In this document: piece after piece, positions 1 through 64,000 of the stretch
How positions within the stretch are numbered: position 1 is the first letter of the stretch
Layout: each line of letters starts with the position of its first letter
Assembly: GCA_963783375.1 (NCBI GenBank)
Contig: CAWANH010000029.1
Span: 1,248,001 to 1,312,000, forward strand
Source of the DNA: Candidatus Eiseniibacteriota bacterium
GTDB taxonomy: Bacteria > Eisenbacteria > RBG-16-71-46 > JABDJR01
Direction: 5' to 3'
DNA: 64,000 bases
Notes under the pieces: model-generated
What the model was told of the DNA's origin: nothing
The model's input: the letters and a program-made list of their open reading frames with translations, nothing else
Databases searched by the model: none
Translations under genes and position numbers: made by a program

Positions 1-812
1 GCTCGAGGAACCGGGTCACGGTGACGAAGGTGACGTCGAAGATGGGGTAGGAAAGGATCAGCACCACCGCGGCGGCGCTGGAGCCGAGGCTCAGGAACTC
101 CGAACCGCCGAGCTGCCAGCCCACCCCGGCCAGGAGCGTCCCGATGAAGAACGCCCCGGCGTCGCCCAGGAAGATGGTGGCGGGGGGAAAGTTGAAGCAG
201 AGAAAACCCAGGGACGCCCCGCCGCCGGCCAGGGCCAGGGCGGCCAGATCGGGGCGGCCGAGCTTCAGGGCCGCCGCCCCCATGAAGAGCCCCATGATGC
301 TTCCCACCCCACCCAGGACGCCGTCCATGTTGTCCAGGAGATTGAACGCGTTCAGGAGCCCCACCATCCACAGGATCCCCACCGGCCACAGGAGGAGTCC
401 TGATCGTGGGGCTGTAGGGCATGACCGGAATCAGGAAGGCGATGGAGATGGCGAGCTGGCCGGCCAGCTTCTGGCTGGGGGAAAGCTCGAACCGGTCGTC
501 GATCAGCCCCAGCACCAGGGCGGCGGAGGCGAAGAAGAGGGTCATCGGGACCGCGGCCCGGGGAAGGAGCCCCTGCCCCCAGAGGTCCGAAAGGAGCGGA
601 ACGTGCGGGGTGATGATGACGAAGGCGAGGCCGGCCGAGAGCGCCACCGCGAGGCCCCCCAGGAACGGGGTGGGACGGCGATGGACGCGGTCCTGCCGCG
701 GATAGTCGATGAACCCGGCGCTCAGGGCCAGGAAACGGCTCAGCGGGGTGAGGATGAGGGCCAGAAGAAATCCGGCGACCAGGGTCGAGCCGTATGTCAG
801 GGAGAGTTCCAC
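1..812 (-). CDS. WecA/TagO (MraY-family, glycosyl transferase family 4) undecaprenyl-phosphate HexNAc-1-phosphate transferase; 3' end runs off the window
   Basis: Not in the ORF track; translated by hand from GTG at 812 (GGAGG upstream): MELSLTYGSTLVAGFLLALILTP...FIDYPRQDRVHRRPTPFLGGLAV, NAFNLLDNMDGVLGG, FNFPPATIFLGDAGA, all MraY/WecA signature motifs. Confidence 0.9.
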   Translation of the reverse strand, partial: MELSLTYGSTLVAGFLLALILTPLSRFLALSAGFIDYPRQDRVHRRPTPFLGGLAVALSAGLAFVIITPHVPLLSDLWGQGLLPRAAVPMTLFFASAALVLGLIDDRFELSPSQKLAGQLAISIAFLIPVMPYSPTIRTPPVAGGDPVDGGAPERVQSPGQHGRRPGWGGKHHGALHGGGGPEARPPRSGRPGPGRRRGVPGFSLLQLSPRHHLPGRRRGVLHRDAPGRGGLAARRFGVPEPRLQRRRGGADPFLPHLRRHLRHRDPVPR

Positions 813-1034
813 CGCGCCTCCACGGCGATCAACGCCACGCTGAAAGCTTGAGAAAGTGTGTTCGTGCCCCCCGAGGGGCCTTGGGACCGATTGCCGCCTT
901 CCGGTTTTCCGCGGCGGCCTGAATCTCGAGGCCGGGCCTCGTCGTCTATCAGGTACCCAGGTTCAGTTCACACGCTCTCTTTTCTGGCTTTGGGCTGGCG
1001 TTCACCTAGGAGACGAGTCTCCAAGAATGAGGCG

Positions 1035-1064
1035 ACTATAGGGAGGGGGTGGAAACCCTGTCAA
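1035..1064 (-). promoter_or_regulatory. sigma70-type promoter for the wecA-like gene
   Basis: Minus strand reads TTGACA-N18-TATAGT. Confidence 0.65.
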
Positions 1065-1379
1065 GAACGACGGGTTCCGGCCGCCTCCCCGTACCCCTCG
1101 CTTTGAATCATCGGTCAGCGGGAGATTGGGCTTTAGCCCGCACCCGGGGCGCGGCTCCAAACGGATGCGGCACGAGTCGGATCATCCCTCCAGAGGGCTT
1201 GGACGGGCGGCCGGGACGGAAGTTACCCGCCATCGACGAAGCAGCGCTATCTTCAAGGGGAAATTCCGATTGCGGGCCTCTCTCCCCCTTGTTAGCGTTC
1301 CTGTTCGCCGTCGCAGCGTGCGGCGCCCCCGGTCCCGAACCGGCCGGCCCAGCGCCGGTCCTCCACGGAATTCGCGGTC

Positions 1380-2888
1380 ATGAGCCTCGGCCGGAACATC
1401 CTCTGGAACCTCTTCGCGTTCTTCACGGTATCCGTTCTCGTCATCTTCGTGACCCCATTCATGGTGCACCGGATGGGGCTCGACGCCTTCGGGATCTGGA
1501 GCGTCCTCACCGCGGTCACCACCTCGCTCTTCGCGATGGACCTGGGTCTGGCCAACGCCATGATCCGCTACCTGGCCACCGAGCACGAGCGGGGGAACCG
1601 GCAGGCGGTGGAGGGGGTGCTGCGGTCCGGCATCGCCATGCTCTCCGGGATCGGGCTACTCGTCGCGCTGGCGTTCTTCTTCCTGGCCCCCCTCGTGGTC
1701 CGCATCTGGCTGAAGGTCCCCACCGCCCTGACCGCGGAGGCCACCGCGTCCTTCCGGATTACCGCGATCACCGCCTTCCTGATCTTCCCGATCGCCGGCT
1801 TCGCCGCGGTTCCGGTGGCGGTTCGACGATTCGATCTGGTGGCGGCGCGGAACTTGATTCTTTACGGGGTCTTCTACGCGTTGGCGGTGGCTGTTCTGTG
1901 GAGCGGCGGCGGCCTGTTCCAGGTGGCCGAAGCCTACATGGTCGGCACGCTGGCCATGCTGGTGTTCCTCCTGATCATCACGCCGAGGCTTGTTCCCGGC
2001 GTGAGTCTCCTGCCCGGCTGGCACGGAGAGTCGGTTCGGGAACTGGTACGTTTTGGACGCTACCGATTCCCCACCCAGGTCTCCACCAGCCTTCTTCAGC
2101 AGTTCGACCGATTCGCCATCGCCGCAATCCTTCCGGTTGCCCAGGTGTCCTTCTACGCCGTTCCGGCCCGTATCTCCCAGCGCGTGAGCCTGGTGGTGGA
2201 GCAGATCGCCGCCCCCTTCTACCCCGCGGTCACCTCCCACCTCGCCGGGGACCGGGACGCGCAACTCGCGGACCAGTACCGGCACGGCCTCCGGCTCATC
2301 GCCGCGGTGGCGGGGGGCGCGATGGTCGTCCTCGGGGGGTTGGCCCATCCCATCCTCTCGGTCTGGATGGGCCCCGAATTCGGCGCGCTGGGGACCTGGC
2401 CGTTCCGCATTCTCCTGGCCGCCTATGCGGCCGGCGCGCTCTTCCTTCTCCCGTCCATCGCCGCCGAGGCCGCCGGCCGGCCCGCAATCCCCGCCGCCTT
2501 CCTGGTCGCCGGGTGCCTGCTGCACATCCCTCTCGTGCTCGTCCTCACCCCCCGCTTCGGCTTGATCGGGACCGCGACCGGGGTGCTGGCGGGATACCTC
2601 GTTCCCCTGACGCTGGGGGTACGTGAGATCCACCGGCGCATCGGCCGGTTGCCGGGGCTCATCCCGCTGCTTCGGGAGGTGCGCGGGGTGGCGATCGCGA
2701 CGGTGGCGGCGGGAACCGCCACGCTGTTTCTCGCGCGGACCGCCTTTCCGGGCTCGGGAATCCCGCCGCTCCTCGTCTCCATGGCCGCCGCCGGATTCGC
2801 CTATCTCGCCCTTCTCTTCACCTTTCGCGGAATCCGGCCCAGGGACCTCCGCATCCTCGCGGGTCTGGTCACCCGGACCTCCCCCTGA
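1380..2888 (+). CDS. Wzx-type oligosaccharide flippase
   Basis: 502 aa, many TM segments; N-terminal RNILWN...HRMGLDAFGIWS...DLGL and DRFAIAAIL...VSFYAVP typical of MOP-family flippases; EPS context. Confidence 0.85.
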   Translation: MSLGRNILWNLFAFFTVSVLVIFVTPFMVHRMGLDAFGIWSVLTAVTTSLFAMDLGLANAMIRYLATEHERGNRQAVEGVLRSGIAMLSGIGLLVALAFFFLAPLVVRIWLKVPTALTAEATASFRITAITAFLIFPIAGFAAVPVAVRRFDLVAARNLILYGVFYALAVAVLWSGGGLFQVAEAYMVGTLAMLVFLLIITPRLVPGVSLLPGWHGESVRELVRFGRYRFPTQVSTSLLQQFDRFAIAAILPVAQVSFYAVPARISQRVSLVVEQIAAPFYPAVTSHLAGDRDAQLADQYRHGLRLIAAVAGGAMVVLGGLAHPILSVWMGPEFGALGTWPFRILLAAYAAGALFLLPSIAAEAAGRPAIPAAFLVAGCLLHIPLVLVLTPRFGLIGTATGVLAGYLVPLTLGVREIHRRIGRLPGLIPLLREVRGVAIATVAAGTATLFLARTAFPGSGIPPLLVSMAAAGFAYLALLFTFRGIRPRDLRILAGLVTRTSP

Positions 2889-2927
2889 GAACCGCGCCGC
2901 CCGGCGCGGAGTCCACCCCCCGGCGCG

Positions 2928-2956
2928 TTGACTTCTCACTCTTCAACTTCTACCCT
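2928..2956 (+). promoter_or_regulatory. possible sigma70 promoter for the downstream GT4
   Basis: TTGACT-N17-TACCCT in an AT-richer intergenic patch. Confidence 0.45.
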
Positions 2957-3081
2957 CTGCCGGCCATGGAGATGATAGGGCTCTCCCCCTCCGCGCATGA
3001 ACCGACTCCCCCACCGATCACGGAGTGCCGCGGAGCCGGTCCGGCGGGTCCGCGTCCGGGCTGCGGGGAGGCACGGGCATC

Positions 3082-4242
3082 ATGAGGGACCCGGGCACGG
3101 CGGACGGACCCCTCCGCGTAATTCACGTCGTGCACGGCCTCACCCTCGGTGGCGCCGAGGTGGACCTCTCCCGCAAGATCCGATGGGCGATCCGGCACCG
3201 GGACCATCGTCCGACCGTGGTCTGTCTGATGCGCCGGGGCGTGATGGCTCCCGACTTCGAGGAGGCCGGGGTGCCGGTTCTGGGACCCCTGATGCGCGGG
3301 CGATACGATGTTTCCGCCGCCCGTTCCCTGCTCGGAATTCTCCGGGACGGCCGGTGGGACCTCGTTCACACGCACTTGTTCGAGGCGAGTCTCGTCCTGT
3401 GGCTGGCTACGCTCCCCGCCCACCGCGCGCTCCGGGCCCCCTGGATCGCTTCGGAACACTCGATGGCGGAGGCCTGGGGGGCGGCCGCCCTGCGCCTGGA
3501 TGGACGCTTTCTCCGGACCGCCCGGTGTCTTACCGTGCCCACGGAGGCGGCGCGGGAGAGCTTTGCCGGGCGCGGGCTCCCGCGCGCCGCACTCCGCATC
3601 CTCCCCAATGCGGTGGACGTGGACCGCCTCGAGGCGCTGGACCGGGACACGCTCCGAAAGCAGGTGAGGGCGGAACTCGGCGTGGCAGACAACGACTTCC
3701 TCGTGGGAACGATCTGCCGCCTTCACCCGGTGAAGGCCCTGGACACGCTGATCGCGGCCGCCTCCGATCTCCCCGTCCGCCTGGTCATAGCCGGGGAAGG
3801 TCGGGAACGGGAGCGCCTGGCGGCGCAGATCGATGCCCGGGGCGCCCGGAAGCGCATGTGCCTGCTCGGCCCCCGGTCGGACGCCGAACGGCTCCTGGCC
3901 GGGTTCGACATCTTCTGCCTCCCCTCCCGCTCCGAGTCCTTCGGGCTGGCGGCGGCTGAAGCCATGCTCATGGGGACGCCGGTCGTCGCTTCCCGGACCG
4001 GGGGCATTCCCGAGCTGGCCGGCGACGGCCGATATGCCGTGCTCGTTCCCCCCCACGACCCCCAGGCGCTACGCGACGCGCTGGTCTGGGCGATGGAGAA
4101 CCGGGGGGAACACCGGTCGATGACGCTGGCGGGCCGGGAGTACGTGCGGGCGAGGTGGTCGGTTCCGGTGGCCGCCGAGGCGATGGACCGGCTCTACCGG
4201 GAGTTCATCCGCCCGGGGACCGGCCCTGCGCCCGGCCGCTGA
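3082..4242 (+). CDS. GT4 family glycosyltransferase
   Basis: IHVVHGLTLGGAE, PNAVD, PSRSESFGLAAAEAM (EX7E); start placed at the ATG after GGGGAGG. Confidence 0.9.
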   Translation: MRDPGTADGPLRVIHVVHGLTLGGAEVDLSRKIRWAIRHRDHRPTVVCLMRRGVMAPDFEEAGVPVLGPLMRGRYDVSAARSLLGILRDGRWDLVHTHLFEASLVLWLATLPAHRALRAPWIASEHSMAEAWGAAALRLDGRFLRTARCLTVPTEAARESFAGRGLPRAALRILPNAVDVDRLEALDRDTLRKQVRAELGVADNDFLVGTICRLHPVKALDTLIAAASDLPVRLVIAGEGRERERLAAQIDARGARKRMCLLGPRSDAERLLAGFDIFCLPSRSESFGLAAAEAMLMGTPVVASRTGGIPELAGDGRYAVLVPPHDPQALRDALVWAMENRGEHRSMTLAGREYVRARWSVPVAAEAMDRLYREFIRPGTGPAPGR

Positions 4243-4255
4243 TTCCCGCCGGAAT

Positions 4256-5434
4256 TCACCCGCCGCGCCGAGTCCCCTTCGAGGCCAGGAGCTCTTCGTA
4301 CAATTTCTCGGTCCGGGTCACCATTCCCTCAAGTCCGAATCGCTCCGTGGCGATCCGCCGGGCCGCCGTTCCCAGGACGCGGCGCCGCTCCGGACTCTCG
4401 ATGAGAGCGGCCGCGGCCTCGGCCAACGCGCTCCAATCCCCGGGCGGAACCAGTCGACCGGTGACCTCGTCCCGCACCACCTCGACCACCCCGTCCGCCG
4501 GTGTGCTCACCACGGGCTTTCCGAGCGCCATGGCTTCCACGACCACCCGGGGCAGCCCCTCGTAGCGTGAGGAGAGGAGGAAGACGTCCATCGCGGCAAC
4601 GACCCGGGGGACGTCCTGCCTCAGCCCCACCAGGTGCAGATGGGGGTGCCGCATGAACGGCCCGAATCGGTCTTCCATGTCGCCGCGCAGGGGGCCGTCG
4701 CCGACGTAGATGAAATGACTGTTCGGGAGCCTCTCCAGAAGGGCGCGCGCGGCCGCCAGCATGACCTCGGGAGCCTTCTGATAGGCGAAGCGCCCGACGG
4801 TGCCTGCGACCGGCGCGCCGGCGGGAATGCCGAGTTCGTCCTTCACGCCGTCTCCCCGTACCCGGTCGGGGTCGAACTCGTCCAGGGGGATTGCGCTCTC
4901 GATGAGCGCGTACTGCTCGGGACGCCCCACTCCCGCGGCCAGGCCCTTCTCGCGGTCCTTCTCCGCCACCACCACGATCCGGTCCGTGAATCGCGCCGCC
5001 CACCGTTCCGAACCGATGATGAAGCGATTCATGACCCCTCCGCGGGCGGAGGTCCACTGCCAACCATGGGCCGTGTGGATGATGACCGGGACCCCGGCCT
5101 CACGGGCGGCGTGGCGGACGAGGATTCCCGCTTTGGAGACGTTGGTGTGGACGATATCGTACGGCTCACGCCGCAAGTGGTCCCGGAGGGCCAGGTAGGC
5201 CCTGAAGTCGTTCCAGGGCCGGATCTCCCGGCGAAGGGAACCGATGACCGTGGTGGGGACCCCGGCCCGCCGGGCCGCGGAGAGCAAATCGCCCTCGGGG
5301 CCGAGTTCGGGGCCGGTGAGGAGTTGGACGTCGTACCGCTCCCGATCCAGGAGCCGACAAAGGTAGAGGACGTGAACCTGGGCCCCGCCAAGGATCATGC
5401 GGGTGATGGCCTGAAGGACGCGAATACGACTCAT
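4256..5434 (-). CDS. GT4 family glycosyltransferase
   Basis: ITRMILGGAQ, HTAHG, SRYEGLPRVVVEAMA (EX7E). Confidence 0.9.
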   Translation of the reverse strand: MSRIRVLQAITRMILGGAQVHVLYLCRLLDRERYDVQLLTGPELGPEGDLLSAARRAGVPTTVIGSLRREIRPWNDFRAYLALRDHLRREPYDIVHTNVSKAGILVRHAAREAGVPVIIHTAHGWQWTSARGGVMNRFIIGSERWAARFTDRIVVVAEKDREKGLAAGVGRPEQYALIESAIPLDEFDPDRVRGDGVKDELGIPAGAPVAGTVGRFAYQKAPEVMLAAARALLERLPNSHFIYVGDGPLRGDMEDRFGPFMRHPHLHLVGLRQDVPRVVAAMDVFLLSSRYEGLPRVVVEAMALGKPVVSTPADGVVEVVRDEVTGRLVPPGDWSALAEAAAALIESPERRRVLGTAARRIATERFGLEGMVTRTEKLYEELLASKGTRRGG

Positions 5435-5708
5435 ACCCGGCCACAGGTGATCGGGCCGGGCGCCGGGCGCGGCGTCCCGACGGCTCGGTGCCCGTTCCCC
5501 GGCGCGCGACGGCTCTGGATCTGATTCGAGGTCGGAGGCATGTGCCGGTTGTACTCCCTGGTGTCGGCGCTATTCTAGCCGGGCGCCGGGAGCCTGGATA
5601 GTCTGCCGGCCCTCGACCGGATGCCCTGCCCGTGACGGCCTCACCGACACCTCGATACCGGTGCTTTCACCTTGCCTCCACCTCCGGGGCCGGACAAAAT
5701 CAACCCCG

Positions 5709-8222
5709 ATGAACCCCTGGTCGCGGACCTATCTCCTCATCCTGGCCGGACTGGCCGCCCTCTGGGTAGGGGCGGCCGCGTACCTCGGTGGCGCGGCGGC
5801 GGGCGCGCTCACTCTGGGGATCCCCTTCGTCGCCCTCGCCTTGCACCGTCCGAATTGGGGAATGTGGGGGGTTGTGCTCGCTCTTCCGCTCGGTGTCGCC
5901 TTCGGCGGAGTCGCCTTCCGTGAGGTGAGCTTCGTCATCCCCGCGGTCGTGCTGGGGGGCTGGCTGCTTCACCGGCTGCGCCAGCACCGGGACATTCCCC
6001 CCCTCCCCGGCGGGCTCATGCCGTGGTTCGTCGGCTTCCTGGTCTGGGTATCGTTCACTTCGTTCCTCTCCGTGTATCCGATCCGGGGAATCGGGGTGGC
6101 CCTCCGCTACCTCTTCCTCCTGACCACCCTGCTGGCGATCAACGATCTGTGGACCTACCGGGATCTCCGGCGGGTTCTTCTGATCTACGCGCTTCTCCTC
6201 GTACCGGTCGGCTTCTATGCGTTGTGGCAGGTATACGTCCTCGGTCCGGGACACGTGCTCTACTCCCAGGTCGCAACGCCTCAGCGCCTGACGTCCATTT
6301 ACGAAAACCCCAACGCCCTGGGCGTGACCATGGGACACGGTCTGGCCATTCTCGTTCCGTTCGCCCTGGTCTATGCCGCCCGGCCCCTCAACCTGCGACG
6401 CTGGCTGATCCTGGCCGTCCTCGCCTTGGGAATCCTGTTCCTGGCTGCCGGCCTGGTCGTATCGTTCTCCAGATCCTCCTATCTGTACTTCGCGGTGGTG
6501 CTGATCACGTTGTCCCTCTGTCATCGTCGACTCCGCAACGCGGTGGCGTCCGTCGGGGTGGCGGCGCTCCTGGCCCTGGCGCTTCTCCCCGTGCCGCCGT
6601 GGGCGGCCTCCGCCCTTCGACTCAGCTCCGGGACCTCGTTCCGGGGCTCGCTGTGGCATGCCGGCTTCAGGATCCTCCACGACCATCCCTGGACCGGGAT
6701 CGGCGCCGGCTACCAGGTATTCGAGGCGTACCGGGCCCCCTACCTGGGGACCGAAGCGGAACGCAGTCTTCTGACCACGACGAGCGGGGGCGCTCACAAC
6801 GTGTTTCTGACCAATGCCGCGCAGTTGGGTTGGATCGGGTTGATTCTGACCCTGGCCCTCTTCGCCATCTTCTGGTGGCGGGTGCCTGGAGCCCTCCGGG
6901 AGTATCGCCGCGGCGATTGGAGCCGAGGCGCCGCCGCCGCCGCGATCGTCGGTCTGACCGTGCGCGGCATGTTCGAGAGCGGCACCACCCTGGGCTCCGG
7001 CCATCTCCCCGATGTGCTCAACTTCTTCCTGTTCGGGCTCGTGCTTGTTCTCCCACCGGCGGGAGCGCGGGGACCGCGTCTCCTGGTGCCGGCGGAACAG
7101 CTTCGGGAAGGCCGGACCGGAGGCCAGATCCTCTGGGCGGCCCTGGTGGACCGCTGGAAGAGCCGCGGCTTCCCCGTGATCTGCGAAGACGAGATGCCGG
7201 TGCATCCCCGGCTCCGGAACCGCCCCCTGCTCATGGCCTTCCGCCAGATCGTGGTGCACGGCGGCTTCGACCGAGGGGTGGTGGTAGCCGACCAATCCGA
7301 CGGGGGGAGGCTAGGACTGCTGCTTCGGCGCCTGCGCCTGCGCTCCGGTGTCCGGATCGTGGTCGTGGTGCACCACCTCAGAAACGAGTTTCGGCTGGCC
7401 TTTCCACCCTACGTGAAGCTGATGCGATGGAATGAAACCGCCGTGCTCCGGCTTGCTCACCGAATCGTCGTCCACACCCACCGCGAAGAGGAAGCGGTTC
7501 GGGGCCGCGGAATTCCCGGGGACCGGATCACCCGGATCCCGGTCGGCATACCTCGTTCTGAGATTCGCAATCAGGTCCGCGCACTCGAACCGGACGAGCC
7601 GCTTCGTCTCCTCTGGATCGGGGGGGATTTCATCCGGAAGGACCTACCCACCCTGCTCCGGGCGCTGAGTTCGCTGCCCTCGCCCCGGCCCAGATTGGAC
7701 GTAGTCGGCACCCCCCATGAAGCGGGCATCGCCGATCGCATGCGGGCTCTTGCCGTCGAGCTCGGAGTGGACGACGCGGTCACGTTCCTGGGACCGGTCC
7801 CCGATGAACTCATGGAGGAACTGTGGTTGGGTCACGACGTGTTTGTCCTCCCCAGCCGTCACGAGGGACATGGAACCGCACTGGACGAGGCTCTCATCCG
7901 GGGAATGCCGGCGGTGGTCAGTGGGCTTCCCGTCTTCCGGGAGCGTCTGTCGCCCCGGGAGGTCCGATTCGTTCCGGTGGGCGACGCCGAGGCGCTGGCT
8001 TCGGTGCTTGCGGCGCTCCGGGATCCCGAGGTCCGTTCCGGATTGGCCGAGGCCGGCCGTCGGCGGGCTCAGGAATTCCCCACCTGGGAGAGCACGCTCG
8101 ACGCCTACGAGGAGGTGGTCCGAGGCGAGCTCGCCCTGGTGGCATCCTGGAGCGAGCCGGGCTCGGCCCCGGCCCCCGCGGCGATGGCAACCGGCCGGGG
8201 ACCCGTCCGCGCGAAAGGATGA
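5709..8222 (+). CDS. O-antigen ligase/Wzy-like membrane domain fused to a C-terminal GT4 glycosyltransferase
   Basis: N-half: ENPNALG, SFSRSS, RGSLW...HPWTGIGAG, AHNVFL..A.LGWIG (Wzy_C/WaaL). C-half: LPSRHEGHGTALDEAL GT4-type motif. Single uninterrupted frame. Confidence 0.8.
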   Translation: MNPWSRTYLLILAGLAALWVGAAAYLGGAAAGALTLGIPFVALALHRPNWGMWGVVLALPLGVAFGGVAFREVSFVIPAVVLGGWLLHRLRQHRDIPPLPGGLMPWFVGFLVWVSFTSFLSVYPIRGIGVALRYLFLLTTLLAINDLWTYRDLRRVLLIYALLLVPVGFYALWQVYVLGPGHVLYSQVATPQRLTSIYENPNALGVTMGHGLAILVPFALVYAARPLNLRRWLILAVLALGILFLAAGLVVSFSRSSYLYFAVVLITLSLCHRRLRNAVASVGVAALLALALLPVPPWAASALRLSSGTSFRGSLWHAGFRILHDHPWTGIGAGYQVFEAYRAPYLGTEAERSLLTTTSGGAHNVFLTNAAQLGWIGLILTLALFAIFWWRVPGALREYRRGDWSRGAAAAAIVGLTVRGMFESGTTLGSGHLPDVLNFFLFGLVLVLPPAGARGPRLLVPAEQLREGRTGGQILWAALVDRWKSRGFPVICEDEMPVHPRLRNRPLLMAFRQIVVHGGFDRGVVVADQSDGGRLGLLLRRLRLRSGVRIVVVVHHLRNEFRLAFPPYVKLMRWNETAVLRLAHRIVVHTHREEEAVRGRGIPGDRITRIPVGIPRSEIRNQVRALEPDEPLRLLWIGGDFIRKDLPTLLRALSSLPSPRPRLDVVGTPHEAGIADRMRALAVELGVDDAVTFLGPVPDELMEELWLGHDVFVLPSRHEGHGTALDEALIRGMPAVVSGLPVFRERLSPREVRFVPVGDAEALASVLAALRDPEVRSGLAEAGRRRAQEFPTWESTLDAYEEVVRGELALVASWSEPGSAPAPAAMATGRGPVRAKG

Positions 8223-8232
8223 CGTTTCCCGG

Positions 8233-9309
8233 TCAGGTCCGGGGGTCCCAGTAGACGGCCCAGGCCATGGCCGCAAACATGCCCGCGATCGCCCCGGCTA
8301 TCGCCATGAGCCCCTTGCGGGGCCGAGCCTGGCGGTCCGGCGGCACCGCCAGGTCGAGCACTTCCACCTCCGGCGTATCCCGCGCCTCCTCGATACGGGC
8401 CGCCTCCAGATCCTGGGAAAGCGCCTCGTACAGGGTCTCCTGGATTCGCACCTCCCGTAGGCGGCGGGCCACCACCATCCCCAGGCCGGGAAGCTGTGCG
8501 GCCTCGGACTCAACCGCCCGAAGCTCCAGCTCCAACTCCCGACGGGCCGGCGCGTCCCCCACCCCCATGGCGTCCAACATGTCCAACCGGACCGCCAGGG
8601 CGAGCCTCCGACCGATCAGGTCCCCGGCGGACAGGGCCGCCTGGGTCAGGTCCCGGGACAGCACGGGAAACCGGGCGCTGCCCTCGGCGCCGGCGAGCCG
8701 CGCTTCGGCCGAGTCCAGATCGGCCCGGACCCGCGCCACACGCGCCTGCAGAAACTCCCCCTGCCGGCGACCGGCGGTGGACCGGGTCGCGCGGTACACC
8801 GAGTCCAGCTCGGCGACGTAGGCATTGGCCAGCCGGGCGGCCAGCTCCGGGTCCTTGTCCTCGACCCGGATCTCCACGATCCGGTGCTTGCCGGGGGCGA
8901 TCACGGTATGGCCGCGGAGCGCGGCCATGGCGCGAACCCGGCGTTCCTCGTGATAGTGCTCTCGCAGGTCGAATCGGTCGACAAGGCTACGGGCCACGGT
9001 ATCGCTCTGCAGGATGGCCAGGTAGATGTCGTAGGTGGTGACTCCGGCAGCATAGGGGAAGAGGCTCTGGATCTGTAGGGCGGCGATGAGCTGTTGCTGC
9101 GCCATCAGGTGCGGTTGGGTTTCGCGGGGAGGGAGGACGGTCGATCGGGCCTCGTACCACCTGGGAAGGAGGAACCCCGCGGCCAACGCGAGCACCCCGG
9201 AGAGGAGCGAAACCAGGGCGAGAAATCGCCAGCGCCGCAGGGCCAGCCGCACGAAGTAGACCAGACCGGGCTCCTGCCGTTCCCGCGCCTCCAAGGCGGG
9301 GTCAGGCAC
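8233..9309 (-). CDS. Wzz/GumC-type polysaccharide co-polymerase (no kinase domain)
   Basis: N- and C-terminal TM helices, coiled-coil middle, EVLDLAVPPDRQARP motif; GTG start overlaps the upstream stop. Confidence 0.8.
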   Translation of the reverse strand: MPDPALEARERQEPGLVYFVRLALRRWRFLALVSLLSGVLALAAGFLLPRWYEARSTVLPPRETQPHLMAQQQLIAALQIQSLFPYAAGVTTYDIYLAILQSDTVARSLVDRFDLREHYHEERRVRAMAALRGHTVIAPGKHRIVEIRVEDKDPELAARLANAYVAELDSVYRATRSTAGRRQGEFLQARVARVRADLDSAEARLAGAEGSARFPVLSRDLTQAALSAGDLIGRRLALAVRLDMLDAMGVGDAPARRELELELRAVESEAAQLPGLGMVVARRLREVRIQETLYEALSQDLEAARIEEARDTPEVEVLDLAVPPDRQARPRKGLMAIAGAIAGMFAAMAWAVYWDPRT

Positions 9310-10411
9310 TTCGGGCCTCGCGCACCCTGCGGCCGGCATCCAGGAGCAGGCCGGTCAGGAGGGCGATCAGGCCGGAGACGAAGAACACGATGAGCACGGT
9401 GATGGTTCGCTGGGGGCGGCTCTTCTCGGTCGGGGGAACCGGTGGGTCCAGGATCTGGACCCGGGGAACGTCACGCGCCTCCTTGAGACGCGCGTCCTCG
9501 AGTTGGGCGCTGAGGTACCCATAGGTCCGCTCCAGAACCTTGAGGTCACGGGTCATTCGGGCGAGTTCCGATCCGAGGGCGGGAAGCTCGTCGAGCTGGC
9601 GGTCCAGCGCCGCGATTTCGAGTTCCTTGGCTCGGAGGGCGGGGGCGTCGGATCCCAGGGTCCGGCGGAGGATTTCGGTGTCCGTCTCCATCCTCACGCG
9701 TTGGGTCAGGAGGTCCGCTCCCGCCTCTACGGCGCCCACGGTTCCGGAGGATAGCGCTGCGCCCCCGTGCTCGGTCTGGTACGCGGCAAGGGAATCCTCC
9801 ATTGCGCTCAACCGATCGCGCGTCTTGGCCACCCGGCGTTCCAGGAACTCACGTGAGCGTTTCCCCGCAGTAGACCGGATCTCGGCGCTGATCCGCTCCA
9901 TTTCCTCGATCACCCCGCTCACCACCTGGGAGGCGAATTCGGGGTCCCGATCGCGATAGGTGACGGTCAAGAGCCCCTGAGGATTCTTCTTCGTGCCCAG
10001 GCGCGCATACCACTGGCGGAGCCGGGAGTGCCTGCGGCTGGTCTTGTAGCGCTCACTCAGGTGGAACCGGTCGTTCATCGCGTCGGCCAGGCGCTCGCTC
10101 CGGATGATCGGCACTTCCACGTCCGTTTCACCGCCCAGGCCGCCGAGGCTACTCAGGGGAAGATTGGAGATGCTTCCCCCCAGGAGGGACATGGCGGTGG
10201 AAATGAGGCTGGACTCCTGGCGGTCCTGGGGCAACACCACCGCACGCGCGGTGTACTCGACCGGAGCCACCAGCACCGCCACCACCGCGATCAAGGTGGC
10301 GATTCCGGTGATCCCCACGATCGGGAACCGGTGGCGCCAGAGAAAGTCGAGAAATGAGGCCAGGCTCCCGGGTTCCAGTCCGGACGGGGAGGGCGCGGGG
10401 CCTTCCGTCAC
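9302..10411 (-). CDS. Wzz/GumC-type polysaccharide co-polymerase, paralog 2
   Basis: YTARAVVLP, DRDPEFASQV, QILDPPVPPTEKSRP followed by a TM helix. Confidence 0.8.
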   Translation of the reverse strand: MTEGPAPSPSGLEPGSLASFLDFLWRHRFPIVGITGIATLIAVVAVLVAPVEYTARAVVLPQDRQESSLISTAMSLLGGSISNLPLSSLGGLGGETDVEVPIIRSERLADAMNDRFHLSERYKTSRRHSRLRQWYARLGTKKNPQGLLTVTYRDRDPEFASQVVSGVIEEMERISAEIRSTAGKRSREFLERRVAKTRDRLSAMEDSLAAYQTEHGGAALSSGTVGAVEAGADLLTQRVRMETDTEILRRTLGSDAPALRAKELEIAALDRQLDELPALGSELARMTRDLKVLERTYGYLSAQLEDARLKEARDVPRVQILDPPVPPTEKSRPQRTITVLIVFFVSGLIALLTGLLLDAGRRVREARSA

Positions 10412-12105
10412 CGGGTCACCTCGCGAATGAGAAGGAACAGCGTCGCCACCGTGCTGATGAGTCCGGTCACGTCGCGGACGGTTTGCCAGAAGCTCCCCGG
10501 CGGTTTCTCCGGGACCCAGACCACATCCCCGGGGGCCAGCGTCTCCATGTCCGAGGCGAAGACCACCTCCCCCGCGACGCCCCGGGTGACCCGGGTCTGG
10601 CTCTTCTGGGCCTGGCGGCCGAAGCCGCCGGCGGCATCGACGTAGTCGGAAACGCTCCAGTCGTCATGGTAGTCGTAGAGGCCCGGCCGCTTGACCTGTC
10701 CGGTCAGCTCGACCCATCCGACCCACCGGGGCACGTCGATCCGGTCCCCCGGCTCGACCAGTGGACCGTCATCCCCGCTGATGTCCACCACCGTCTCGTG
10801 CTGCAGGCGACGGGCGAGGGCGAGGGCATAGTTTCGCGCCTCCAGGGGGCTTCTCACGCCGGTGGTATCCGGCGTCACGGTGCGCGCCAGGACGATTCGC
10901 CGGGCGACCGCTCCCGCGGCAAGCCCTCCCGCCGCTCGAACTGCGTCGCCGACCCGTGTGCGTCCGCGAACCACCGGGACCGGGCCCGGCGACTCGACCG
11001 CACCGGTGACCGAAACGGAGGCATCGGGGCGCCATTCCCCCAGCGCCCTCACCAGCACCCGGTCGCCGGGGCGGAGCGGAACTCGCACCTGCCCCGACAG
11101 CACCGGCGGTAGGGAAACCCCGAGAGTGTCATAGGTGCGATCGTCGTCGGTACGCTGGATCACCACCCGGCCAGGATCGGCATCGGGGCGGAGGCCCACC
11201 AACTCCAGCAGGTCCCCCAGATCGTCGCCGAGCACGAAGTCGTAGGATCCGGGATGAAGCACCGCCCCCTGGAACGTCACCAGGTCGCCGCGGACCGGAA
11301 CCACCACCACGTCCCCGTCCCGCAGAGTGAGGTTTCCATCCAGACTGCCGGCGAAGAGGAATCCCAGGAGATCCGCCTCATCCGAAGTGCCGTCGGTGTG
11401 GCGGACCCGGATCCGGCGGACGCTGGTCGAGTCGATCGGTCCCCCGGCCGCCTCGAGCGCCTCGCTCACCCGGGTGTACGCGCTGGCCGCTACCGCCCCC
11501 GGGTGCGGCACCCTCCCAACCACCTGTATCTTGAACGCCCGCGCCGTTTCGAGCACCAGGGTGATCTCACCGCTGGAGAAGAGCTCGCGCGCCCGCTCCT
11601 TGACGTCCGCCCGGGCTGCGATCAGGGTGGACCCGCCCACCGAGAGCGTGCCGATCTGGGGAAAGGTGACCGACCCGTCCGCGTCAACCCGGGCGGGCGC
11701 GGAGAGCGAGAGCGCACCGCGCACTTCCAGTCGCAGGAGGTCCCCGGGCCCGATGACATAGGTATCCGGGTCCACCGGACCGGCGCCGAGCAGGGTAAGG
11801 TTCTGGTCCTGGAGCTGGCGGGCCCGGGTGAGCGCCTCGGCACGGGCGGCGCCGGGAATGGCGAGATCCGAACCGCCGGCGCCGGTCCAACCGGTTGGAA
11901 GGGAGGTCGTCTGCCCGAGGGCCACGGGCGAGGCGGCGAGAAGCAGGACGAGGGCGATCAGAAGGTTACGAATCGTGGCACGATCTCGGCGGTTCCCCCG
12001 TCTATCCAAACTGGTTCCTCCCGGTTGCGGGCGGCCCACGCCCCGTTCCTTGCGACCCGGTCCCGAACGAGGCCGGTCCCATGGATGCCGCTCATCGAGG
12101 GCCAT
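10408..12105 (-). CDS. Polysaccharide export protein with Poly_export and multiple SLBB domains (Wza/KpsD-like); true start may be downstream
   Basis: DTYVIGPGDLL, repeated VxGxVxxPG...ALEAAGG SLBB units, PGDVVWVPEK. Confidence 0.85.
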   Translation of the reverse strand: MALDERHPWDRPRSGPGRKERGVGRPQPGGTSLDRRGNRRDRATIRNLLIALVLLLAASPVALGQTTSLPTGWTGAGGSDLAIPGAARAEALTRARQLQDQNLTLLGAGPVDPDTYVIGPGDLLRLEVRGALSLSAPARVDADGSVTFPQIGTLSVGGSTLIAARADVKERARELFSSGEITLVLETARAFKIQVVGRVPHPGAVAASAYTRVSEALEAAGGPIDSTSVRRIRVRHTDGTSDEADLLGFLFAGSLDGNLTLRDGDVVVVPVRGDLVTFQGAVLHPGSYDFVLGDDLGDLLELVGLRPDADPGRVVIQRTDDDRTYDTLGVSLPPVLSGQVRVPLRPGDRVLVRALGEWRPDASVSVTGAVESPGPVPVVRGRTRVGDAVRAAGGLAAGAVARRIVLARTVTPDTTGVRSPLEARNYALALARRLQHETVVDISGDDGPLVEPGDRIDVPRWVGWVELTGQVKRPGLYDYHDDWSVSDYVDAAGGFGRQAQKSQTRVTRGVAGEVVFASDMETLAPGDVVWVPEKPPGSFWQTVRDVTGLISTVATLFLLIREVTR

Positions 12106-12287
12106 CGCGCGACCCTCTGAAGCGGCCCGGGAATCTTCCCCCTCCCGCCGCTTCGGCGCAAGGCCGAAGGAGACCCCGGGGACGACGAGAATCCGGGGAC
12201 AACGGGAACCTGGCTTGACCGAATCCCCGGTTCAGGGTTCAATTCACCCTCGGCCCGGGTCACCTCAGATCCCTAACACCCCACTCC

Positions 12288-13112
12288 ATGAAGCATCGAG
12301 CCAACACCAAATCGTTCTGGGACGAGATCGATTACCGGCGGTGGGAGGATGCCGTATCGCGCAGCGAAACGGAGGCATCCTCATGGTCTACCCGCGCCTT
12401 CCTGCATCCGCTCCTACCCCGGTTGCGCGGAAAGAGCGTCCTGGACCTGGGCTGCGGGCCGGGGTCCCTGACCCCCTATCTGGCTTCCGCCGCGAAAAGC
12501 GTACTCGGCATGGATTTTTCGGCGGCTGCGCTATCCGTGGCCAGGAAGCGATGTGCGGGACTCGAAAATGTCGCGTTCGTCGAAGGAGACATCCTCGAGC
12601 TGGATCTTGGCCGCAGATTCGACGTGGTCACCGGCAGGATGTTTCTGCACGAGATCCTGCACGAGGATACACCGCGTCTGGTGACCCGCCTGGATTCTCT
12701 GCTCACCCAGGGGGGGTTCATCTACTTCCAGGAGAACTCCTATTTCAATCCGGCCGCCCGATTCTTCCGGGAGCACCTGGTCGGTCGCTTCGGAATCCCG
12801 AAATACGGCTCCGACAACGAACTTCCCTTCGACCGGACCCGGTTCGAGATGTACCGCCGCGCCTTTGTCCACTGCGAGCGCTACGTGGACGGCGTCGACC
12901 TTTTCCAGAAGGTGAACCAGTATCTCGTTCCGGCGGGAAGGGACCGCCTGGCCGGACTGTGGGCGGGCATGGACCGCGCGTTGACCGCCCTCCAGCACCG
13001 CACCGGCTGGCTCGACAACTGGAGCTACACCCAGACCATCTATGCCTCGCAAACCGTGCCGCGATGCGAAGCTCTCGGTGGAATGCATCTCCCGCAAAAC
13101 GAAGGGCGGTAA
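12288..13112 (+). CDS. Class I SAM-dependent methyltransferase
   Basis: VLDLGCGPG motif I, GMDFS, FDVV, LTQGG. Confidence 0.85.
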   Translation: MKHRANTKSFWDEIDYRRWEDAVSRSETEASSWSTRAFLHPLLPRLRGKSVLDLGCGPGSLTPYLASAAKSVLGMDFSAAALSVARKRCAGLENVAFVEGDILELDLGRRFDVVTGRMFLHEILHEDTPRLVTRLDSLLTQGGFIYFQENSYFNPAARFFREHLVGRFGIPKYGSDNELPFDRTRFEMYRRAFVHCERYVDGVDLFQKVNQYLVPAGRDRLAGLWAGMDRALTALQHRTGWLDNWSYTQTIYASQTVPRCEALGGMHLPQNEGR

Positions 13113-13116
13113 GCCG

Positions 13117-14634
13117 TTGAAGGTCGTCTTCCTGGTTCTGGCTATCGTCCTTGCGGCCTCTTCCGCCGCCGCCGCCGCCCCCGGCTCCCGCTACCTCCCC
13201 CTGGACGACCCGGCCTACGAGGGCATCCGCGTTCTCCAGGAAGCGGGCTACCTCGAGGGGTTGAACCCCCTGGTTCAGCCCTACCACCGCGCCGACGTCG
13301 CGGACGCGGTCGCGGCGCTCGACCCCGACGCCATGCCGGCCGGCCCCGCCCACTGGGCGCGGCTCCTCCGGGCCGAGTTCGCGCCTTCAGGCCCGCCGGC
13401 GGCCGGAGCCACCGAAGATCGGGTCCGATGGGGAAGCTGGGTCGAGGGCGGGGCCCGCGGCTCCACCAGCCGACGATTCGATCCCCTCCGCCCCCTCGGC
13501 GACGCGAACAAGGGCTGGCCCTACGGGCGCGCGGAAATCGGGTTCAGCGAGGGCCCCCTGGCCGCCGACCTGGTGCTCCTGGCTGACCGTTACCTCAAGG
13601 ACGACCCCGACGGCGTCGATCCCCAGCGGCGGATCGGCCGCTCGGAGACCGCCTACCTCTCCTTCGCCTTCCCCCACGGCGAGATCTCCGTCGGCCGCCT
13701 GGCCCGGAACTGGGGCATGCTCGGCGCCCCCGGGCTCATGGTGGGCTCGAGCCCCACCCCCTATCCCCAGATCGCGCTGGCCGTCGAGGCCGGCCGCTTC
13801 CGCCTCAACTCCTTCCTGGGCGAGCTCGACACCCTCGACACCGCCAAGCGCTACCTGGCCGCCCATCGGATGGACCTGGCCTGGCCGAACCTGATCCTCT
13901 CCTTCGGCGAGAGCATTCTCTTCGCCGGCGACCAGCCCGGGTTCCCGATCCGCCACCTGCTTCCGATCGAGGTCTTCTACTTCGACAGCGACGCCCCGCC
14001 CCATGACGTGACCCAGAACCTCATGCTGGACTGGAGCGCGTGGTGGCGGCGGGGGCCGGTCCAGGCCTACCTGGAGTTCCTCCTGGACGACGTGGACCTC
14101 ACCCCGCCCAAGGGTGCCGACCGCGAGCCCACGAGTTATGCGGTGACCCTGGGCGGGCGCTGGACCCCCGGCCGGAACCCGGTGACCCTGGGCCTGGAGT
14201 ACACCCGGGTCTCGGCCTGGGCGTATCGGACGCCGAACCTGATCGACCGCTACAGCTACCTGAACCGAGGCCTCGGGGCGAACTTCTCGGACTTCGACCG
14301 GGTGCGCGTGTTCGCGGACTGGCTTCCACCGGTGGCGGGCCTGCGTCTCACCCCGGAGGTGCAGGTGCTCCGCCGAGGGGAAGGGAGTTTCCGCCTGCCC
14401 GACCCGGACCCGGTCACCTATCACGCCAGCCCCAACGTCTTCCTGGGTACGATCGAGACCACGGTTCGGGGCGCGCTGGCCGGGCGCTACCAACCGTCGC
14501 GGCACGGCTGGGTCGGCTGGGACCTGGGGGTGAACCGCACCACCGACTTCGAGCATGTCCCCGGGAGCGACAAGACCGCCTTCGAGGGCACGGCGGAGGT
14601 GGGAGTGCGGTTCGATCTGGTCGAGCAGCGGTAG
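13117..14634 (+). CDS. Capsule assembly Wzi-like outer-membrane protein
   Basis: Signal peptide, YLPLDDPAY, GRLARNWG, YLAAHR, ESILF, YLEFLLDD, beta-barrel-like alternation; EPS context. Confidence 0.65.
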   Translation: MKVVFLVLAIVLAASSAAAAAPGSRYLPLDDPAYEGIRVLQEAGYLEGLNPLVQPYHRADVADAVAALDPDAMPAGPAHWARLLRAEFAPSGPPAAGATEDRVRWGSWVEGGARGSTSRRFDPLRPLGDANKGWPYGRAEIGFSEGPLAADLVLLADRYLKDDPDGVDPQRRIGRSETAYLSFAFPHGEISVGRLARNWGMLGAPGLMVGSSPTPYPQIALAVEAGRFRLNSFLGELDTLDTAKRYLAAHRMDLAWPNLILSFGESILFAGDQPGFPIRHLLPIEVFYFDSDAPPHDVTQNLMLDWSAWWRRGPVQAYLEFLLDDVDLTPPKGADREPTSYAVTLGGRWTPGRNPVTLGLEYTRVSAWAYRTPNLIDRYSYLNRGLGANFSDFDRVRVFADWLPPVAGLRLTPEVQVLRRGEGSFRLPDPDPVTYHASPNVFLGTIETTVRGALAGRYQPSRHGWVGWDLGVNRTTDFEHVPGSDKTAFEGTAEVGVRFDLVEQR

Positions 14635-14732
14635 GGGTCCGGCCGGCGGTCCACCCTTCGGGGGAGTCCGCGGGTAGGTCGCGGGTGCCGTTTCGTGGTC
14701 CCGGGCACATCCTCCGCACGAGGAAACCGAAA

Positions 14733-15791
14733 TCACGACGTGGGGGCTACCGTTCCCCCTTCGGTCAGACTCGATCCGGCGCGAGCGGGACGGCGAACCA
14801 GCGCATACCGGGCCAGCACCAGCCCGTCCACGATCAACACGAAGTAGAAGATCGCGAACCGCCAGACCGCGGTCACCGGGCCGAGGAGCGCGGCGGGTAC
14901 GAACGGCTGGTAGACCAGGGCGAACGCGGTCTCGACGGCCGCGGCGCCGCCGGGGGTGGGAACCACCGTCCCCGCGGTGAAGACCACCCACTGCAGGAGC
15001 ACGTGGGGAAGCGGCGCGGTCCGGATCCCGAAGGCGGCCAGGACCGCGGCCACCACGGTGTAGCGGGCGATCCACTGGATCGCGGTGAGGGTCAGGCACC
15101 CCAGGGCTCGGAGCTTCCCGCGACGGAGGACCAGGGCGAAGGCGCCTCGGACCTCGCGCACCCAGGCGCGGGCGCGCGGGAAGAACCCGGGGCGGGACCG
15201 CCACCGTCCCGACACCCGCTTCACGACGAAGCCCAGCACCACGCCGAGAGCGAGCCCCCCGGCCAGGACCCACGCCGCCCGCGTTCCGGTCCGGGCCAGA
15301 ACCTCGCCCACCACCCCGTCGGGCCCGCCACCCAGGAAGTACGCCAGCGGGAGGAACACCGCGAAGAAGATCGCGTCCTCCACCGCCATCAGCGCCACCA
15401 GGGCCGAGGCGCGGGGGGTGGAAAGGCCGTGGCCGGTGAGCATCGCCAGCCGGACCGCTCCCGCTCCCGCCGCGGTGGGGGTGAGCGCCGCCCCCAGGTC
15501 CGAGGCCACCGCGATCCGGAACGCGTCGCCGGTCCCCGGCATCCCGCCCATGAACCGCGCCCAGATCCGCAACCGGAGCGCGTTCATGGCCAGCGGCACC
15601 AGGGCCAATCCCGCGGCCAGGGCCAGAAATCCCGGCGCGGTCACCAGCCGCGTCCCCCATCCCCCCCGGTGGGCGGTGAGAAACGCGAACACCAGGTTCA
15701 ACACCAGGGCGGCCCCGAGCGCCGCGGCGGCGAGGCGCACCCAGCGCCGGCTTCGGATCCTCGTCCACGCCTCAGGCAGATCGAAGGGCAC
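14733..15791 (-). CDS. Lysylphosphatidylglycerol-synthase TM (UPF0104/flippase-like) membrane protein
   Basis: ALTPTAAG, PTPGGAAAVE, VWRFAIFY motifs; multi-TM. Confidence 0.75.
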   Translation of the reverse strand: MPFDLPEAWTRIRSRRWVRLAAAALGAALVLNLVFAFLTAHRGGWGTRLVTAPGFLALAAGLALVPLAMNALRLRIWARFMGGMPGTGDAFRIAVASDLGAALTPTAAGAGAVRLAMLTGHGLSTPRASALVALMAVEDAIFFAVFLPLAYFLGGGPDGVVGEVLARTGTRAAWVLAGGLALGVVLGFVVKRVSGRWRSRPGFFPRARAWVREVRGAFALVLRRGKLRALGCLTLTAIQWIARYTVVAAVLAAFGIRTAPLPHVLLQWVVFTAGTVVPTPGGAAAVETAFALVYQPFVPAALLGPVTAVWRFAIFYFVLIVDGLVLARYALVRRPARAGSSLTEGGTVAPTS

Positions 15792-16959
15792 GTCCCCTCC
15801 GATCGGCGGCGCGAAGGCCGGTTTCGTAGAGCGCGAAGAGCCTCTCGAACGTTCGCTCCCAGGTGAGCCCGCCCTCCACCCGGCGGCGCGCGTTTCGCCC
15901 CAGGGTCCCGCGCCGCTCCGGGTCGGCGAGACCCGTCACCGCCTGGGCCAGGGCCTCGGGGTCGAGGCCCGGCAGCAGGATGCCGCACGACGCATCCACG
16001 CGGTCCGTCATCGCCCCCGCCCGCTGGCCGACCACCGGAAGCCCGGAGGCCTGGGCCTCCACCACCGCGAGCCCGAAGGTCTCGAACCGAGCCGCCGACA
16101 CGTACACATCGGCCGAGGCCAGGGCCCGTGCGACGCGGTCGCGGTCGCGCTCGAAGGGAAGGACGACGAGCCGCGGATCCGCCACTGCCGCCCGCTCCCA
16201 GCGAGATTGCTCGGGCCCCTGACCGAGGAGCACCAATCGGGCGTCGATCTTCGAAGGAAGCCGCTTCACCGCTTCCACCAGCACGTCGATCCGCTTTTCC
16301 CGGTCCAGGCGCCCGGCGTGGATGAGCACCAGGTCCCGCTCCCCCGCCCCGATCTCCCGGCGCCACCCGGGATCGCGGCGGCCGGGATGGAAGGTGCGGA
16401 CATCCGCGCCCAGGGACAGTTGCTCCACGTTCTCCACCCCACCCGCGGTCAACGCGCGCGCCCGGTCCGGCGAGGACACCAGGGTCAGATCCAGCCGCGC
16501 GTGGACCCACCGGGCGTAGCGGTCCGCGACCGCGGCGGCCCGGCGCGCCGCCGGCCGCCCGATCACGCGGCCGAGCGGGGTCTCCACGTAGGCCCGCGGA
16601 AAATCGGTGTGGTAGAAGCCGGCCAGAAGCCAGGAGCGCCCGCCGAACCCGCGCGCGGCCCGGGGCTGGAAGTAGGGGTTTCCGATCTCGATCACGTCGG
16701 GGCGGACCGCCTCCACCACCGCGGCGAGCTTTCCGTGGCGGAGCATCGCCCGGTAGGGCGCGCACCCGGGGATGACCGGCGAGGCGATCCCGAAGACTCG
16801 CGTCCGGCCCCGCTCCTCCACCCGGTCGCGCGCCGCGGGAACCACCAGAACGTGCTCGAAGTCGGTGGACTCTCGGATGAAGCGGATCTTCTGGTCGAGG
16901 TAGGTACGGATACCGCCGCTCGTCGGGTGGTAGGCGTCGGTGAGATCCAGGATCCTCAC
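15772..16959 (-). CDS. GT4 glycosyltransferase (PimB/MgtA-like)
   Basis: YHPTSGGIRTY, YHTDFP, GRLDREK, ETFGLAVVEAQASGLPV. Confidence 0.88.
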   Translation of the reverse strand: MRILDLTDAYHPTSGGIRTYLDQKIRFIRESTDFEHVLVVPAARDRVEERGRTRVFGIASPVIPGCAPYRAMLRHGKLAAVVEAVRPDVIEIGNPYFQPRAARGFGGRSWLLAGFYHTDFPRAYVETPLGRVIGRPAARRAAAVADRYARWVHARLDLTLVSSPDRARALTAGGVENVEQLSLGADVRTFHPGRRDPGWRREIGAGERDLVLIHAGRLDREKRIDVLVEAVKRLPSKIDARLVLLGQGPEQSRWERAAVADPRLVVLPFERDRDRVARALASADVYVSAARFETFGLAVVEAQASGLPVVGQRAGAMTDRVDASCGILLPGLDPEALAQAVTGLADPERRGTLGRNARRRVEGGLTWERTFERLFALYETGLRAADRRGRALRSA

Positions 16960-17068
16960 GGGTCGCTCCCCGGGCGGGCGGTTCCCGGGCCCGCCGCCGG
17001 CGCGCCCCGGCGCCCGGGCCGGGCGCGTGCCGGGGCGCCGGCGTCGCAGCGAACCCAGGGCGCCGCGC

Positions 17069-18232
17069 TCACCCCGCCGCCAGTTCCATGGCCGCTTCCC
17101 GGACCGGGCTCCGGTGCTCCCGGATCACCCGATGGTAATCGGTGATGAGGCGGCGGTTGATCGTTCCCCAGTCGTAGCGGTCGACGGTGCGGAGCGCGCC
17201 CTCGCGCATGGCGTGGTGGGCCGAGGGGTCGGAAAGCACGGCCCGGACCTTCTCCGCGAAGTCCCCCGGGTTCCTCGGCCGGGCGAGAAGCCCGTTTTGC
17301 CCGGGGACGATCAGGTCCCGGGAGCCGCTGGCCCGGACCCCGACCACCGGAAGCCCCGAAGCGAAGGCCTCCAGGATCACGTTTCCGAAGGTCTCGGTGG
17401 TGGAGGGGAACACGAACAGGTCGGCGGAAGCGTACCAGCGGGCGAGGTCGATCCCGGTCAGATAGCCGGTGAAGTGGGCCTCGGGAAGGCGGGCGCGGAG
17501 ATCCGGACCGAAGGGACCGTCCCCGACCAGAACCAGCTTGAACCGCGTTCCGCGCCCGCGCAGAATGCGCGCCGCCTCGACCAGGTCGGACAGGTCCTTC
17601 TCCCGCACCAGCCGCCCCACGTAGAGCAGCACCGGCTCATCCCCGGCGCCGATGGAGCGGCGGAGTCCCTCGCTCCGGTACCCGGGAGCGAAGCGGTCCC
17701 GCCTCACCCCGCGCTGCCAGAGATCCAGCCGGGGAATGCCCCTGGAGCGGAGGGTCTCCAGGGTGGAGGGCGAGGGAACGTAGGTGGCCCGGCAGCGGGA
17801 ATGGAACCAACGGAGCAGCCGCCAGCCCAACCCCTGGAGCTTTCCCAGGCCGTAGTAGGGGAAGTACGAGACGTAGTTCGTATGGTAGCTGGTCACCACC
17901 GGCAGGTTCCGCCGCCGCCCGTAGGACAGCGCGTAGAGCCCGAGCAGGGTGGGGTTGGCGGCGTGAATGATCTCCGGGCGGAACCGATCCAGGGCCCGGT
18001 CCAGCCGGGGGCTCACCGGGAGGGCGATCCGGTAGTAGCCGTAGCCCGGAAACGGGACCGAAGGCACCTTGTGGACCACGCGGCGGGAGGCCAGGTCGGG
18101 GGCGGGGTCGATGCCGGAGACGATCCGGTAACCGATCCCCTCCCGGTCCATGGATTCGGTCAGGTGGGTGAGGGCGTGGCACACCCCGTCCCGGATGGGG
18201 GGAACCGCCTCCGAGAACAGGGCCACCTGCAT
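17069..18232 (-). CDS. GT4 glycosyltransferase (glycolipid synthase/MgtA-like)
   Basis: SYHTNY, RGVRRDRF, GRLVREK, PSTTETFGNVILEAFASGLPV. Confidence 0.9.
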   Translation of the reverse strand: MQVALFSEAVPPIRDGVCHALTHLTESMDREGIGYRIVSGIDPAPDLASRRVVHKVPSVPFPGYGYYRIALPVSPRLDRALDRFRPEIIHAANPTLLGLYALSYGRRRNLPVVTSYHTNYVSYFPYYGLGKLQGLGWRLLRWFHSRCRATYVPSPSTLETLRSRGIPRLDLWQRGVRRDRFAPGYRSEGLRRSIGAGDEPVLLYVGRLVREKDLSDLVEAARILRGRGTRFKLVLVGDGPFGPDLRARLPEAHFTGYLTGIDLARWYASADLFVFPSTTETFGNVILEAFASGLPVVGVRASGSRDLIVPGQNGLLARPRNPGDFAEKVRAVLSDPSAHHAMREGALRTVDRYDWGTINRRLITDYHRVIREHRSPVREAAMELAAG

Positions 18233-18236
18233 CGGC

Positions 18237-19337
18237 TCAGCTTCCTCCGGTCATCCCGTCCAGCACCGCGGCGATCCGCTCCCCCGCCCTGCCGTCCCAG
18301 AGTTCGGGAACCTTCCCCGCCTTCCCCCCCTCCCGGAGCACCTGTTCCCCCGCGGTCACGATCCGCTCCGGGTCGATTCCCACCAGCTCGTTGGTCCCCT
18401 CGGTCACCGTGACCGGACGCTCGGTGTTGAGCCGGACGGTGAGGCAGGGCACCCCCATGAAGGTGGTCTCCTCCTGGATGCCGCCGGAGTCGGTGACCAC
18501 CAGGGCCGCGTTGTCCTCCAGCTTCAGGAAGTCCAGGTAGCCCAGGGGATCGGCCAGGCGAAGCCCGGGGCGGGCGGTGAGGATCTCCTCGAACCCGAAC
18601 TCCCGGATTCGGTTCCGGGTCCGGGGATGCACCGGGAAGAGCACCGGAAGGTGTCTGGAGAGATGCCCCAGGGCCTCGAGGATCCCCCGGAACACCGCGG
18701 GCTCGTCCACGTTCGAGGGCCGGTGCAAGGTGACCAGGATGTACCCGCGCGGCCCCACCCCCAGGTCCGTGAGCGCCGCGCTTTGCGCCGCGCGCTCCCG
18801 GTGGTGAACCAGGGAATCGATCATCACGTTCCCCACGAAGTGGATCCGCTCCGCCGCCACCCCCTCCCGGAGGAGGTTCGGCGCGGCGTCGGCGCAGGAG
18901 GTGAAGAGATCGTCGGCCAGCGTATCGGTGACCAGGCGGTTGATCTCCTCCGGCATGTCCCGGTCGAAGGAGCGAAGCCCCGACTCCACGTGCCCCAGCC
19001 GGATCCGGAGCTTGGACGCCACCAGGGAGCAGGCCAGGGTGGAGTTCACGTCCCCCACCACCAGCACGTAGTCCGGCGCGTGCTCCAGGCAGAGGTCCTC
19101 GAAGGCGTTCATCACCTTCGCGGTCTGCTTGGTGTGGGAGTCGGATCCGACCCCGAGGTGGACGTCGGGCCGGGGGAGCCCCAGGTCCTCGAAGAACACC
19201 TTGCTCATGGCGTCGTCGTAGTGCTGGCCGGTGTGGACCAGGAGCGGGGTGAGGGACGGGAACTTCGCCGCCGCCTCGATGACCGGGCCGATCTTCATGA
19301 AGTTGGGGCGCGCCCCCACCACGCAGGCGATCTTCAT
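18237..19337 (-). CDS. wecB: UDP-N-acetylglucosamine 2-epimerase (non-hydrolysing)
   Basis: MKIACVVGARPNFMKI, HTGQHYD, HVESGLRS, DSGGIQEE; the true start is inside the 926-aa track ORF. Confidence 0.95.
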   Translation of the reverse strand: MKIACVVGARPNFMKIGPVIEAAAKFPSLTPLLVHTGQHYDDAMSKVFFEDLGLPRPDVHLGVGSDSHTKQTAKVMNAFEDLCLEHAPDYVLVVGDVNSTLACSLVASKLRIRLGHVESGLRSFDRDMPEEINRLVTDTLADDLFTSCADAAPNLLREGVAAERIHFVGNVMIDSLVHHRERAAQSAALTDLGVGPRGYILVTLHRPSNVDEPAVFRGILEALGHLSRHLPVLFPVHPRTRNRIREFGFEEILTARPGLRLADPLGYLDFLKLEDNAALVVTDSGGIQEETTFMGVPCLTVRLNTERPVTVTEGTNELVGIDPERIVTAGEQVLREGGKAGKVPELWDGRAGERIAAVLDGMTGGS

Positions 19338-20368
19338 CGGTCGCCGTACATCTTCTCGTAGTAGTCGCGGAAGGCGCCGCTCTTGATCCGCTCCCACCAC
19401 GTGCGGTGGTCCACGTACCAGCGGATGGTCTCGGGAAGGCCGGTCCCGAAGCCGATCTCCGGCTCGAATCCCGTCCGCTCGGTGATCTTGGACCCGTCCA
19501 GGGCGTAGCGGCGGTCGTGGCCGAGGCGGTCGGTGACGTGCTGGAGGAGGCTCGGGGGCTTTCCCAGGGTCTCGAGGATCACCGCCGCGATCTCGAGGAC
19601 GTCCCGCTCGTTCCCCCCCGCGATGTTGAAGATCTCCCCCACCACGCCCTCCGCGTCGGCGGCCAGCAGGGTCTCCAGGGCCCGACAATGGTCGGCCACG
19701 TGGATCCAGTCCCGCCGGTTCCGCCCGCTGCCGTACACCGGGAGCGGCCGGTCCTCCATGGCGTTGGTGGTGAAGAGGGGGATCATCTTCTCCGGGTACT
19801 GGTAGGGGCCGTAGTTGTTGCTGCAGCGGGTGATCACCACCGGGAGGCCGAAGGTGGCCGAGAAGGCCTGGGCCATGGCGTCGCCGCCGGCCTTGGTGGC
19901 GCTGTAGGGGTTCCGGGGCTTCAAGGGCGCCTCCTCGGTCACCGGATCCCCCATGACCTCCCCGTAGACCTCGTCGGTTCCCACCTGGATGAAGCGGCGG
20001 ACCGGGTGCTTCCGGGCCGCGTTCAGGAGGGTCAGCGGACCCTCGATGTTGGCGCGGATGAGCGGCGCCTGGTTCTCGATCGCCCGGTCCACGTGGGTCT
20101 CGGCGGCGAAGTTCACCACGTAGTCGGCGCGCTCCACCAACGGCTCCACCGCCGCGGGATCGGCCACGTCGCCCCGGACGAAGGTGAAGCGGGGATCCTC
20201 CTCGAAGGCTCGGTGGTTCTCCAGGTTCCCGGCGTAGGTGAGGAGATCGAGCACGATCACCTCGACCCGGCGCCCCGGCGACAGCAGGCGGTGCACGAAG
20301 TTGGTGCCGATGAACCCGGCCCCGCCCGCCACCAGGACCGTGCCCTCGGAGAGCCCAGGGTCGGCCAC
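19334..20368 (-). CDS. rfbB: dTDP-glucose 4,6-dehydratase
   Basis: GGAGFIG, DLLTYAGN, AAETHVDR, TDEVYG, PYSATKA, NNYGPYQYPEK, GHDRRY. Confidence 0.95.
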   Translation of the reverse strand: MADPGLSEGTVLVAGGAGFIGTNFVHRLLSPGRRVEVIVLDLLTYAGNLENHRAFEEDPRFTFVRGDVADPAAVEPLVERADYVVNFAAETHVDRAIENQAPLIRANIEGPLTLLNAARKHPVRRFIQVGTDEVYGEVMGDPVTEEAPLKPRNPYSATKAGGDAMAQAFSATFGLPVVITRCSNNYGPYQYPEKMIPLFTTNAMEDRPLPVYGSGRNRRDWIHVADHCRALETLLAADAEGVVGEIFNIAGGNERDVLEIAAVILETLGKPPSLLQHVTDRLGHDRRYALDGSKITERTGFEPEIGFGTGLPETIRWYVDHRTWWERIKSGAFRDYYEKMYGDR

Positions 20369-20371
20369 CGG

Positions 20372-21700
20372 CTACACGCCCTCGGGCATGGACGGGATCC
20401 CGCGTCCCACTCCCCGGTGCACGAAGCCCAGGCTCCGCATCCGCTCCGGCTCGTAGATGTTCTTGAGGTCCACCACCAGGTTGCCCTTCAGGAGCTCGCG
20501 GATCCGCTTCAGATCCATGGTGCGGAACTCGTTCCATTCGGTGGCGATCACCACCGCGTCGGCGCCCTCGACCGCGGCCCAGAGATCGGCGGCGTACTCG
20601 ACGTCGGGGACCTCCTGCTTGGCGTTCTCCATGGCGATGGGATCGAAGGCGCGCACCGTCGCCCCCTTGTCGCGCAGGAACCGGCAGAAGTCCACCCCCA
20701 CCGAATAGCGGATGTCGTCGGTCTGGGGCTTGAAGGCCAGGCCGAGCACCGCCACCGTCTTTCCCTTGAGGCCGCCGAGGGCGGTCTCGGTCCGGGCCAT
20801 GAGCCGCCGCCGCTGTTCGTTGTTCACCTCGATGGTGGACTGCACGACCTTGAGCGGATAGCCGAGGCTCCGCGCCAGATGGTCCAGGGCCTCGGTGTCC
20901 TTGGGGAAGCAGGAACCGCCGTACCCGGCGCCGGCGTGAAGGAACTTGGAGCCGATCCGCCGGTCCAGCCCGATCCCCCGCTCCAGCACCTTCACGTCCG
21001 CCCCCACCAGCTCGCACAGGTTGGCCATCTCGTTGATGAAGGAGATCTTGGTGGCCAGGAAAGCGTTGGCCGCGTACTTGATCAGCTCGGCGGTCTCCAC
21101 CGTGGTCTTCACCATCGGGGTCTCGTTCAGGTAGAGCGGCTTGTAGACGTCCACCAGAACCTCTTCCGCCTGCTTGCTCCAGGTCCCGATCACTACCCGG
21201 TCGGGGCGCATGAAGTCCTCGACCGCGCTCCCCTCGCGGAGGAACTCGGGGTTCGAGGCCACGTCGAAGTCGTGGTCCCCGTTCCGCTGGGCGTGGATGA
21301 GATCGCGGATCCGGGCTCCGGTCCCCACCGGCACCGTGCTCTTCTGCACGATCACCTTGTAGCCGTTGATGTGCTTGGCGATCTCCCGGGCCACCTGGAA
21401 GACGTACTGGAGGTCGGCCTCCCCGTCCGATCCGCGCGGGGTCCCCACGCAGATGAAGATGACGTCGTTCTCGCGGATGGCGGTGGGGAGATCGGTCGAG
21501 AAGGTGAGCCGCCGCTCCCGCACGTTCCGCTCCACCAGTTCCTCGAGCCCGAACTCGTAGAAGGGGACCTTGCCCTTGCGGAGGCTCTCGACCTTGGACA
21601 CGTCGGCGTCCACCGCGGTGACCTCGTTGCCGTAATCGGCGAGGCAGGCGCCCGACACGAGACCCACGTACCCGGTCCCGACCATACAGATGCGATGCAT
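20372..21700 (-). CDS. ugd: UDP-glucose 6-dehydrogenase
   Basis: GTGYVG, KSTVPVGT, SNPEFLREG, GYGGSCFPKD, LAFKP.TDD. Confidence 0.93.
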   Translation of the reverse strand: MHRICMVGTGYVGLVSGACLADYGNEVTAVDADVSKVESLRKGKVPFYEFGLEELVERNVRERRLTFSTDLPTAIRENDVIFICVGTPRGSDGEADLQYVFQVAREIAKHINGYKVIVQKSTVPVGTGARIRDLIHAQRNGDHDFDVASNPEFLREGSAVEDFMRPDRVVIGTWSKQAEEVLVDVYKPLYLNETPMVKTTVETAELIKYAANAFLATKISFINEMANLCELVGADVKVLERGIGLDRRIGSKFLHAGAGYGGSCFPKDTEALDHLARSLGYPLKVVQSTIEVNNEQRRRLMARTETALGGLKGKTVAVLGLAFKPQTDDIRYSVGVDFCRFLRDKGATVRAFDPIAMENAKQEVPDVEYAADLWAAVEGADAVVIATEWNEFRTMDLKRIRELLKGNLVVDLKNIYEPERMRSLGFVHRGVGRGIPSMPEGV

Positions 21701-21861
21701 GTGTTCACTCCCGGACAAGCATAGGGGTTAAAGCGAGGCAAGAGTATAAGCGTCAAAGGGTTGCCGGAGCAAGACGGATGGCCTCTGCGGGCGAGGAAAG
21801 GTGGCGGGCGGGCGGCGCCCTCGATCTCCCCGAGCGCCTCCCGGGCCGGGCGGGGCCGCCC

Positions 21862-22569
21862 TCAGCCGACGGCCTCCATCTCCCGGAGCACCTCCCGGGC
21901 GGCGGCCGGAGGATCCTCCGCGGCGGTAATCGCGCGCCCCACCACGAGGTGGGTGGCCCCGGCCCGAAGCGCCGCCGCGGGGGTGGCGGTCCGGGCCTGG
22001 TCCCCCGCCCCGGTTCCGGCGGGGCGGATGCCGGGGATGACCTTGAGGAACTCTCCGGGGAGGGCGGCGGCCAGCGCCCCGAGTTCGAGCGCCGAGGCCA
22101 CCACGCCGTCCAACCCGGCTTCCCGCGCGGCCCGGGCGAAGGCCTCCACCCGCGGCCGGGCGTCGGCGCTCCGGTAGACCTCGGGGTACTCGCTACCGTC
22201 CAGGCTGGTGAGCACGGTGACCCCGAGTAGCTTGAGGGCGGTCTTCGGGGCCTCGTTCCGGGCGGACACCGCGGCCCGGAGCATGGCCGGACCTCCCTCG
22301 GCGTGCACGGTCAGGAAGTCGGCCCCCAGACCGGAGACGCTCCGGACCGCGCCGGCCACGGTGTTGGGAATGTCGTGAAGCTTCAAGTCCAGGAATACCC
22401 GATTGCCGCGCCCGGTGAGGGCGCGCACCACGTCGGGGCCCTCGGCGGTGAAGAGCTCGAGCCCCACCTTGTACCAGAGAACGGCGTCCCCCAACCGGTC
22501 GGCCAGGGCCAGGGCCGCCGCCGCGGTGGGAACGTCCAGGGCCACGATCATCCGATCCCGAGCTTCCAT
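21862..22569 (-). CDS. pyrF: Orotidine-5'-phosphate decarboxylase
   Basis: IVALD, KVGLELF, FLDLKLHDIPNTV, VTVLTS, PGIRP, DQAR, VVGR. Confidence 0.95.
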   Translation of the reverse strand: MEARDRMIVALDVPTAAAALALADRLGDAVLWYKVGLELFTAEGPDVVRALTGRGNRVFLDLKLHDIPNTVAGAVRSVSGLGADFLTVHAEGGPAMLRAAVSARNEAPKTALKLLGVTVLTSLDGSEYPEVYRSADARPRVEAFARAAREAGLDGVVASALELGALAAALPGEFLKVIPGIRPAGTGAGDQARTATPAAALRAGATHLVVGRAITAAEDPPAAAREVLREMEAVG

Positions 22570-22705
22570 GCCGCTCCTCTCCGGTCGGGGGCCCCCGATG
22601 ATCCTCGACCGGGGGCGCACCCCGCCGCTTGGTGGCCGCGCGATTCGCCCATGTTCCCCGGGGAGACCAGCGCCCCGCGATTCCCAGGGCGTGGCGCCCG
22701 CCCCG

Positions 22706-23677
22706 CTATTCGGTGGCCGCGGTCCCCGAGGCCTCGGTCCCCTCCTTCCAACGACGGTAGGCGGCGAGGTCGTCCGACACCCACTTGAGGGCCAGGCTGA
22801 TCACCGCCGCATCGTCCACGTAGCCGATCAGGGGAACGAAGTCGGGGATCACGTCGATCGGGCTCACGAAGTAGACGATGGCCCCGGTCATGGCCGCGAT
22901 GGACTTCCAGGGGATCTCGCGGTAGGTCCCGCTCCAGTAGTCCCTGACACAGGTGACCATGGCCTTGAGATCGGCCCAGAGTTCCTTCAGGGGTTGGGGA
23001 ATGTCCCGGGCCAGGTTGGCCAACTTCTTCGGTCCCTTCTTGGCCGCGTATTCAACGTCGGCGTCGTCCACGTTTCGAACTCCCTCCTCGAACTCGGCCA
23101 ACGCGAGGTTCAGTTCCTGGGCGTCGTCGGTCATGAGTTCGTGCTCGGGGATCGGCCGTGGCCCGGTGGGCCACCGGGGGGCCATGCGCGCGGAACGGGG
23201 CTCCACCGGCCCGCGGGTCGCGGCGCGGCGGGCCGGCTTCTTCGACGCGCTTCCCGCCCCCGCCTTCTTCTTCGATGTCTTTCGCTTTCCGGCCCGTTTC
23301 GCCGAGGGCTTCCTCTTGACCGGACTCCCACCGGCGGAGGTCTTGGGGGCCTTCTTCCTAGGAGCCGCATTCCCAGCCCGCTTGCCGGCGGACGCCTTCG
23401 TTGAAGTCTTCGGGGTCGTGGGTTTCCTTCCGGTCTTCTTCTTCGCCCCGGCCTTCTTCGCCCCGGCTTTCTTCGTCGCGGCTTTCTTTCCCCCGGCGCG
23501 CTTTTTGCCCGTGGCGGGCTTCCCGCTCCCGGCGGCCTTCCTGCCCGTGGCTGGCTTCCCGCCCCCGGCGGCCTTCCTGCCCGAGGCGGGCTTTCCGCTG
23601 CCGGCGGACTTCTTCCCGCGATTCGAACCCGGCCGGGATGATTGTTTCGAGGCGCGCGGGGCGGCTTTGCGGGCCAT
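22706..23677 (-). CDS. Lys/Ala-rich histone-H1-like N-terminus fused to a DUF1232 (YkvA) domain
   Basis: N-terminal KKAATKKAGAKK-type low complexity; C-terminal YFVSPIDVIPDFVPLIGYVDDAAV is the DUF1232 signature. Confidence 0.8.
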   Translation of the reverse strand: MARKAAPRASKQSSRPGSNRGKKSAGSGKPASGRKAAGGGKPATGRKAAGSGKPATGKKRAGGKKAATKKAGAKKAGAKKKTGRKPTTPKTSTKASAGKRAGNAAPRKKAPKTSAGGSPVKRKPSAKRAGKRKTSKKKAGAGSASKKPARRAATRGPVEPRSARMAPRWPTGPRPIPEHELMTDDAQELNLALAEFEEGVRNVDDADVEYAAKKGPKKLANLARDIPQPLKELWADLKAMVTCVRDYWSGTYREIPWKSIAAMTGAIVYFVSPIDVIPDFVPLIGYVDDAAVISLALKWVSDDLAAYRRWKEGTEASGTAATE

Positions 23678-23813
23678 GAATCTTCCTCCTCTCGATTTCA
23701 GCGATTTCGCCTGAGGGCCGATCCGCCTTCAGTTTGACATCGCCCGCCCGGGGACACAATGATTCCTCCTCCCGGCGCGGCGCCCGGCCCCGCGGCGGAA
23801 CGGGAGGCCCTCT

Positions 23814-24833
23814 GTGAAGGTTACGTTCGAGGTGGAGGTGGACGAGGCGATCTGGTCGCGGCTCGTGGACGCCGACCCCGCCGCCACCCCGTTTCACACC
23901 GTGGAATGGCTCCGGACGTGGTCCCGGGCCTTCCCGACGCTCCGCCCGGGCCGGCTTGTGGCGCGGGACGGTGGCGGCACGGTCCTCGGCGGCCTCCCGG
24001 TCTTCCGGTCGGTGCGCACCGGGCTCACCCAGCTTCTCTCCCTCCCCTACGGCGCGTACGGCGGGCCGGTGGCCGCGGCCTCCGAGGAGCCGGAACGGGC
24101 TCCGGTGCGGGACGCCCTCATCCGAGCCTGGATCGCCGAGGCGCGAAAGCCCGGGGTGGTGCGCGCGCACCTCGCGCTGTTCGGGTGGGCGCCCTCCGGG
24201 GCCTCGGAGGGATACGCACTGCCCGCGGAGGTTCCGGCGGCGTGGCTCCACACCCACCGGACCCGCGTCCTGGATCTCACCCCCGGATTCGAGCGGCTCT
24301 GGACCGACGTCTTCCGCGGGCGGGTCCGCACCGCCTGGCGTCGCGCGGAGAAGCTGGGGGTGACGGTGGCGCGGGAGGACGGCGAGGCGGCGGCCCGGGA
24401 AGCGGAGCGGCTCTACCGCCCCCAGGCCAGAATCTGGAGTCGCTACACCCCCTTTCCCCCCTCGCTCTTCTTCCGGCTCGCGGAGGCCGGGCCGGAACGG
24501 GTGGCGTTCTGGATCGCGCGCCACGAGGGACGGGCGGTCTCGATCCAGATCGTCCTCGAGCACGGACTTCAAGCCGCATCCTGGCTGATTGTGAACGCCC
24601 CCGAGGCCCGCGCCCTGAGCGCAGGGGTCCCGATCACCGGCGTTCCGATCGAGGCTGCGTGCCGCCGTGGATGCCACATCTTCAACTTCGGGAGCAGTAG
24701 CGGCATGCCCTCCCTCGACCACTACAAGGCGTCGTTCGGGGGAGGCGATCGCGTCTATCCCTCGCTCGACTACGAGGCGGCGTGGTTCCGTCCTCTCCGC
24801 CACCTCTACTACCGGGTTCGCGGGGTGGGCTGA
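23814..24833 (+). CDS. GNAT/FemAB-like acyltransferase (CelD/BcsL-type)
   Basis: ATPFHTVEW, SLPYGAYGG, RRAEKLGV, FNFGSS...YKASFGG. Confidence 0.75.
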   Translation: MKVTFEVEVDEAIWSRLVDADPAATPFHTVEWLRTWSRAFPTLRPGRLVARDGGGTVLGGLPVFRSVRTGLTQLLSLPYGAYGGPVAAASEEPERAPVRDALIRAWIAEARKPGVVRAHLALFGWAPSGASEGYALPAEVPAAWLHTHRTRVLDLTPGFERLWTDVFRGRVRTAWRRAEKLGVTVAREDGEAAAREAERLYRPQARIWSRYTPFPPSLFFRLAEAGPERVAFWIARHEGRAVSIQIVLEHGLQAASWLIVNAPEARALSAGVPITGVPIEAACRRGCHIFNFGSSSGMPSLDHYKASFGGGDRVYPSLDYEAAWFRPLRHLYYRVRGVG

Positions 24834-24955
24834 GGGAGCGGGCGCGGCGGGCGGAGACCGGGATGGCATGGACGGTCGGGACGTTGTTGGGAGCGGCCCG
24901 GCCCCGGAAGCGCACGGCCGGAGCTTTCTTGCGGAGAGAGCGCGCACGGGGCTTC

Positions 24956-25113
24956 ATTGCGAACATTGCTTCCCCGGGGGCGCACGGCGCGGGATTTATC
25001 GCGAACCATGCTTCCCCGGGGACGCACGGCGAGGACTTTATTGCGAACCTTGCTTCCCCGGGGGCGCACGGCGAGGGCTTTATTGCGAACCTTGCTTCCC
25101 CGGGGGAGCACGG
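24956..25113. repeat. 42-bp tandem repeat, left block, 4 copies with a palindromic core
   Basis: Units start at 24956, 24998, 25040, 25082; consensus ATYGCGAACCTTGCTTCCCCGGGGRCGCACGG plus ~10 less conserved nt. Confidence 0.95.
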
Positions 25114-25156
25114 TTGGCGCGATCCCGGCGCGGCCGCATGGGCCGGCCCTGCCCTT

Positions 25157-25321
25157 GAGCGAGGCGCGAATCGGATACCGCGGCGGGCGGCTCCGGTGAG
25201 CCACGGGCGAGCCGGAGACGGGGCCCCGTCGCGGGGGCCGAGCGAGCGAGGAAACGTCCGGTGGACGTTTCGAGCGAGCGCTGAGCGCCGAGACGAAGGG
25301 GCACCGGCCCAAAGGCCGGGC
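25157..25321 (+). other. Structured interspersed element, copy 1 (putative ncRNA or REP/MITE-like)
   Basis: 25220-25280 matches the reverse complement of 42051-42111 at 49/61 without gaps; stems 25178-25187/25225-25234 and 25251-25259/25263-25271. Confidence 0.7.
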
Positions 25322-25423
25322 TGGGGACGAGCCGGGCCGGGGAGGCGCTGAACCCGGCCGCGCCCGACTCGACCGAACCGAGTCGGCAACGGCCCGAAGG
25401 CCGGGCTGGGCGGCCGGCGCTCT

Positions 25424-25539
25424 ATCGCGAACCTTGCTTCCCCGGGGGAGCACGGCGAGGGCTTTATTGCGAACCTTGCTTCCCCGGGGACGCACCGCTG
25501 GCGCCTAATCGCGAACCTTGCTTCCCCGGGGACGCACGG
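25424..25539. repeat. 42-bp tandem repeat, right block, 3 copies
   Basis: Units start at 25424, 25466, 25508 with the same core as the left block. Confidence 0.95.
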
Positions 25540-25541
25540 GT

Positions 25542-26522
25542 TCAGCCGCGGTCGTTGCCGGGGGCGCCCCGGCCGGGCCCAACCAGCCACTCCTCGTCCG
25601 GGACCACCGATCCGATCACCGCGTCGAGGTTCTGGAGACCCCGCTCGGCCAGATATCCTCGGAGACCGGATGCGATCAGCGCGGGACAATTCGGGTCGGC
25701 GTACACCGCGGTCCCCACCTGAACCGCCTTGCACCCGGCGATCAGGAACTCCAGGGCGTCCTCGGTTTCGGCGATCCCCCCGATCCCGATCACGTCGCAG
25801 CGGAGCGCCTGGATCAGCTCCCAGCACTTGGCCAGGGCCACCGGGCGGATGGCCGGGCCGCTCAAGCCGCCCACCCCGCGGCGAAGCGCGGTGCGACGGG
25901 TCCGCACGTCGATTCTCATGCCCAGGAGCGTGTTGATGGCGGAGAGGCCGTCGGCGCCCGCGTCGAGGCAGGCCCGGCCCACCTCGCTGATGCGGGTGAC
26001 GTTGGGCGTGAGCTTGGTCCACACCGGCTTCCGGGTGGCCTTCCGCACCGCGGCCACCACCTCGGCGGCCAGCCGGGGATGGGTGCTCATATCGAGACCG
26101 CCTTCGCGGACGTTGGGGCAGGAGATGTTGAGCTCGAGGGCATCGCACCGCTCCACCGAGTCCAGCCGCTCGGCCAGCCGGGCGAAATCATCGGGTCCGT
26201 AGCCCCCGATCGAGACCACGACCCGGGTCTCGATGCCGTCGAGGCGGGGGAGCTTCTCGGTCAGGAACCGGTCGATCCCCACCCCTTCGAGCCCGATCGA
26301 GTTGAGCATCCCCGCCGGCGTCTCGGAGATCCGCGGCGGCGGGTTCCCCGGCCGCGCCTCGGCGAAGATCGTCTTGGTGACCACCCCGCCGATGGCTTCC
26401 AGGTCGAGGAGACCCAGGAGTTCGGCGCCGTACCCCCCGGTTCCCGAGGCCACCAGGATCGGGTTGCGGAGCGGGAGCCCGCCCGCGGTGATCGAGAGAT
26501 CCGGCACGATGGGCTCAGTCAT
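25542..26522 (-). CDS. pyrD: Dihydroorotate dehydrogenase, family 1B catalytic subunit
   Basis: NPILVASGT, GNPPPRI.ET..GMLNSIGL, ELNISCPNV, KLTPNV, GGLSGPAIRP. Confidence 0.95.
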   Translation of the reverse strand: MTEPIVPDLSITAGGLPLRNPILVASGTGGYGAELLGLLDLEAIGGVVTKTIFAEARPGNPPPRISETPAGMLNSIGLEGVGIDRFLTEKLPRLDGIETRVVVSIGGYGPDDFARLAERLDSVERCDALELNISCPNVREGGLDMSTHPRLAAEVVAAVRKATRKPVWTKLTPNVTRISEVGRACLDAGADGLSAINTLLGMRIDVRTRRTALRRGVGGLSGPAIRPVALAKCWELIQALRCDVIGIGGIAETEDALEFLIAGCKAVQVGTAVYADPNCPALIASGLRGYLAERGLQNLDAVIGSVVPDEEWLVGPGRGAPGNDRG

Positions 26523-27366
26523 GGCGGACCCGTTCCCAGTCGATCCGCGCCGCGTCCACCACCGGACCCTCGACACACTGCATGAGGTAGCGCGCCTCGT
26601 CCTTGAGCGGCACCGCGCACCCGCGGCAGAGCCCGAGCCCGCAGCCGTAGACCCCTTCGAAGCTCACCTGGCAGGCCAGGTCGTGGCGCCGGGCCAAGGC
26701 CGCGGCCTCGGCCAGGAGCACCTCGGGCCCGCAGACGTAGAGCGCCCCGCCGTCGGCCAGCCATTCGGGTCGGCCGGTCTCCAGGGCCTCGATCACCGTC
26801 CCCCGAAACCCCGCGCTACCGTCGTCGGTGGCCACCCGGAGACGATCCGGATCCAGGCGGTCCAACCCGAAGAGGAGCGCCTGGGTGCGAGCGCCAAACG
26901 CAAATCTTATATCGGGTTGCCCGCGTTCTCTTAGGATTCGGTAGAGGTAAAGGAGCGGTGCCGCGCCGCGTCCGCCGGCCACCAGGATCGCCGGGCGGGA
27001 GGGGTCCGGGGCGTAGGCCGTCCCCAGGGGGCCCAGGCAGTCGACCCGGTCGCCTTCGCGCCACCGGGCCATGGCCGCGGTCCCGCCTCCCACGACCGCG
27101 TAGTAGAGCTCGATCACCACCGCCCCGGGCTCCCGCCGGAACTCCACCACTCCGAAAGGACGCCGGAACAGGCGCTCCAGTTTGCCCCCACAGCGGAGGC
27201 TCAGGTACTGGCCGGGGAGGACGTCCGGGTAGTCGGCGGGAAGCTCGAGGGTGAGCCAAAAGAATCCGGGGTGCGTCTCACGTTGGGAGCGTACCCGCGC
27301 CGGATCCAACCGTGGCGTTGCCGGGTTCGGCGCCGGGGCGTTTCGGGTCTCGGTGGTCGGGGTCAA
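26515..27366 (-). CDS. pyrK: Dihydroorotate dehydrogenase electron-transfer subunit
   Basis: PGQY, RRPFG, GPLG, VAGGRGAAP, TDDGSAG, CGPE, CGLGLCRGC...C [2Fe-2S] motif; coupled to pyrD. Confidence 0.92.
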   Translation of the reverse strand: MTPTTETRNAPAPNPATPRLDPARVRSQRETHPGFFWLTLELPADYPDVLPGQYLSLRCGGKLERLFRRPFGVVEFRREPGAVVIELYYAVVGGGTAAMARWREGDRVDCLGPLGTAYAPDPSRPAILVAGGRGAAPLLYLYRILRERGQPDIRFAFGARTQALLFGLDRLDPDRLRVATDDGSAGFRGTVIEALETGRPEWLADGGALYVCGPEVLLAEAAALARRHDLACQVSFEGVYGCGLGLCRGCAVPLKDEARYLMQCVEGPVVDAARIDWERVRHD

Positions 27367-27482
27367 GGTCCGCCCTCTGGGTCCGGTGGTGCGCTTTTCT
27401 GCCTTCGGGACCGGCGGGTTGCCGGGAGAGTCCTTCTTCCCGAAGGCTCCGGGGCCTTGCCCTTGCCTGGTTCGACCCCCGC

Positions 27483-30400
27483 CTACTTTCCCCCCGCCTT
27501 CTTCCCGTCGTCCCCGGCATTCGTATCGGGGGGCGGGGCCTTCCCGGCATCGCCGGCGGTGGTGTCGGCGGGGGCGGTCCCATTCTCACCCACCGCTTTC
27601 AGGCTGTCAGCCGCATTCTCCCTCCCACCCGTCTTCGAACTGTCGGGGGCCGTCTCCGCCGGCTCGATCTTCAGGCTGTCCGCGCCTCCGCCCGCCGGGG
27701 TGATCGCGCCGCCCTCCTGCGTCCCGCCCTTCAAGGAGTCCGCCGGGGCGCTGGCGCCGTCCCCCTGCGTCCCGCCCTTCAAGGAGTCCGCGGGGGTGCC
27801 CGCCCCGTCCCCCGACTCCGCGCTCCTCAACGAATCCCCGGAGCCGGGAGCCGGGAACCACCCGTCCGCCGCCGGGACCGCCATCGGGTCCAGCGGCGCT
27901 CCGCTCGGGCCTACGGGAAGCGGCTTCCGGCCCACGTCCTCGGGCGGCGGCTGCGGCGTGGGGGGGACGGTGTCCCTCGGGGCGGGCGCCACCGGCGGTG
28001 TCGTCCCGGCCGGAAGCGGCGACGCCGTCTTCGACGGCAAGCCCTCCGGGGGTCCCGCGGCAGTTCCACCGGCGGGGGCACCGCCCGGCGCCGCACCACC
28101 CGGCTCAGCGTCAACCTTCCCCCCCGTCGCATTCGCGGAACCACGGCCGGGATCGTCTCCGGCCTCCAGTGGTGACCCACCCGGCGGCCCCGGCCCAACC
28201 GATGGCGGCTTCCCCGTCGGCGGCGGCGTTCCCCCCGGTGCAAGCACCGGCGGTTCGGTCCGGGTGTCGTCCCGGCTCAGGATGGCGACCGCGCGGTTTC
28301 CCCCGGGGCCGCCCGGGGGAGGGAGTTGGGCACGGCTGGAATCGGCCGGAGCCTCACGACGCATGCGTTCGAGAAGCTGGCGCTGGCGCTCACCGACCGA
28401 GGTTCCGGCGCTGGTGTCGGCGGCGGAAGCGCCGGGGGCCGACAACGAATCCGCGGGAGGCGGGGCCTCCGCCGCGGCCAGTAGGCTGTCCCGCACGGTC
28501 ACCGATGCAATGTTCTCCGGAGTTGCGAGTTCGGCCAGGCTGGGGCCGTTGAACTCCTCCGGCGAGGGTTCGCGCTCGGGCCCCTTCAGGATGCGCGCGG
28601 CCCTCCGGCCGTACTCGGTGTCGGGAAACCGGCGCATCACGTCCGCGTACTTGGCCCGTCCCCGGGCGGTGTCGGCGAGGGCGTGCATGCGCACCCACGC
28701 TTCGGCGAGAGCGGCTTTGGCCTCGTGATCGGTGCCCGGGAAGTCCTTCTGGATCGCCAAATACTCGCTGAGCGCCTTGTCCGGCTTGTCCTGTTGGAAG
28801 AGGTAGAGCTCCGCCCTCATGAAATGGGCCTGCGCCGCGGCGGCGGTGGCGGTGCTGGCCGAGTCCGAGGACGCCTCGGCGAGCAGGCTCTTCACCGTGG
28901 CCAGGCTCTTCGCCCGACGCGCCGCGTCTTCGGCAAACGATGAGCGTCCCTGGCTGCCGACCGCCTGGTATGCCTTCTGAGCCTCATCGAAGTCTTCCAG
29001 ATCCACCTCGTAGGTGTAGCCGATCCGGTACTGCGCCTCCGCGGCGTAGGTCGTTCCGCGGTATTCGTCGATCACCTGCTCGAAGGCCTGGATGGCGTCC
29101 CACGGCCTTCCCAGCGCGGCCAGCACTTGCCCCTCCTTGATCAGCACCCGGCCGAGCTGTTCGTATCTCGGATCGGTCTTGAGGAGGGTCTGCCGCTGCT
29201 GCTTGTTCTGCTGGCCGGCCACGGCGGAACCCACGGTCATCCCGGTCTGGGAATTGACCGTGCCGGTGGCGGTGTTCGGGGGTGTGTAGTTGGGATCGTA
29301 GACCCCGGTGGCCGGGTTGATCCCGCCGCTCTGGGTGTTCGGGTTGTAGTTGGGATCGTACTGTCCCGTCGCCGGGTTGATCCCCCCGGTCTGGGTGTTC
29401 GGGTTGTAGTTGGGATCGTACTGCCCCGTCGCCGGGTTGACCCCCCCGGTCTCGGTGTTCGGGTTGTAGTTGGGATCGTACTGCCCCGTCGCCGGGTTGA
29501 CCCCCCCGGTCTGGGTGTTCGGGTTGTAGTTGGGATCGTACTGCCCGGTGGCCGGGTTGATCCCACCGGGCTGGGTGTTCGGGTTGTAGTTGGGATCGTA
29601 CTGCCCGGTGGCCGGGTTGATCCCCCCGGGCTTGGCGTTCGGATTGAGCTGCGCATTCAGTAGCGAGTCCTGACGCGCCTGTTCCAGGGCCTTCAGCTTC
29701 TCGTTCCGGATGGCCTCCCGCTCCTCCGCGCTGATCCGCCCGTTGAATACGTTGGGGTCGAGCCACACCTCGACGTCCTGGTACAGCTTCAACGCCTGCT
29801 CGTGCTCATCCTGGCTCTCTAGCACCTCACCCAGATCGAGCTTGGCCTCCAGGCGCGCTTCCTCCATCGGCGCCTTGGTGGCCACATGGGTGAACAGCTC
29901 GCTCGCCCGATCGTAGGACTTGTCATCGAGGAGGAGCCGCCCCAAGGCCAGCCGCGCCTGCACCGCCAAGTCGCCCTTGGGGTAGCGGGACAGGAAATCC
30001 TGATAGGCGGCCTTCGCCCGGTCGGGGAGCTCTTCCTCCCGAAGGGCCTCGGCCACATAGAACTCCACGCTCTCCCGATCATCGTACTTGGGATAGCGCT
30101 GGATCAGGTCGGCCCAGATCGCCTGAGCCCCCGGGTAGTCTTCCTGGGCGAAGGCGGTGAGGCCCCGCCAGTAGGCGGCCTCGGCGAGCTTGTTGCTCTT
30201 GGGAAACCGCTCCGCGAAATGATCCAGCTCGCTCCGGGCGCTGATGTAGTCGCCCTTCCCGTAGTACGCCTTGGCCATGAGAAGCCGGGCGTCGTCCTGC
30301 CACTTGCTTCCCGGATAGTCCTCGATCACCTTCTTGCACTTATCGATGCACTTCGAATAGAGGTCGGAGGACCGCCCGACCGACGCGTTCTTCCGCGTGG

Positions 30401-30719
30401 AATACCGGGGATCGGCGGGGTTGATCCCACCGAGGCCGTTCGCGCTACCCCCACCCTGGCCCCCGCCGGTTATCCCCTGGGCCTGCTTGATCTCGGTCTC
30501 GTGGGCACTCTCGGCGCTCTCGTAGAACTGCTTGGCGTGATAGAAGGTGTTGAAGTAGGCGCACCCGCCGGTGAGGGCGAAGACGGCGAGCAGGACGACC
30601 CCGAACCCGCCCCGGGTTCCGCGACCCCATCCGAGGCCTCCGCGCCTCACGCCGCCGGCCCTCCGGGCGCCGCGCGGCGACGCGGCGGGGGATGCGGTTT
30701 TCGGGAAGCGGTTCAACAC
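27483..30719 (-). CDS. Large TPR lipoprotein with internal 20-aa tandem repeats and a Pro/Gly-rich tail
   Basis: Lipobox LTGG-C followed by AYFNTFYHAK; multiple TPR_6/BamD-like repeats (YPGSKWQDDARLLMAKAYY, FPKSNKLAEAAYW, AEAQYRIG). Confidence 0.85.
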   Translation of the reverse strand: MLNRFPKTASPAASPRGARRAGGVRRGGLGWGRGTRGGFGVVLLAVFALTGGCAYFNTFYHAKQFYESAESAHETEIKQAQGITGGGQGGGSANGLGGINPADPRYSTRKNASVGRSSDLYSKCIDKCKKVIEDYPGSKWQDDARLLMAKAYYGKGDYISARSELDHFAERFPKSNKLAEAAYWRGLTAFAQEDYPGAQAIWADLIQRYPKYDDRESVEFYVAEALREEELPDRAKAAYQDFLSRYPKGDLAVQARLALGRLLLDDKSYDRASELFTHVATKAPMEEARLEAKLDLGEVLESQDEHEQALKLYQDVEVWLDPNVFNGRISAEEREAIRNEKLKALEQARQDSLLNAQLNPNAKPGGINPATGQYDPNYNPNTQPGGINPATGQYDPNYNPNTQTGGVNPATGQYDPNYNPNTETGGVNPATGQYDPNYNPNTQTGGINPATGQYDPNYNPNTQSGGINPATGVYDPNYTPPNTATGTVNSQTGMTVGSAVAGQQNKQQRQTLLKTDPRYEQLGRVLIKEGQVLAALGRPWDAIQAFEQVIDEYRGTTYAAEAQYRIGYTYEVDLEDFDEAQKAYQAVGSQGRSSFAEDAARRAKSLATVKSLLAEASSDSASTATAAAAQAHFMRAELYLFQQDKPDKALSEYLAIQKDFPGTDHEAKAALAEAWVRMHALADTARGRAKYADVMRRFPDTEYGRRAARILKGPEREPSPEEFNGPSLAELATPENIASVTVRDSLLAAAEAPPPADSLSAPGASAADTSAGTSVGERQRQLLERMRREAPADSSRAQLPPPGGPGGNRAVAILSRDDTRTEPPVLAPGGTPPPTGKPPSVGPGPPGGSPLEAGDDPGRGSANATGGKVDAEPGGAAPGGAPAGGTAAGPPEGLPSKTASPLPAGTTPPVAPAPRDTVPPTPQPPPEDVGRKPLPVGPSGAPLDPMAVPAADGWFPAPGSGDSLRSAESGDGAGTPADSLKGGTQGDGASAPADSLKGGTQEGGAITPAGGGADSLKIEPAETAPDSSKTGGRENAADSLKAVGENGTAPADTTAGDAGKAPPPDTNAGDDGKKAGGK
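29281..29640 (-). repeat. 60-bp coding tandem repeat, 6 copies (GG[IV]NPATGQYDPNYNPNT[QE]x)
   Basis: Consecutive 60-nt lines are nearly identical (gggttgtagttgggatcgtactg...). Confidence 0.97.
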
Positions 30720-31067
30720 CAGGGGGGCCTCTCGGGTTGGGGACCTAGGACTCTACGATACCCGTCCGGGATCGCTCAAGGGAACGGCCGTAACTCCTTC
30801 GATCGGAACCGATTCCAATGCTCCATCCCGCGGAGGAGGGACCGATCCGCCGGCGCGCACTCCACCATGTCCTACTACCCCTTGCGGTGAAAGGAGTTCC
30901 TGCAGGGGGGGCGGGCCGGGAGCCTCTCACCCGGGCCCCGGCGCCGGGGCCGCGGAAGCCGATGCGGGACGCCGGGAGCCAACTTGGCCCGGCCCGGGAG
31001 ACCGGGTATCGTGCAGCGCGTGCACCCGAAACAACGCCTCTCCATCGATCCCGAACCCCGAACACCC

Positions 31068-32123
31068 ATGACCCACGCCCCACGCGAGCCCGCCTGTCAT
31101 CGCCGGACCGTCGCCCTCCCGGCCGCGGCGGCCCTGCCGCTCGTCCTCCTGGGCCTCCTCTTCGCCGGTCCCGCGCGCGCCGAGGACTCCGGAACCCGCG
31201 TGATCCAGGTCTTCCACGACAACGTCATCCACTTCACCCCCGTCGATCCGGGTCGATATGACGTTCCCGGGATCCGGAGCGCGGACAACGGGCGGGTGCT
31301 CATCCGGAGCCTCGATGTCCGTCCCCCCGAGGGCCCGTACCGGATCCTGGCCCGGGTGGAAACCCGCCCCATCCCCATCGACTCGATCGGGGTCACCGAC
31401 CGCTGGGACCGGGCCGGAGACGTTCGCCTGGCCGTGCCCGGCGCCCCCGAGGTGGAGATCGTGAAGTTCGTGACCGCCTACGGCGGGCCCACCGTCCACG
31501 AGGTGGACGTCACCGACCTCGCCCCGCTCCTTCGCGGCCGGTGCGCGTTCAAGGGGTTCATCGACACCTGGGCGTCGCCGGGGTGGCGGATGGACTTCAC
31601 GCTGCGCTTCGTTCCCGACCCCGGGGCGCGGACGCCGGCCTGGGTGGAGCCGGTCCTCTACGAGGAGTCGGTCACCGCCGGGAGCATGGCCGGGGGGCCG
31701 ATCTCCGTGCCGGTGGAGGTGCCCCCGGGCCTCGGCCGGGTCACCCTCCGCTACCTGGTCTCCGGCCACTGCACCGACGGCATCGACGCCGACGAGTTCG
31801 TGAGCAAGACCAACGCGATCTCGGTGGACGGCGCCGATGTCTACCGCTTCAACCCCTGGCGGGACGACTGCCGCCGCTTCCGCGGCGTGAACCCTTACAC
31901 CCGCCACTGGCCCGACGGCACCTGGTCCAGCGACTACTCGCGAAGCGGCTGGTGCCCGGGGGACGTGGTGTCTCCGGTGACCGTGGTCCTCGGCCGGCCC
32001 CTCACCGCCGGAGAGCACGTGATCGGTTTCCGGGTGGAGGACGTCCGCCCGGCGAACGATCATCACGACTTCGGCTACTGGCGAGTGTCGGCGGTGATGG
32101 AGGGATGGCCGACTGGGCCCTGA
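31068..32123 (+). CDS. Secreted peptide-N-glycosidase F-like protein
   Basis: Signal peptide; DRWDRAG, EIVKFVTAYG, VDVTDLAPLL, SGH..DEF, PWRDDC, SRSGWCPG motifs of the PNGase F family. Confidence 0.8.
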   Translation: MTHAPREPACHRRTVALPAAAALPLVLLGLLFAGPARAEDSGTRVIQVFHDNVIHFTPVDPGRYDVPGIRSADNGRVLIRSLDVRPPEGPYRILARVETRPIPIDSIGVTDRWDRAGDVRLAVPGAPEVEIVKFVTAYGGPTVHEVDVTDLAPLLRGRCAFKGFIDTWASPGWRMDFTLRFVPDPGARTPAWVEPVLYEESVTAGSMAGGPISVPVEVPPGLGRVTLRYLVSGHCTDGIDADEFVSKTNAISVDGADVYRFNPWRDDCRRFRGVNPYTRHWPDGTWSSDYSRSGWCPGDVVSPVTVVLGRPLTAGEHVIGFRVEDVRPANDHHDFGYWRVSAVMEGWPTGP

Positions 32124-32189
32124 CCCGGCGGTGTGCTAGAGTTCCAGCACCCCCGGTCGGAAAGGATCCGCTCCGTGACCGTTTCCCGT

Positions 32190-33155
32190 ATGACCCTCGC
32201 GCTCCTCGCGATTGCCCTCGTGTGCGCCCTCGCTGGCCCGGCCTCCGCCCAGCAGGTCGCCGACACCAGCTTCGTGAGCCGGCTCGACCATCCCACCTTC
32301 GCCAAGGGCCAGGGCCCGCGGGTGGTGATCGACGGCGCCCACCACAACTATCACACCGCCGACGGACGCTACTGGCCCTTCGCTGAGCTACTGCGCACCG
32401 ACGGCTACCGGGTGCGCGGCTCCGGCGTCCGGTTCACGCCGGAGGCCCTGAAGGACGCCGACCTCCTGGTGATCGCCAACGCCCTGGCCGCGGAGAACGA
32501 GAGCGGATACGACTGGGTGCTTCCCGTGGCCTCCGCACTCGACTCCGCCGAGGTCGCGGCGGTGGCGGACTGGGTGCGGGGCGGGGGTGCGCTGCTCCTG
32601 ATCGCCGACCACATGCCCTTCCCCGGCGCGGTGAGCCACCTCGCCGAGGCCTTCGACGTCCACCTCATGGACGGCTTCCTATTCGCCGGGCCGGATCTCT
32701 CGGAAGGGACCTTCGATTTCGCGAAGCCGGGGGCGACGGCGCCGGCAGGCGCGTTCGTGGCCGGAACCCTGGCCGATCACCCGATCACCCGAGGCTCCCC
32801 CGCCGGCGAGGCGATTCCTTTCGTGCGGACCTTCACCGGCGAAGGGTTCCGCGTCCCGCCGGACGCGACGAGCCTTCTCACCCTCGGCGAGCCCTCGGCG
32901 GTTCTCTTCCCCGCCGTGGCCTGGCAGTTTTCCAAGCTCACCCCCAACGTCTCGGCCGAAGGGCTCTCCCAGGGGGCGGTGCTGCAGTTCGGCCAGGGCC
33001 GGGTGGCGGTGTTCGGGGAGGCGGCCATGTTCACCGCCCAGCTCGCCGGACCGAACCGCGTGCCGGTCGGGATGAACGATCCGGCCGCGCCCCACAACAA
33101 GCAGTTCCTGTTGAACCTGGTGCACTGGCTGACCGGGACGGCCGCGAAGCGCTGA
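32190..33155 (+). CDS. Secreted DUF4350-like / GATase-fold protein
   Basis: Signal peptide ending ASA-QQ; IDGAHHNYHT, LLVIAN, WVRGGGALLLIADHMPF, GRVAVFGEAAMF. Confidence 0.65.
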   Translation: MTLALLAIALVCALAGPASAQQVADTSFVSRLDHPTFAKGQGPRVVIDGAHHNYHTADGRYWPFAELLRTDGYRVRGSGVRFTPEALKDADLLVIANALAAENESGYDWVLPVASALDSAEVAAVADWVRGGGALLLIADHMPFPGAVSHLAEAFDVHLMDGFLFAGPDLSEGTFDFAKPGATAPAGAFVAGTLADHPITRGSPAGEAIPFVRTFTGEGFRVPPDATSLLTLGEPSAVLFPAVAWQFSKLTPNVSAEGLSQGAVLQFGQGRVAVFGEAAMFTAQLAGPNRVPVGMNDPAAPHNKQFLLNLVHWLTGTAAKR

Positions 33156-33219
33156 GCGGACTCCCGCGCCGGGGCCTCGCGTATCGCCGCCAATCCATCC
33201 CGCCGCGGGACCGCCCGGG

Positions 33220-36200
33220 TCACCGCGCCGAGCGCACCACCACCAACCGGTCGGCGAAGGTCTCCCCCGCGGTCTGGAGTCGGTAGAAGTACACCCCGGT
33301 CGCCGCGGCACGACCGGCGTCGTCCCGGCCGTCCCAGCGGGCGGTGTTGAGGCCCTTGTCCCCTCGGCCGTCGAACACCGTGGTCACGTGCCGGCCGGCG
33401 AGATCGTAGATCTCCACCCGCGCCGGGCCCGCCGCGGCCAGGCTGAAGGTGATGGCGCCCGCCACGCCGCCCCGGAACGGGTTGGGCGCGAAGCCGAGGA
33501 GCGCGGTCACCGGCTTCCCGCCGGGCTGCCCGGGCACCGCGGTGACCGGAAAGCTCGTGGGACAGGGGTCGGCCGGAGTCGATCCGAAATAGGAGAGCAC
33601 CTCGCTCAAGCGCTGCCGGACCGCATCGGTGCCGGCGCAATCGGCGGCGGAGCGGCGCCGGGCCACCGACACCCCGTCCACCACCGTGCGACGGAGCTTG
33701 GTCCCGGAGTCGACCAGGAAGTCGTTGGCGATCGAGGCGTACTCCGCCGAGCCCTTGTCCGGTCCCTCGTAGGTCTCGTCGGGAAGCGGCGATCCGTAGA
33801 CGACGGCGCTCGACGGCCCCATCACGTTGAACTTGTGGAAATCCGGACACCCGTTCCCGGCCGCGACCTGACCGGGCCCCCGTCCCAGGGGTGCCGCGAC
33901 CGGAGGGGTCGCGATCGCGGCCAAACCCATGCACGGCGTGTTGTCGGCCGCGGTGCCCATCGGACAGTTGTAGGAGTGAACCGCGCTGCACACCCAATCG
34001 ACGCCGCAGACCTCGCTCAGAAGGCTCGCCGGAAACGGGTTCCCCGAGGAGGCCGCGGCATAGGCCGTGGACACCAGCCGGTCCCCGCTGAGATAGAGCC
34101 CGGATACCTTGGGAAGCCCGGCCACGGGAAGCGTGAGCCAGGACCGCAACACGACCGCGTCCCCCGCGGTGAGGGCGAAGTAGGTGGTTCCGTTGCCGGT
34201 GTCGAAGAGAATGAACCGGTACTTGGCGAGCTGGTCCAGCGTAGCCCCGTACTTGCTCCCCTGGGGTCTCCCCAGCGAGGCCGAGGCAGGGATGTCCATG
34301 CGGTCCCAGGCCGTTCCCTCGTAGTTCGTCGAGCCGGCGGGGTAATAGCCGGCGAGCCCCCCCTCGATGGTCGACCGGGCGGCGGGGTCCTTGGTGGCGT
34401 TCACATAGAGAACACAGTTGAAGGTGGTGTCGGCGGCCATCGAGGACGGGAGGACCTCCATCTCCAGGGTGTTCCCCCCGGCGGTGTCCGGCACCGTGGA
34501 CCAGGCGTCGTATCCGGGGTAGCTGGGCGAGCTCGGGAGGTAGCGCGCCTTGTAGAAGAGCATCAGCCGCGATCCGGGGGTGAGGAGGTCATCCGGAAAG
34601 ACCTCGTTGGCCAGACGGCTGTTGTGGCCCAGGAGATCGAGGTCCGAGGCGTCGTGATCGGTATCGGAGCCGGTGAAGTTCGGATCCTCCTCGTGGTACG
34701 CGGTCATCCAGATCATGGACGCGTTCGAGGAGGCGGTTCCGTGGGCGCCGTTCTGCTCCGCGGTGTCGATCCGGGCCGAGTACCAGTCCAGCCCGCGCCA
34801 CGCGCCCTCATACCGCTGGTCCCCCAGCCAGGCGCCCAGGGCCGAACCGTCGATGCCGGGACCGGGCGCCACCGCGAACTGGACCCGGACCTCCGCCCCC
34901 CCCAGCGCCCCGCGGACGAGCAGGGTGTCCCCCAGGCTCGAGTTGGCCTCCTCGAAGGTGGTGCGGGTGGCGCGGTCCACCCGCCCCGGCGACGAGAACC
35001 CCAGGGTCCCGTCGGTGGGGAACGCGTCCTGAGGGCCTTCTCCGGCGCTCAAGCTCAGGAGCGGGGCGGAGGGTTCCCCGTATACCCCGAACCGGACGTT
35101 GTCGATGTAAGGGCTGGGGTTCCCCTGGCCGGTGCAGATCCCGGTGAACGAGGCGCAAAAGCTGAACACGCCGATCGCGATCCGGACCTGGGTCGCTTCG
35201 GGTGGGATGAGATCGGTGAGATCCAGGCGGAACGGGTAGTTTCCGCTTCCGTAGCAATCCGGGCCGGATGTGATGTAGAAGTCCCCGGTGCTGACGAACG
35301 GGCTGGCCGGGGACGTTCCGCCTCCGGAGCAGGTGAACGGGGACCATTGCACCTGGACGTCGATGCCGACGCCGTCCTCGAAGAGGAGATCCTGATACCC
35401 TTCGAACTCGATCAGGCGCCCCGGCTTCCCGGCCGCCCCGGCCCGGACGAGATCGATCCAGGGCGAGATCGCCAGGTTGTGCTGGTAGAGGTTGTGTTCG
35501 GGATCCAGTTTGTCCCGGAAGACCAGGACCGAGTCGGCAAGGACGCAGGGGCAGCTCGACTCCGCCGGCGGCAGATCGGCGGAGGCGGCGATGTCGGACC
35601 AGTCCCCTCCCGGGCCCGGCGTGGCCGGGAGCAACCCCCATCCCCCGTCGTCGGACTCGAAGTCCTGGTAGTCGCTCACCCCGCCCCCGAGAATCGAGAC
35701 GTCGTCCACCGCGAACGCGCCGCAGGAGGTGGCGTTCAGGCCGTCCTCATCCGAGTAGCTGGCGTCGGATTCCATGCAGAACCGGAGCGTGAAGGGACCG
35801 GGGCTGCTCCGGAGAGTCGTCCCGGGAACGAGGACCAGCGAGGCGCTTCCGGAGGTGGCGCCGGTATAGCTCGCGAGTTCCAGGTCGGCCGCGGAGCCGT
35901 TCCCGGTGGTGTCCACCCGGACGTACGAGAAATCGTACCCGTCCTCGGTGTCGTTCACGAAATCGTAATCGAAGGTCACGGGGGCGGCCGAGGTCAGGGT
36001 GAACGTCTTTCCCCGGCAGATCCGCCAGCCGTTCCCGTAGCCGGGGCCGGCGGCGGCGTAGCAGAGATCGTTCGCCTCCTCGGCGAGCACGCCGCACCAG
36101 AGCGACGCGTCGCCCCCCAGACCCACCGCGCTGCCCACGCACGGCGATCCCATGAAGTCCGAGACGGTGAGCCGCCGGAAGTAGGTCGCCTCGCTGTAGG

Positions 36201-36588
36201 TCAGATCGGTGCCGACCCAACCTTCCATGGTCGCGTGGAGTTCCTGCCCCGACGGGGCCGGATTCTGGGGGCTTCCGTACTTGAACGGGTTCACCCCGGG
36301 AATCGAGTAGTCGTAGCCCGAGCCGACGCCGGAATCGAAGGTCCAGACGCCCCCGGGGATGGCTTCCCAGCGGACCGAATCCGCCGCCCACACCGTCCCT
36401 CCAAACCATGCGGTGTCCTGGGAGGCGGCGCCGAGGACGCCGGCCGGCGGGGAGGAGTGGATCGTCCGCTCCCCGGCCGCCGCCTCCATCGTGCGGACGT
36501 GCGTGGGGTCGATGACCGGGGGGCGCGCGGCGGCGACGGCGGGGAGGAAGAGACCGATGAGGACGACGGCCGCGTGTCGGTTTGTCAT
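33220..36588 (-). CDS. Large Cys-rich secreted protein with C-terminal FlgD-Ig/T9SS-type sorting domain
   Basis: Signal peptide; DTEDGYDFSYV / ESDASYSDEDG / FAVDDV (immune-inhibitor-A/MAM-like beta domain); C-terminal APNPF...EIYDLAGRHV...WDGRDDAG..A.GVYFYRL. Confidence 0.8.
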   Translation of the reverse strand: MTNRHAAVVLIGLFLPAVAAARPPVIDPTHVRTMEAAAGERTIHSSPPAGVLGAASQDTAWFGGTVWAADSVRWEAIPGGVWTFDSGVGSGYDYSIPGVNPFKYGSPQNPAPSGQELHATMEGWVGTDLTYSEATYFRRLTVSDFMGSPCVGSAVGLGGDASLWCGVLAEEANDLCYAAAGPGYGNGWRICRGKTFTLTSAAPVTFDYDFVNDTEDGYDFSYVRVDTTGNGSAADLELASYTGATSGSASLVLVPGTTLRSSPGPFTLRFCMESDASYSDEDGLNATSCGAFAVDDVSILGGGVSDYQDFESDDGGWGLLPATPGPGGDWSDIAASADLPPAESSCPCVLADSVLVFRDKLDPEHNLYQHNLAISPWIDLVRAGAAGKPGRLIEFEGYQDLLFEDGVGIDVQVQWSPFTCSGGGTSPASPFVSTGDFYITSGPDCYGSGNYPFRLDLTDLIPPEATQVRIAIGVFSFCASFTGICTGQGNPSPYIDNVRFGVYGEPSAPLLSLSAGEGPQDAFPTDGTLGFSSPGRVDRATRTTFEEANSSLGDTLLVRGALGGAEVRVQFAVAPGPGIDGSALGAWLGDQRYEGAWRGLDWYSARIDTAEQNGAHGTASSNASMIWMTAYHEEDPNFTGSDTDHDASDLDLLGHNSRLANEVFPDDLLTPGSRLMLFYKARYLPSSPSYPGYDAWSTVPDTAGGNTLEMEVLPSSMAADTTFNCVLYVNATKDPAARSTIEGGLAGYYPAGSTNYEGTAWDRMDIPASASLGRPQGSKYGATLDQLAKYRFILFDTGNGTTYFALTAGDAVVLRSWLTLPVAGLPKVSGLYLSGDRLVSTAYAAASSGNPFPASLLSEVCGVDWVCSAVHSYNCPMGTAADNTPCMGLAAIATPPVAAPLGRGPGQVAAGNGCPDFHKFNVMGPSSAVVYGSPLPDETYEGPDKGSAEYASIANDFLVDSGTKLRRTVVDGVSVARRRSAADCAGTDAVRQRLSEVLSYFGSTPADPCPTSFPVTAVPGQPGGKPVTALLGFAPNPFRGGVAGAITFSLAAAGPARVEIYDLAGRHVTTVFDGRGDKGLNTARWDGRDDAGRAAATGVYFYRLQTAGETFADRLVVVRSAR

Positions 36589-36955
36589 GTCGAGCCTCCG
36601 GGGTAAGGGAGGGTTGAAAGACGCCAGGGGCCAGGGTCGAAGGGCTCGGGGCCCGAGCGCAGTCCTCTGCCCGGGCCCTTCGGGGGGCGGGGCGGGCCAA
36701 GACCACGACGCCCAAGCCGAGCGCGAGGAGCATGAGGACCGGAACCAGTTGCAGCCTATCCGGATGCATAGCAGGCTCCCAGGGAGAGTTGCTGAAGCAG
36801 GCGGCGGGAGCCCCGTACAGGGGAAGCGCCTACCGGTCTACCAACAAATATATCTGAATTTCATTCGAGTGCAAACACTTGCGACCGGGCAAGTAGAGGA
36901 TGGACGATCTCGGACCCCTGCGGGAGAGATGCCTCGTACGCCCGGCGCGCGTTGG

Positions 36956-39900
36956 TCAGGGGGTCAAGCGGTGGGGGCGCCTTCCGGGGGGAGCGACGCG
37001 CTCGGGCGGGGAGCCGCCGGCCGCATATCCTGGAGCGCCCGCACCTCGAAGGCCCCGAGCGCGGGCGGCCTCGATCCCGCACACCGCCGCCGCCGCCCCG
37101 GGGAGGGTGGTGATGCAGGGAACCCCCTGGGCCATCGCCGCCAGCCGGATGAGCTTCTCGTCCGCCTTGGCCCGGCGCCCCTGGGGGGTGTTGAGGACCA
37201 AGCGCACGGTGCCGCCCTCGATCAGGTCCACCACGTCGGGCTTCCCCTCCCCCGCCTTGTGGACGCTTTCGACCGGCACCCCGTTCATGGCCAGGAACCG
37301 CGCCGTGCCCTCGGTGGCCACCAGGTCGAACCCCATGGTCACGAGCTGCTTGGAGAGGAACACCACCTCGCGCTTGTCGTCGTCGCGCACGCTCAGGAAC
37401 ACGGTGCCGCTCTCGGGGAGCGGCTCCCCCGCTCCCGCCTGCGCCTTGGCGTAGGCTTCCCCGAAGTGCGCGCCGGTCCCCATCACCTCGCCGGTGGATT
37501 TCATCTCGGGACCGAGCAGCGTGTCCTGCCCGGGGAACCGGTCGAAGGGAAGGACCGGCTTCTTCACGCTGATCAGGAACCGGGGCGAGCCGGGATCTCC
37601 GACCGAAGCGTCGCTCGCTTCGGGGAGCGGATCGCCGAAGATCGCGTCCACCGCAAGGTCCACCAGGGGGATCCCCGCCGCCTTGCTCACGAAGGGAACG
37701 GTGCGCGAGGCGCGGGGATTCGCCTCCAGCACGTACACCGTGTCGCCCTTGACCGCGTACTGCACGTTGATCAGCCCCCGGACCCCGAGGGCCCGGGCCA
37801 GGCGGGCGGTGATCTCCTTCAGCTCGTTTTCGCTCTCGCGGCCGATGGAGTACGGCGGGGTGAGGCACGACGAGTCGCCGGAGTGGACCCCGGCCTCCTC
37901 GACGTGCTCCAGCACCGCCCCCACGACCACATTCCGGCCGTCGGAGACCGCGTCCACGTCCAGCTCGACCGCGTCCTCCAGGAACGCGTCCAGGAGCACC
38001 GGCTCCTCCTCGGAGATGCGGATCCCCGCGGCGATCAGCGACTCCAGCTCGTTCCGCCCGTACACCGTCCGCATTCCCCGCCCGCCGAGGACGAAGGACG
38101 GCCGCACCAGGACCGGGTAGCCGATCCGCTCCGCCTCGCGGACGAGGTCCTTCCCCGCGGTGACGATCCGGCTCCGGGGCTGGCTGAGGCCGAGCTTCCG
38201 GACCAGGGAGCGCCAGAAGTCGCGGTTCTCGGCGTCGTCGATGGCCTTCCGCGGGGTGCCGAGGATCGGCCAGCGCGCCTCCTCCACCGCGCGGGCGAGC
38301 TTCAAGGGCGTCTGCCCCCCGAACTGGAGCACCACGCCCCCCGGCCGCTCCTTCTCCAGCACGTTCAGCACGTGCTCGCGGGTGAGCGGCTCGAAGTAGA
38401 GCCGGTCGGAGGTGTCGTAGTCGGTGGAGACGGTCTCGGGGTTCGAGTTCACGAACACCACCGGGCGGCCCTTCCGCCGGATCGCCTTGGCCGCGCGCAC
38501 GCAGCAGTAGTCGAACTCCACCCCCTGCCCGATCCGGTTGGGACCGCTCCCCAGCACCACCACCGCGTCCGCGCCGAGGGGCGCGCCCTCGTCCTCGCGC
38601 TCGTAGGTGGAATAGAAGTACGGGGTCTCGGCGGGAAACTCCGCCGCGCAGGTGTCGACCGCCTTGTAGACCGGCGTCACCCCCAGCCGTTTCCGGAGCG
38701 AGCGGACGTCGTCCTCGGGGAGCCGGAGGAGATGGGCCAGGTGGGCGTCCCCCAGGCCGTGGCGCTTGGCCTCGGTGAGGAGCGCGGCGGCGGCGCTCTC
38801 GTCGTTCTGCGCCAGGAGCGCCGGCAGCTCTACCCGCACCCGCTTCTCGCACCCGACCACCGTGTTCATCCGATCGAGGAACCAGCGATCGATTCCGGTC
38901 GCCCGGGCGAGTTCCTCCGGCGTCCGCCCCCGCCGGAGCGCTTCCAGGAGCTGAAACGGCCGCTTCCAGGTGGGGCGGGCCAGGGTCGCGTCGGCCGCGG
39001 GGTCGGGCGAGCGCGGGACGGCGGCGCCGGTGATGAGCCCCTCCAGATCGTCGATCTCGAGGCTCATGAGCGCCTTCATGTACGCCTCGGGGAAGGTCCG
39101 CCCGATGGCCATGACCTCCCCCACCGACTTCATGCGGGTCCCCAGGGTGTCGTCGGCCTGGGGGAACTTCTCGAAGGCCCAGCGCGGGATCTTCACCACC
39201 ACGTAGTCCAGGGTGGGCTCGAAGCAGGCGGGGGTGACCCGGGTGATGTCGTTCTGGATCTCGTCCAGGGTGTAGCCCACCGCGAGCCGGGCGGCGATCT
39301 TGGCGATGGGAAAGCCGGTGGCCTTGCTGGCCAGGGCGCTGGAGCGCGAGACCCGGGGATTCATCTCGATCACCACGATCCGCCCGTCGCGCGGGTTCAT
39401 GGCGAACTGCACGTTCGAGCCCCCGGTGTCCACCCCCACCGCGCGGAGCACCTCCAGCGCCATGTCCCGGAGCCGCTGGTACTCGCGATCGGTGAGGGTC
39501 TGGATGGGGGCCACGGTCACCGAGTCCCCGGTGTGGACCCCCATGGGATCCACGTTCTCGATCCCGCACACGATGACCGCGTTGTCGTTCCGGTCCCGCA
39601 TGACCTCCAGCTCGAACTCCTTCCAGCCGGTCAGGTCCTCCTCGATCAGCACGGTGTGGACCGGGCTCAGGCGGAGCGCGTCTCTCACGATCCGGGTGAG
39701 CGCTTCGGGGTCTTCCGCGCGGCCGCCCCCCGCCCCGCCCAGGGTGAAGCTCGGGCGGAGGATCACCGGGTAGCCGATCGCCTCGGCCTGTTCCGCGGCC
39801 TCCTCCAGGCTGTGGGCGAAGTGGGAGTTCGGGAGCGGGATGTTCGCGCGCTTCATCGTGTCCCGGAAGAGATCGCGGTCCTCGGCCTTCCGGATCGCCT

Positions 39901-40294
39901 CCAGGCTGGCCCCGATCAGCTCCACCCCCAGCCGTTCGAGAACCCCTTGTTCCGCGAGCTGGACCGCCACGTTCAGCGCGGTCTGCCCGCCCAGGGTCGG
40001 AAGCAGCGCGTCCACCCGCTCCTTCTCCAGGATCTTCGCCACCACGTCGGGGGTGATCGGCTCCAGGTAGGTCCGGTCGGCCACCTCGGGGTCGGTCATG
40101 ATGGTGGCCGGGTTCGAGTTCACCAGCACCACCCGGTAGCCCTCGTCCTTCAGCACCCGGCAGGCCTGGGTCCCGGAGTAGTCGAACTCGCAGGCCTGCC
40201 CGATCACGATGGGGCCGGAGCCGAGGATGAGGAGGGTGGTCGGGCCCGGCTTCCCGTCGCGACGGTGTACCCGGGTACTCGCTTGACTCGTCAC
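36956..40294 (-). CDS. carB: Carbamoyl-phosphate synthase large subunit
   Basis: [70 protein letters not shown] domain. Confidence 0.97.
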
Positions 40295-40334
40295 TGGATC
40301 GCGTCCTCGGGGGTGGTTCGGGGTGAGGCCGGCA

Positions 40335-41636
40335 TCAACCGACAGGCCGGTTCGAGGTTCGAGGATCCGGGTTGCCCTTCGCCCGGAAGAGATAGCGGGC
40401 GTCCCGGGGCCCGGCGTTGGCCTCGGGGTGGAACTGCACCGCGTGGACGCGCAGGTCCGGCGCGTGGAAACCCTCCAGCACCTGGTCGTTCAGGCTCAGG
40501 TGGGTGGGCTCGACCTTCGACGGCCCGTCTCCCCCGGAGAGCGCCCGAAGCGAATCCGGATCCACCGCGAACCCGTGGTTCTGGCTGGTGATGAGGATCC
40601 GCCCGGTGGCGAGGTCCTTCACCGGATGGTTGATCCCGTGGTGGCCGTACTTCATCTTGTAGGTCCTGGCGCCGAGCGCCAGGGCCAGGACCTGGTGGCC
40701 GAGGCAGATCCCGAAGATCGGCACGCGGCCGATCACCTGGCGGACGGAGGCGATCAGGGCGGTGAGGGCGTCGGGGTCGCCGGGGCCGTTGGAGAGGAGG
40801 ATCCCGTCCGGGTCGTCCCGGAGGAGCTCCTCGGGGGTGGCGTTCGGGGCCACGATACGCACCCGCGCGCCCCGACGGCGAAGCGCGGCGTCGATCCCTT
40901 CCTTCATGCCGCAGTGGACCAGGGTGATGCGGGCGCCGTTCGCGACAAACCGGCCCGCTTCGGCGGATTCCGGGTCTCTCACCGGCGACGCGTCCCCGTT
41001 CCGGGGCTCGCGTGGGAACTCGTCGGCAAGCTCCTGCGCGCCCGCCACCGCCTCCGGCGCGCGCCCGAGGAGCCAGGACGGCCAGTCGTCGGAGCCTCGG
41101 AAGGCGGTGTCGGAGAGAGACGGGGCGACCTCCCGCACCAGGTCCCGCCCGGCCAGCCCCGGAAACGCCTTCACCCGGGCGAGGGCCACGTCGGGGGCCA
41201 CCGAGGCCGGCGCGATCACCCCCCGGAGCGCGCCCATCTCGCGGAGATGGCGGGTGAGGGCGCGGGTGTCCACCTCGGTGAGGCACGGCACCTCGTGGCG
41301 GGCGAGGTAGCCGGTCAAGGTCTCCTCGCTTCGCCAGGAACTGGGCCGGTCGGTGAGGGAGCGCACAACAATGCCGGCGAGCGCCGGCCCCGAGGCCTCG
41401 TTGTCGAAGGCGTTCACCCCGGTGTTTCCGATGTGGCTCGCGGTGAAGGTCACGATCTGGCCGCGATAGGACGGGTCGGTGATGACCTCCTGGTAGCCGG
41501 TCATCCCGGTCTGGAAGACCACCTCGCCGATCCCCGGCGCATCGTTCCGGGCGGGGAGCCCCCGCGGAACGCCGCCCACCAAGGTGCCGACGAAGCGGCG
41601 GCCGTCCTCGAGCAGGAGGTAGCCGGACGCGGTCAT
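40335..41636 (-). CDS. carA: Carbamoyl-phosphate synthase small subunit
   Basis: [45 protein letters not shown]. Confidence 0.95.
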
Positions 41637-41871
41637 CGGGGGGCGCCGGCCCGCGCCGGCACGAAGACGATCACCCGGATACACGCCGGTACTGGGATTG
41701 CCGGCTTGCGGACTGGGGGAAGCACCCGCCCGCCGGCTCGTGTCGACCGCCCGATGCGGCCCGCGTGTACCCGGGTAAACAAACCGCTCATGGAACCCGC
41801 CATCCGAAACTGCCCCGAAACGAACCGTGACGCCGTGCGCCTGAAGAGAACCGCAGAACCTGGCGTGCCGG

Positions 41872-42051
41872 CCCCCCCGCGAAGCGCGCGGCCTCCGGCC
41901 GAATGCCCTTCGACTCGTCGGGTCCTCCGACGGCCCCCCCCGCGAAGCGCGCGGCCTCCGGCCGAATGCCCTTCGACTCGTCGGGTCCTCCGACGGCCCG
42001 CCCCGCGAAGCGCGCGGCCTCCGGCCGAATGCCCTTCCACTCGTCGGGTCC
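41872..42051. repeat. 63-bp tandem repeat, ~3 copies, between pyrC and carA
   Basis: gaagcgcgcggcctccggccgaatgcccttc recurs at 41881, 41944 and 42007. Confidence 0.95.
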
Positions 42052-42175
42052 GCTCCCTCGGACCGTCCACCGGACGCTCCTTCGGTCGCTCCTTCACCGC
42101 GAAGGGGCCCCCGCTTCGCGGCCCTTCGCGGTTCAGAACGCCTCCTCGCCCGAAGGGCAATTCGCCCCTCGGCTC
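42010..42175 (-). other. Structured interspersed element, copy 2
   Basis: Homologous to 25157-25321 in inverted orientation; stems 42096-42106/42122-42132 and the hairpin at 42060-42080. Confidence 0.7.
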
Positions 42176-42225
42176 GCGCCTACGCGTAGGACGGATGTCC
42201 GGCGTGGGGACAACTGCGGAAGGCG

Positions 42226-43590
42226 TCACGACGCGACGACCTCCGATGCTCCCTGGGGCGACACGGACTTGTGGTGGTAGAGCACGCGCCCCTGGGAGAC
42301 CGTCACCACCGGGAGCCCGGCAAGCGACATCCCGAGCCATGGGCAGTTGGCGCTCTTCCCCACGAAGTCCTTGGCGCGCACCTCCCACGAGGCTTCGAGA
42401 TCCAGCACCGTGAAGTCGGCCGGCCCACCGTCCCGGACCGGGCCGTGCTCCAGGTCCAGCACCCCGGCCGGTCCCAGGGACATGGCCCGCACCAGCTCCT
42501 GGAGTTCCAGGAGCCCCGGCTTCACCAGGCCGGTGTAGAGGGCCGAAAACGCGGTCTCCACCCCGACCACCCCGTTGGGGGCGGCGTCGAACTCCACGTC
42601 CTTCGAGATCTCGGTGTGCGGGGCGTGATCCGTGGCCACCGCGGTCAACACGCCGTCCCGGATCCCCTGGATCAGGGCCTGGCGGTCCGACTCCTCGCGG
42701 AGCGGCGGGGCCATCTTGAAGCGCGGGTCGTAGGACTCAAGCACCGAGTCGGTGAAGAAGAGGTGGTGGGGGGTCACCTCGCCGGTCACCCGGAGCCCCC
42801 GCGCCTGGGCCTCCCGGATCAGTTCCACCGTGCTCGCGCAGGACACGTGGGCCACGTGGAGCCGGCCGCCGGTCAGCTCCACCAACCGGATGTCCCGGGC
42901 CACGATCACTTCCTCGCTGGCCCGCGGCACCGGCTTCAGCCCCAGCTTGGTGGCCATGTACCCCTCGTGCGCCACCCCGTTCCCTTTGAGGTGCGCGTCC
43001 TCGGCGTGCACCACGATCACCTTCCCCAGCATCCCCGCGTACTCCAGGGCCCGTCGCATGAGGTTGGCGTTCATGATGGTGTGACCGTCGTCGGAGAAGG
43101 CCACCGCCCCCGCCGCGGCCAGATCGAACATCTCGGTCAGGGTGGTCCCCTCGAGCCGCCGGCTCACCGCGGCCATGGGATGCACCCGGCTCATCCCCGC
43201 CTCGCGGGCCCGCTCCAGGACGAACCGCACCGATTGCGGATCGTCGATGGGGGGGTCGGTATTGGCCATCGAGGCCACCGCAACGAACCCGCCCCGGGCC
43301 GCCGCCGCGGTGCCGCTGGAGATGGTCTCGGCGTCTTCGTAGCCCGGCTCGCGAAGGTGGACGTGGATGTCCACCAGCCCCGGCACCACCGTCCGCCCGG
43401 CCAGGTCGAACACCAGCGACTCCTCGGGGTGGTCCCCCGGCTGAATGAACCGGATGATGCCCCCGGTCACCAGGAGGTCCTGCCGCCGGGTCTTTTCGGT
43501 ATCGAGGTCCAGGAGATCCACGTTCGAAAACACCAGCGGACGGCGCGCGCTGTCCCACCCCGAAATCCGCATGGCTTGCCAGCGATCCAT
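42226..43590 (-). CDS. pyrC: Dihydroorotase
   Basis: PGLVDIHVHLREPG, FSDDG, HAED, HVAHVS, EVTPHHL, KMAPPLR, ATDHAPH. Confidence 0.96.
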   Translation of the reverse strand: MDRWQAMRISGWDSARRPLVFSNVDLLDLDTEKTRRQDLLVTGGIIRFIQPGDHPEESLVFDLAGRTVVPGLVDIHVHLREPGYEDAETISSGTAAAARGGFVAVASMANTDPPIDDPQSVRFVLERAREAGMSRVHPMAAVSRRLEGTTLTEMFDLAAAGAVAFSDDGHTIMNANLMRRALEYAGMLGKVIVVHAEDAHLKGNGVAHEGYMATKLGLKPVPRASEEVIVARDIRLVELTGGRLHVAHVSCASTVELIREAQARGLRVTGEVTPHHLFFTDSVLESYDPRFKMAPPLREESDRQALIQGIRDGVLTAVATDHAPHTEISKDVEFDAAPNGVVGVETAFSALYTGLVKPGLLELQELVRAMSLGPAGVLDLEHGPVRDGGPADFTVLDLEASWEVRAKDFVGKSANCPWLGMSLAGLPVVTVSQGRVLYHHKSVSPQGASEVVAS

Positions 43591-43662
43591 TCTTCTTGTT
43601 CCCCCTCGTTGTTCGTGAACCGAAAATTCGTGGTCGGCGGCGCCGGAGCGCGGCGCGATCCC

Positions 43663-45181
<1,519 letters not shown>

Positions 45182-45380
45182 TCAGGTTTCCTCGTGCGAT
45201 GGGGTTGGGCGAGCGGACGCGGGACGGAGGGGATGCGGATGAATAGGCGTTCGGCGAGGGAGTTCGGCGCGCCGTCCGGGCCGCGCGCACCGGGCGCACC
45301 GGGCGCCGAAGCCTCGGCGGGCGCGCACCGCGACCCCGGGGGGGACCGGGGAACGGCCGGCGGCGACGGTGCCCCCGGAC

Positions 45381-45412
45381 ACAAAAACACCTTCCCCCTG
45401 ACGGAGGAAGGT
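45381..45412 (-). terminator. Intrinsic (attenuator) terminator in the pyrR leader
   Basis: Minus strand ACCTTCCTCC-GTCA-GGGGGAAGGT followed by GTTTTTGT. Confidence 0.8.
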
Positions 45413-45510
45413 CCGCTTGAAGGCTTCGGCTTTCGATTGTGAGTGGGCGGCTTTGCCTTCGATTCCGAAGGCCGCCGGCCGCCGGTGACGGGCTGGTGTC
45501 ACCTGGGACT

Positions 45511-45543
45511 CCCTTCCCGGGCTCGCTGGTCCGGATTAAAGGT
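45511..45543 (-). promoter_or_regulatory. PyrR-binding stem-loop (anti-antiterminator)
   Basis: Minus strand ACCTTTAATCCGGACCAGCGAGCCCGGGAAGGG has the UUUAA element, a CCNGNGAG loop like the ARUCCNGNGAGGYU consensus and the closing AAGG. Confidence 0.75.
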
Positions 45544-45830
45544 GGCCGTGTACGTCGATGGAGGAATCTACCAGCGCATCCCCGACGGCGCAACCGGAAA
45601 TCTCCCCCGGGGCGGCCGGCGCGCGGCCCCCGCTCCCGAAAGCCCGGCTCACCGGCGCTCCCCTCGCGGAGGCGCCCGGTTCCCCCGACAGGCGGCCGGA
45701 AAATCGAAATGGCCCGGCCGCCCGATTTTGCGTCATACTGGTGCCCGAAGGCGGCGCGGACACGGGGCGCTCCTTCCCCGGCCGCCGGAGCGGCCATCCC
45801 CCCCTCGGCCCCGGAAGAGGGTCGAAATCC

Positions 45831-47177
45831 ATGCCGGATCACTCATGCCGTAGACGGCTCATCCCGATACTCCTCCTGGCCGCGGCACCCGGGTGGATCG
45901 CCGGATGTTCCCGGAACGACGGGGCCTCTCTCGGGCCCGGGTGCCTGGTCGAGCCCCACGCCACGGACTTCCAGGGACTGCTGGTTCCGCTCAGCCCGAA
46001 ACACACCTATTTCCTCGATCAGACCTACGTCATCGAGAACCGGGTGGAAACCTACTCCGTCTACGGGAACGAAGCCCTGTCCGGGACCATTTCCGTTCAT
46101 CTCGAGCCCCCGGTCGAACAACCTCCCCAGGTCCAGATTCTCGTCGCGGGACAAGAGCTCGCCTTCGAGATCGCCCCCCGCGCAAGCCTGGCTTTTCGTC
46201 TCAACGTCTTCGTCCCCCCCGGAACCAGTCCGGCCGAGTACGAAGGGAGCATCGACCTCGGCATCGCGTGCTCCCCGGTTCTTTTCACTCTTCGGGTCCA
46301 TGATCGGCCGGAGCCGCCTCCGACCCCCCAACCTCCCTGGGGGCCCGGGCTGAGCTATGTCCAGGGGATCGCGATAGGCGCCGGAGGAAGCCTCTACGCC
46401 GCCGATCAGATCGCCGACGAGATCTCGGCCCTGAACACCCGGGGCCAGCGATGGGACGTCCTCCGCGCCCTGGACGAAGGCGACAGCCTGTATCTCCCCA
46501 CCGGGGTGGAGACGGGTCCGGAAAGGACTCTCTTCGTCACCGACACCTCACCGGAGCCCCCGCACTACGGCCGCGTCTCCATGTTCGGCCCGGCCGACAC
46601 CCTGCTCGGGAGCTGGGGACCGCCGCCCACCGAGGATGACCTTCCCATCGCCTTCGGCCAGGCCTGGAGCATCGCCGTCGATCCGAACGGGGTGGGCTAC
46701 GTGGTGGATTTCTCCGGGAAGCGTGTCTATCGGTTCCAGGCCCCGCTCGGAGGACGGGAGTTCGCCTACCTGGGGACCTGGCTGCCTCTGGGTACGGTCG
46801 CTTCGCCCTACGGGGTCGCGGTGGACGCCGACCGGTGGGTCTACGTCTCGGACTACTCGGGGAACGCGATCTTCAAGTTCACCCCGAGCGGCGACCTGGT
46901 CCGACGCTTCGGCGCCCGGGGACGGGGACCGGGCCAGTTCATTCAGCCCGCGGGGATCACCGTCGACGGTCACGGCAACCTCTTCGTGGTCGACGGCGGG
47001 AACCACCGGATCCAGAAGTTCGATCCCGACGGCTCCTTTCTGACCGCCTGGGGCGCGGTGGGCGACTCGGTGGGAGAGCTGAACCGGCCGGTGGACGTGG
47101 CGGTGGGGCCGGACGACGCGGTCTACGTCTCCGATTCCGGGAAGCATCGCGTCGAGATCTTCCTGCCGCCGAGATGA
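45831..47177 (+). CDS. NHL-repeat (beta-propeller) lipoprotein with an N-terminal Ig-like domain
   Basis: Lipobox IAG-C; GRGPGQFIQPAGITVD, VVDGGNHRIQKFD, LNRPVDVAV. Confidence 0.85.
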   Translation: MPDHSCRRRLIPILLLAAAPGWIAGCSRNDGASLGPGCLVEPHATDFQGLLVPLSPKHTYFLDQTYVIENRVETYSVYGNEALSGTISVHLEPPVEQPPQVQILVAGQELAFEIAPRASLAFRLNVFVPPGTSPAEYEGSIDLGIACSPVLFTLRVHDRPEPPPTPQPPWGPGLSYVQGIAIGAGGSLYAADQIADEISALNTRGQRWDVLRALDEGDSLYLPTGVETGPERTLFVTDTSPEPPHYGRVSMFGPADTLLGSWGPPPTEDDLPIAFGQAWSIAVDPNGVGYVVDFSGKRVYRFQAPLGGREFAYLGTWLPLGTVASPYGVAVDADRWVYVSDYSGNAIFKFTPSGDLVRRFGARGRGPGQFIQPAGITVDGHGNLFVVDGGNHRIQKFDPDGSFLTAWGAVGDSVGELNRPVDVAVGPDDAVYVSDSGKHRVEIFLPPR

Positions 47178-47329
47178 TAGCTCTCCCCGCGTCCCTCCCG
47201 TCACCGGGACGCGGCGCCCGCCCCCGGCGTTGCGCCGTGGAGTCCCCGGGGGGTACTCTCGGAGGCCCTGAGCGTAGCCTCGGACCTGGACCCCTCACCG
47301 TAGATCGAGAGCGTGGCGTCGTCCCACCC

Positions 47330-48734
47330 ATGAAAACACCATCTTCAACGCGCCGCCCGGACCCGATCTCCGGAAGCATCCGTTCGCGGGGTCGTAACGC
47401 GGGCCGGGGTCGGTTTCTGGTGGCCGTCGCCGCACTGATCGGGGCGAGCGTCGGATGCTCGCAGAAGACCGCTCAACCGCTCCCGCCCAAGTGCGAGCTG
47501 GACCCCCTGGAAATGGACTTCGGCGAGGTCCTGCTCCCCATCCCCGGCCAGTCGGACGTGGTAATGGTCCGGGACTTGAGCATCACCAACCGGGTCTACG
47601 TGAACTCCGCGTCGGGGAATGCGGCCCTGGCCGGGAGCCTGACCATCCGGGTGGAGAGCCCCCAGGAAGTGCCGGTCCAGGTCCGCGTGGTGCCGGTCGG
47701 CCACACGCTCTCCTTTGACATCCCCCCCCGGGGCACCGCCGCTTTCAAGCTGGAGGCGCGGGTCACCGCCGAGACCGGCACCGGCCTCCACACCGGGGCC
47801 ATCGATCTCGGCACCTCCTGCGGCCCGATCCCCTACCGGCTGAATGTCCGGGTGAGGGAGGAGCCCCAGCCGACCTATCTCGGAGCCTGGACCGCCCAGC
47901 AGTACGGCTTCAAGACCATCCAGGCCCTCGACGTGGACGACGAGGGGGACGTGTACGTGGCGGACAGCGAAACGGGCCGGATCACCAGGCACGATCCCAC
48001 GGGTCGGATCGTGGCCACCTACCGGAGTCTCGGGCGGGTTGGAGACCTGTGGCTTCCCACCGGAGTCGCTTCCGAGCGGAATTTCATTTTCACCGCGGAT
48101 ACCGACAAGTCCTCGGGCAAGGGCCGCGTGGCCATGTTCGACAGCACCGCCCGGTTCCGGGCGGCCTGGGGTCCTGCCGGGGATGAAGGGGGGCTTTTCG
48201 GCCTGGCCTGGGACGTGGCGGCCGACGGCCGAGGCTGGATGTACGTGACCGACGTGAGCCATCAGCGGGTGATCAAGTTCCGGGCCCCGCTGGACGTCGG
48301 CTTCAAGATAGAACGGGAGTGGGGTTCCCGAGGTGAAGGGCCGGGACAGTTCGGGGCGATCCAGGGGGTGGCCGCCGACGGACGCGGTCGCGTCTACGTG
48401 TCCGATTGGTTGAGGAACGTCATCCAGGTATTCGACGAGGACGGCTCCTGGCTCGCCGCATGGGGAGGACCGGGGAGCCGGGCCGGAACGCTTCGCCAAG
48501 CCGGCCGGCCTGGGTGTGGACCTCTCAGGGAACGTCTACGTGGCCGACCGGGCCAATCATCGCATCCAGAAGTTCGACCGGAACGGCGCGTTTCTCACCG
48601 CCTGGGGGGAGCCGGGAGTCAAGTCCGGCCAGATGTCCAACCCGGTGGACGTGGCGGTGGCGCCCGACGGCACGATCTACGTGGCCGACTCCGGGAACGC
48701 CCGGGTCGAAGTGTTCGCGCCGGCCCAGGACTGA
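47330..48734 (+). pseudogene. Second NHL-repeat lipoprotein, split by a +1 frameshift near 48479 (pseudogene or sequencing error)
   Basis: Lipobox SVG-C; paralogous to the upstream gene; NHL repeats continue in another frame (VDLSGNVYVADRANHRIQKFD) to the stop at 48734. Confidence 0.8.
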
Positions 48735-48882
48735 GCGGGAACGGGAACCCGGGAATCGTCGGGAAATACTTTCCCCGGCCGGCGGGTATTGATTCAGGGC
48801 CCGGAACGGGCGCCACGGAATTCAATCATCGACGACGCCCGGACGAGGGCGTCCAAGCAATTCTTGTGAAAAGGAGACGACG

Positions 48883-49449
48883 ATGCGAAGCTCCTGGAGC
48901 GCGCTCATCGGAGTGCTCGCCCTCGTCGGGGTCTCGGGCTGCAACAACTCCGTGACCGCCCCCACTCCCCCCGACAATCCCATCCCGCTCAAGGTCGGCG
49001 ACACCTGGCACTATTCGGGAGGCGTCGCCGACTCGGTGACCGGCACCGTCGTCTCCGACGGCAAGGTGTGGGCCCGGATCGGGGGGTCGTTCCTGGGCCA
49101 CGTGCTGGTGCGCATGAACGACCGGCACCAGTTCGTGGTGTTCTTCCCCGACGCCACGCCGCCCACCGAGAGCGTGCTCTTCGACTTCGATCTCCCGCCC
49201 AAGTCCCACTGGGTGTTCAACACCGGCCAGGTCCAGAAGGACACCTCCATCGAGCTGGTGAGCAACGACGACACCATCACCACGCCCGCGGGCACCTTCG
49301 ACCACTGCTACACCTTCTTCCTCGACGTCACCGGTCAGGTGGGGGCGGACCTCACCTACGTGGTGGCCCCGGACGTGGGGATCGTCTACCGGTCCAGCAT
49401 GGACGGGGTCACCAACGCGCTGGAGTCGTTCGTGGAGAAGGAGCCCTAG
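48883..49449 (+). CDS. Hypothetical beta-rich lipoprotein
   Basis: AGGAG RBS; lipobox VSG-C; PLKVGDTWHY, ITTPAGTF.C, APDVGIV motifs typical of a small beta-sheet lipoprotein family. Confidence 0.75.
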   Translation: MRSSWSALIGVLALVGVSGCNNSVTAPTPPDNPIPLKVGDTWHYSGGVADSVTGTVVSDGKVWARIGGSFLGHVLVRMNDRHQFVVFFPDATPPTESVLFDFDLPPKSHWVFNTGQVQKDTSIELVSNDDTITTPAGTFDHCYTFFLDVTGQVGADLTYVVAPDVGIVYRSSMDGVTNALESFVEKEP

Positions 49450-49488
49450 GCACCCGGTGCGCCCCCGGCCTCTGATAGGATCCGCGTC

Positions 49489-50430
49489 ATGGATCCCGAT
49501 CGCCGACGGTTTCTCATCCGGCTCGGAGTCGCCGCCGCCGCAGCGGCTACGGCGCTGGCCGGCCTTCCGCGCCGGCTTCTGGCCGGATCGGGAACCCTCG
49601 GCCTCCCCGGTCCGTCCCTCGGCGAGCCCCTGGCGCTTCGCCGCCGGCCCCGCCGGCCCGCCGCCGGTTTCGCCCCCTTCCCGAACCACGAGGAAGAAAA
49701 ACTCTACGGCGCCGGCACCTACGGGACCGGAGGTCCCGACCTTCTCGCCCGGGCCTTCGCCGCCGGAGTCCGCCTGGTGGCGGTCAGCCCGGACTACGGC
49801 GAAGGGGCCGCCGAGAAGTGGGTGGGAAGCGCCCTCGAGGGCGCCCGCGATCCGGTCTTCGTCATGACCCAGATCCCGGTCGAGGCCTGGGAGGCCGAGA
49901 ACCGGGAAGCCGCCATGGCCCGGGCGCTCCGCCGGAGCCTGGGGCGTCTTGGGCGCGAGCGGGTGGAGGCCCTCCTGGTCCGAAACGCGGAACCCGCCCA
50001 ACTCCAGGACCCTGCCTTCCGGGCCTTCGCCCGGGACGCGCTCGACCGGGGCCTGGTGGGGCGGATCGGAGCCAGCGGCCACGGACCCGACCTGGAGAAG
50101 GTTCTCGCCGCCTCGCTGGAGGACGAGCTCATCCGGATCGTTCTCTTCGGCGCCCACCTCGCCGACTACCGGACCGTCCCCGATCTCCTCCCCGCCGCCC
50201 GGGACCGCGGGGTCTGCCTGGTGGCGATGAAGACGCGCGAGGCGGCGCTCTGGGGGCGCGCGGGGGGATGGCCGGCGGAAGCCGGACGACGGCGATTCTA
50301 CCCCTGGAACGGGGCCTGGGACCCCGCGTTCACGCGGCGGGCGCTGGCCCGGGCCCTCGAACGGACCTCCGCCCACAACGCCGTGTTGAGCCTCGGGCGT
50401 CCCGCCGACCTGGCCGCGATCCTGGGCTAG
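49489..50430 (+). CDS. Tat-signal aldo/keto reductase homolog with a degenerate active site
   Basis: DRRRFL twin-arginine signal; YGEGAAEKWVG, RRSLGRLG, IGASGH, VAMK AKR-fold motifs. Confidence 0.7.
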   Translation: MDPDRRRFLIRLGVAAAAAATALAGLPRRLLAGSGTLGLPGPSLGEPLALRRRPRRPAAGFAPFPNHEEEKLYGAGTYGTGGPDLLARAFAAGVRLVAVSPDYGEGAAEKWVGSALEGARDPVFVMTQIPVEAWEAENREAAMARALRRSLGRLGRERVEALLVRNAEPAQLQDPAFRAFARDALDRGLVGRIGASGHGPDLEKVLAASLEDELIRIVLFGAHLADYRTVPDLLPAARDRGVCLVAMKTREAALWGRAGGWPAEAGRRRFYPWNGAWDPAFTRRALARALERTSAHNAVLSLGRPADLAAILG

Positions 50431-50434
50431 CCCC

Positions 50435-52570
50435 TCAGGCGGTATCCCCCTCGATCACCACCCGCGCCGGATCGAAGAAGTGCCCGAAGAGCCCCCGGGC
50501 CTCGGTCAACAAGGCCAGCCGGCGAGCCCGCTCCGCCGGATCCTCGGCCATGACCATGACGTCGTCGAAGAACCGGTCGATCGGGTCGCGGAGTTCCAGG
50601 AGCTTCTGAAGCATCGCCTCGTAGTCCTTGCCGGCTTCCGCTTCGGCCAGTTCGGCCCGGAGCCGGACCGTGGTTTCGTGGAGCAACCGCTCGGTCTGGT
50701 GGGCCCCGCCCCACGCGATTTCATCCGGGCTCGGGAGCGCGCCCTCGTCCACCCCCTTGAGGATGTTGGCCGCGCGCTTGAATCCGACGACCAGGCGCTC
50801 CAGATCCTCCCGCCCCCGAAGGCGGTGGAGCGCCTCGCCCCGGGCCAGGACGTCCAGCGGATCGTCCGCGTCGGCGGCCAGCACCGCCTCCACCTCGTCG
50901 TGGCTCATCCCCCGCTCCCGGAGGAAGAACGCGACGCGATCCCGCAGGAAATCCAGCACCTCGTCCCGGACGGCGGCCCGCCGCGCCTCGATCTTCTCGT
51001 TCCCCTCCCCGAACGCCCGGTCCGGTAGCCGTCCCGTCGCGGAGGCCACGATGCCCTCCAGCGAAACATGAAACTTGTTCTCCAAGAGTATACGGACCAT
51101 GCCGTTGGCCGCCCGTCGCAGCGCATATGGATCCTGGGACCCCGAGGGCACGAACCCCGCCGTCCAGCACCCCGCCACCGTGTCCGCCCGGTCGGCGAAG
51201 GCGACCAGGGTCCCCTCCAGGCTCTCCGGCAGGGGGTCCGACGCCCCCCGTGGCCGGTACTGCTCAGCCAGGGCCGCGCGCACCCCCTCGGGCTCCCCCT
51301 GGGCCTCGGCGTAGCGGGACCCGATCACCCCCTGAAGTCCGGTGAACTCCTTCCCGTCCTTGATCATCTCGCTGGCCAGATCCGCCTTGGCCAGCCGCGC
51401 CCCGCGAAGCGCGGCCTCCCGCCGCGCCGGCCACTGTACCGGGTACCATTGCGCCCCCAGCTCATCCACCAGCTTCTCCACCCGCTCCGCCTTGTCGCGG
51501 AGCGATCCCACCGACTCCAGCCAGACCACCTTGTCCAGGGATTCCGAGAGCCGCTCGAGCCCGGCCTTCATGTCCACCCGCCAGTAGAACCGGGCGTCCT
51601 CCAGCCGCGCCCGCAGCACCCGTTCGTTGCCGGCGATCACCTGATCCGGCTCGTCCCACCGCCCGTCGCACACCACCAGGAAGTGAGCCATGAGCCGTCC
51701 GCCCTCATCCTCCACCGCGAAGTACCGCTGGTGGGAGCGCATCGCGGTCACCACCACCTCCCGGGGAAGCTCCAGATAGGCGGTATCGAAACTGCCCGAG
51801 AAAACCGCGGGAAGCTCCGCCAGGAAAACCACTTCGTTCAGTAGCCCGTCGTCCTCCAGGCGCCGGCCGCCCAGGCGCCGGGCCTCGGCGTCCAGCTCGC
51901 GGGTGATGCGCTTTCGCCGCTCCGCCGGGGCCAGGACCACCCCCACCGACTCCAGCACCTCGTTCAGCCGGTCCGCGCTCCCCACCAGGTGCGCCCCCGG
52001 GGCCACCAGCCGGTGCCCCCGGGTCTCCCGCCCCGCGACCCGCCCCCCCACGGTCAGCTCCAGCACCTCGTCGTCGAGGAGCGCGAGCACCCACCGGACC
52101 GGCCGGGGAAACCGGAACCCGCCGCCGTTCCACCGCATCGTCTTGGGCCAGGAGAGCCCCTCCACCAGCCCGGTCAGGAACTCCGGGAGCACCTCCCGGG
52201 CTGCGCGCCCCGCCTCGTGAACCCGGGCGAGCACGAACTCCCCCTTCTCGCCGGACACGCGCTCCAGGGCATCCACCGCGATCCCGTTCTTGCGGGCGAA
52301 CCCCTCCGCGGCCTTGGTGGGCTTCCCGTCACGAAACGCAATGTCCACCCGAGGCCCCGTCACCTCGCGGGTGAGGTCCTCCTGCCGCTCGGCCAGCCCC
52401 TCGATCTCCAGCACCAACCGCCGCGCCGTCCCCGCCGTCCGCACCGACGCCGCGGCGAGGCGGAGCCCGGTCAGCCCCGCCCGCGCCCGGTTCCCGAGTT
52501 CCTCCAGCGCCGGCGGGAGGTATCCCGCGGGTATCGCCTCGCTCCCGATCTCCAGGGTCAACCGGCTCAT
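50435..52570 (-). CDS. glyS: Glycine--tRNA ligase beta subunit
   Basis: [62 protein letters not shown]. Confidence 0.96.
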
Positions 52571-53520
52571 CGCGCCGCCTCCTTCTCCGCCCGCTCCCGG
52601 GCCCGCTCCACCCACCGCTCACGCTCCGCCGGGTCCTCGATGAGCGGATACCCGAGCCGCTCCCGCTGGCGGAGGTAGGCCTTGGCGGCGAGCCGGGCCA
52701 ACCGGCGCACCCGTCCGATGTACCCGGTCCGCTCGGTCACGCTGATCGCCCCGCGCGCCTCCAGCATGTTGAACGCGTGAGAGCACTTGATCACGTAGTC
52801 GTAGCCCGGTCCCACCAGGTCCGAGGCCAACAGCCGCTCCGCCTGCCGTTCGAAGTCGGTGAACAGGCGAAAGTGCAGGTCCACGTCGGCCTGCTCGAAG
52901 TTGAACCCGCAGAACTCCTTCTCGTTCTCCAGGAAGAGATCGTTCCAGGTGAGGTTCCGGGAGATGCGGAGGTCCATCACCCGGTCCGCCCCCTGGAGAT
53001 AGGTGGCGATGCGCTCGATCCCGTAGGTGATCTCGGCGGAGATGAGATCCAGATCCATGCTCCCCACCTGCTGGAAGTAGGTGAACTGGGTCACCTCCAT
53101 CCCGTCCAGCCACACCTCCCAACCGAGACCCCAGGCCCCCAGGGTCGGAGATTCCCAGTCGTCCTCCACGTAGCGGAGATCGTGATGGGCCAGGTTCACC
53201 CCCATCGCCTCCAGTGACTTCTCGTAGAGCTCGAGCACGTTGTCCGGGGCCGGCTTCAGGAGCACCTGGTACTGGTAGAAGTTCTGCATCCGGTTCGGGT
53301 TCTCGCCGTAGCGACCGTCCTTGGGGCGCCGGCTGGGCTCCACGTAGGCCGCCTGCCACGGCTCCGGACCCAGGGCCCGGAGGAAGGTGGCGGGGTTGAA
53401 GGTGCCCGCCCCCACCTCGCTCGGGTAGGGCTGGAGGAGCACGCAGCCCTCGTCGCTCCAGAACCGCTGGAGCGCGATGAGCATTTCCTGGAAGTTACCG
53501 ACCGGCTTCGACGACATCAT
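52567..53520 (-). CDS. glyQ: Glycine--tRNA ligase alpha subunit
   Basis: [54 protein letters not shown]. Confidence 0.97.
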
Positions 53521-53592
53521 GATCCTGCTCTCGATTGGAGACGACCTTCGGGCCCGGGCTGTCCACGGGCCGGGAGTTTCGAGGAGCCGTCG

Positions 53593-53625
53593 ATTATACC
53601 GGCGGGCGGGATCGTCTGCTATACT
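53593..53625. promoter_or_regulatory. Divergent overlapping -10 elements (glyQS and beta-barrel gene)
   Basis: TATAAT on the minus strand at 53593-53598; extended -10 TGcTATACT on the plus strand at 53617-53625. Confidence 0.55.
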
Positions 53626-53697
53626 GCCTCCATACCCTCCTCGCCCCCCGACGGGATGTGCGCCGACCTGGATCGGGCATCCACCGGGAGACCCGGC

Positions 53698-54447
53698 ATG
53701 AATCGAACCGCTTTCTCGATCGCCCTGTTCGCGGCGGCCCTGGCCTGGACCGCGGGCCCGGCCCGGGCCGAGACGTCCCCCGACGCCCCCTCGCCGCCCG
53801 CGGTCACGCCCGACGGGCCCCGTCCCAAGGCCCAGTCCGGGCAGATCACCTTGCCCCTGCACCCGCGGGAACCCAGGGTCTCCCCCATGGCCCGAAAACC
53901 CGGAACCGCCAGGGCCGTCCGCACCCTCGACCGGTTCGAGCTCGCGGTCATCGTCGGCGGGGTCTATCCCGCCGGCTACCTCGACACCAAGAGCGACAAC
54001 GGGGTCCAGATGGGGTTCCAGGGGACGTACTATCCGTTCGCCCGGCTGGGGTTCGGCATGAGCGTGGTTCACAACGATCTGGGTTCGGCGACCCGCTACG
54101 CGGAAACCCCGGTGAGCGCCATCACCGAGATCGGGATCTTCGGAAAGTTCCTCCTCGGGGGAGAGAGCGCGCTCACCCCCTACCTGAGGCTCTCCTCCGG
54201 GTTCTACACGAACCGAGCCCGGGTGTTCACGACGGCCTCCGGGCCGGATCCGGTCGGGTCGGCGGATTACGGCGGGGTCGGCGTGGGGATCGGCGTGGGT
54301 CTCCAGGTCCGCACCGGCACCCCCACCGGCTGGTTCGCGGAGGCCCTGGTCCAGAACGATTTCGCCGATCCCAACCGGGCCTACGTATTCACCGGCCTCC
54401 GGGGCGGGATGAGCTTCACCTTCGGAGGACACCGGGGCGCGCGTTGA
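53698..54447 (+). CDS. Small outer-membrane beta-barrel protein (OmpA-TM-like)
   Basis: Signal peptide ARA-E; amphipathic strands, TPYL, GVGIGVG, C-terminal GMSFTFG. Confidence 0.7.
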
Positions 54448-54453
54448 ACCGGA

Positions 54454-55095
54454 TCAGAGCGCCTCGAGCGTCTTCATGATCCCCGCCGCCCGCCGCTCCA
54501 CCGCCTCGAAGTCCCCTCGCCGCAGGTCCTCGGAAACGAAGAGCGATCCCACGAGCCCCACTCCGAACGCGCCCGCCCGAAGCACCGCGGCGAAGTTCTC
54601 CGGGGTGACCCCCGCGGTGGGGAGGATTCTCAGATCGGGGAACGGCCCCCGGATCTGGCTCACGTGGGTCGCGATATCCGCGGGCGCCGGGAAGAGCTTC
54701 ACCACCTCCGCTCCCGCCCGGATCGCGGTCTGCATTTCGGTCGGGGTGTAGGCGCCGGGCACGGCCACCGCGTCCAGAGCCGAGGCCTCGGCGATCACCC
54801 CCCGATCCACCACCGGCGACACCAGAAAGCGCGCCCCGGCCGCCGCCGCCGCCCGGGCCTCGCCCACGGTGAGCACCGTACCCGCCCCCACCAGCAGCTC
54901 GGGCTCGCGCGAGAACTCGCTCACCAGCTCCAGCGCTCCCGGGGTGGTCAGGGTGAACTCCACCATCCGTATGCCGCCCGCCACCGCCGCCCGCATGGCC
55001 CGCCGGGCGACTTCCGTATCCGGCCAGCGCAGTATCGCGCTCACCCGTCGCTCCCCCATCTCGGAGAGCGTCTTTTTCCACCTGGTTCCGCTCAT
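54454..55095 (-). CDS. eda: KHG/KDPG aldolase
   Basis: VEFTLTTP, VGAGTV, FLVSP, PGAYTPTE, VKLFPA, PTAGV. Confidence 0.9.
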   Translation of the reverse strand: MSGTRWKKTLSEMGERRVSAILRWPDTEVARRAMRAAVAGGIRMVEFTLTTPGALELVSEFSREPELLVGAGTVLTVGEARAAAAAGARFLVSPVVDRGVIAEASALDAVAVPGAYTPTEMQTAIRAGAEVVKLFPAPADIATHVSQIRGPFPDLRILPTAGVTPENFAAVLRAGAFGVGLVGSLFVSEDLRRGDFEAVERRAAGIMKTLEAL

Positions 55096-55204
55096 GAGAC
55101 CTCCTCCGGTCCCCCCGGATGATCCACCTTGGAATTCGGGCTCCTACGATGCATACTGGGGAAGAATCCCCGCCAAGCCTCGGTCGTTATCGGGAGCCGG
55201 GCCC

Positions 55205-56257
55205 ATGGACTGGAAGACCTTCTATCGCGACGAGATATCGAGCCCCGAGGGACGCGCCCGCATCCGCGAGTGCTTCGAGACGTTGCCGGGGTACGACGAG
55301 GATATCGATCGGATCCTTCGCGACCGGGGCGTGCTTTCCTTTCCCCATACCTCCGTCTTCTACTCCGGCGGCGCCATCGCCCGGGTGGTGGCGGGACTGT
55401 ACCGAAACCGGATCAACAAGGTCATCGCGCTCGGCGTCCTGCACGGGGCCGCTCTCCCCCAACCCTACCGGGACAGCTACCGCGAGTATATCCGCCGCAT
55501 GACCGGCGCCGTTCCCGCCGAGGGCGACGCGGAAGCCTGGGACATGTTTCACCGGCTCAAGGGGGGGTTCGTCCCTCCCGGAGCCATCCGCACGGTGTTC
55601 GGTGAGCTTTCCTGCCCCATTCTCGGCCAGATCCCCGAGGGCATCGTGACCGAGGACGCCGACATCCTCCGAAACGAGTTTTCCCTCGATCTCTTTCTCG
55701 ATCTCATCGCGTTTCACGGGCAGGAGATCGGGTCGGCGCCGCCGGCCGTGGTCCCCCTGTACGTCGGCCTCACCCGGGATCCCTCCGGTTCCTACGAGAC
55801 CGCGTCGAAGCTCGCCGCCTGCATCGCCCACCGGTGCGACGAGCGGACGGCGGTGGTGGCCACCGGCGACCTGGTCCACTACGGTAACGCCTACTGCGGC
55901 GCCGAGGAAATGCGGCGCCTTCCCGCGGACCTGCGGAGCCTCACCCCGCACTTCCTCTCCCAGGTGCGGGATGTGCTGTCCCTGGGACTTTCCCGGCGCG
56001 ACTACGACGCCTTCCACGACGCCTCCACGCGGGTGTTGAAGAGCGATCAGTGGAATGTGTTGCCGGTGGTGGCCGAATTCCTGGGGGTGGGCGCGGAGTT
56101 CGAGATCCTCTCCTTCGCCCTCTCGGACTACGCCTCGATCCTGGGGGTGGCTCCACCGTGCCTGGTGGCCTCCACCCTCGCCGCCTTCCTTCCTCCCGAT
56201 CTCCCCGGAGGAGACGGGGAATCCACCCGCCCCGACGCCGGGGCCTATCTCACCTGA
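55205..56257 (+). CDS. Divergent MEMO1-family (AmmeMemoRadiSam protein B-like) protein
   Basis: FPHTSVFYSG, ALGVLH, TVFG, NEFSLD, ATGDLVHYG parallel the MEMO1 motifs PHAGY.YSG, GPSH, TPLG, EHS.E, SSD.SHY. Confidence 0.6.
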   Translation: MDWKTFYRDEISSPEGRARIRECFETLPGYDEDIDRILRDRGVLSFPHTSVFYSGGAIARVVAGLYRNRINKVIALGVLHGAALPQPYRDSYREYIRRMTGAVPAEGDAEAWDMFHRLKGGFVPPGAIRTVFGELSCPILGQIPEGIVTEDADILRNEFSLDLFLDLIAFHGQEIGSAPPAVVPLYVGLTRDPSGSYETASKLAACIAHRCDERTAVVATGDLVHYGNAYCGAEEMRRLPADLRSLTPHFLSQVRDVLSLGLSRRDYDAFHDASTRVLKSDQWNVLPVVAEFLGVGAEFEILSFALSDYASILGVAPPCLVASTLAAFLPPDLPGGDGESTRPDAGAYLT

Positions 56258-57032
56258 GCCCGGCGCCCCGTCCCAGCGACTGCGCCAACCGTAGCGCCCG
56301 CAACATCTCGTAGCGCTCGAGATGGGCCTGCAGGAAGGGCTCCATCACCCGGCCCACCGCCGCCGTCGCCGCCGCCTCGGGCGGGGCTTCGGCAATGTCG
56401 GCCAGGGTGGCGGTGAGAAGCCGGCGCAGGAGCCCGAGGGTCGGCCCGCCCAGATCCATCGCCCCCGGCACCCTCGCCGCGCAATCCGGGCAGAGAACGC
56501 CGCCCAGGAGGGCGGAGAACCCGATTTCCACCCCGTCCTCGACCGAGCCCTGGCACTCCACGCAGGCGTAGAGTTCGGGCCGGTGCCCGAGGAACGAGAC
56601 CGCCTTGAGCTCGAAGGCGCGAAAGACGGCGAGAAGCGCCCCCCGGTCCGCTTCCTCCAGCACCTCCAGGGTGCGCTGGGAGAGCGGGTAGAGGCGCCCC
56701 GGCGGCTCCTGTCCGGCCAGAACCTTCAGCAGGAACTCCAGCACCGCGACCCCGAACGCGTACCGCTCGGAGTCGTCGCAGAGCCCGAGATGGGGATCCA
56801 GGAGGGTGGCCTGGGAGAGGAGCTGAAGCTCCCGGGAGTCCTTCTGGTAGTAGACCACGTCGATCGAGGCGAAGAGCTCCATGGCGGCACCGAACCGGGG
56901 CTTGGCCGACCGCACCCCCTTGGCCAGGAGCGAGACCACCCCTTGCTCGGCGGTGTAGACGGTGAGGATCTTGCTGGTATCCCGGAAGGGGATGACCCGA
57001 AGGACGAGGGCCTCGCTCTTCTCGATGGCCAT
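56250..57032 (-). CDS. recO: DNA repair protein RecO
   Basis: ALVLR...DTSKIL, AKGVR, FELK, CxxC...CxxC zinc finger. Confidence 0.93.
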   Translation of the reverse strand: MAIEKSEALVLRVIPFRDTSKILTVYTAEQGVVSLLAKGVRSAKPRFGAAMELFASIDVVYYQKDSRELQLLSQATLLDPHLGLCDDSERYAFGVAVLEFLLKVLAGQEPPGRLYPLSQRTLEVLEEADRGALLAVFRAFELKAVSFLGHRPELYACVECQGSVEDGVEIGFSALLGGVLCPDCAARVPGAMDLGGPTLGLLRRLLTATLADIAEAPPEAAATAAVGRVMEPFLQAHLERYEMLRALRLAQSLGRGAGLR

Positions 57033-57038
57033 TGAGTC

Positions 57039-57815
57039 CTAGCGATCCTCTCCCGTGCCTTCTCCGATCTCCTCGCCGGCGTCGCCCCTCCGGCCGAACG
57101 GGTTCCGATTCCACCAACCGCGGCCCCGGCCCGGCGGCAGGTCGGGCAGGTTTCCGGACCCCATCCCCCGTCCGTCTTCCGGCACGAACGCCCCGCCGGA
57201 GATCACCATCTTGAGCCCCTCTTCCACCGTCATGTTCAGGCGGACGATGTCGTCCTCGGGGACCACCAGAAGGAACCCCGAGGTCGGGTTCGGGGTGGTG
57301 GGAAGGAACACCGACCGCACCCGGCGCCCGATCGTGGCCTGGATCTCGGTCCCCGGGACCTCGGTCAGGAAGACCAGGCACCAGAGGCCCTTCCGCGGAT
57401 ACTCGATCAACCCCACCGCCCGGAACACGCTCCGCCTGCTGGAGAGGAGGGCCGAGGCGATCTCCTTGACCGCAACGTAGATCTTGTTGAAGAGCGGGAT
57501 GCGGGTGAGGAGCTGGTCCCAGATCCGGTAGAACCGCCGCCCCACGTAGTTGTTGACCACCACCCCCACGAAGAGCACCAACAGGACCACGGTGATGAGA
57601 CCGGCCCCGGGAATCCCCCCCGGCCGCACCCAGCCGAAGCGGATGTCGTCCCACAACAGGCCGTCCACCCAGGCCAGGAGCCGGTAGAGCACCCACGCCG
57701 CCACCGCCGCCGGGGTCACCACCAGCACCCCGGTCAGGAAATGACGCCGGAGCCTCGCCCCCGCTTTCTCCGGCGAGCGGCCGACGGATTTGTCCGATCC
57801 CGGGTTCGTGCTCAC
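57039..57815 (-). CDS. DUF502 family membrane protein
   Basis: FLTGVLVVTP, RIPLFNKIY, IEYPRKG, FLPTTPNPTSG, EEGLKMVISGG. Confidence 0.9.
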   Translation of the reverse strand: MSTNPGSDKSVGRSPEKAGARLRRHFLTGVLVVTPAAVAAWVLYRLLAWVDGLLWDDIRFGWVRPGGIPGAGLITVVLLVLFVGVVVNNYVGRRFYRIWDQLLTRIPLFNKIYVAVKEIASALLSSRRSVFRAVGLIEYPRKGLWCLVFLTEVPGTEIQATIGRRVRSVFLPTTPNPTSGFLLVVPEDDIVRLNMTVEEGLKMVISGGAFVPEDGRGMGSGNLPDLPPGRGRGWWNRNPFGRRGDAGEEIGEGTGEDR

Positions 57816-59014
57816 GATGGCTCTCCTGCCTTCTCCTTGTCGATCAGGGTGAGGCGCAACGCGTTGATCCGCTGGGGCTCGGCCTGGGCGACCTCCAGCC
57901 ACACGCCGTCCACCTGGAGGCGCTCGCCCGGTCGGGGGACACGTTCCAGGTGATCCAGCATCAGGCCGGCCACCGTGTCGTACTCCCCCTCCTCCAGATC
58001 CAGGTCCAGCGCCTCGTTCAGATCGTCCACCCGCATGGCCGCGTCCACCCAGTACACCCCGGGCTCCAGCCTCCGCAGCTCGACTTCCTCCTCGACATCC
58101 AGCTCGTCGCCGATTTCCCCCACCAGCTCTTCCAGGAGGTCCTCCACCGTGATCACCCCGGCCACCCCGCCGTACTCGTCCACCACCACCGCCATCTGAT
58201 TGTAGGTGACCTGAAGTTCCCGGAGAAGGGTGCCCGCCGGTTTGGTGGCGTTGGTGAAATACGGCTCGTGGGCCAGGGATCCGGCGGTCGCCTCGGGACC
58301 CGCGCTCAGAAGATCGAACACGTGAAGCACCCCCACCACCGCGTCCGGCGACTCGCGATGGACCGGGTAGCGCGAATACCCTTCCCGGGCCACAAGCTCC
58401 AGCATCTCCGGGATGCGCGCCTCGGCGGGAATTCCCACCACCTCTTCGCGCGGCACCATGACGTCCTCCACCAGGGCTTCGCCGAACTCGTGGAGGGTGG
58501 TGAGGAGGTTCCCCTCCTCGTCGTCGCCGGTGTCGCCGGTGAGCCAGCGAAGCTCGTGGTCCAGCTCCACCACCCGCTCCCCCGCGGAGAGGACGCGATC
58601 CACTCCCGGTACCTTCTGCCAGGTGACCAGGGCCCACCGGAGCGGATGGGCCAGCACCTGGAGCGGCCGGAAGAGCATGCGGCCGGCCAGCCCCAGGGGG
58701 CTCCGCCAGTGGACCGCGGAGAGCCCGGCGCCACCCAGCGCCCAGAGCGCGGCGATCACGAACGCCGCGGGCAGGGGATACCGCTCGGGCGCGACGGCCG
58801 ACGCCCCGGCCAGGCCCACCAACGCCCCCGACACCAGAAACCGGCCCAGAAGCCGCGCCTGTCGCGCCGAACGCGCGAACTCGCGGCACGCCGCCTCCTC
58901 CTCGTCGCTCTCCATCCGGTCCAGGGCGTTCCGGCCGAACCACACCGCGGCCTCCTCGAGGAGGGCCGCCGCCACGAAGAGCGCCGCAATCGCCGCCCAG
59001 GGGAGAGCGTTCAC
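57812..59014 (-). CDS. HlyC/CorC (CNNM-CBS-CorC) family protein
   Basis: VMVPR, YSRYPV, VVVDEYGG..G.ITVEDLLEELVGEI.DE, YDTVAG. Confidence 0.9.
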   Translation of the reverse strand: MNALPWAAIAALFVAAALLEEAAVWFGRNALDRMESDEEEAACREFARSARQARLLGRFLVSGALVGLAGASAVAPERYPLPAAFVIAALWALGGAGLSAVHWRSPLGLAGRMLFRPLQVLAHPLRWALVTWQKVPGVDRVLSAGERVVELDHELRWLTGDTGDDEEGNLLTTLHEFGEALVEDVMVPREEVVGIPAEARIPEMLELVAREGYSRYPVHRESPDAVVGVLHVFDLLSAGPEATAGSLAHEPYFTNATKPAGTLLRELQVTYNQMAVVVDEYGGVAGVITVEDLLEELVGEIGDELDVEEEVELRRLEPGVYWVDAAMRVDDLNEALDLDLEEGEYDTVAGLMLDHLERVPRPGERLQVDGVWLEVAQAEPQRINALRLTLIDKEKAGEPS

Positions 59015-60033
59015 TTCGCGCCCCGTTCGCGCTCGTCGTGGAGCTCTCCCACGATCTCCTCCAGCACGTCCTCCATGGTGACGATCCCGACCTGGCGCCC
59101 CAGGACGTCGACCACCACCGCCAGGTGAGTCCGTCCCTCCTGCAATTCGTCGAGCAGATCGGCCACGGTCTCCTCACCGCGCACGAAATACACCGGGCGC
59201 AACAGCGCGCCCACCGAGGCCCCGGGAGGAGTCGCGTCGTGGATCCGGGTGAGGAGGTCCTTCACGGTGACCAGCCCCACCACGTTCCCCTCGCCGGGCG
59301 CGCCGCCGTCCTCCCGGGCTCCGACCGCGGGGAGCCGGCTGTGTCCGGAAGCGCGGACCCGGTCCGCCGCCTCGGAAGCCGAGGCGTCGGCCTGGATGCG
59401 ATCCACCGCGTCCCAGGGCGTCATGATGTCCCCCACCACGATGGTGGTGCTGGCCAGAAGCCGTCTGAGCAGCCGTCGCTCCTCCCGGCCGAGCCGGCCG
59501 CCCGCGCCGGTCAGCGCGGCCCGGGATTCGACCTGGACCAGGCTGGGGGAACCCGTGTCTTCCTCGTCGGGGGCGCGGAGCTTGAGCAGGGGCCGCACCG
59601 CCCGCGCCACCGGGAGGGTCAGCCGCGCCCACGCCGCATAGAGAGCGCCGGCCCGGAGGCGGGCGGCCCGTCGCACCACCGAGGAACCGCCGGTGGCCTC
59701 GGCGGTGGCGGTCAGGAACCACCCCACGACCCACGCCCCCACCAGCCACTCCCAGGGACGACCCAGGACCGCGGTGGCCAGGCACAGGGGCACGAAGGCC
59801 GCGGAGAAGAACCTCGAGAAGCGCAAACGGAGACCCAGGGTCACCGGCTCGTCCTGGAGTCGCCGGAGAAGCGCCCCCACCGCATAGTCGGGTTCCACCT
59901 CCCCGCGTTTCTCCAGCCGCACGAGGTCGTACCGTAGCCCCGCCGCGGTGGCTCCCACCCACCACACCGCCGCCGCCGCACCCACCCAGAGCGTGAACCA
60001 AACGGGAAGGGAGACGCCGGCCACCGAGTTCAC
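59011..60033 (-). CDS. CBS-pair membrane protein (CorC/GldE-like, lacking the CorC C-terminal domain)
   Basis: DIMTP, HSRLP, HLAVVVD..G...GIVTMEDVLEEIVGE. Confidence 0.8.
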   Translation of the reverse strand: MNSVAGVSLPVWFTLWVGAAAAVWWVGATAAGLRYDLVRLEKRGEVEPDYAVGALLRRLQDEPVTLGLRLRFSRFFSAAFVPLCLATAVLGRPWEWLVGAWVVGWFLTATAEATGGSSVVRRAARLRAGALYAAWARLTLPVARAVRPLLKLRAPDEEDTGSPSLVQVESRAALTGAGGRLGREERRLLRRLLASTTIVVGDIMTPWDAVDRIQADASASEAADRVRASGHSRLPAVGAREDGGAPGEGNVVGLVTVKDLLTRIHDATPPGASVGALLRPVYFVRGEETVADLLDELQEGRTHLAVVVDVLGRQVGIVTMEDVLEEIVGELHDERERGAK

Positions 60034-60479
60034 GCCCGCCCCTCCTCCCGCACCAGGGTGCCGGGGACGTAGCCGGTCAGCGCCCGGCGCTCCGCCGCCT
60101 TCATCCGGCGCCCTTCCACGGAGGTGTGATGGTCGTGGCCCAGGAGGTGGAGGATGCCATGGGCGATGAGCCGGGCCAGTTCGGACTCGAAGTCGTTGTG
60201 GAAGCGCGGGGCCTGCTCGCGCGCCCGCTCCACCGAGATGACGACGTCGCCGAGATAGTCGGGATCGTCCAGGGGGAAGGCCAGAACGTCGGTGGGCCGG
60301 TCCAGGCCGCGAAATCGAGCGTTCAGCTCGCGCACCTCCCGGTCGCCGGTCAGAACCAGGGTGACCGCACCCTCCCGAACCCCCTCCTCGCGGAGCAGGG
60401 TCCGGGCGAATCGCTTCACTCCGACCGGGTCAACCGCGATCGGTACTCCCCGCCGTCTCAGATGGACGCGCAAACCCAT
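60030..60479 (-). CDS. ybeY: rRNA maturation endoribonuclease YbeY
   Basis: LNARFRG.DRPTDVLAF, LGDVVIS, HGILHLLGHDH. Confidence 0.95.
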   Translation of the reverse strand: MGLRVHLRRRGVPIAVDPVGVKRFARTLLREEGVREGAVTLVLTGDREVRELNARFRGLDRPTDVLAFPLDDPDYLGDVVISVERAREQAPRFHNDFESELARLIAHGILHLLGHDHHTSVEGRRMKAAERRALTGYVPGTLVREEGRA

Positions 60480-62745
60480 GCGCCGCCTCCCGCATGCCGA
60501 TGCCGGTCTCGAGCTCGGGGTGGAAGACGCGCTGTTCGCCGCCCTCCAGCGCCGCCTCGCCCCCGGCCATCTGCCACTGGTACTTGACCCGGCCGTGGTA
60601 GACCCCGGTGAGAACGTGGGTGAAGGCATCGCGGATCTTGGCCAGGTTCGCCATGGTGAGCCCGCACTCGTCGAGCTGGCCGTCGGAGATCCTGGCCTCG
60701 AAGAGGCGCGCCAGCACCGCACGGATCCGGTTCGGCGTGTGCTCGTCCAGGGACCGCACGGTGGCCTCGGCGGCGTCCGCCAGCATGACGATCGCCGTTT
60801 CCTTGGACTGCGGCCGGGGTCCGGGATAGCGGTAATCCCGCTCGTCCACTTCCGGATCCAGCTCCAGCGCCTTGTTATAGAAGTACTGCATCAGGGTCGT
60901 GCCCTGGTGCTCCGGAATGAAGGCCGCCACCCGGTTGGGAAGCCCCACCTCCCGCGCCACCTCGAGTCCCTCTCGCACATGGGATTCCAGGATGAGGCTG
61001 GACATGGTGGGGGTGAGCTTCTCGTGGGGATTACGCATCCCCTTGTGCATGTTCTCCCCGAAGTAGCCCGACTTGGCGATCTTTCCGATGTCGTGGTAGT
61101 AGCCCCCTACCCGGGCCAGGAGCGGGTTGGCCCCCACCGCCTCCGCCGCCGCCTCGCCCAGCGATCCCACCACCATGCTGTGGTGGTAGGTGCCGTTGGC
61201 CTCGATCATCATTCGCTTGAAGATCGGCCGGTTGAGGTCGGAGAGTTCCAGGAGGGTGATGTTCGATGCGAGATGGAAGACCCGCTCGAAGAGAGGTAGC
61301 AGGAACATGGCCACCGCGATCGAGAACGCGGCGTTGGCGCTGGTCCAACCCATCTCGGTCAGGATGCTGGAGCCCGGAACCCCCGACCCCACCAGGGTGA
61401 TTCCGGTGAGGATGGCCGCCATGCCCACCCCGATGGGGATGATCGAGCGCAGGAACTCCAGCCGCTGGAACACGCTTCGGACCGCGTAGACCGCGATCAC
61501 CCCGCCCACCGCGCCCACCAGGGTCACCGGCAGCCCCCACCCGGTGACCGACCCGATGATCACCGAGAGCGCGGCCACCACCGCCAGCCCCACGATCTCC
61601 CCGATCAGCAGGGTGACCAGGACCGCGGCCATGGGAATAGGGACCATGAAGGGATGGAGATCGGGGGCCCGGGCCACCACGCCTCCCAGCCCCAGGGTCA
61701 GGATCGACACGATGGCCACCACGGTCAGGAGTCCGAGGTCGTCCCAGACCTCGCGACGCGCGGTGCGGAGGAACATGACGAACAGGGTCACCACCACCGC
61801 CAGGAGGAGCAATCGACCCAGCAGCGGCAACAACCAGCTCACCAAGCCGCCTCCCGCCCCCCGCTCCACCAGGGTCTGACGCAACGCCTCCAGGATCCGC
61901 ACGGTGTCGCGGGTGATGCGCTCGTGGGCGTCCACGATCCGCTCCCCCTTCTGGATGGACGTGCGGTTCGGCGAAACCGAGGCCCGGGCCACCACCCGGT
62001 CGGCATCGGTGGCCGCCGGATCGTAGCTCAGGTTGGGCCGGGCGACCGCCCGCACCAGATCGGTCAGTGCGGTGCCTCCCGCCGGCCCCAGCGCTCCCGT
62101 TCCCCGCTCCGAAGTCAACGAGGCAAGCCGTCGCGGATCGAGGATGTCGGTGGTGGAGACCACCTCCTCTCCTTGACCGGTGCTCAATCGGATCCGGTTG
62201 TATCCGTCCAGGAGCCCCGCGTCCTCCGCGCCCACCAGCCCCCGCCGGTGGACTTCGGTCAGCACGCGGGCTCCCTCGCGGATCAACACCGCCCCCGAGT
62301 CCGCCGCGGCCAGCATCCGGATCGTCGCCGGGGATAGGGCCACTCCCGCCGAGTCCAGGAACCGGTTCACGCGGGCGCGGTTTCGGCGAATCCTGCCCAG
62401 GCGCGCAAGCCCGCGCTCGTCCGCCGAAGCCCCGGTCTCGCGGGTGAACACCGGGAGGACGGATTCCGCAGCCCTGGCCCGCTCCCGCTCCACCTCGTCC
62501 TGGGCCTTCGGCACTTCGAAGGTGAACGGCGCGATGATCTCTTCGGGCGCCACCGTCCCTTCCAGGTAGGTGGGCGGCATCGTGCTCACCGAAAGCGGAA
62601 AGGCGAACACGGTGGCGGCAAGGATCAAGGCGCCCAGGAGTGCCCGGACCAGGATCCGCGTGCGCAGACTGGTGGGGCGTCTCTCGTGGGCGAGTTGAAC
62701 CCGGCGCCGGCGGCGCCGGAACGGAAGATGTGGGGAGAACGCCAT
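60430..62745 (-). CDS. 7TM-HD (HDIG) phosphohydrolase, PgpH-like
   Basis: Extracellular domain plus 7 TM; GTYHHS, YYHDIGK, F.EN, HQGT, YPGPRP.SKE, MLADAAEA. Confidence 0.9.
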   Translation of the reverse strand: MAFSPHLPFRRRRRRVQLAHERRPTSLRTRILVRALLGALILAATVFAFPLSVSTMPPTYLEGTVAPEEIIAPFTFEVPKAQDEVERERARAAESVLPVFTRETGASADERGLARLGRIRRNRARVNRFLDSAGVALSPATIRMLAAADSGAVLIREGARVLTEVHRRGLVGAEDAGLLDGYNRIRLSTGQGEEVVSTTDILDPRRLASLTSERGTGALGPAGGTALTDLVRAVARPNLSYDPAATDADRVVARASVSPNRTSIQKGERIVDAHERITRDTVRILEALRQTLVERGAGGGLVSWLLPLLGRLLLLAVVVTLFVMFLRTARREVWDDLGLLTVVAIVSILTLGLGGVVARAPDLHPFMVPIPMAAVLVTLLIGEIVGLAVVAALSVIIGSVTGWGLPVTLVGAVGGVIAVYAVRSVFQRLEFLRSIIPIGVGMAAILTGITLVGSGVPGSSILTEMGWTSANAAFSIAVAMFLLPLFERVFHLASNITLLELSDLNRPIFKRMMIEANGTYHHSMVVGSLGEAAAEAVGANPLLARVGGYYHDIGKIAKSGYFGENMHKGMRNPHEKLTPTMSSLILESHVREGLEVAREVGLPNRVAAFIPEHQGTTLMQYFYNKALELDPEVDERDYRYPGPRPQSKETAIVMLADAAEATVRSLDEHTPNRIRAVLARLFEARISDGQLDECGLTMANLAKIRDAFTHVLTGVYHGRVKYQWQMAGGEAALEGGEQRVFHPELETGIGMREAAHGFARPSETAGSTDRG

Positions 62746-62746
62746 C

Positions 62747-63733
62747 TCAGGCCGGCTCCTTCCGGTCCCCGGAGCCGTTCTCCGCGGCCTCGTAGATCTC
62801 GAACGCCTCCAGGATGGCCCTCACCAGGCGATGCCGGACCACGTCCCGGGGATGGAACTGCACGAAGGAAATCCCCTCGGTGTCCCGGAGGATCTCCCTC
62901 ACCCGCACCAGGCCGCTATCCGCCGGATCGACGAGATCCACCTGGGTCACGTCGCCGGTGATGACCGCGCGCGACCGGGCCCCCAGCCGGGTGAGGAACA
63001 TCTTCATCTGCTTCAGGGTGGTGTTCTGGGCCTCGTCCAGGACCACGAAGGCCCGCGACAGCGTCCGCCCCCGCATGTAGGCCAGGGGAGCGATCTCCAG
63101 CACCCCCAGATCCTGGTAGCGCTTGATCTTCTCGAACGGGATGAAATCGCGGAGCGCGTCGTAGAGGGGGCGCAGATAGGGGTCGATCTTCTCCTCGAAG
63201 GTGCCGGGCAGAAAACCCAGCTTCTCTCCCGCCTCCACCGCGGGGCGGGTGAGGATGATGCGCTCGACCTTGCGGGCCTTGAGGGCCTGGACGGCCATGG
63301 CCACCGCGAGATAGGTCTTCCCGGTTCCCGCGGGGCCGATCCCGAACACCACGTCGTGGGCCCGGATGGCCTCCACGTAGTCGATCTGACCCTTGGACTT
63401 GAGATGCACCCGGCCCCGCTCGAAGACCAGCTCCTCACCCCGGGACTGGGAGACCGCATCCGGCCCCTCCTCGGCCACCAGTGCGGTCAGGTAGTCCACG
63501 TCGCGGCGATCCACGACCTGGCCCCCGGCCACGCGCTCCGCCAGCTCGCGCACCACCCGGGCCGCGTGTTCGACGTTGGGGAGAGGGCCGGAGAGGCTCA
63601 GGGTCTGGCCCTTGAGGACCGAGGACACCTGAAATTGCTCCTCGAGGTGACGGAGGGTGGTGTCCTTCTCCCCGAACAGGGCCAAGGGTTCGATTCGGCT
63701 CAGATCGACGTTGACCGTATTCGCTCTGTCCAT
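62747..63733 (-). CDS. PhoH family ATPase
   Basis: GPAGTGKTYLA, RPAVEAGEKLGFLPG, APLAYMRGRTL, DEAQN, GDVTQVDL, DVVRH. Confidence 0.95.
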   Translation of the reverse strand: MDRANTVNVDLSRIEPLALFGEKDTTLRHLEEQFQVSSVLKGQTLSLSGPLPNVEHAARVVRELAERVAGGQVVDRRDVDYLTALVAEEGPDAVSQSRGEELVFERGRVHLKSKGQIDYVEAIRAHDVVFGIGPAGTGKTYLAVAMAVQALKARKVERIILTRPAVEAGEKLGFLPGTFEEKIDPYLRPLYDALRDFIPFEKIKRYQDLGVLEIAPLAYMRGRTLSRAFVVLDEAQNTTLKQMKMFLTRLGARSRAVITGDVTQVDLVDPADSGLVRVREILRDTEGISFVQFHPRDVVRHRLVRAILEAFEIYEAAENGSGDRKEPA

Positions 63734-63789
63734 GGTGCGGGGCTTCACGGACCCTGGGGTCCACCGTCCCCTGATTCATCCCTCCATGC

Positions 63790-63863
63790 TGGCTGGGGAG
63801 CAAGGGCTCGAACCTTGATTCTCGGCTCCAAAGGCCGATGTCCTACCGTTGGACGACTCCCCA
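63790..63863 (-). tRNA. tRNA-Gln(TTG)
   Basis: TGGGGAGTCGTCCAACGGTAGGACATCGGCCTTTGGAGCCGAGAATCAAGGTTCGAGCCCTTGCTCCCCAGCCA: cloverleaf, anticodon loop CTTTGGA, GTTCGA T-loop, CCA end. Confidence 0.96.
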
Positions 63864-64000
63864 CCGACGTGCGGGGGGCGGCGGCGGGCTCGACCCCGGC
63901 CGTCCAACGCTCCCGGCGCGCCGGGATTGCCCCCAAGAAATCCGCCCCAAAAATCAAATGGGTCCCCGCCGGAACCCACGACTAGACGCTACCATCGACC

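Follow-up and report, generated by a model that had tools for sequence, protein, structure and literature searches.

Intergenic repeats predicted to fold into a G·A-rich three-way junction and their association with HNH nuclease genes in Candidatus Eiseniibacteriota

REP-like repeats are usually credited to HUH (RAYT) transposases and, among structured non-coding elements linked to HNH-containing proteins, stand-alone HEARO/omegaRNA copies exist. Excerpts of PMC6006769 define a REP as a hairpin of 21-65 nt whose 5' foot is the tetranucleotide GTAG/GTGG (or CGTC) and describe class 3 TnpA-Y1 genes with atypical high-copy structures. According to excerpts of PMC7383237, the palindrome bound by Noc is centred on CCCGGG, and the core of parS is CACGTG. 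In excerpts of PMC13037366, the DNA mini-hairpin GCGNAGC is exceptionally stable and resists nucleases; its GCGAAAGC form has a melting temperature of 76.5 °C as DNA but of 39 °C as RNA, and hairpins of this type bind SSB poorly.

The window (the 64,000-nucleotide stretch of Candidatus Eiseniibacteriota DNA analysed here) holds two copies of an element that the original prediction had assigned to a family of structured, covarying, non-autonomous elements tied to local tandem amplification, and both the further copies and the covariation described below support that assignment. The repeat is 130-190 bp long and occurs in 26 copies at 18 loci of this genome (G000), all of them intergenic; separate subfamilies are present in five other genomes of the same bacterial family (G001, G002, G003, G004 and G006). 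The copies constitute a dispersed family, found or missing at orthologous gaps, with covarying pairs and a purine-rich pattern that differs between the strands, clustering with nuclease genes and, in this genome, with palindromes. A model scan that scored 28 candidates per genome found none in 144 further genomes of the phylum; the scan model was trained on this bacterial family and, since model R1 missed every G001 copy when genomes were scanned, blank results elsewhere do not show that diverged relatives are absent. Exact-pattern scans of metagenome contigs, run without a positive control and hence little informative, gave no match, and no published description of the element was found in the main texts of largely non-subscription literature.

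Element loci are enriched between convergent genes (6/18 versus 66/803, p 0.002) and have no replication-strand bias (11/18 loci, p 0.48). Relative to co-directional neighbours, six are sense and four antisense; this independence of the neighbouring genes argues against a cis-acting RNA and, together with the unrelated nature of those genes, led us to reject a cis-regulatory or pyrimidine-operon role. Ten of the 18 loci also carry a 42-bp family, in mosaic clusters reminiscent of BIMEs. The element is absent from the GNAT-pyrD gap of G003 and from the pyrC-carA gap of G001 and G003, G002 being uninformative at both window sites and at two others (contig ends or an N run). In the hydantoinase gap, G000 has a palindrome with subfamily IV, G001 a palindrome with 5' modules of subfamily VI, G002 a palindrome without the element, and G003 neither. 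Copies in G001 are young, with identities mostly of 85-97%.

In the window, realignment reproduced the ungapped identity of 49/61 between 25220-25280 and the reverse complement of 42051-42111, and BLAST of the copy pair against the whole genome gave an E value of about 9e-9. The first description holds for the central hairpin with its A-T/G-C swap, for the outer stem and for the GAGCGA-type motifs on either side; the central hairpin of copy 2 has, in addition, one G·G mismatch. Conversely, the upstream "gcgaat" similarity is out of register, the GCGAAT of copy 2 not being the homologue of that of copy 1 in the family alignment, and the extents of 25157-25321 and 42010-42175 were revised to about 25130-25319 and 42010-42179 (Table 1). 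Each copy does lie beside a tandem array, but the arrays are of two different kinds: copy 1 interrupts an array of the second dispersed family, each 42-bp unit of which holds a 16-bp CCCGGG-centred palindrome (24968, 25010, 25052 and 25094 in the first part), and the array of copy 2 derives from the element's own 3' end. Both copies are likewise sense and downstream of a stop codon, but the orientation counts given above show that this is no property of the family, and copy 1 is sense to one neighbour whichever its direction because its flanking genes are convergent. Upon RNA folding, copy 1 (z -4.6) and copy 2 (z -3.0) were each equalled by 0/200 shuffles; folded as DNA, copy 1 reached z -3.4, with 1/200 shuffles as good. 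P3 is the most conserved part of the family; between its G·A tandems, copy 2 has the two base pairs swapped, with CC/GG in place of GC/GC. In G004, 20 loci belonging to a related hairpin family carry the same mini-hairpin tip as P2 of copy 2.

Table 1. Coordinates of the two element copies, their predicted arms and their surroundings in the window
Feature	Position	Strand	Basis
Copy 1, subfamily II, long second arm, predicted three-way junction	25130..25319	+	family alignment, folding
Closing stem P1 of copy 1, tandem G·A steps	25150..25303 (5' strand from 25150, 3' strand to 25303)	+	folding
Arm P2 of copy 1 (outer stem of the original prediction), inserted sub-hairpin, conserved 3' GGG bulge	25178..25234	+	family alignment
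Arm P3 of copy 1: central 9-bp hairpin and two tandem G·A pairs	25242..25279	+	
42-bp array, 3.9 units, second dispersed family	24949..25113	+	
42-bp array continued, 2.9 units; palindromes at 25436, 25478, 25520	25417..25539	+	
Copy 2, subfamily IV	42010..42179	-	family alignment
Arm P2 of copy 2, GCGAAGC mini-hairpin tip at about 42113-42119	42097..42131	-	
Arm P3 of copy 2	42052..42089	-	
63-bp array, 2.9 units, element 3' end and flank, begins at P3-P1 junction	41872..42051	-	
16-bp CCCGGG-centred palindrome, pyrC-carA gap shared with copy 2	41765..41780	.	
Flanking gene, GNAT-domain protein (context only)	23814..24833	+	
Flanking gene pyrD (context only; start approximate), oriented convergently to the GNAT gene	25542..26522	-	
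Flanking gene pyrC (context only)	42226..43590	-	
Flanking gene carA (context only; start approximate)	40335..41636	-	

One DNA strand of the element is predicted to fold into a three-way junction in which tandem G·A pairs are abundant. In 20 copies, 84.1% of cells were paired versus 77.4% after shuffling and there were 73 double changes versus 31.9 (0/500 shuffles reached either value), and P3 pairing in 37 copies was 92.5% versus 79.3%, with the caveat that relatedness of the copies can by itself outdo shuffles even where no structure exists. A scan blind to sequence, seeking hairpins extended by two GA/GA tandems, returned ten matches genome-wide, all belonging to the family; six other dinucleotides gave 0-2. 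Arms end in a C(GNA)G triloop, a signature of DNA mini-hairpins, in 35 of the 37 scorable copies, on several different stems and with A, C or G as N (the 11 copies of subfamilies II and V were excluded from this scoring; the P2 tip of copy 1 is ACG, an exception to the rule). The central loop is GGT-like rather than GNA. A strand-asymmetric, purine-rich pattern runs across the family. Among the options first considered (non-coding RNA, self-processing RNA or a REP/MITE-like single-strand DNA element), the last fits best; a non-coding RNA or ribozyme is disfavoured because of the lack of an Rfam match, of orientation bias and of RNA-type loops, the triloops being of DNA type.

The linked enzymes initially envisaged did not materialize. 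No RAYT/IS200 transposase was found (PF01797 in 0/6 carrier genomes, NF047646 in 0/1, controls positive), the PF01797 control being positive in 6/14 and the carrier assemblies 93-100% complete, not closed. As to a reverse transcriptase, PF00078 was absent from G000-G003 and matched once in G004 (five carriers tested, G006 left out). The TnpB profile gave one sub-cut-off match in seven genomes, and a PF14239 search was uninformative, its control being as silent as the search itself. IS110 was rejected as the mobiliser: its ends are unlike those of the element, and it numbers zero in G000, G002 and G004 and four each in G001 and G003. The partner that emerged, invisible from the window alone, is a DUF222-like HNH nuclease. 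This family is present in 6/6 carrier genomes and is the only dispersed multi-copy nuclease among the G000 paralogue clusters listed, and element copies cluster beside its multi-copy genes in four of the six genomes. In G000 the element adjoins 2/5 HNH genes, with a fragment after a third; in G001 a full copy lies downstream of 4/11, with modules downstream of four more; in G003 it is found at 2/11; and in G004 a related hairpin follows 5/7. Two of the G001 loci share 98.9% identity over 4.6 kb and are probably a single locus that was assembled twice; both element-linked G003 genes are near-identical duplicates of each other. The HNH-linked copies are therefore not independent and the p values are overstated. 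The array lies upstream and head-to-head in G000 (two adjacent arrays) and downstream in sense in the relatives.

The C-terminal HNH domain matches PF01844 in 4/4 G000 members scanned, whereas PF02720 matches 0/4 of them and 8/120 homologues among the matches listed. The N-domain model (pLDDT 93) resembles ParB/Noc DNA-binding domains, with sub-threshold scores: the Foldseek rows listed down to rank 29 are all ParB/Noc chains (E 0.04 or worse, TM 0.54-0.55 by query), and the top four VIA rows are DNA-binding domains of ParB/Spo0J/KorB (Z 7.9-6.1, rmsd 2.6-3.6 over 91-104 residues), a Z under 8 being below significance for a helical domain. The N-domain had no sequence-level match to ParB/Noc. 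The 16-bp CCCGGG-centred palindrome is a candidate binding site for this domain. It occurs within 700 bp of 14/18 G000 loci versus 26% of controls (p 7e-6) and at 25/31 HNH loci in relatives; its link with the element in relatives is not significant (18/36 loci versus 10/31 control windows, p 0.11), and it is near the G004 hairpin in 3/15 cases only. Several distant HNH homologues have a repeated palindrome with a CCCGGG or CACGTG core at fixed places around the gene.

The explanation that we favour, still tentatively, is that the element is an intergenic repeat folding as single-stranded DNA and a passenger of a DUF222-like HNH nuclease that cuts at CCCGGG-centred palindromes, followed by copy-repair. 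The folded form would be DNA; the ParB/Noc-like N-domain would bind the palindromes and the HNH domain would nick or cut nearby. Repair of the break by ectopic copying from another palindrome locus would move the element, and template slippage at the folded strand could both move it and build local arrays. The fold may be kept because it shields the displaced strand from nucleases and SSB. Several observations run against this passenger model. The element accompanies 0/5 HNH genes in G006 and 0/2 in the fragmented G002, 16/18 of the G000 element loci are not beside an HNH gene, and the nuclease occurs without the element in G013, G015, G020 and distant homologues. Neither the flanks, inspected by eye, nor one empty site showed a clean insertion junction or a target duplication. 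The non-independence of the HNH-linked copies, the differing array placement in G000 and its relatives, the non-significant palindrome link in relatives, the sub-threshold N-domain matches, the GGT-like central loop, the non-GNA tip of copy 1 and the lack of replication-strand bias count against the model too.

Alternatively, the element could be a structured repeat of single-strand DNA that has no enzyme of its own, spread by ordinary gene conversion and replication slippage in repeat-rich gaps, its proximity to HNH genes reflecting co-duplication. The long flanks shared by HNH-linked copies, the partial 5' and 3' arrays that end at variable points, and the gathering of several unrelated repeats and an IS110-type element in the same gaps are all consistent with such a process, which we nevertheless judge unlikely: it leaves unexplained the retention of pairing and GNA tips in subfamilies whose stems differ, and why different subfamilies lie downstream of HNH genes in three genomes. 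A transposase of the RAYT or IS200-type HUH class, since lost or missing from the assemblies, would account for the REP-like placement, the mosaic clusters with other short palindromes and the lineage-specific subfamilies; the G004 hairpin often starts with a GTAG-containing motif, and the excerpted PMC6006769 offers a precedent in the atypical structures of class 3 TnpA-Y1. Such a REP/REPIN/BIME family is nonetheless quite improbable here, as the transposase profiles are silent although the G001 copies are young, the alignment has neither a conserved GTAG/CGTC foot nor an inverted REP dimer, and the element exceeds the REP size range.

The element might instead act as RNA: it could be a stable non-coding RNA, stabilise or terminate transcripts at the 3' end, or serve the HNH protein as a scaffold, like HEARO/omegaRNA for IscB. 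Tandem G·A pairs are common in RNA, the fold is strand-specific (with RNA parameters, the element strand is the stabler one in 40/48 copies), G-U wobbles outnumber A-C among family pairs (52 to 28), copies in G001, G003 and G004 lie downstream of HNH genes in sense orientation, loci are enriched between convergent genes, and the HNH domain is similar to that of IscB. Yet Rfam at gathering threshold matched only tRNA in the whole window, orientation is balanced, the tips are triloops and not GNRA tetraloops, no U-tract follows either window copy, and the IscB profile NF040563 scores 48.5 bits (cut-off 175) in the HNH stretch only, with no RuvC-like match in the protein model. We thus give an RNA role, too, a low probability.

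Returning to the nuclease-passenger reading, a bolder form of it, possible but doubtful, is that DUF222-HNH proteins are ParB/Noc-derived site-specific nucleases which seed their own parS/NBS-like palindromes across a chromosome and drive RAYT-independent REP-like elements, the G·A-zippered junction being a folded passenger or a recognition end. If true, repetitive extragenic palindromes could also arise by a second enzyme route, unrelated to the first. In any case, a young, expanding repeat family in genomes with no detected HUH (RAYT) enzyme points to the widespread, unexplained DUF222-HNH family, the function of which becomes directly testable through a candidate site, the palindrome, and a candidate ParB/Noc-like fold. 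With its tandem G·A pairs and GNA mini-hairpins, the element also illustrates in nature what looks like selection for non-canonical DNA structure. In the main texts of largely non-subscription literature, we found no paper on the mechanism of DUF222-HNH proteins, none on a ParB/Noc-like N-domain in them and none on structured repeats linked to them.

The closest parallels are with REP/BIME/REPIN-RAYT systems, which share intergenic, multi-copy, strand-specific hairpins, enrichment in convergent gaps, mosaic clusters, tandem arrays, lineage-specific subfamilies and copies that flank a nuclease gene. However, the present element is a 130-190-bp three-way junction with several tandem G·A steps, has no conserved GTAG/CGTC foot at either alignment end and is not an inverted dimer; and where RAYT systems have a Y1 transposase, none was found in the six carriers and the associated gene encodes an HNH nuclease. 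Like MITEs, it is short and non-coding, has complementary ends and is present or absent at orthologous sites, but its ends pair imperfectly, in a stem with many mismatches, and are not transposase TIRs; no target duplication was seen and no cognate transposase was found among the transposase families searched. With HEARO/omegaRNA-IscB it shares a structured, multi-copy, non-coding element linked to an HNH-containing protein; unlike that system, the partner matches IscB in the HNH only and the element has DNA-type loops, no IS200/605 context and no orientation bias. The partner resembles DUF222 proteins (13E12 repeat family; PF02720 + PF01844) as a multi-copy protein with helical and HNH domains, although the four G000 members scanned have no PF02720 match. 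Finally, its predicted N-domain fold matches, at sub-threshold scores, the DNA-binding domain found in ParB-parS and in Noc-NBS systems, and the associated palindromes have the CCCGGG core of Noc-NBS, with the parS core CACGTG in some distant homologues; unlike ParB/Noc, it has no CTP-binding domain match, the N-domain being fused instead to an HNH nuclease and to a segment predicted to resemble a ribbon-helix-helix.

The two segments first picked out in the window are copies of one dispersed element, identical at 49 of 61 positions, and each of them folds better than its own shuffled sequences, in agreement with the original prediction. A tandem array had also been placed beside each copy; arrays do adjoin both, but they are of different kinds. 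Copy 1, located in the convergent gap between a GNAT gene and pyrD, splits a 42-bp array belonging to a second dispersed family, of which there are 61 units in 20 clusters across G000 (the genome whose contig C29 holds the window). The 63-bp array that follows copy 2, between the co-directional pyrC and carA, consists of repeats of the element's own 3' end.

BLAST and iterated nhmmer searches of G000 returned 24 strong and 2 partial matches, and a covariance model of the element's 3' half returned 26. The copies form 18 loci, all of them intergenic by hexamer-based gene calling and adjoining unrelated genes, and four subfamilies occur side by side; the relatives carry subfamilies of their own. 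The element is real. Among these relatives, the 102 BLAST pieces of G001 include 30 near-full copies and 9 3' halves, and there were 9 matches in G003, 4 each in G002 and G004, and 3 in G006. Matches were present in 6 of 150 sampled genomes of the phylum, all six from the family of G000, a survey of limited power for diverged forms because our first model missed G001 altogether. Many of the small G000 contigs (C4-C27) duplicate parts of contigs C1, C28 and C29 at 80-100% protein identity, the start of C22 for instance duplicating the end of C1; such contigs are probably strain haplotypes or assembly duplicates.

Coordinates of the element copies and other features (window positions unless a contig is named)
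Feature	Position	Strand	Remarks
Element, copy 1	25130-25319	+	Subfamily II
Element, copy 2	42010-42179	-	Subfamily IV
42-bp units	24949-25113; 25417-25539		At several loci, two oppositely oriented units make up one long perfect palindrome
DUF1232 gene	22706-23677		Long repetitive Lys/Ala-rich N-terminus; adjoins pyrD in G001 too
Repeats in DUF1232 gene	23430-23612		15- and 18-bp repeats
Coding tandem repeat	27692-27813	-	48-bp x 2.5, in a 1078-aa TPR-domain ORF
Coding tandem repeat	29271-29646	-	60-bp x 6.2, in the same ORF
Gap 3' of carB	36626-36942		Wholly different in G000 and the 96-97% identical G002
tRNA gene	63793-63863	-	Rfam search of the window
HNH paralogue L052	G000 C22:265-1686		Internal stop and apparent frameshift

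The copies have in common a predicted three-way junction: stem P1 closes it, arm P2 is variable but keeps a 3' GGG bulge, and the central arm P3 is conserved. Many of the unpaired positions are GA opposite GA. In an alignment of 20 copies, which keeps three G003 rows misaligned in the 5' half, 84.1% of cells were paired as against 77.4% in shuffles, and double changes numbered 73 versus 31.9, none of 500 shuffles being as good; slid-alignment controls gave 37-47%. For P3 alone, 37 copies were 92.5% paired (79.3% when shuffled). Since related sequences can beat such shuffles, specific pair changes are more telling: the subfamily of copy 2 has CC/GG in place of GC/GC as the two pairs separating the GA/GA tandems, G003 has GG/CC for GC/GC at the base of P3, and in some copies GA tandems are swapped for Watson-Crick pairs. 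The outer P3 tandem is GA/GA in register in 24 of 37 rows (8 rows from G001 are one column off, 4 have G-C pairs instead and 1 is mutated), and the inner one in 21 of 37. A genome scan for hairpins extended by two GA/GA tandems, made without family sequence, found 10 sites, all of them family members, while six control dinucleotides gave 0-2. As these tandems would become TC/TC mismatches on the opposite strand, the fold is strand-specific; the element strand was the more stable one in 40 of 48 copies with RNA parameters and in 45 with DNA parameters.

The element is missing from orthologous gaps, between GNAT and pyrD in G003 and between pyrC and carA in both G001 and G003. A hydantoinase gap is short in the close relative G002, where it contains a single CCCGGG palindrome but not the element; G000 has a palindrome and subfamily IV there, G001 a palindrome, an IS110-type gene and 5' modules of subfamily VI, and G003 neither palindrome nor element. 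At another orthologous gap G002 has a full subfamily III copy; in its place G000 has a 5' portion of subfamily III and then a subfamily I copy. These genome pairs, from which direction is not readable, suggest that copies land in existing repeats or replace them; target duplication was not seen at the compared gaps.

A gene for a DUF222-like HNH nuclease flanks one element locus and has five paralogues in G000, one with an internal stop. Of 41 genomes, 9 have the nuclease family, the six element carriers among them, and DUF222 appears in 8 of the 120 homologues listed. Element arrays lie upstream, head-to-head, at two of the five G000 genes; a third is followed by a fragment, and the remaining two are near contig ends. 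A full copy lies downstream of at least 4 of 11 nuclease genes in G001, with modules downstream of at least 4 more, and the element follows 2 of 11 in G003; in G004, 5 of 7 are followed by a related single hairpin whose tip is identical to that of copy 2. No element was found by the nuclease genes of G006 (0/5) and G002 (0/2), nor at the loci of distant homologues. Nominal p values for the linkage range from 0.02 to 1e-7 and are overstated because linked copies co-duplicated. The G004 hairpin (L116-L131, L134, L135) is a separate family of about 100 bp, present at 20 loci; it carries GCGNAGC motifs at either end, and its tip is that of the P2 arm of copy 2. The AT-rich, promoter-like region upstream of paralogues L056, L060, L065, L081 and L083 is shared among them, as are its short inverted repeat and a conserved leader some 60-130 bp 5' of the start codon.

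Long intergenic palindromes in G000 are most often centred on CCCGGG (110). There, 14 of 18 element loci have a 16-bp site with this core no more than 700 bp away (control 26%, p 7e-6), and such a site is present at 3 of 5 nuclease genes; it also occurs at 25 of 31 nuclease loci of relatives, in which the link between palindrome and element is weaker (18/36 loci versus 10/31 control windows, p 0.11; G004 hairpin 3/15). At several distant homologues (L139-L192), one perfect 14-18-bp palindrome recurs on both sides of the gene and within it, its core varying by lineage (CCCGGG, CACGTG, CGCGCG, TCCGCGGA); others showed none. As modelled by AlphaFold (pLDDT 78), one paralogue has a helical N-domain, then a segment matching ribbon-helix-helix proteins (Z about 4) and, after a disordered linker, an HNH domain resembling McrA and IscB. 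The best matches of the isolated N-domain model (pLDDT 93) are the DNA-binding domains of Noc, ParB, Spo0J and KorB, a result that is consistent with a ParB/Noc-like domain but stays below the significance levels of the tools; CCCGGG is the core of the Noc site and CACGTG that of parS (PMC7383237). In G001, CCCGGG-palindrome tracts at L204 and L202, both 3' of HNH genes, and at L302 (hydantoinase gap) harbour a transposase gene of the IS110 type with short inverted ends, one copy of it truncated; apparent remnants of its end follow the HNH genes of G000 contigs C1 and C22. This suggests an IS1111-like element with these palindromes as its target.

Sheared G·A pairs in tandem make a stable arrangement in DNA. 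Of 37 copies of subfamilies I, IV, VI and VII, 35 have a C(GNA)G tip on P2 (24 GAA, 8 GCA, 3 GGA, on several different stems), a count in which many G001 copies are near-identical and which excludes subfamilies II and V (11 copies), where the automatic call chose other hairpins; copy 1, with an ACG tip, is an exception. As DNA, GCGNAGC folds into a mini-hairpin that is exceptionally stable and resists nucleases, the type is poorly bound by SSB, and GCGAAAGC melts at 76.5 C as DNA versus 39 C as RNA (PMC13037366). Convergent gaps are over-represented (6/18 loci versus 66/803, p 0.002) and divergent ones under-represented (2/18 versus 282/803, p 0.02); in co-directional gaps 6 elements are sense and 4 antisense, and no replication-strand bias was found in G000 (11/18 loci). 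We favour, with reasonable confidence, an element acting as DNA rather than as RNA. A functional RNA, one of the kinds of structured element initially envisaged, would fit the strand-specific fold; Rfam yielded no match to the element, the tRNA being the sole hit in the window, and we regard this reading as unlikely.

Spread by a RAYT since lost appears less likely still: the linked HUH, RAYT or IS200 enzyme that had been looked for did not emerge, Y1 transposases being found in none of the six carrier genomes. Nor was a reverse transcriptase found in G000-G003, IS110 in G000, or a TnpB match above the cut-off. Enzyme-free gene conversion with hitch-hiking, for which the co-duplication of nuclease-linked copies speaks, seems to us about as improbable as a functional RNA. 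Our leading explanation, held at a little short of even chances and with every enzymatic step inferred, is that the HNH nuclease cuts at palindromes and that copy-repair spreads the element as a folded passenger. The ParB/Noc-like domain would bind the palindrome and the nuclease would nick or cut close to it; repair would then copy in sequence from a further locus with such a palindrome, the G·A-rich strand in its folded form would persist as a passenger, and slippage at the element's helices may build the partial arrays.

No published description of the element was found in a literature search of titles and abstract openings. Identity of the element and its HNH partner with HEARO-IscB was rejected. 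The element works like REP, BIME and REPIN sequences, but differs in foot, size and transposase from their definitions in PMC6006769 and PMC3733652; it may, although we consider this rather doubtful, represent a RAYT-independent route to extragenic palindromic repeats that relies on a ParB-like HNH nuclease.
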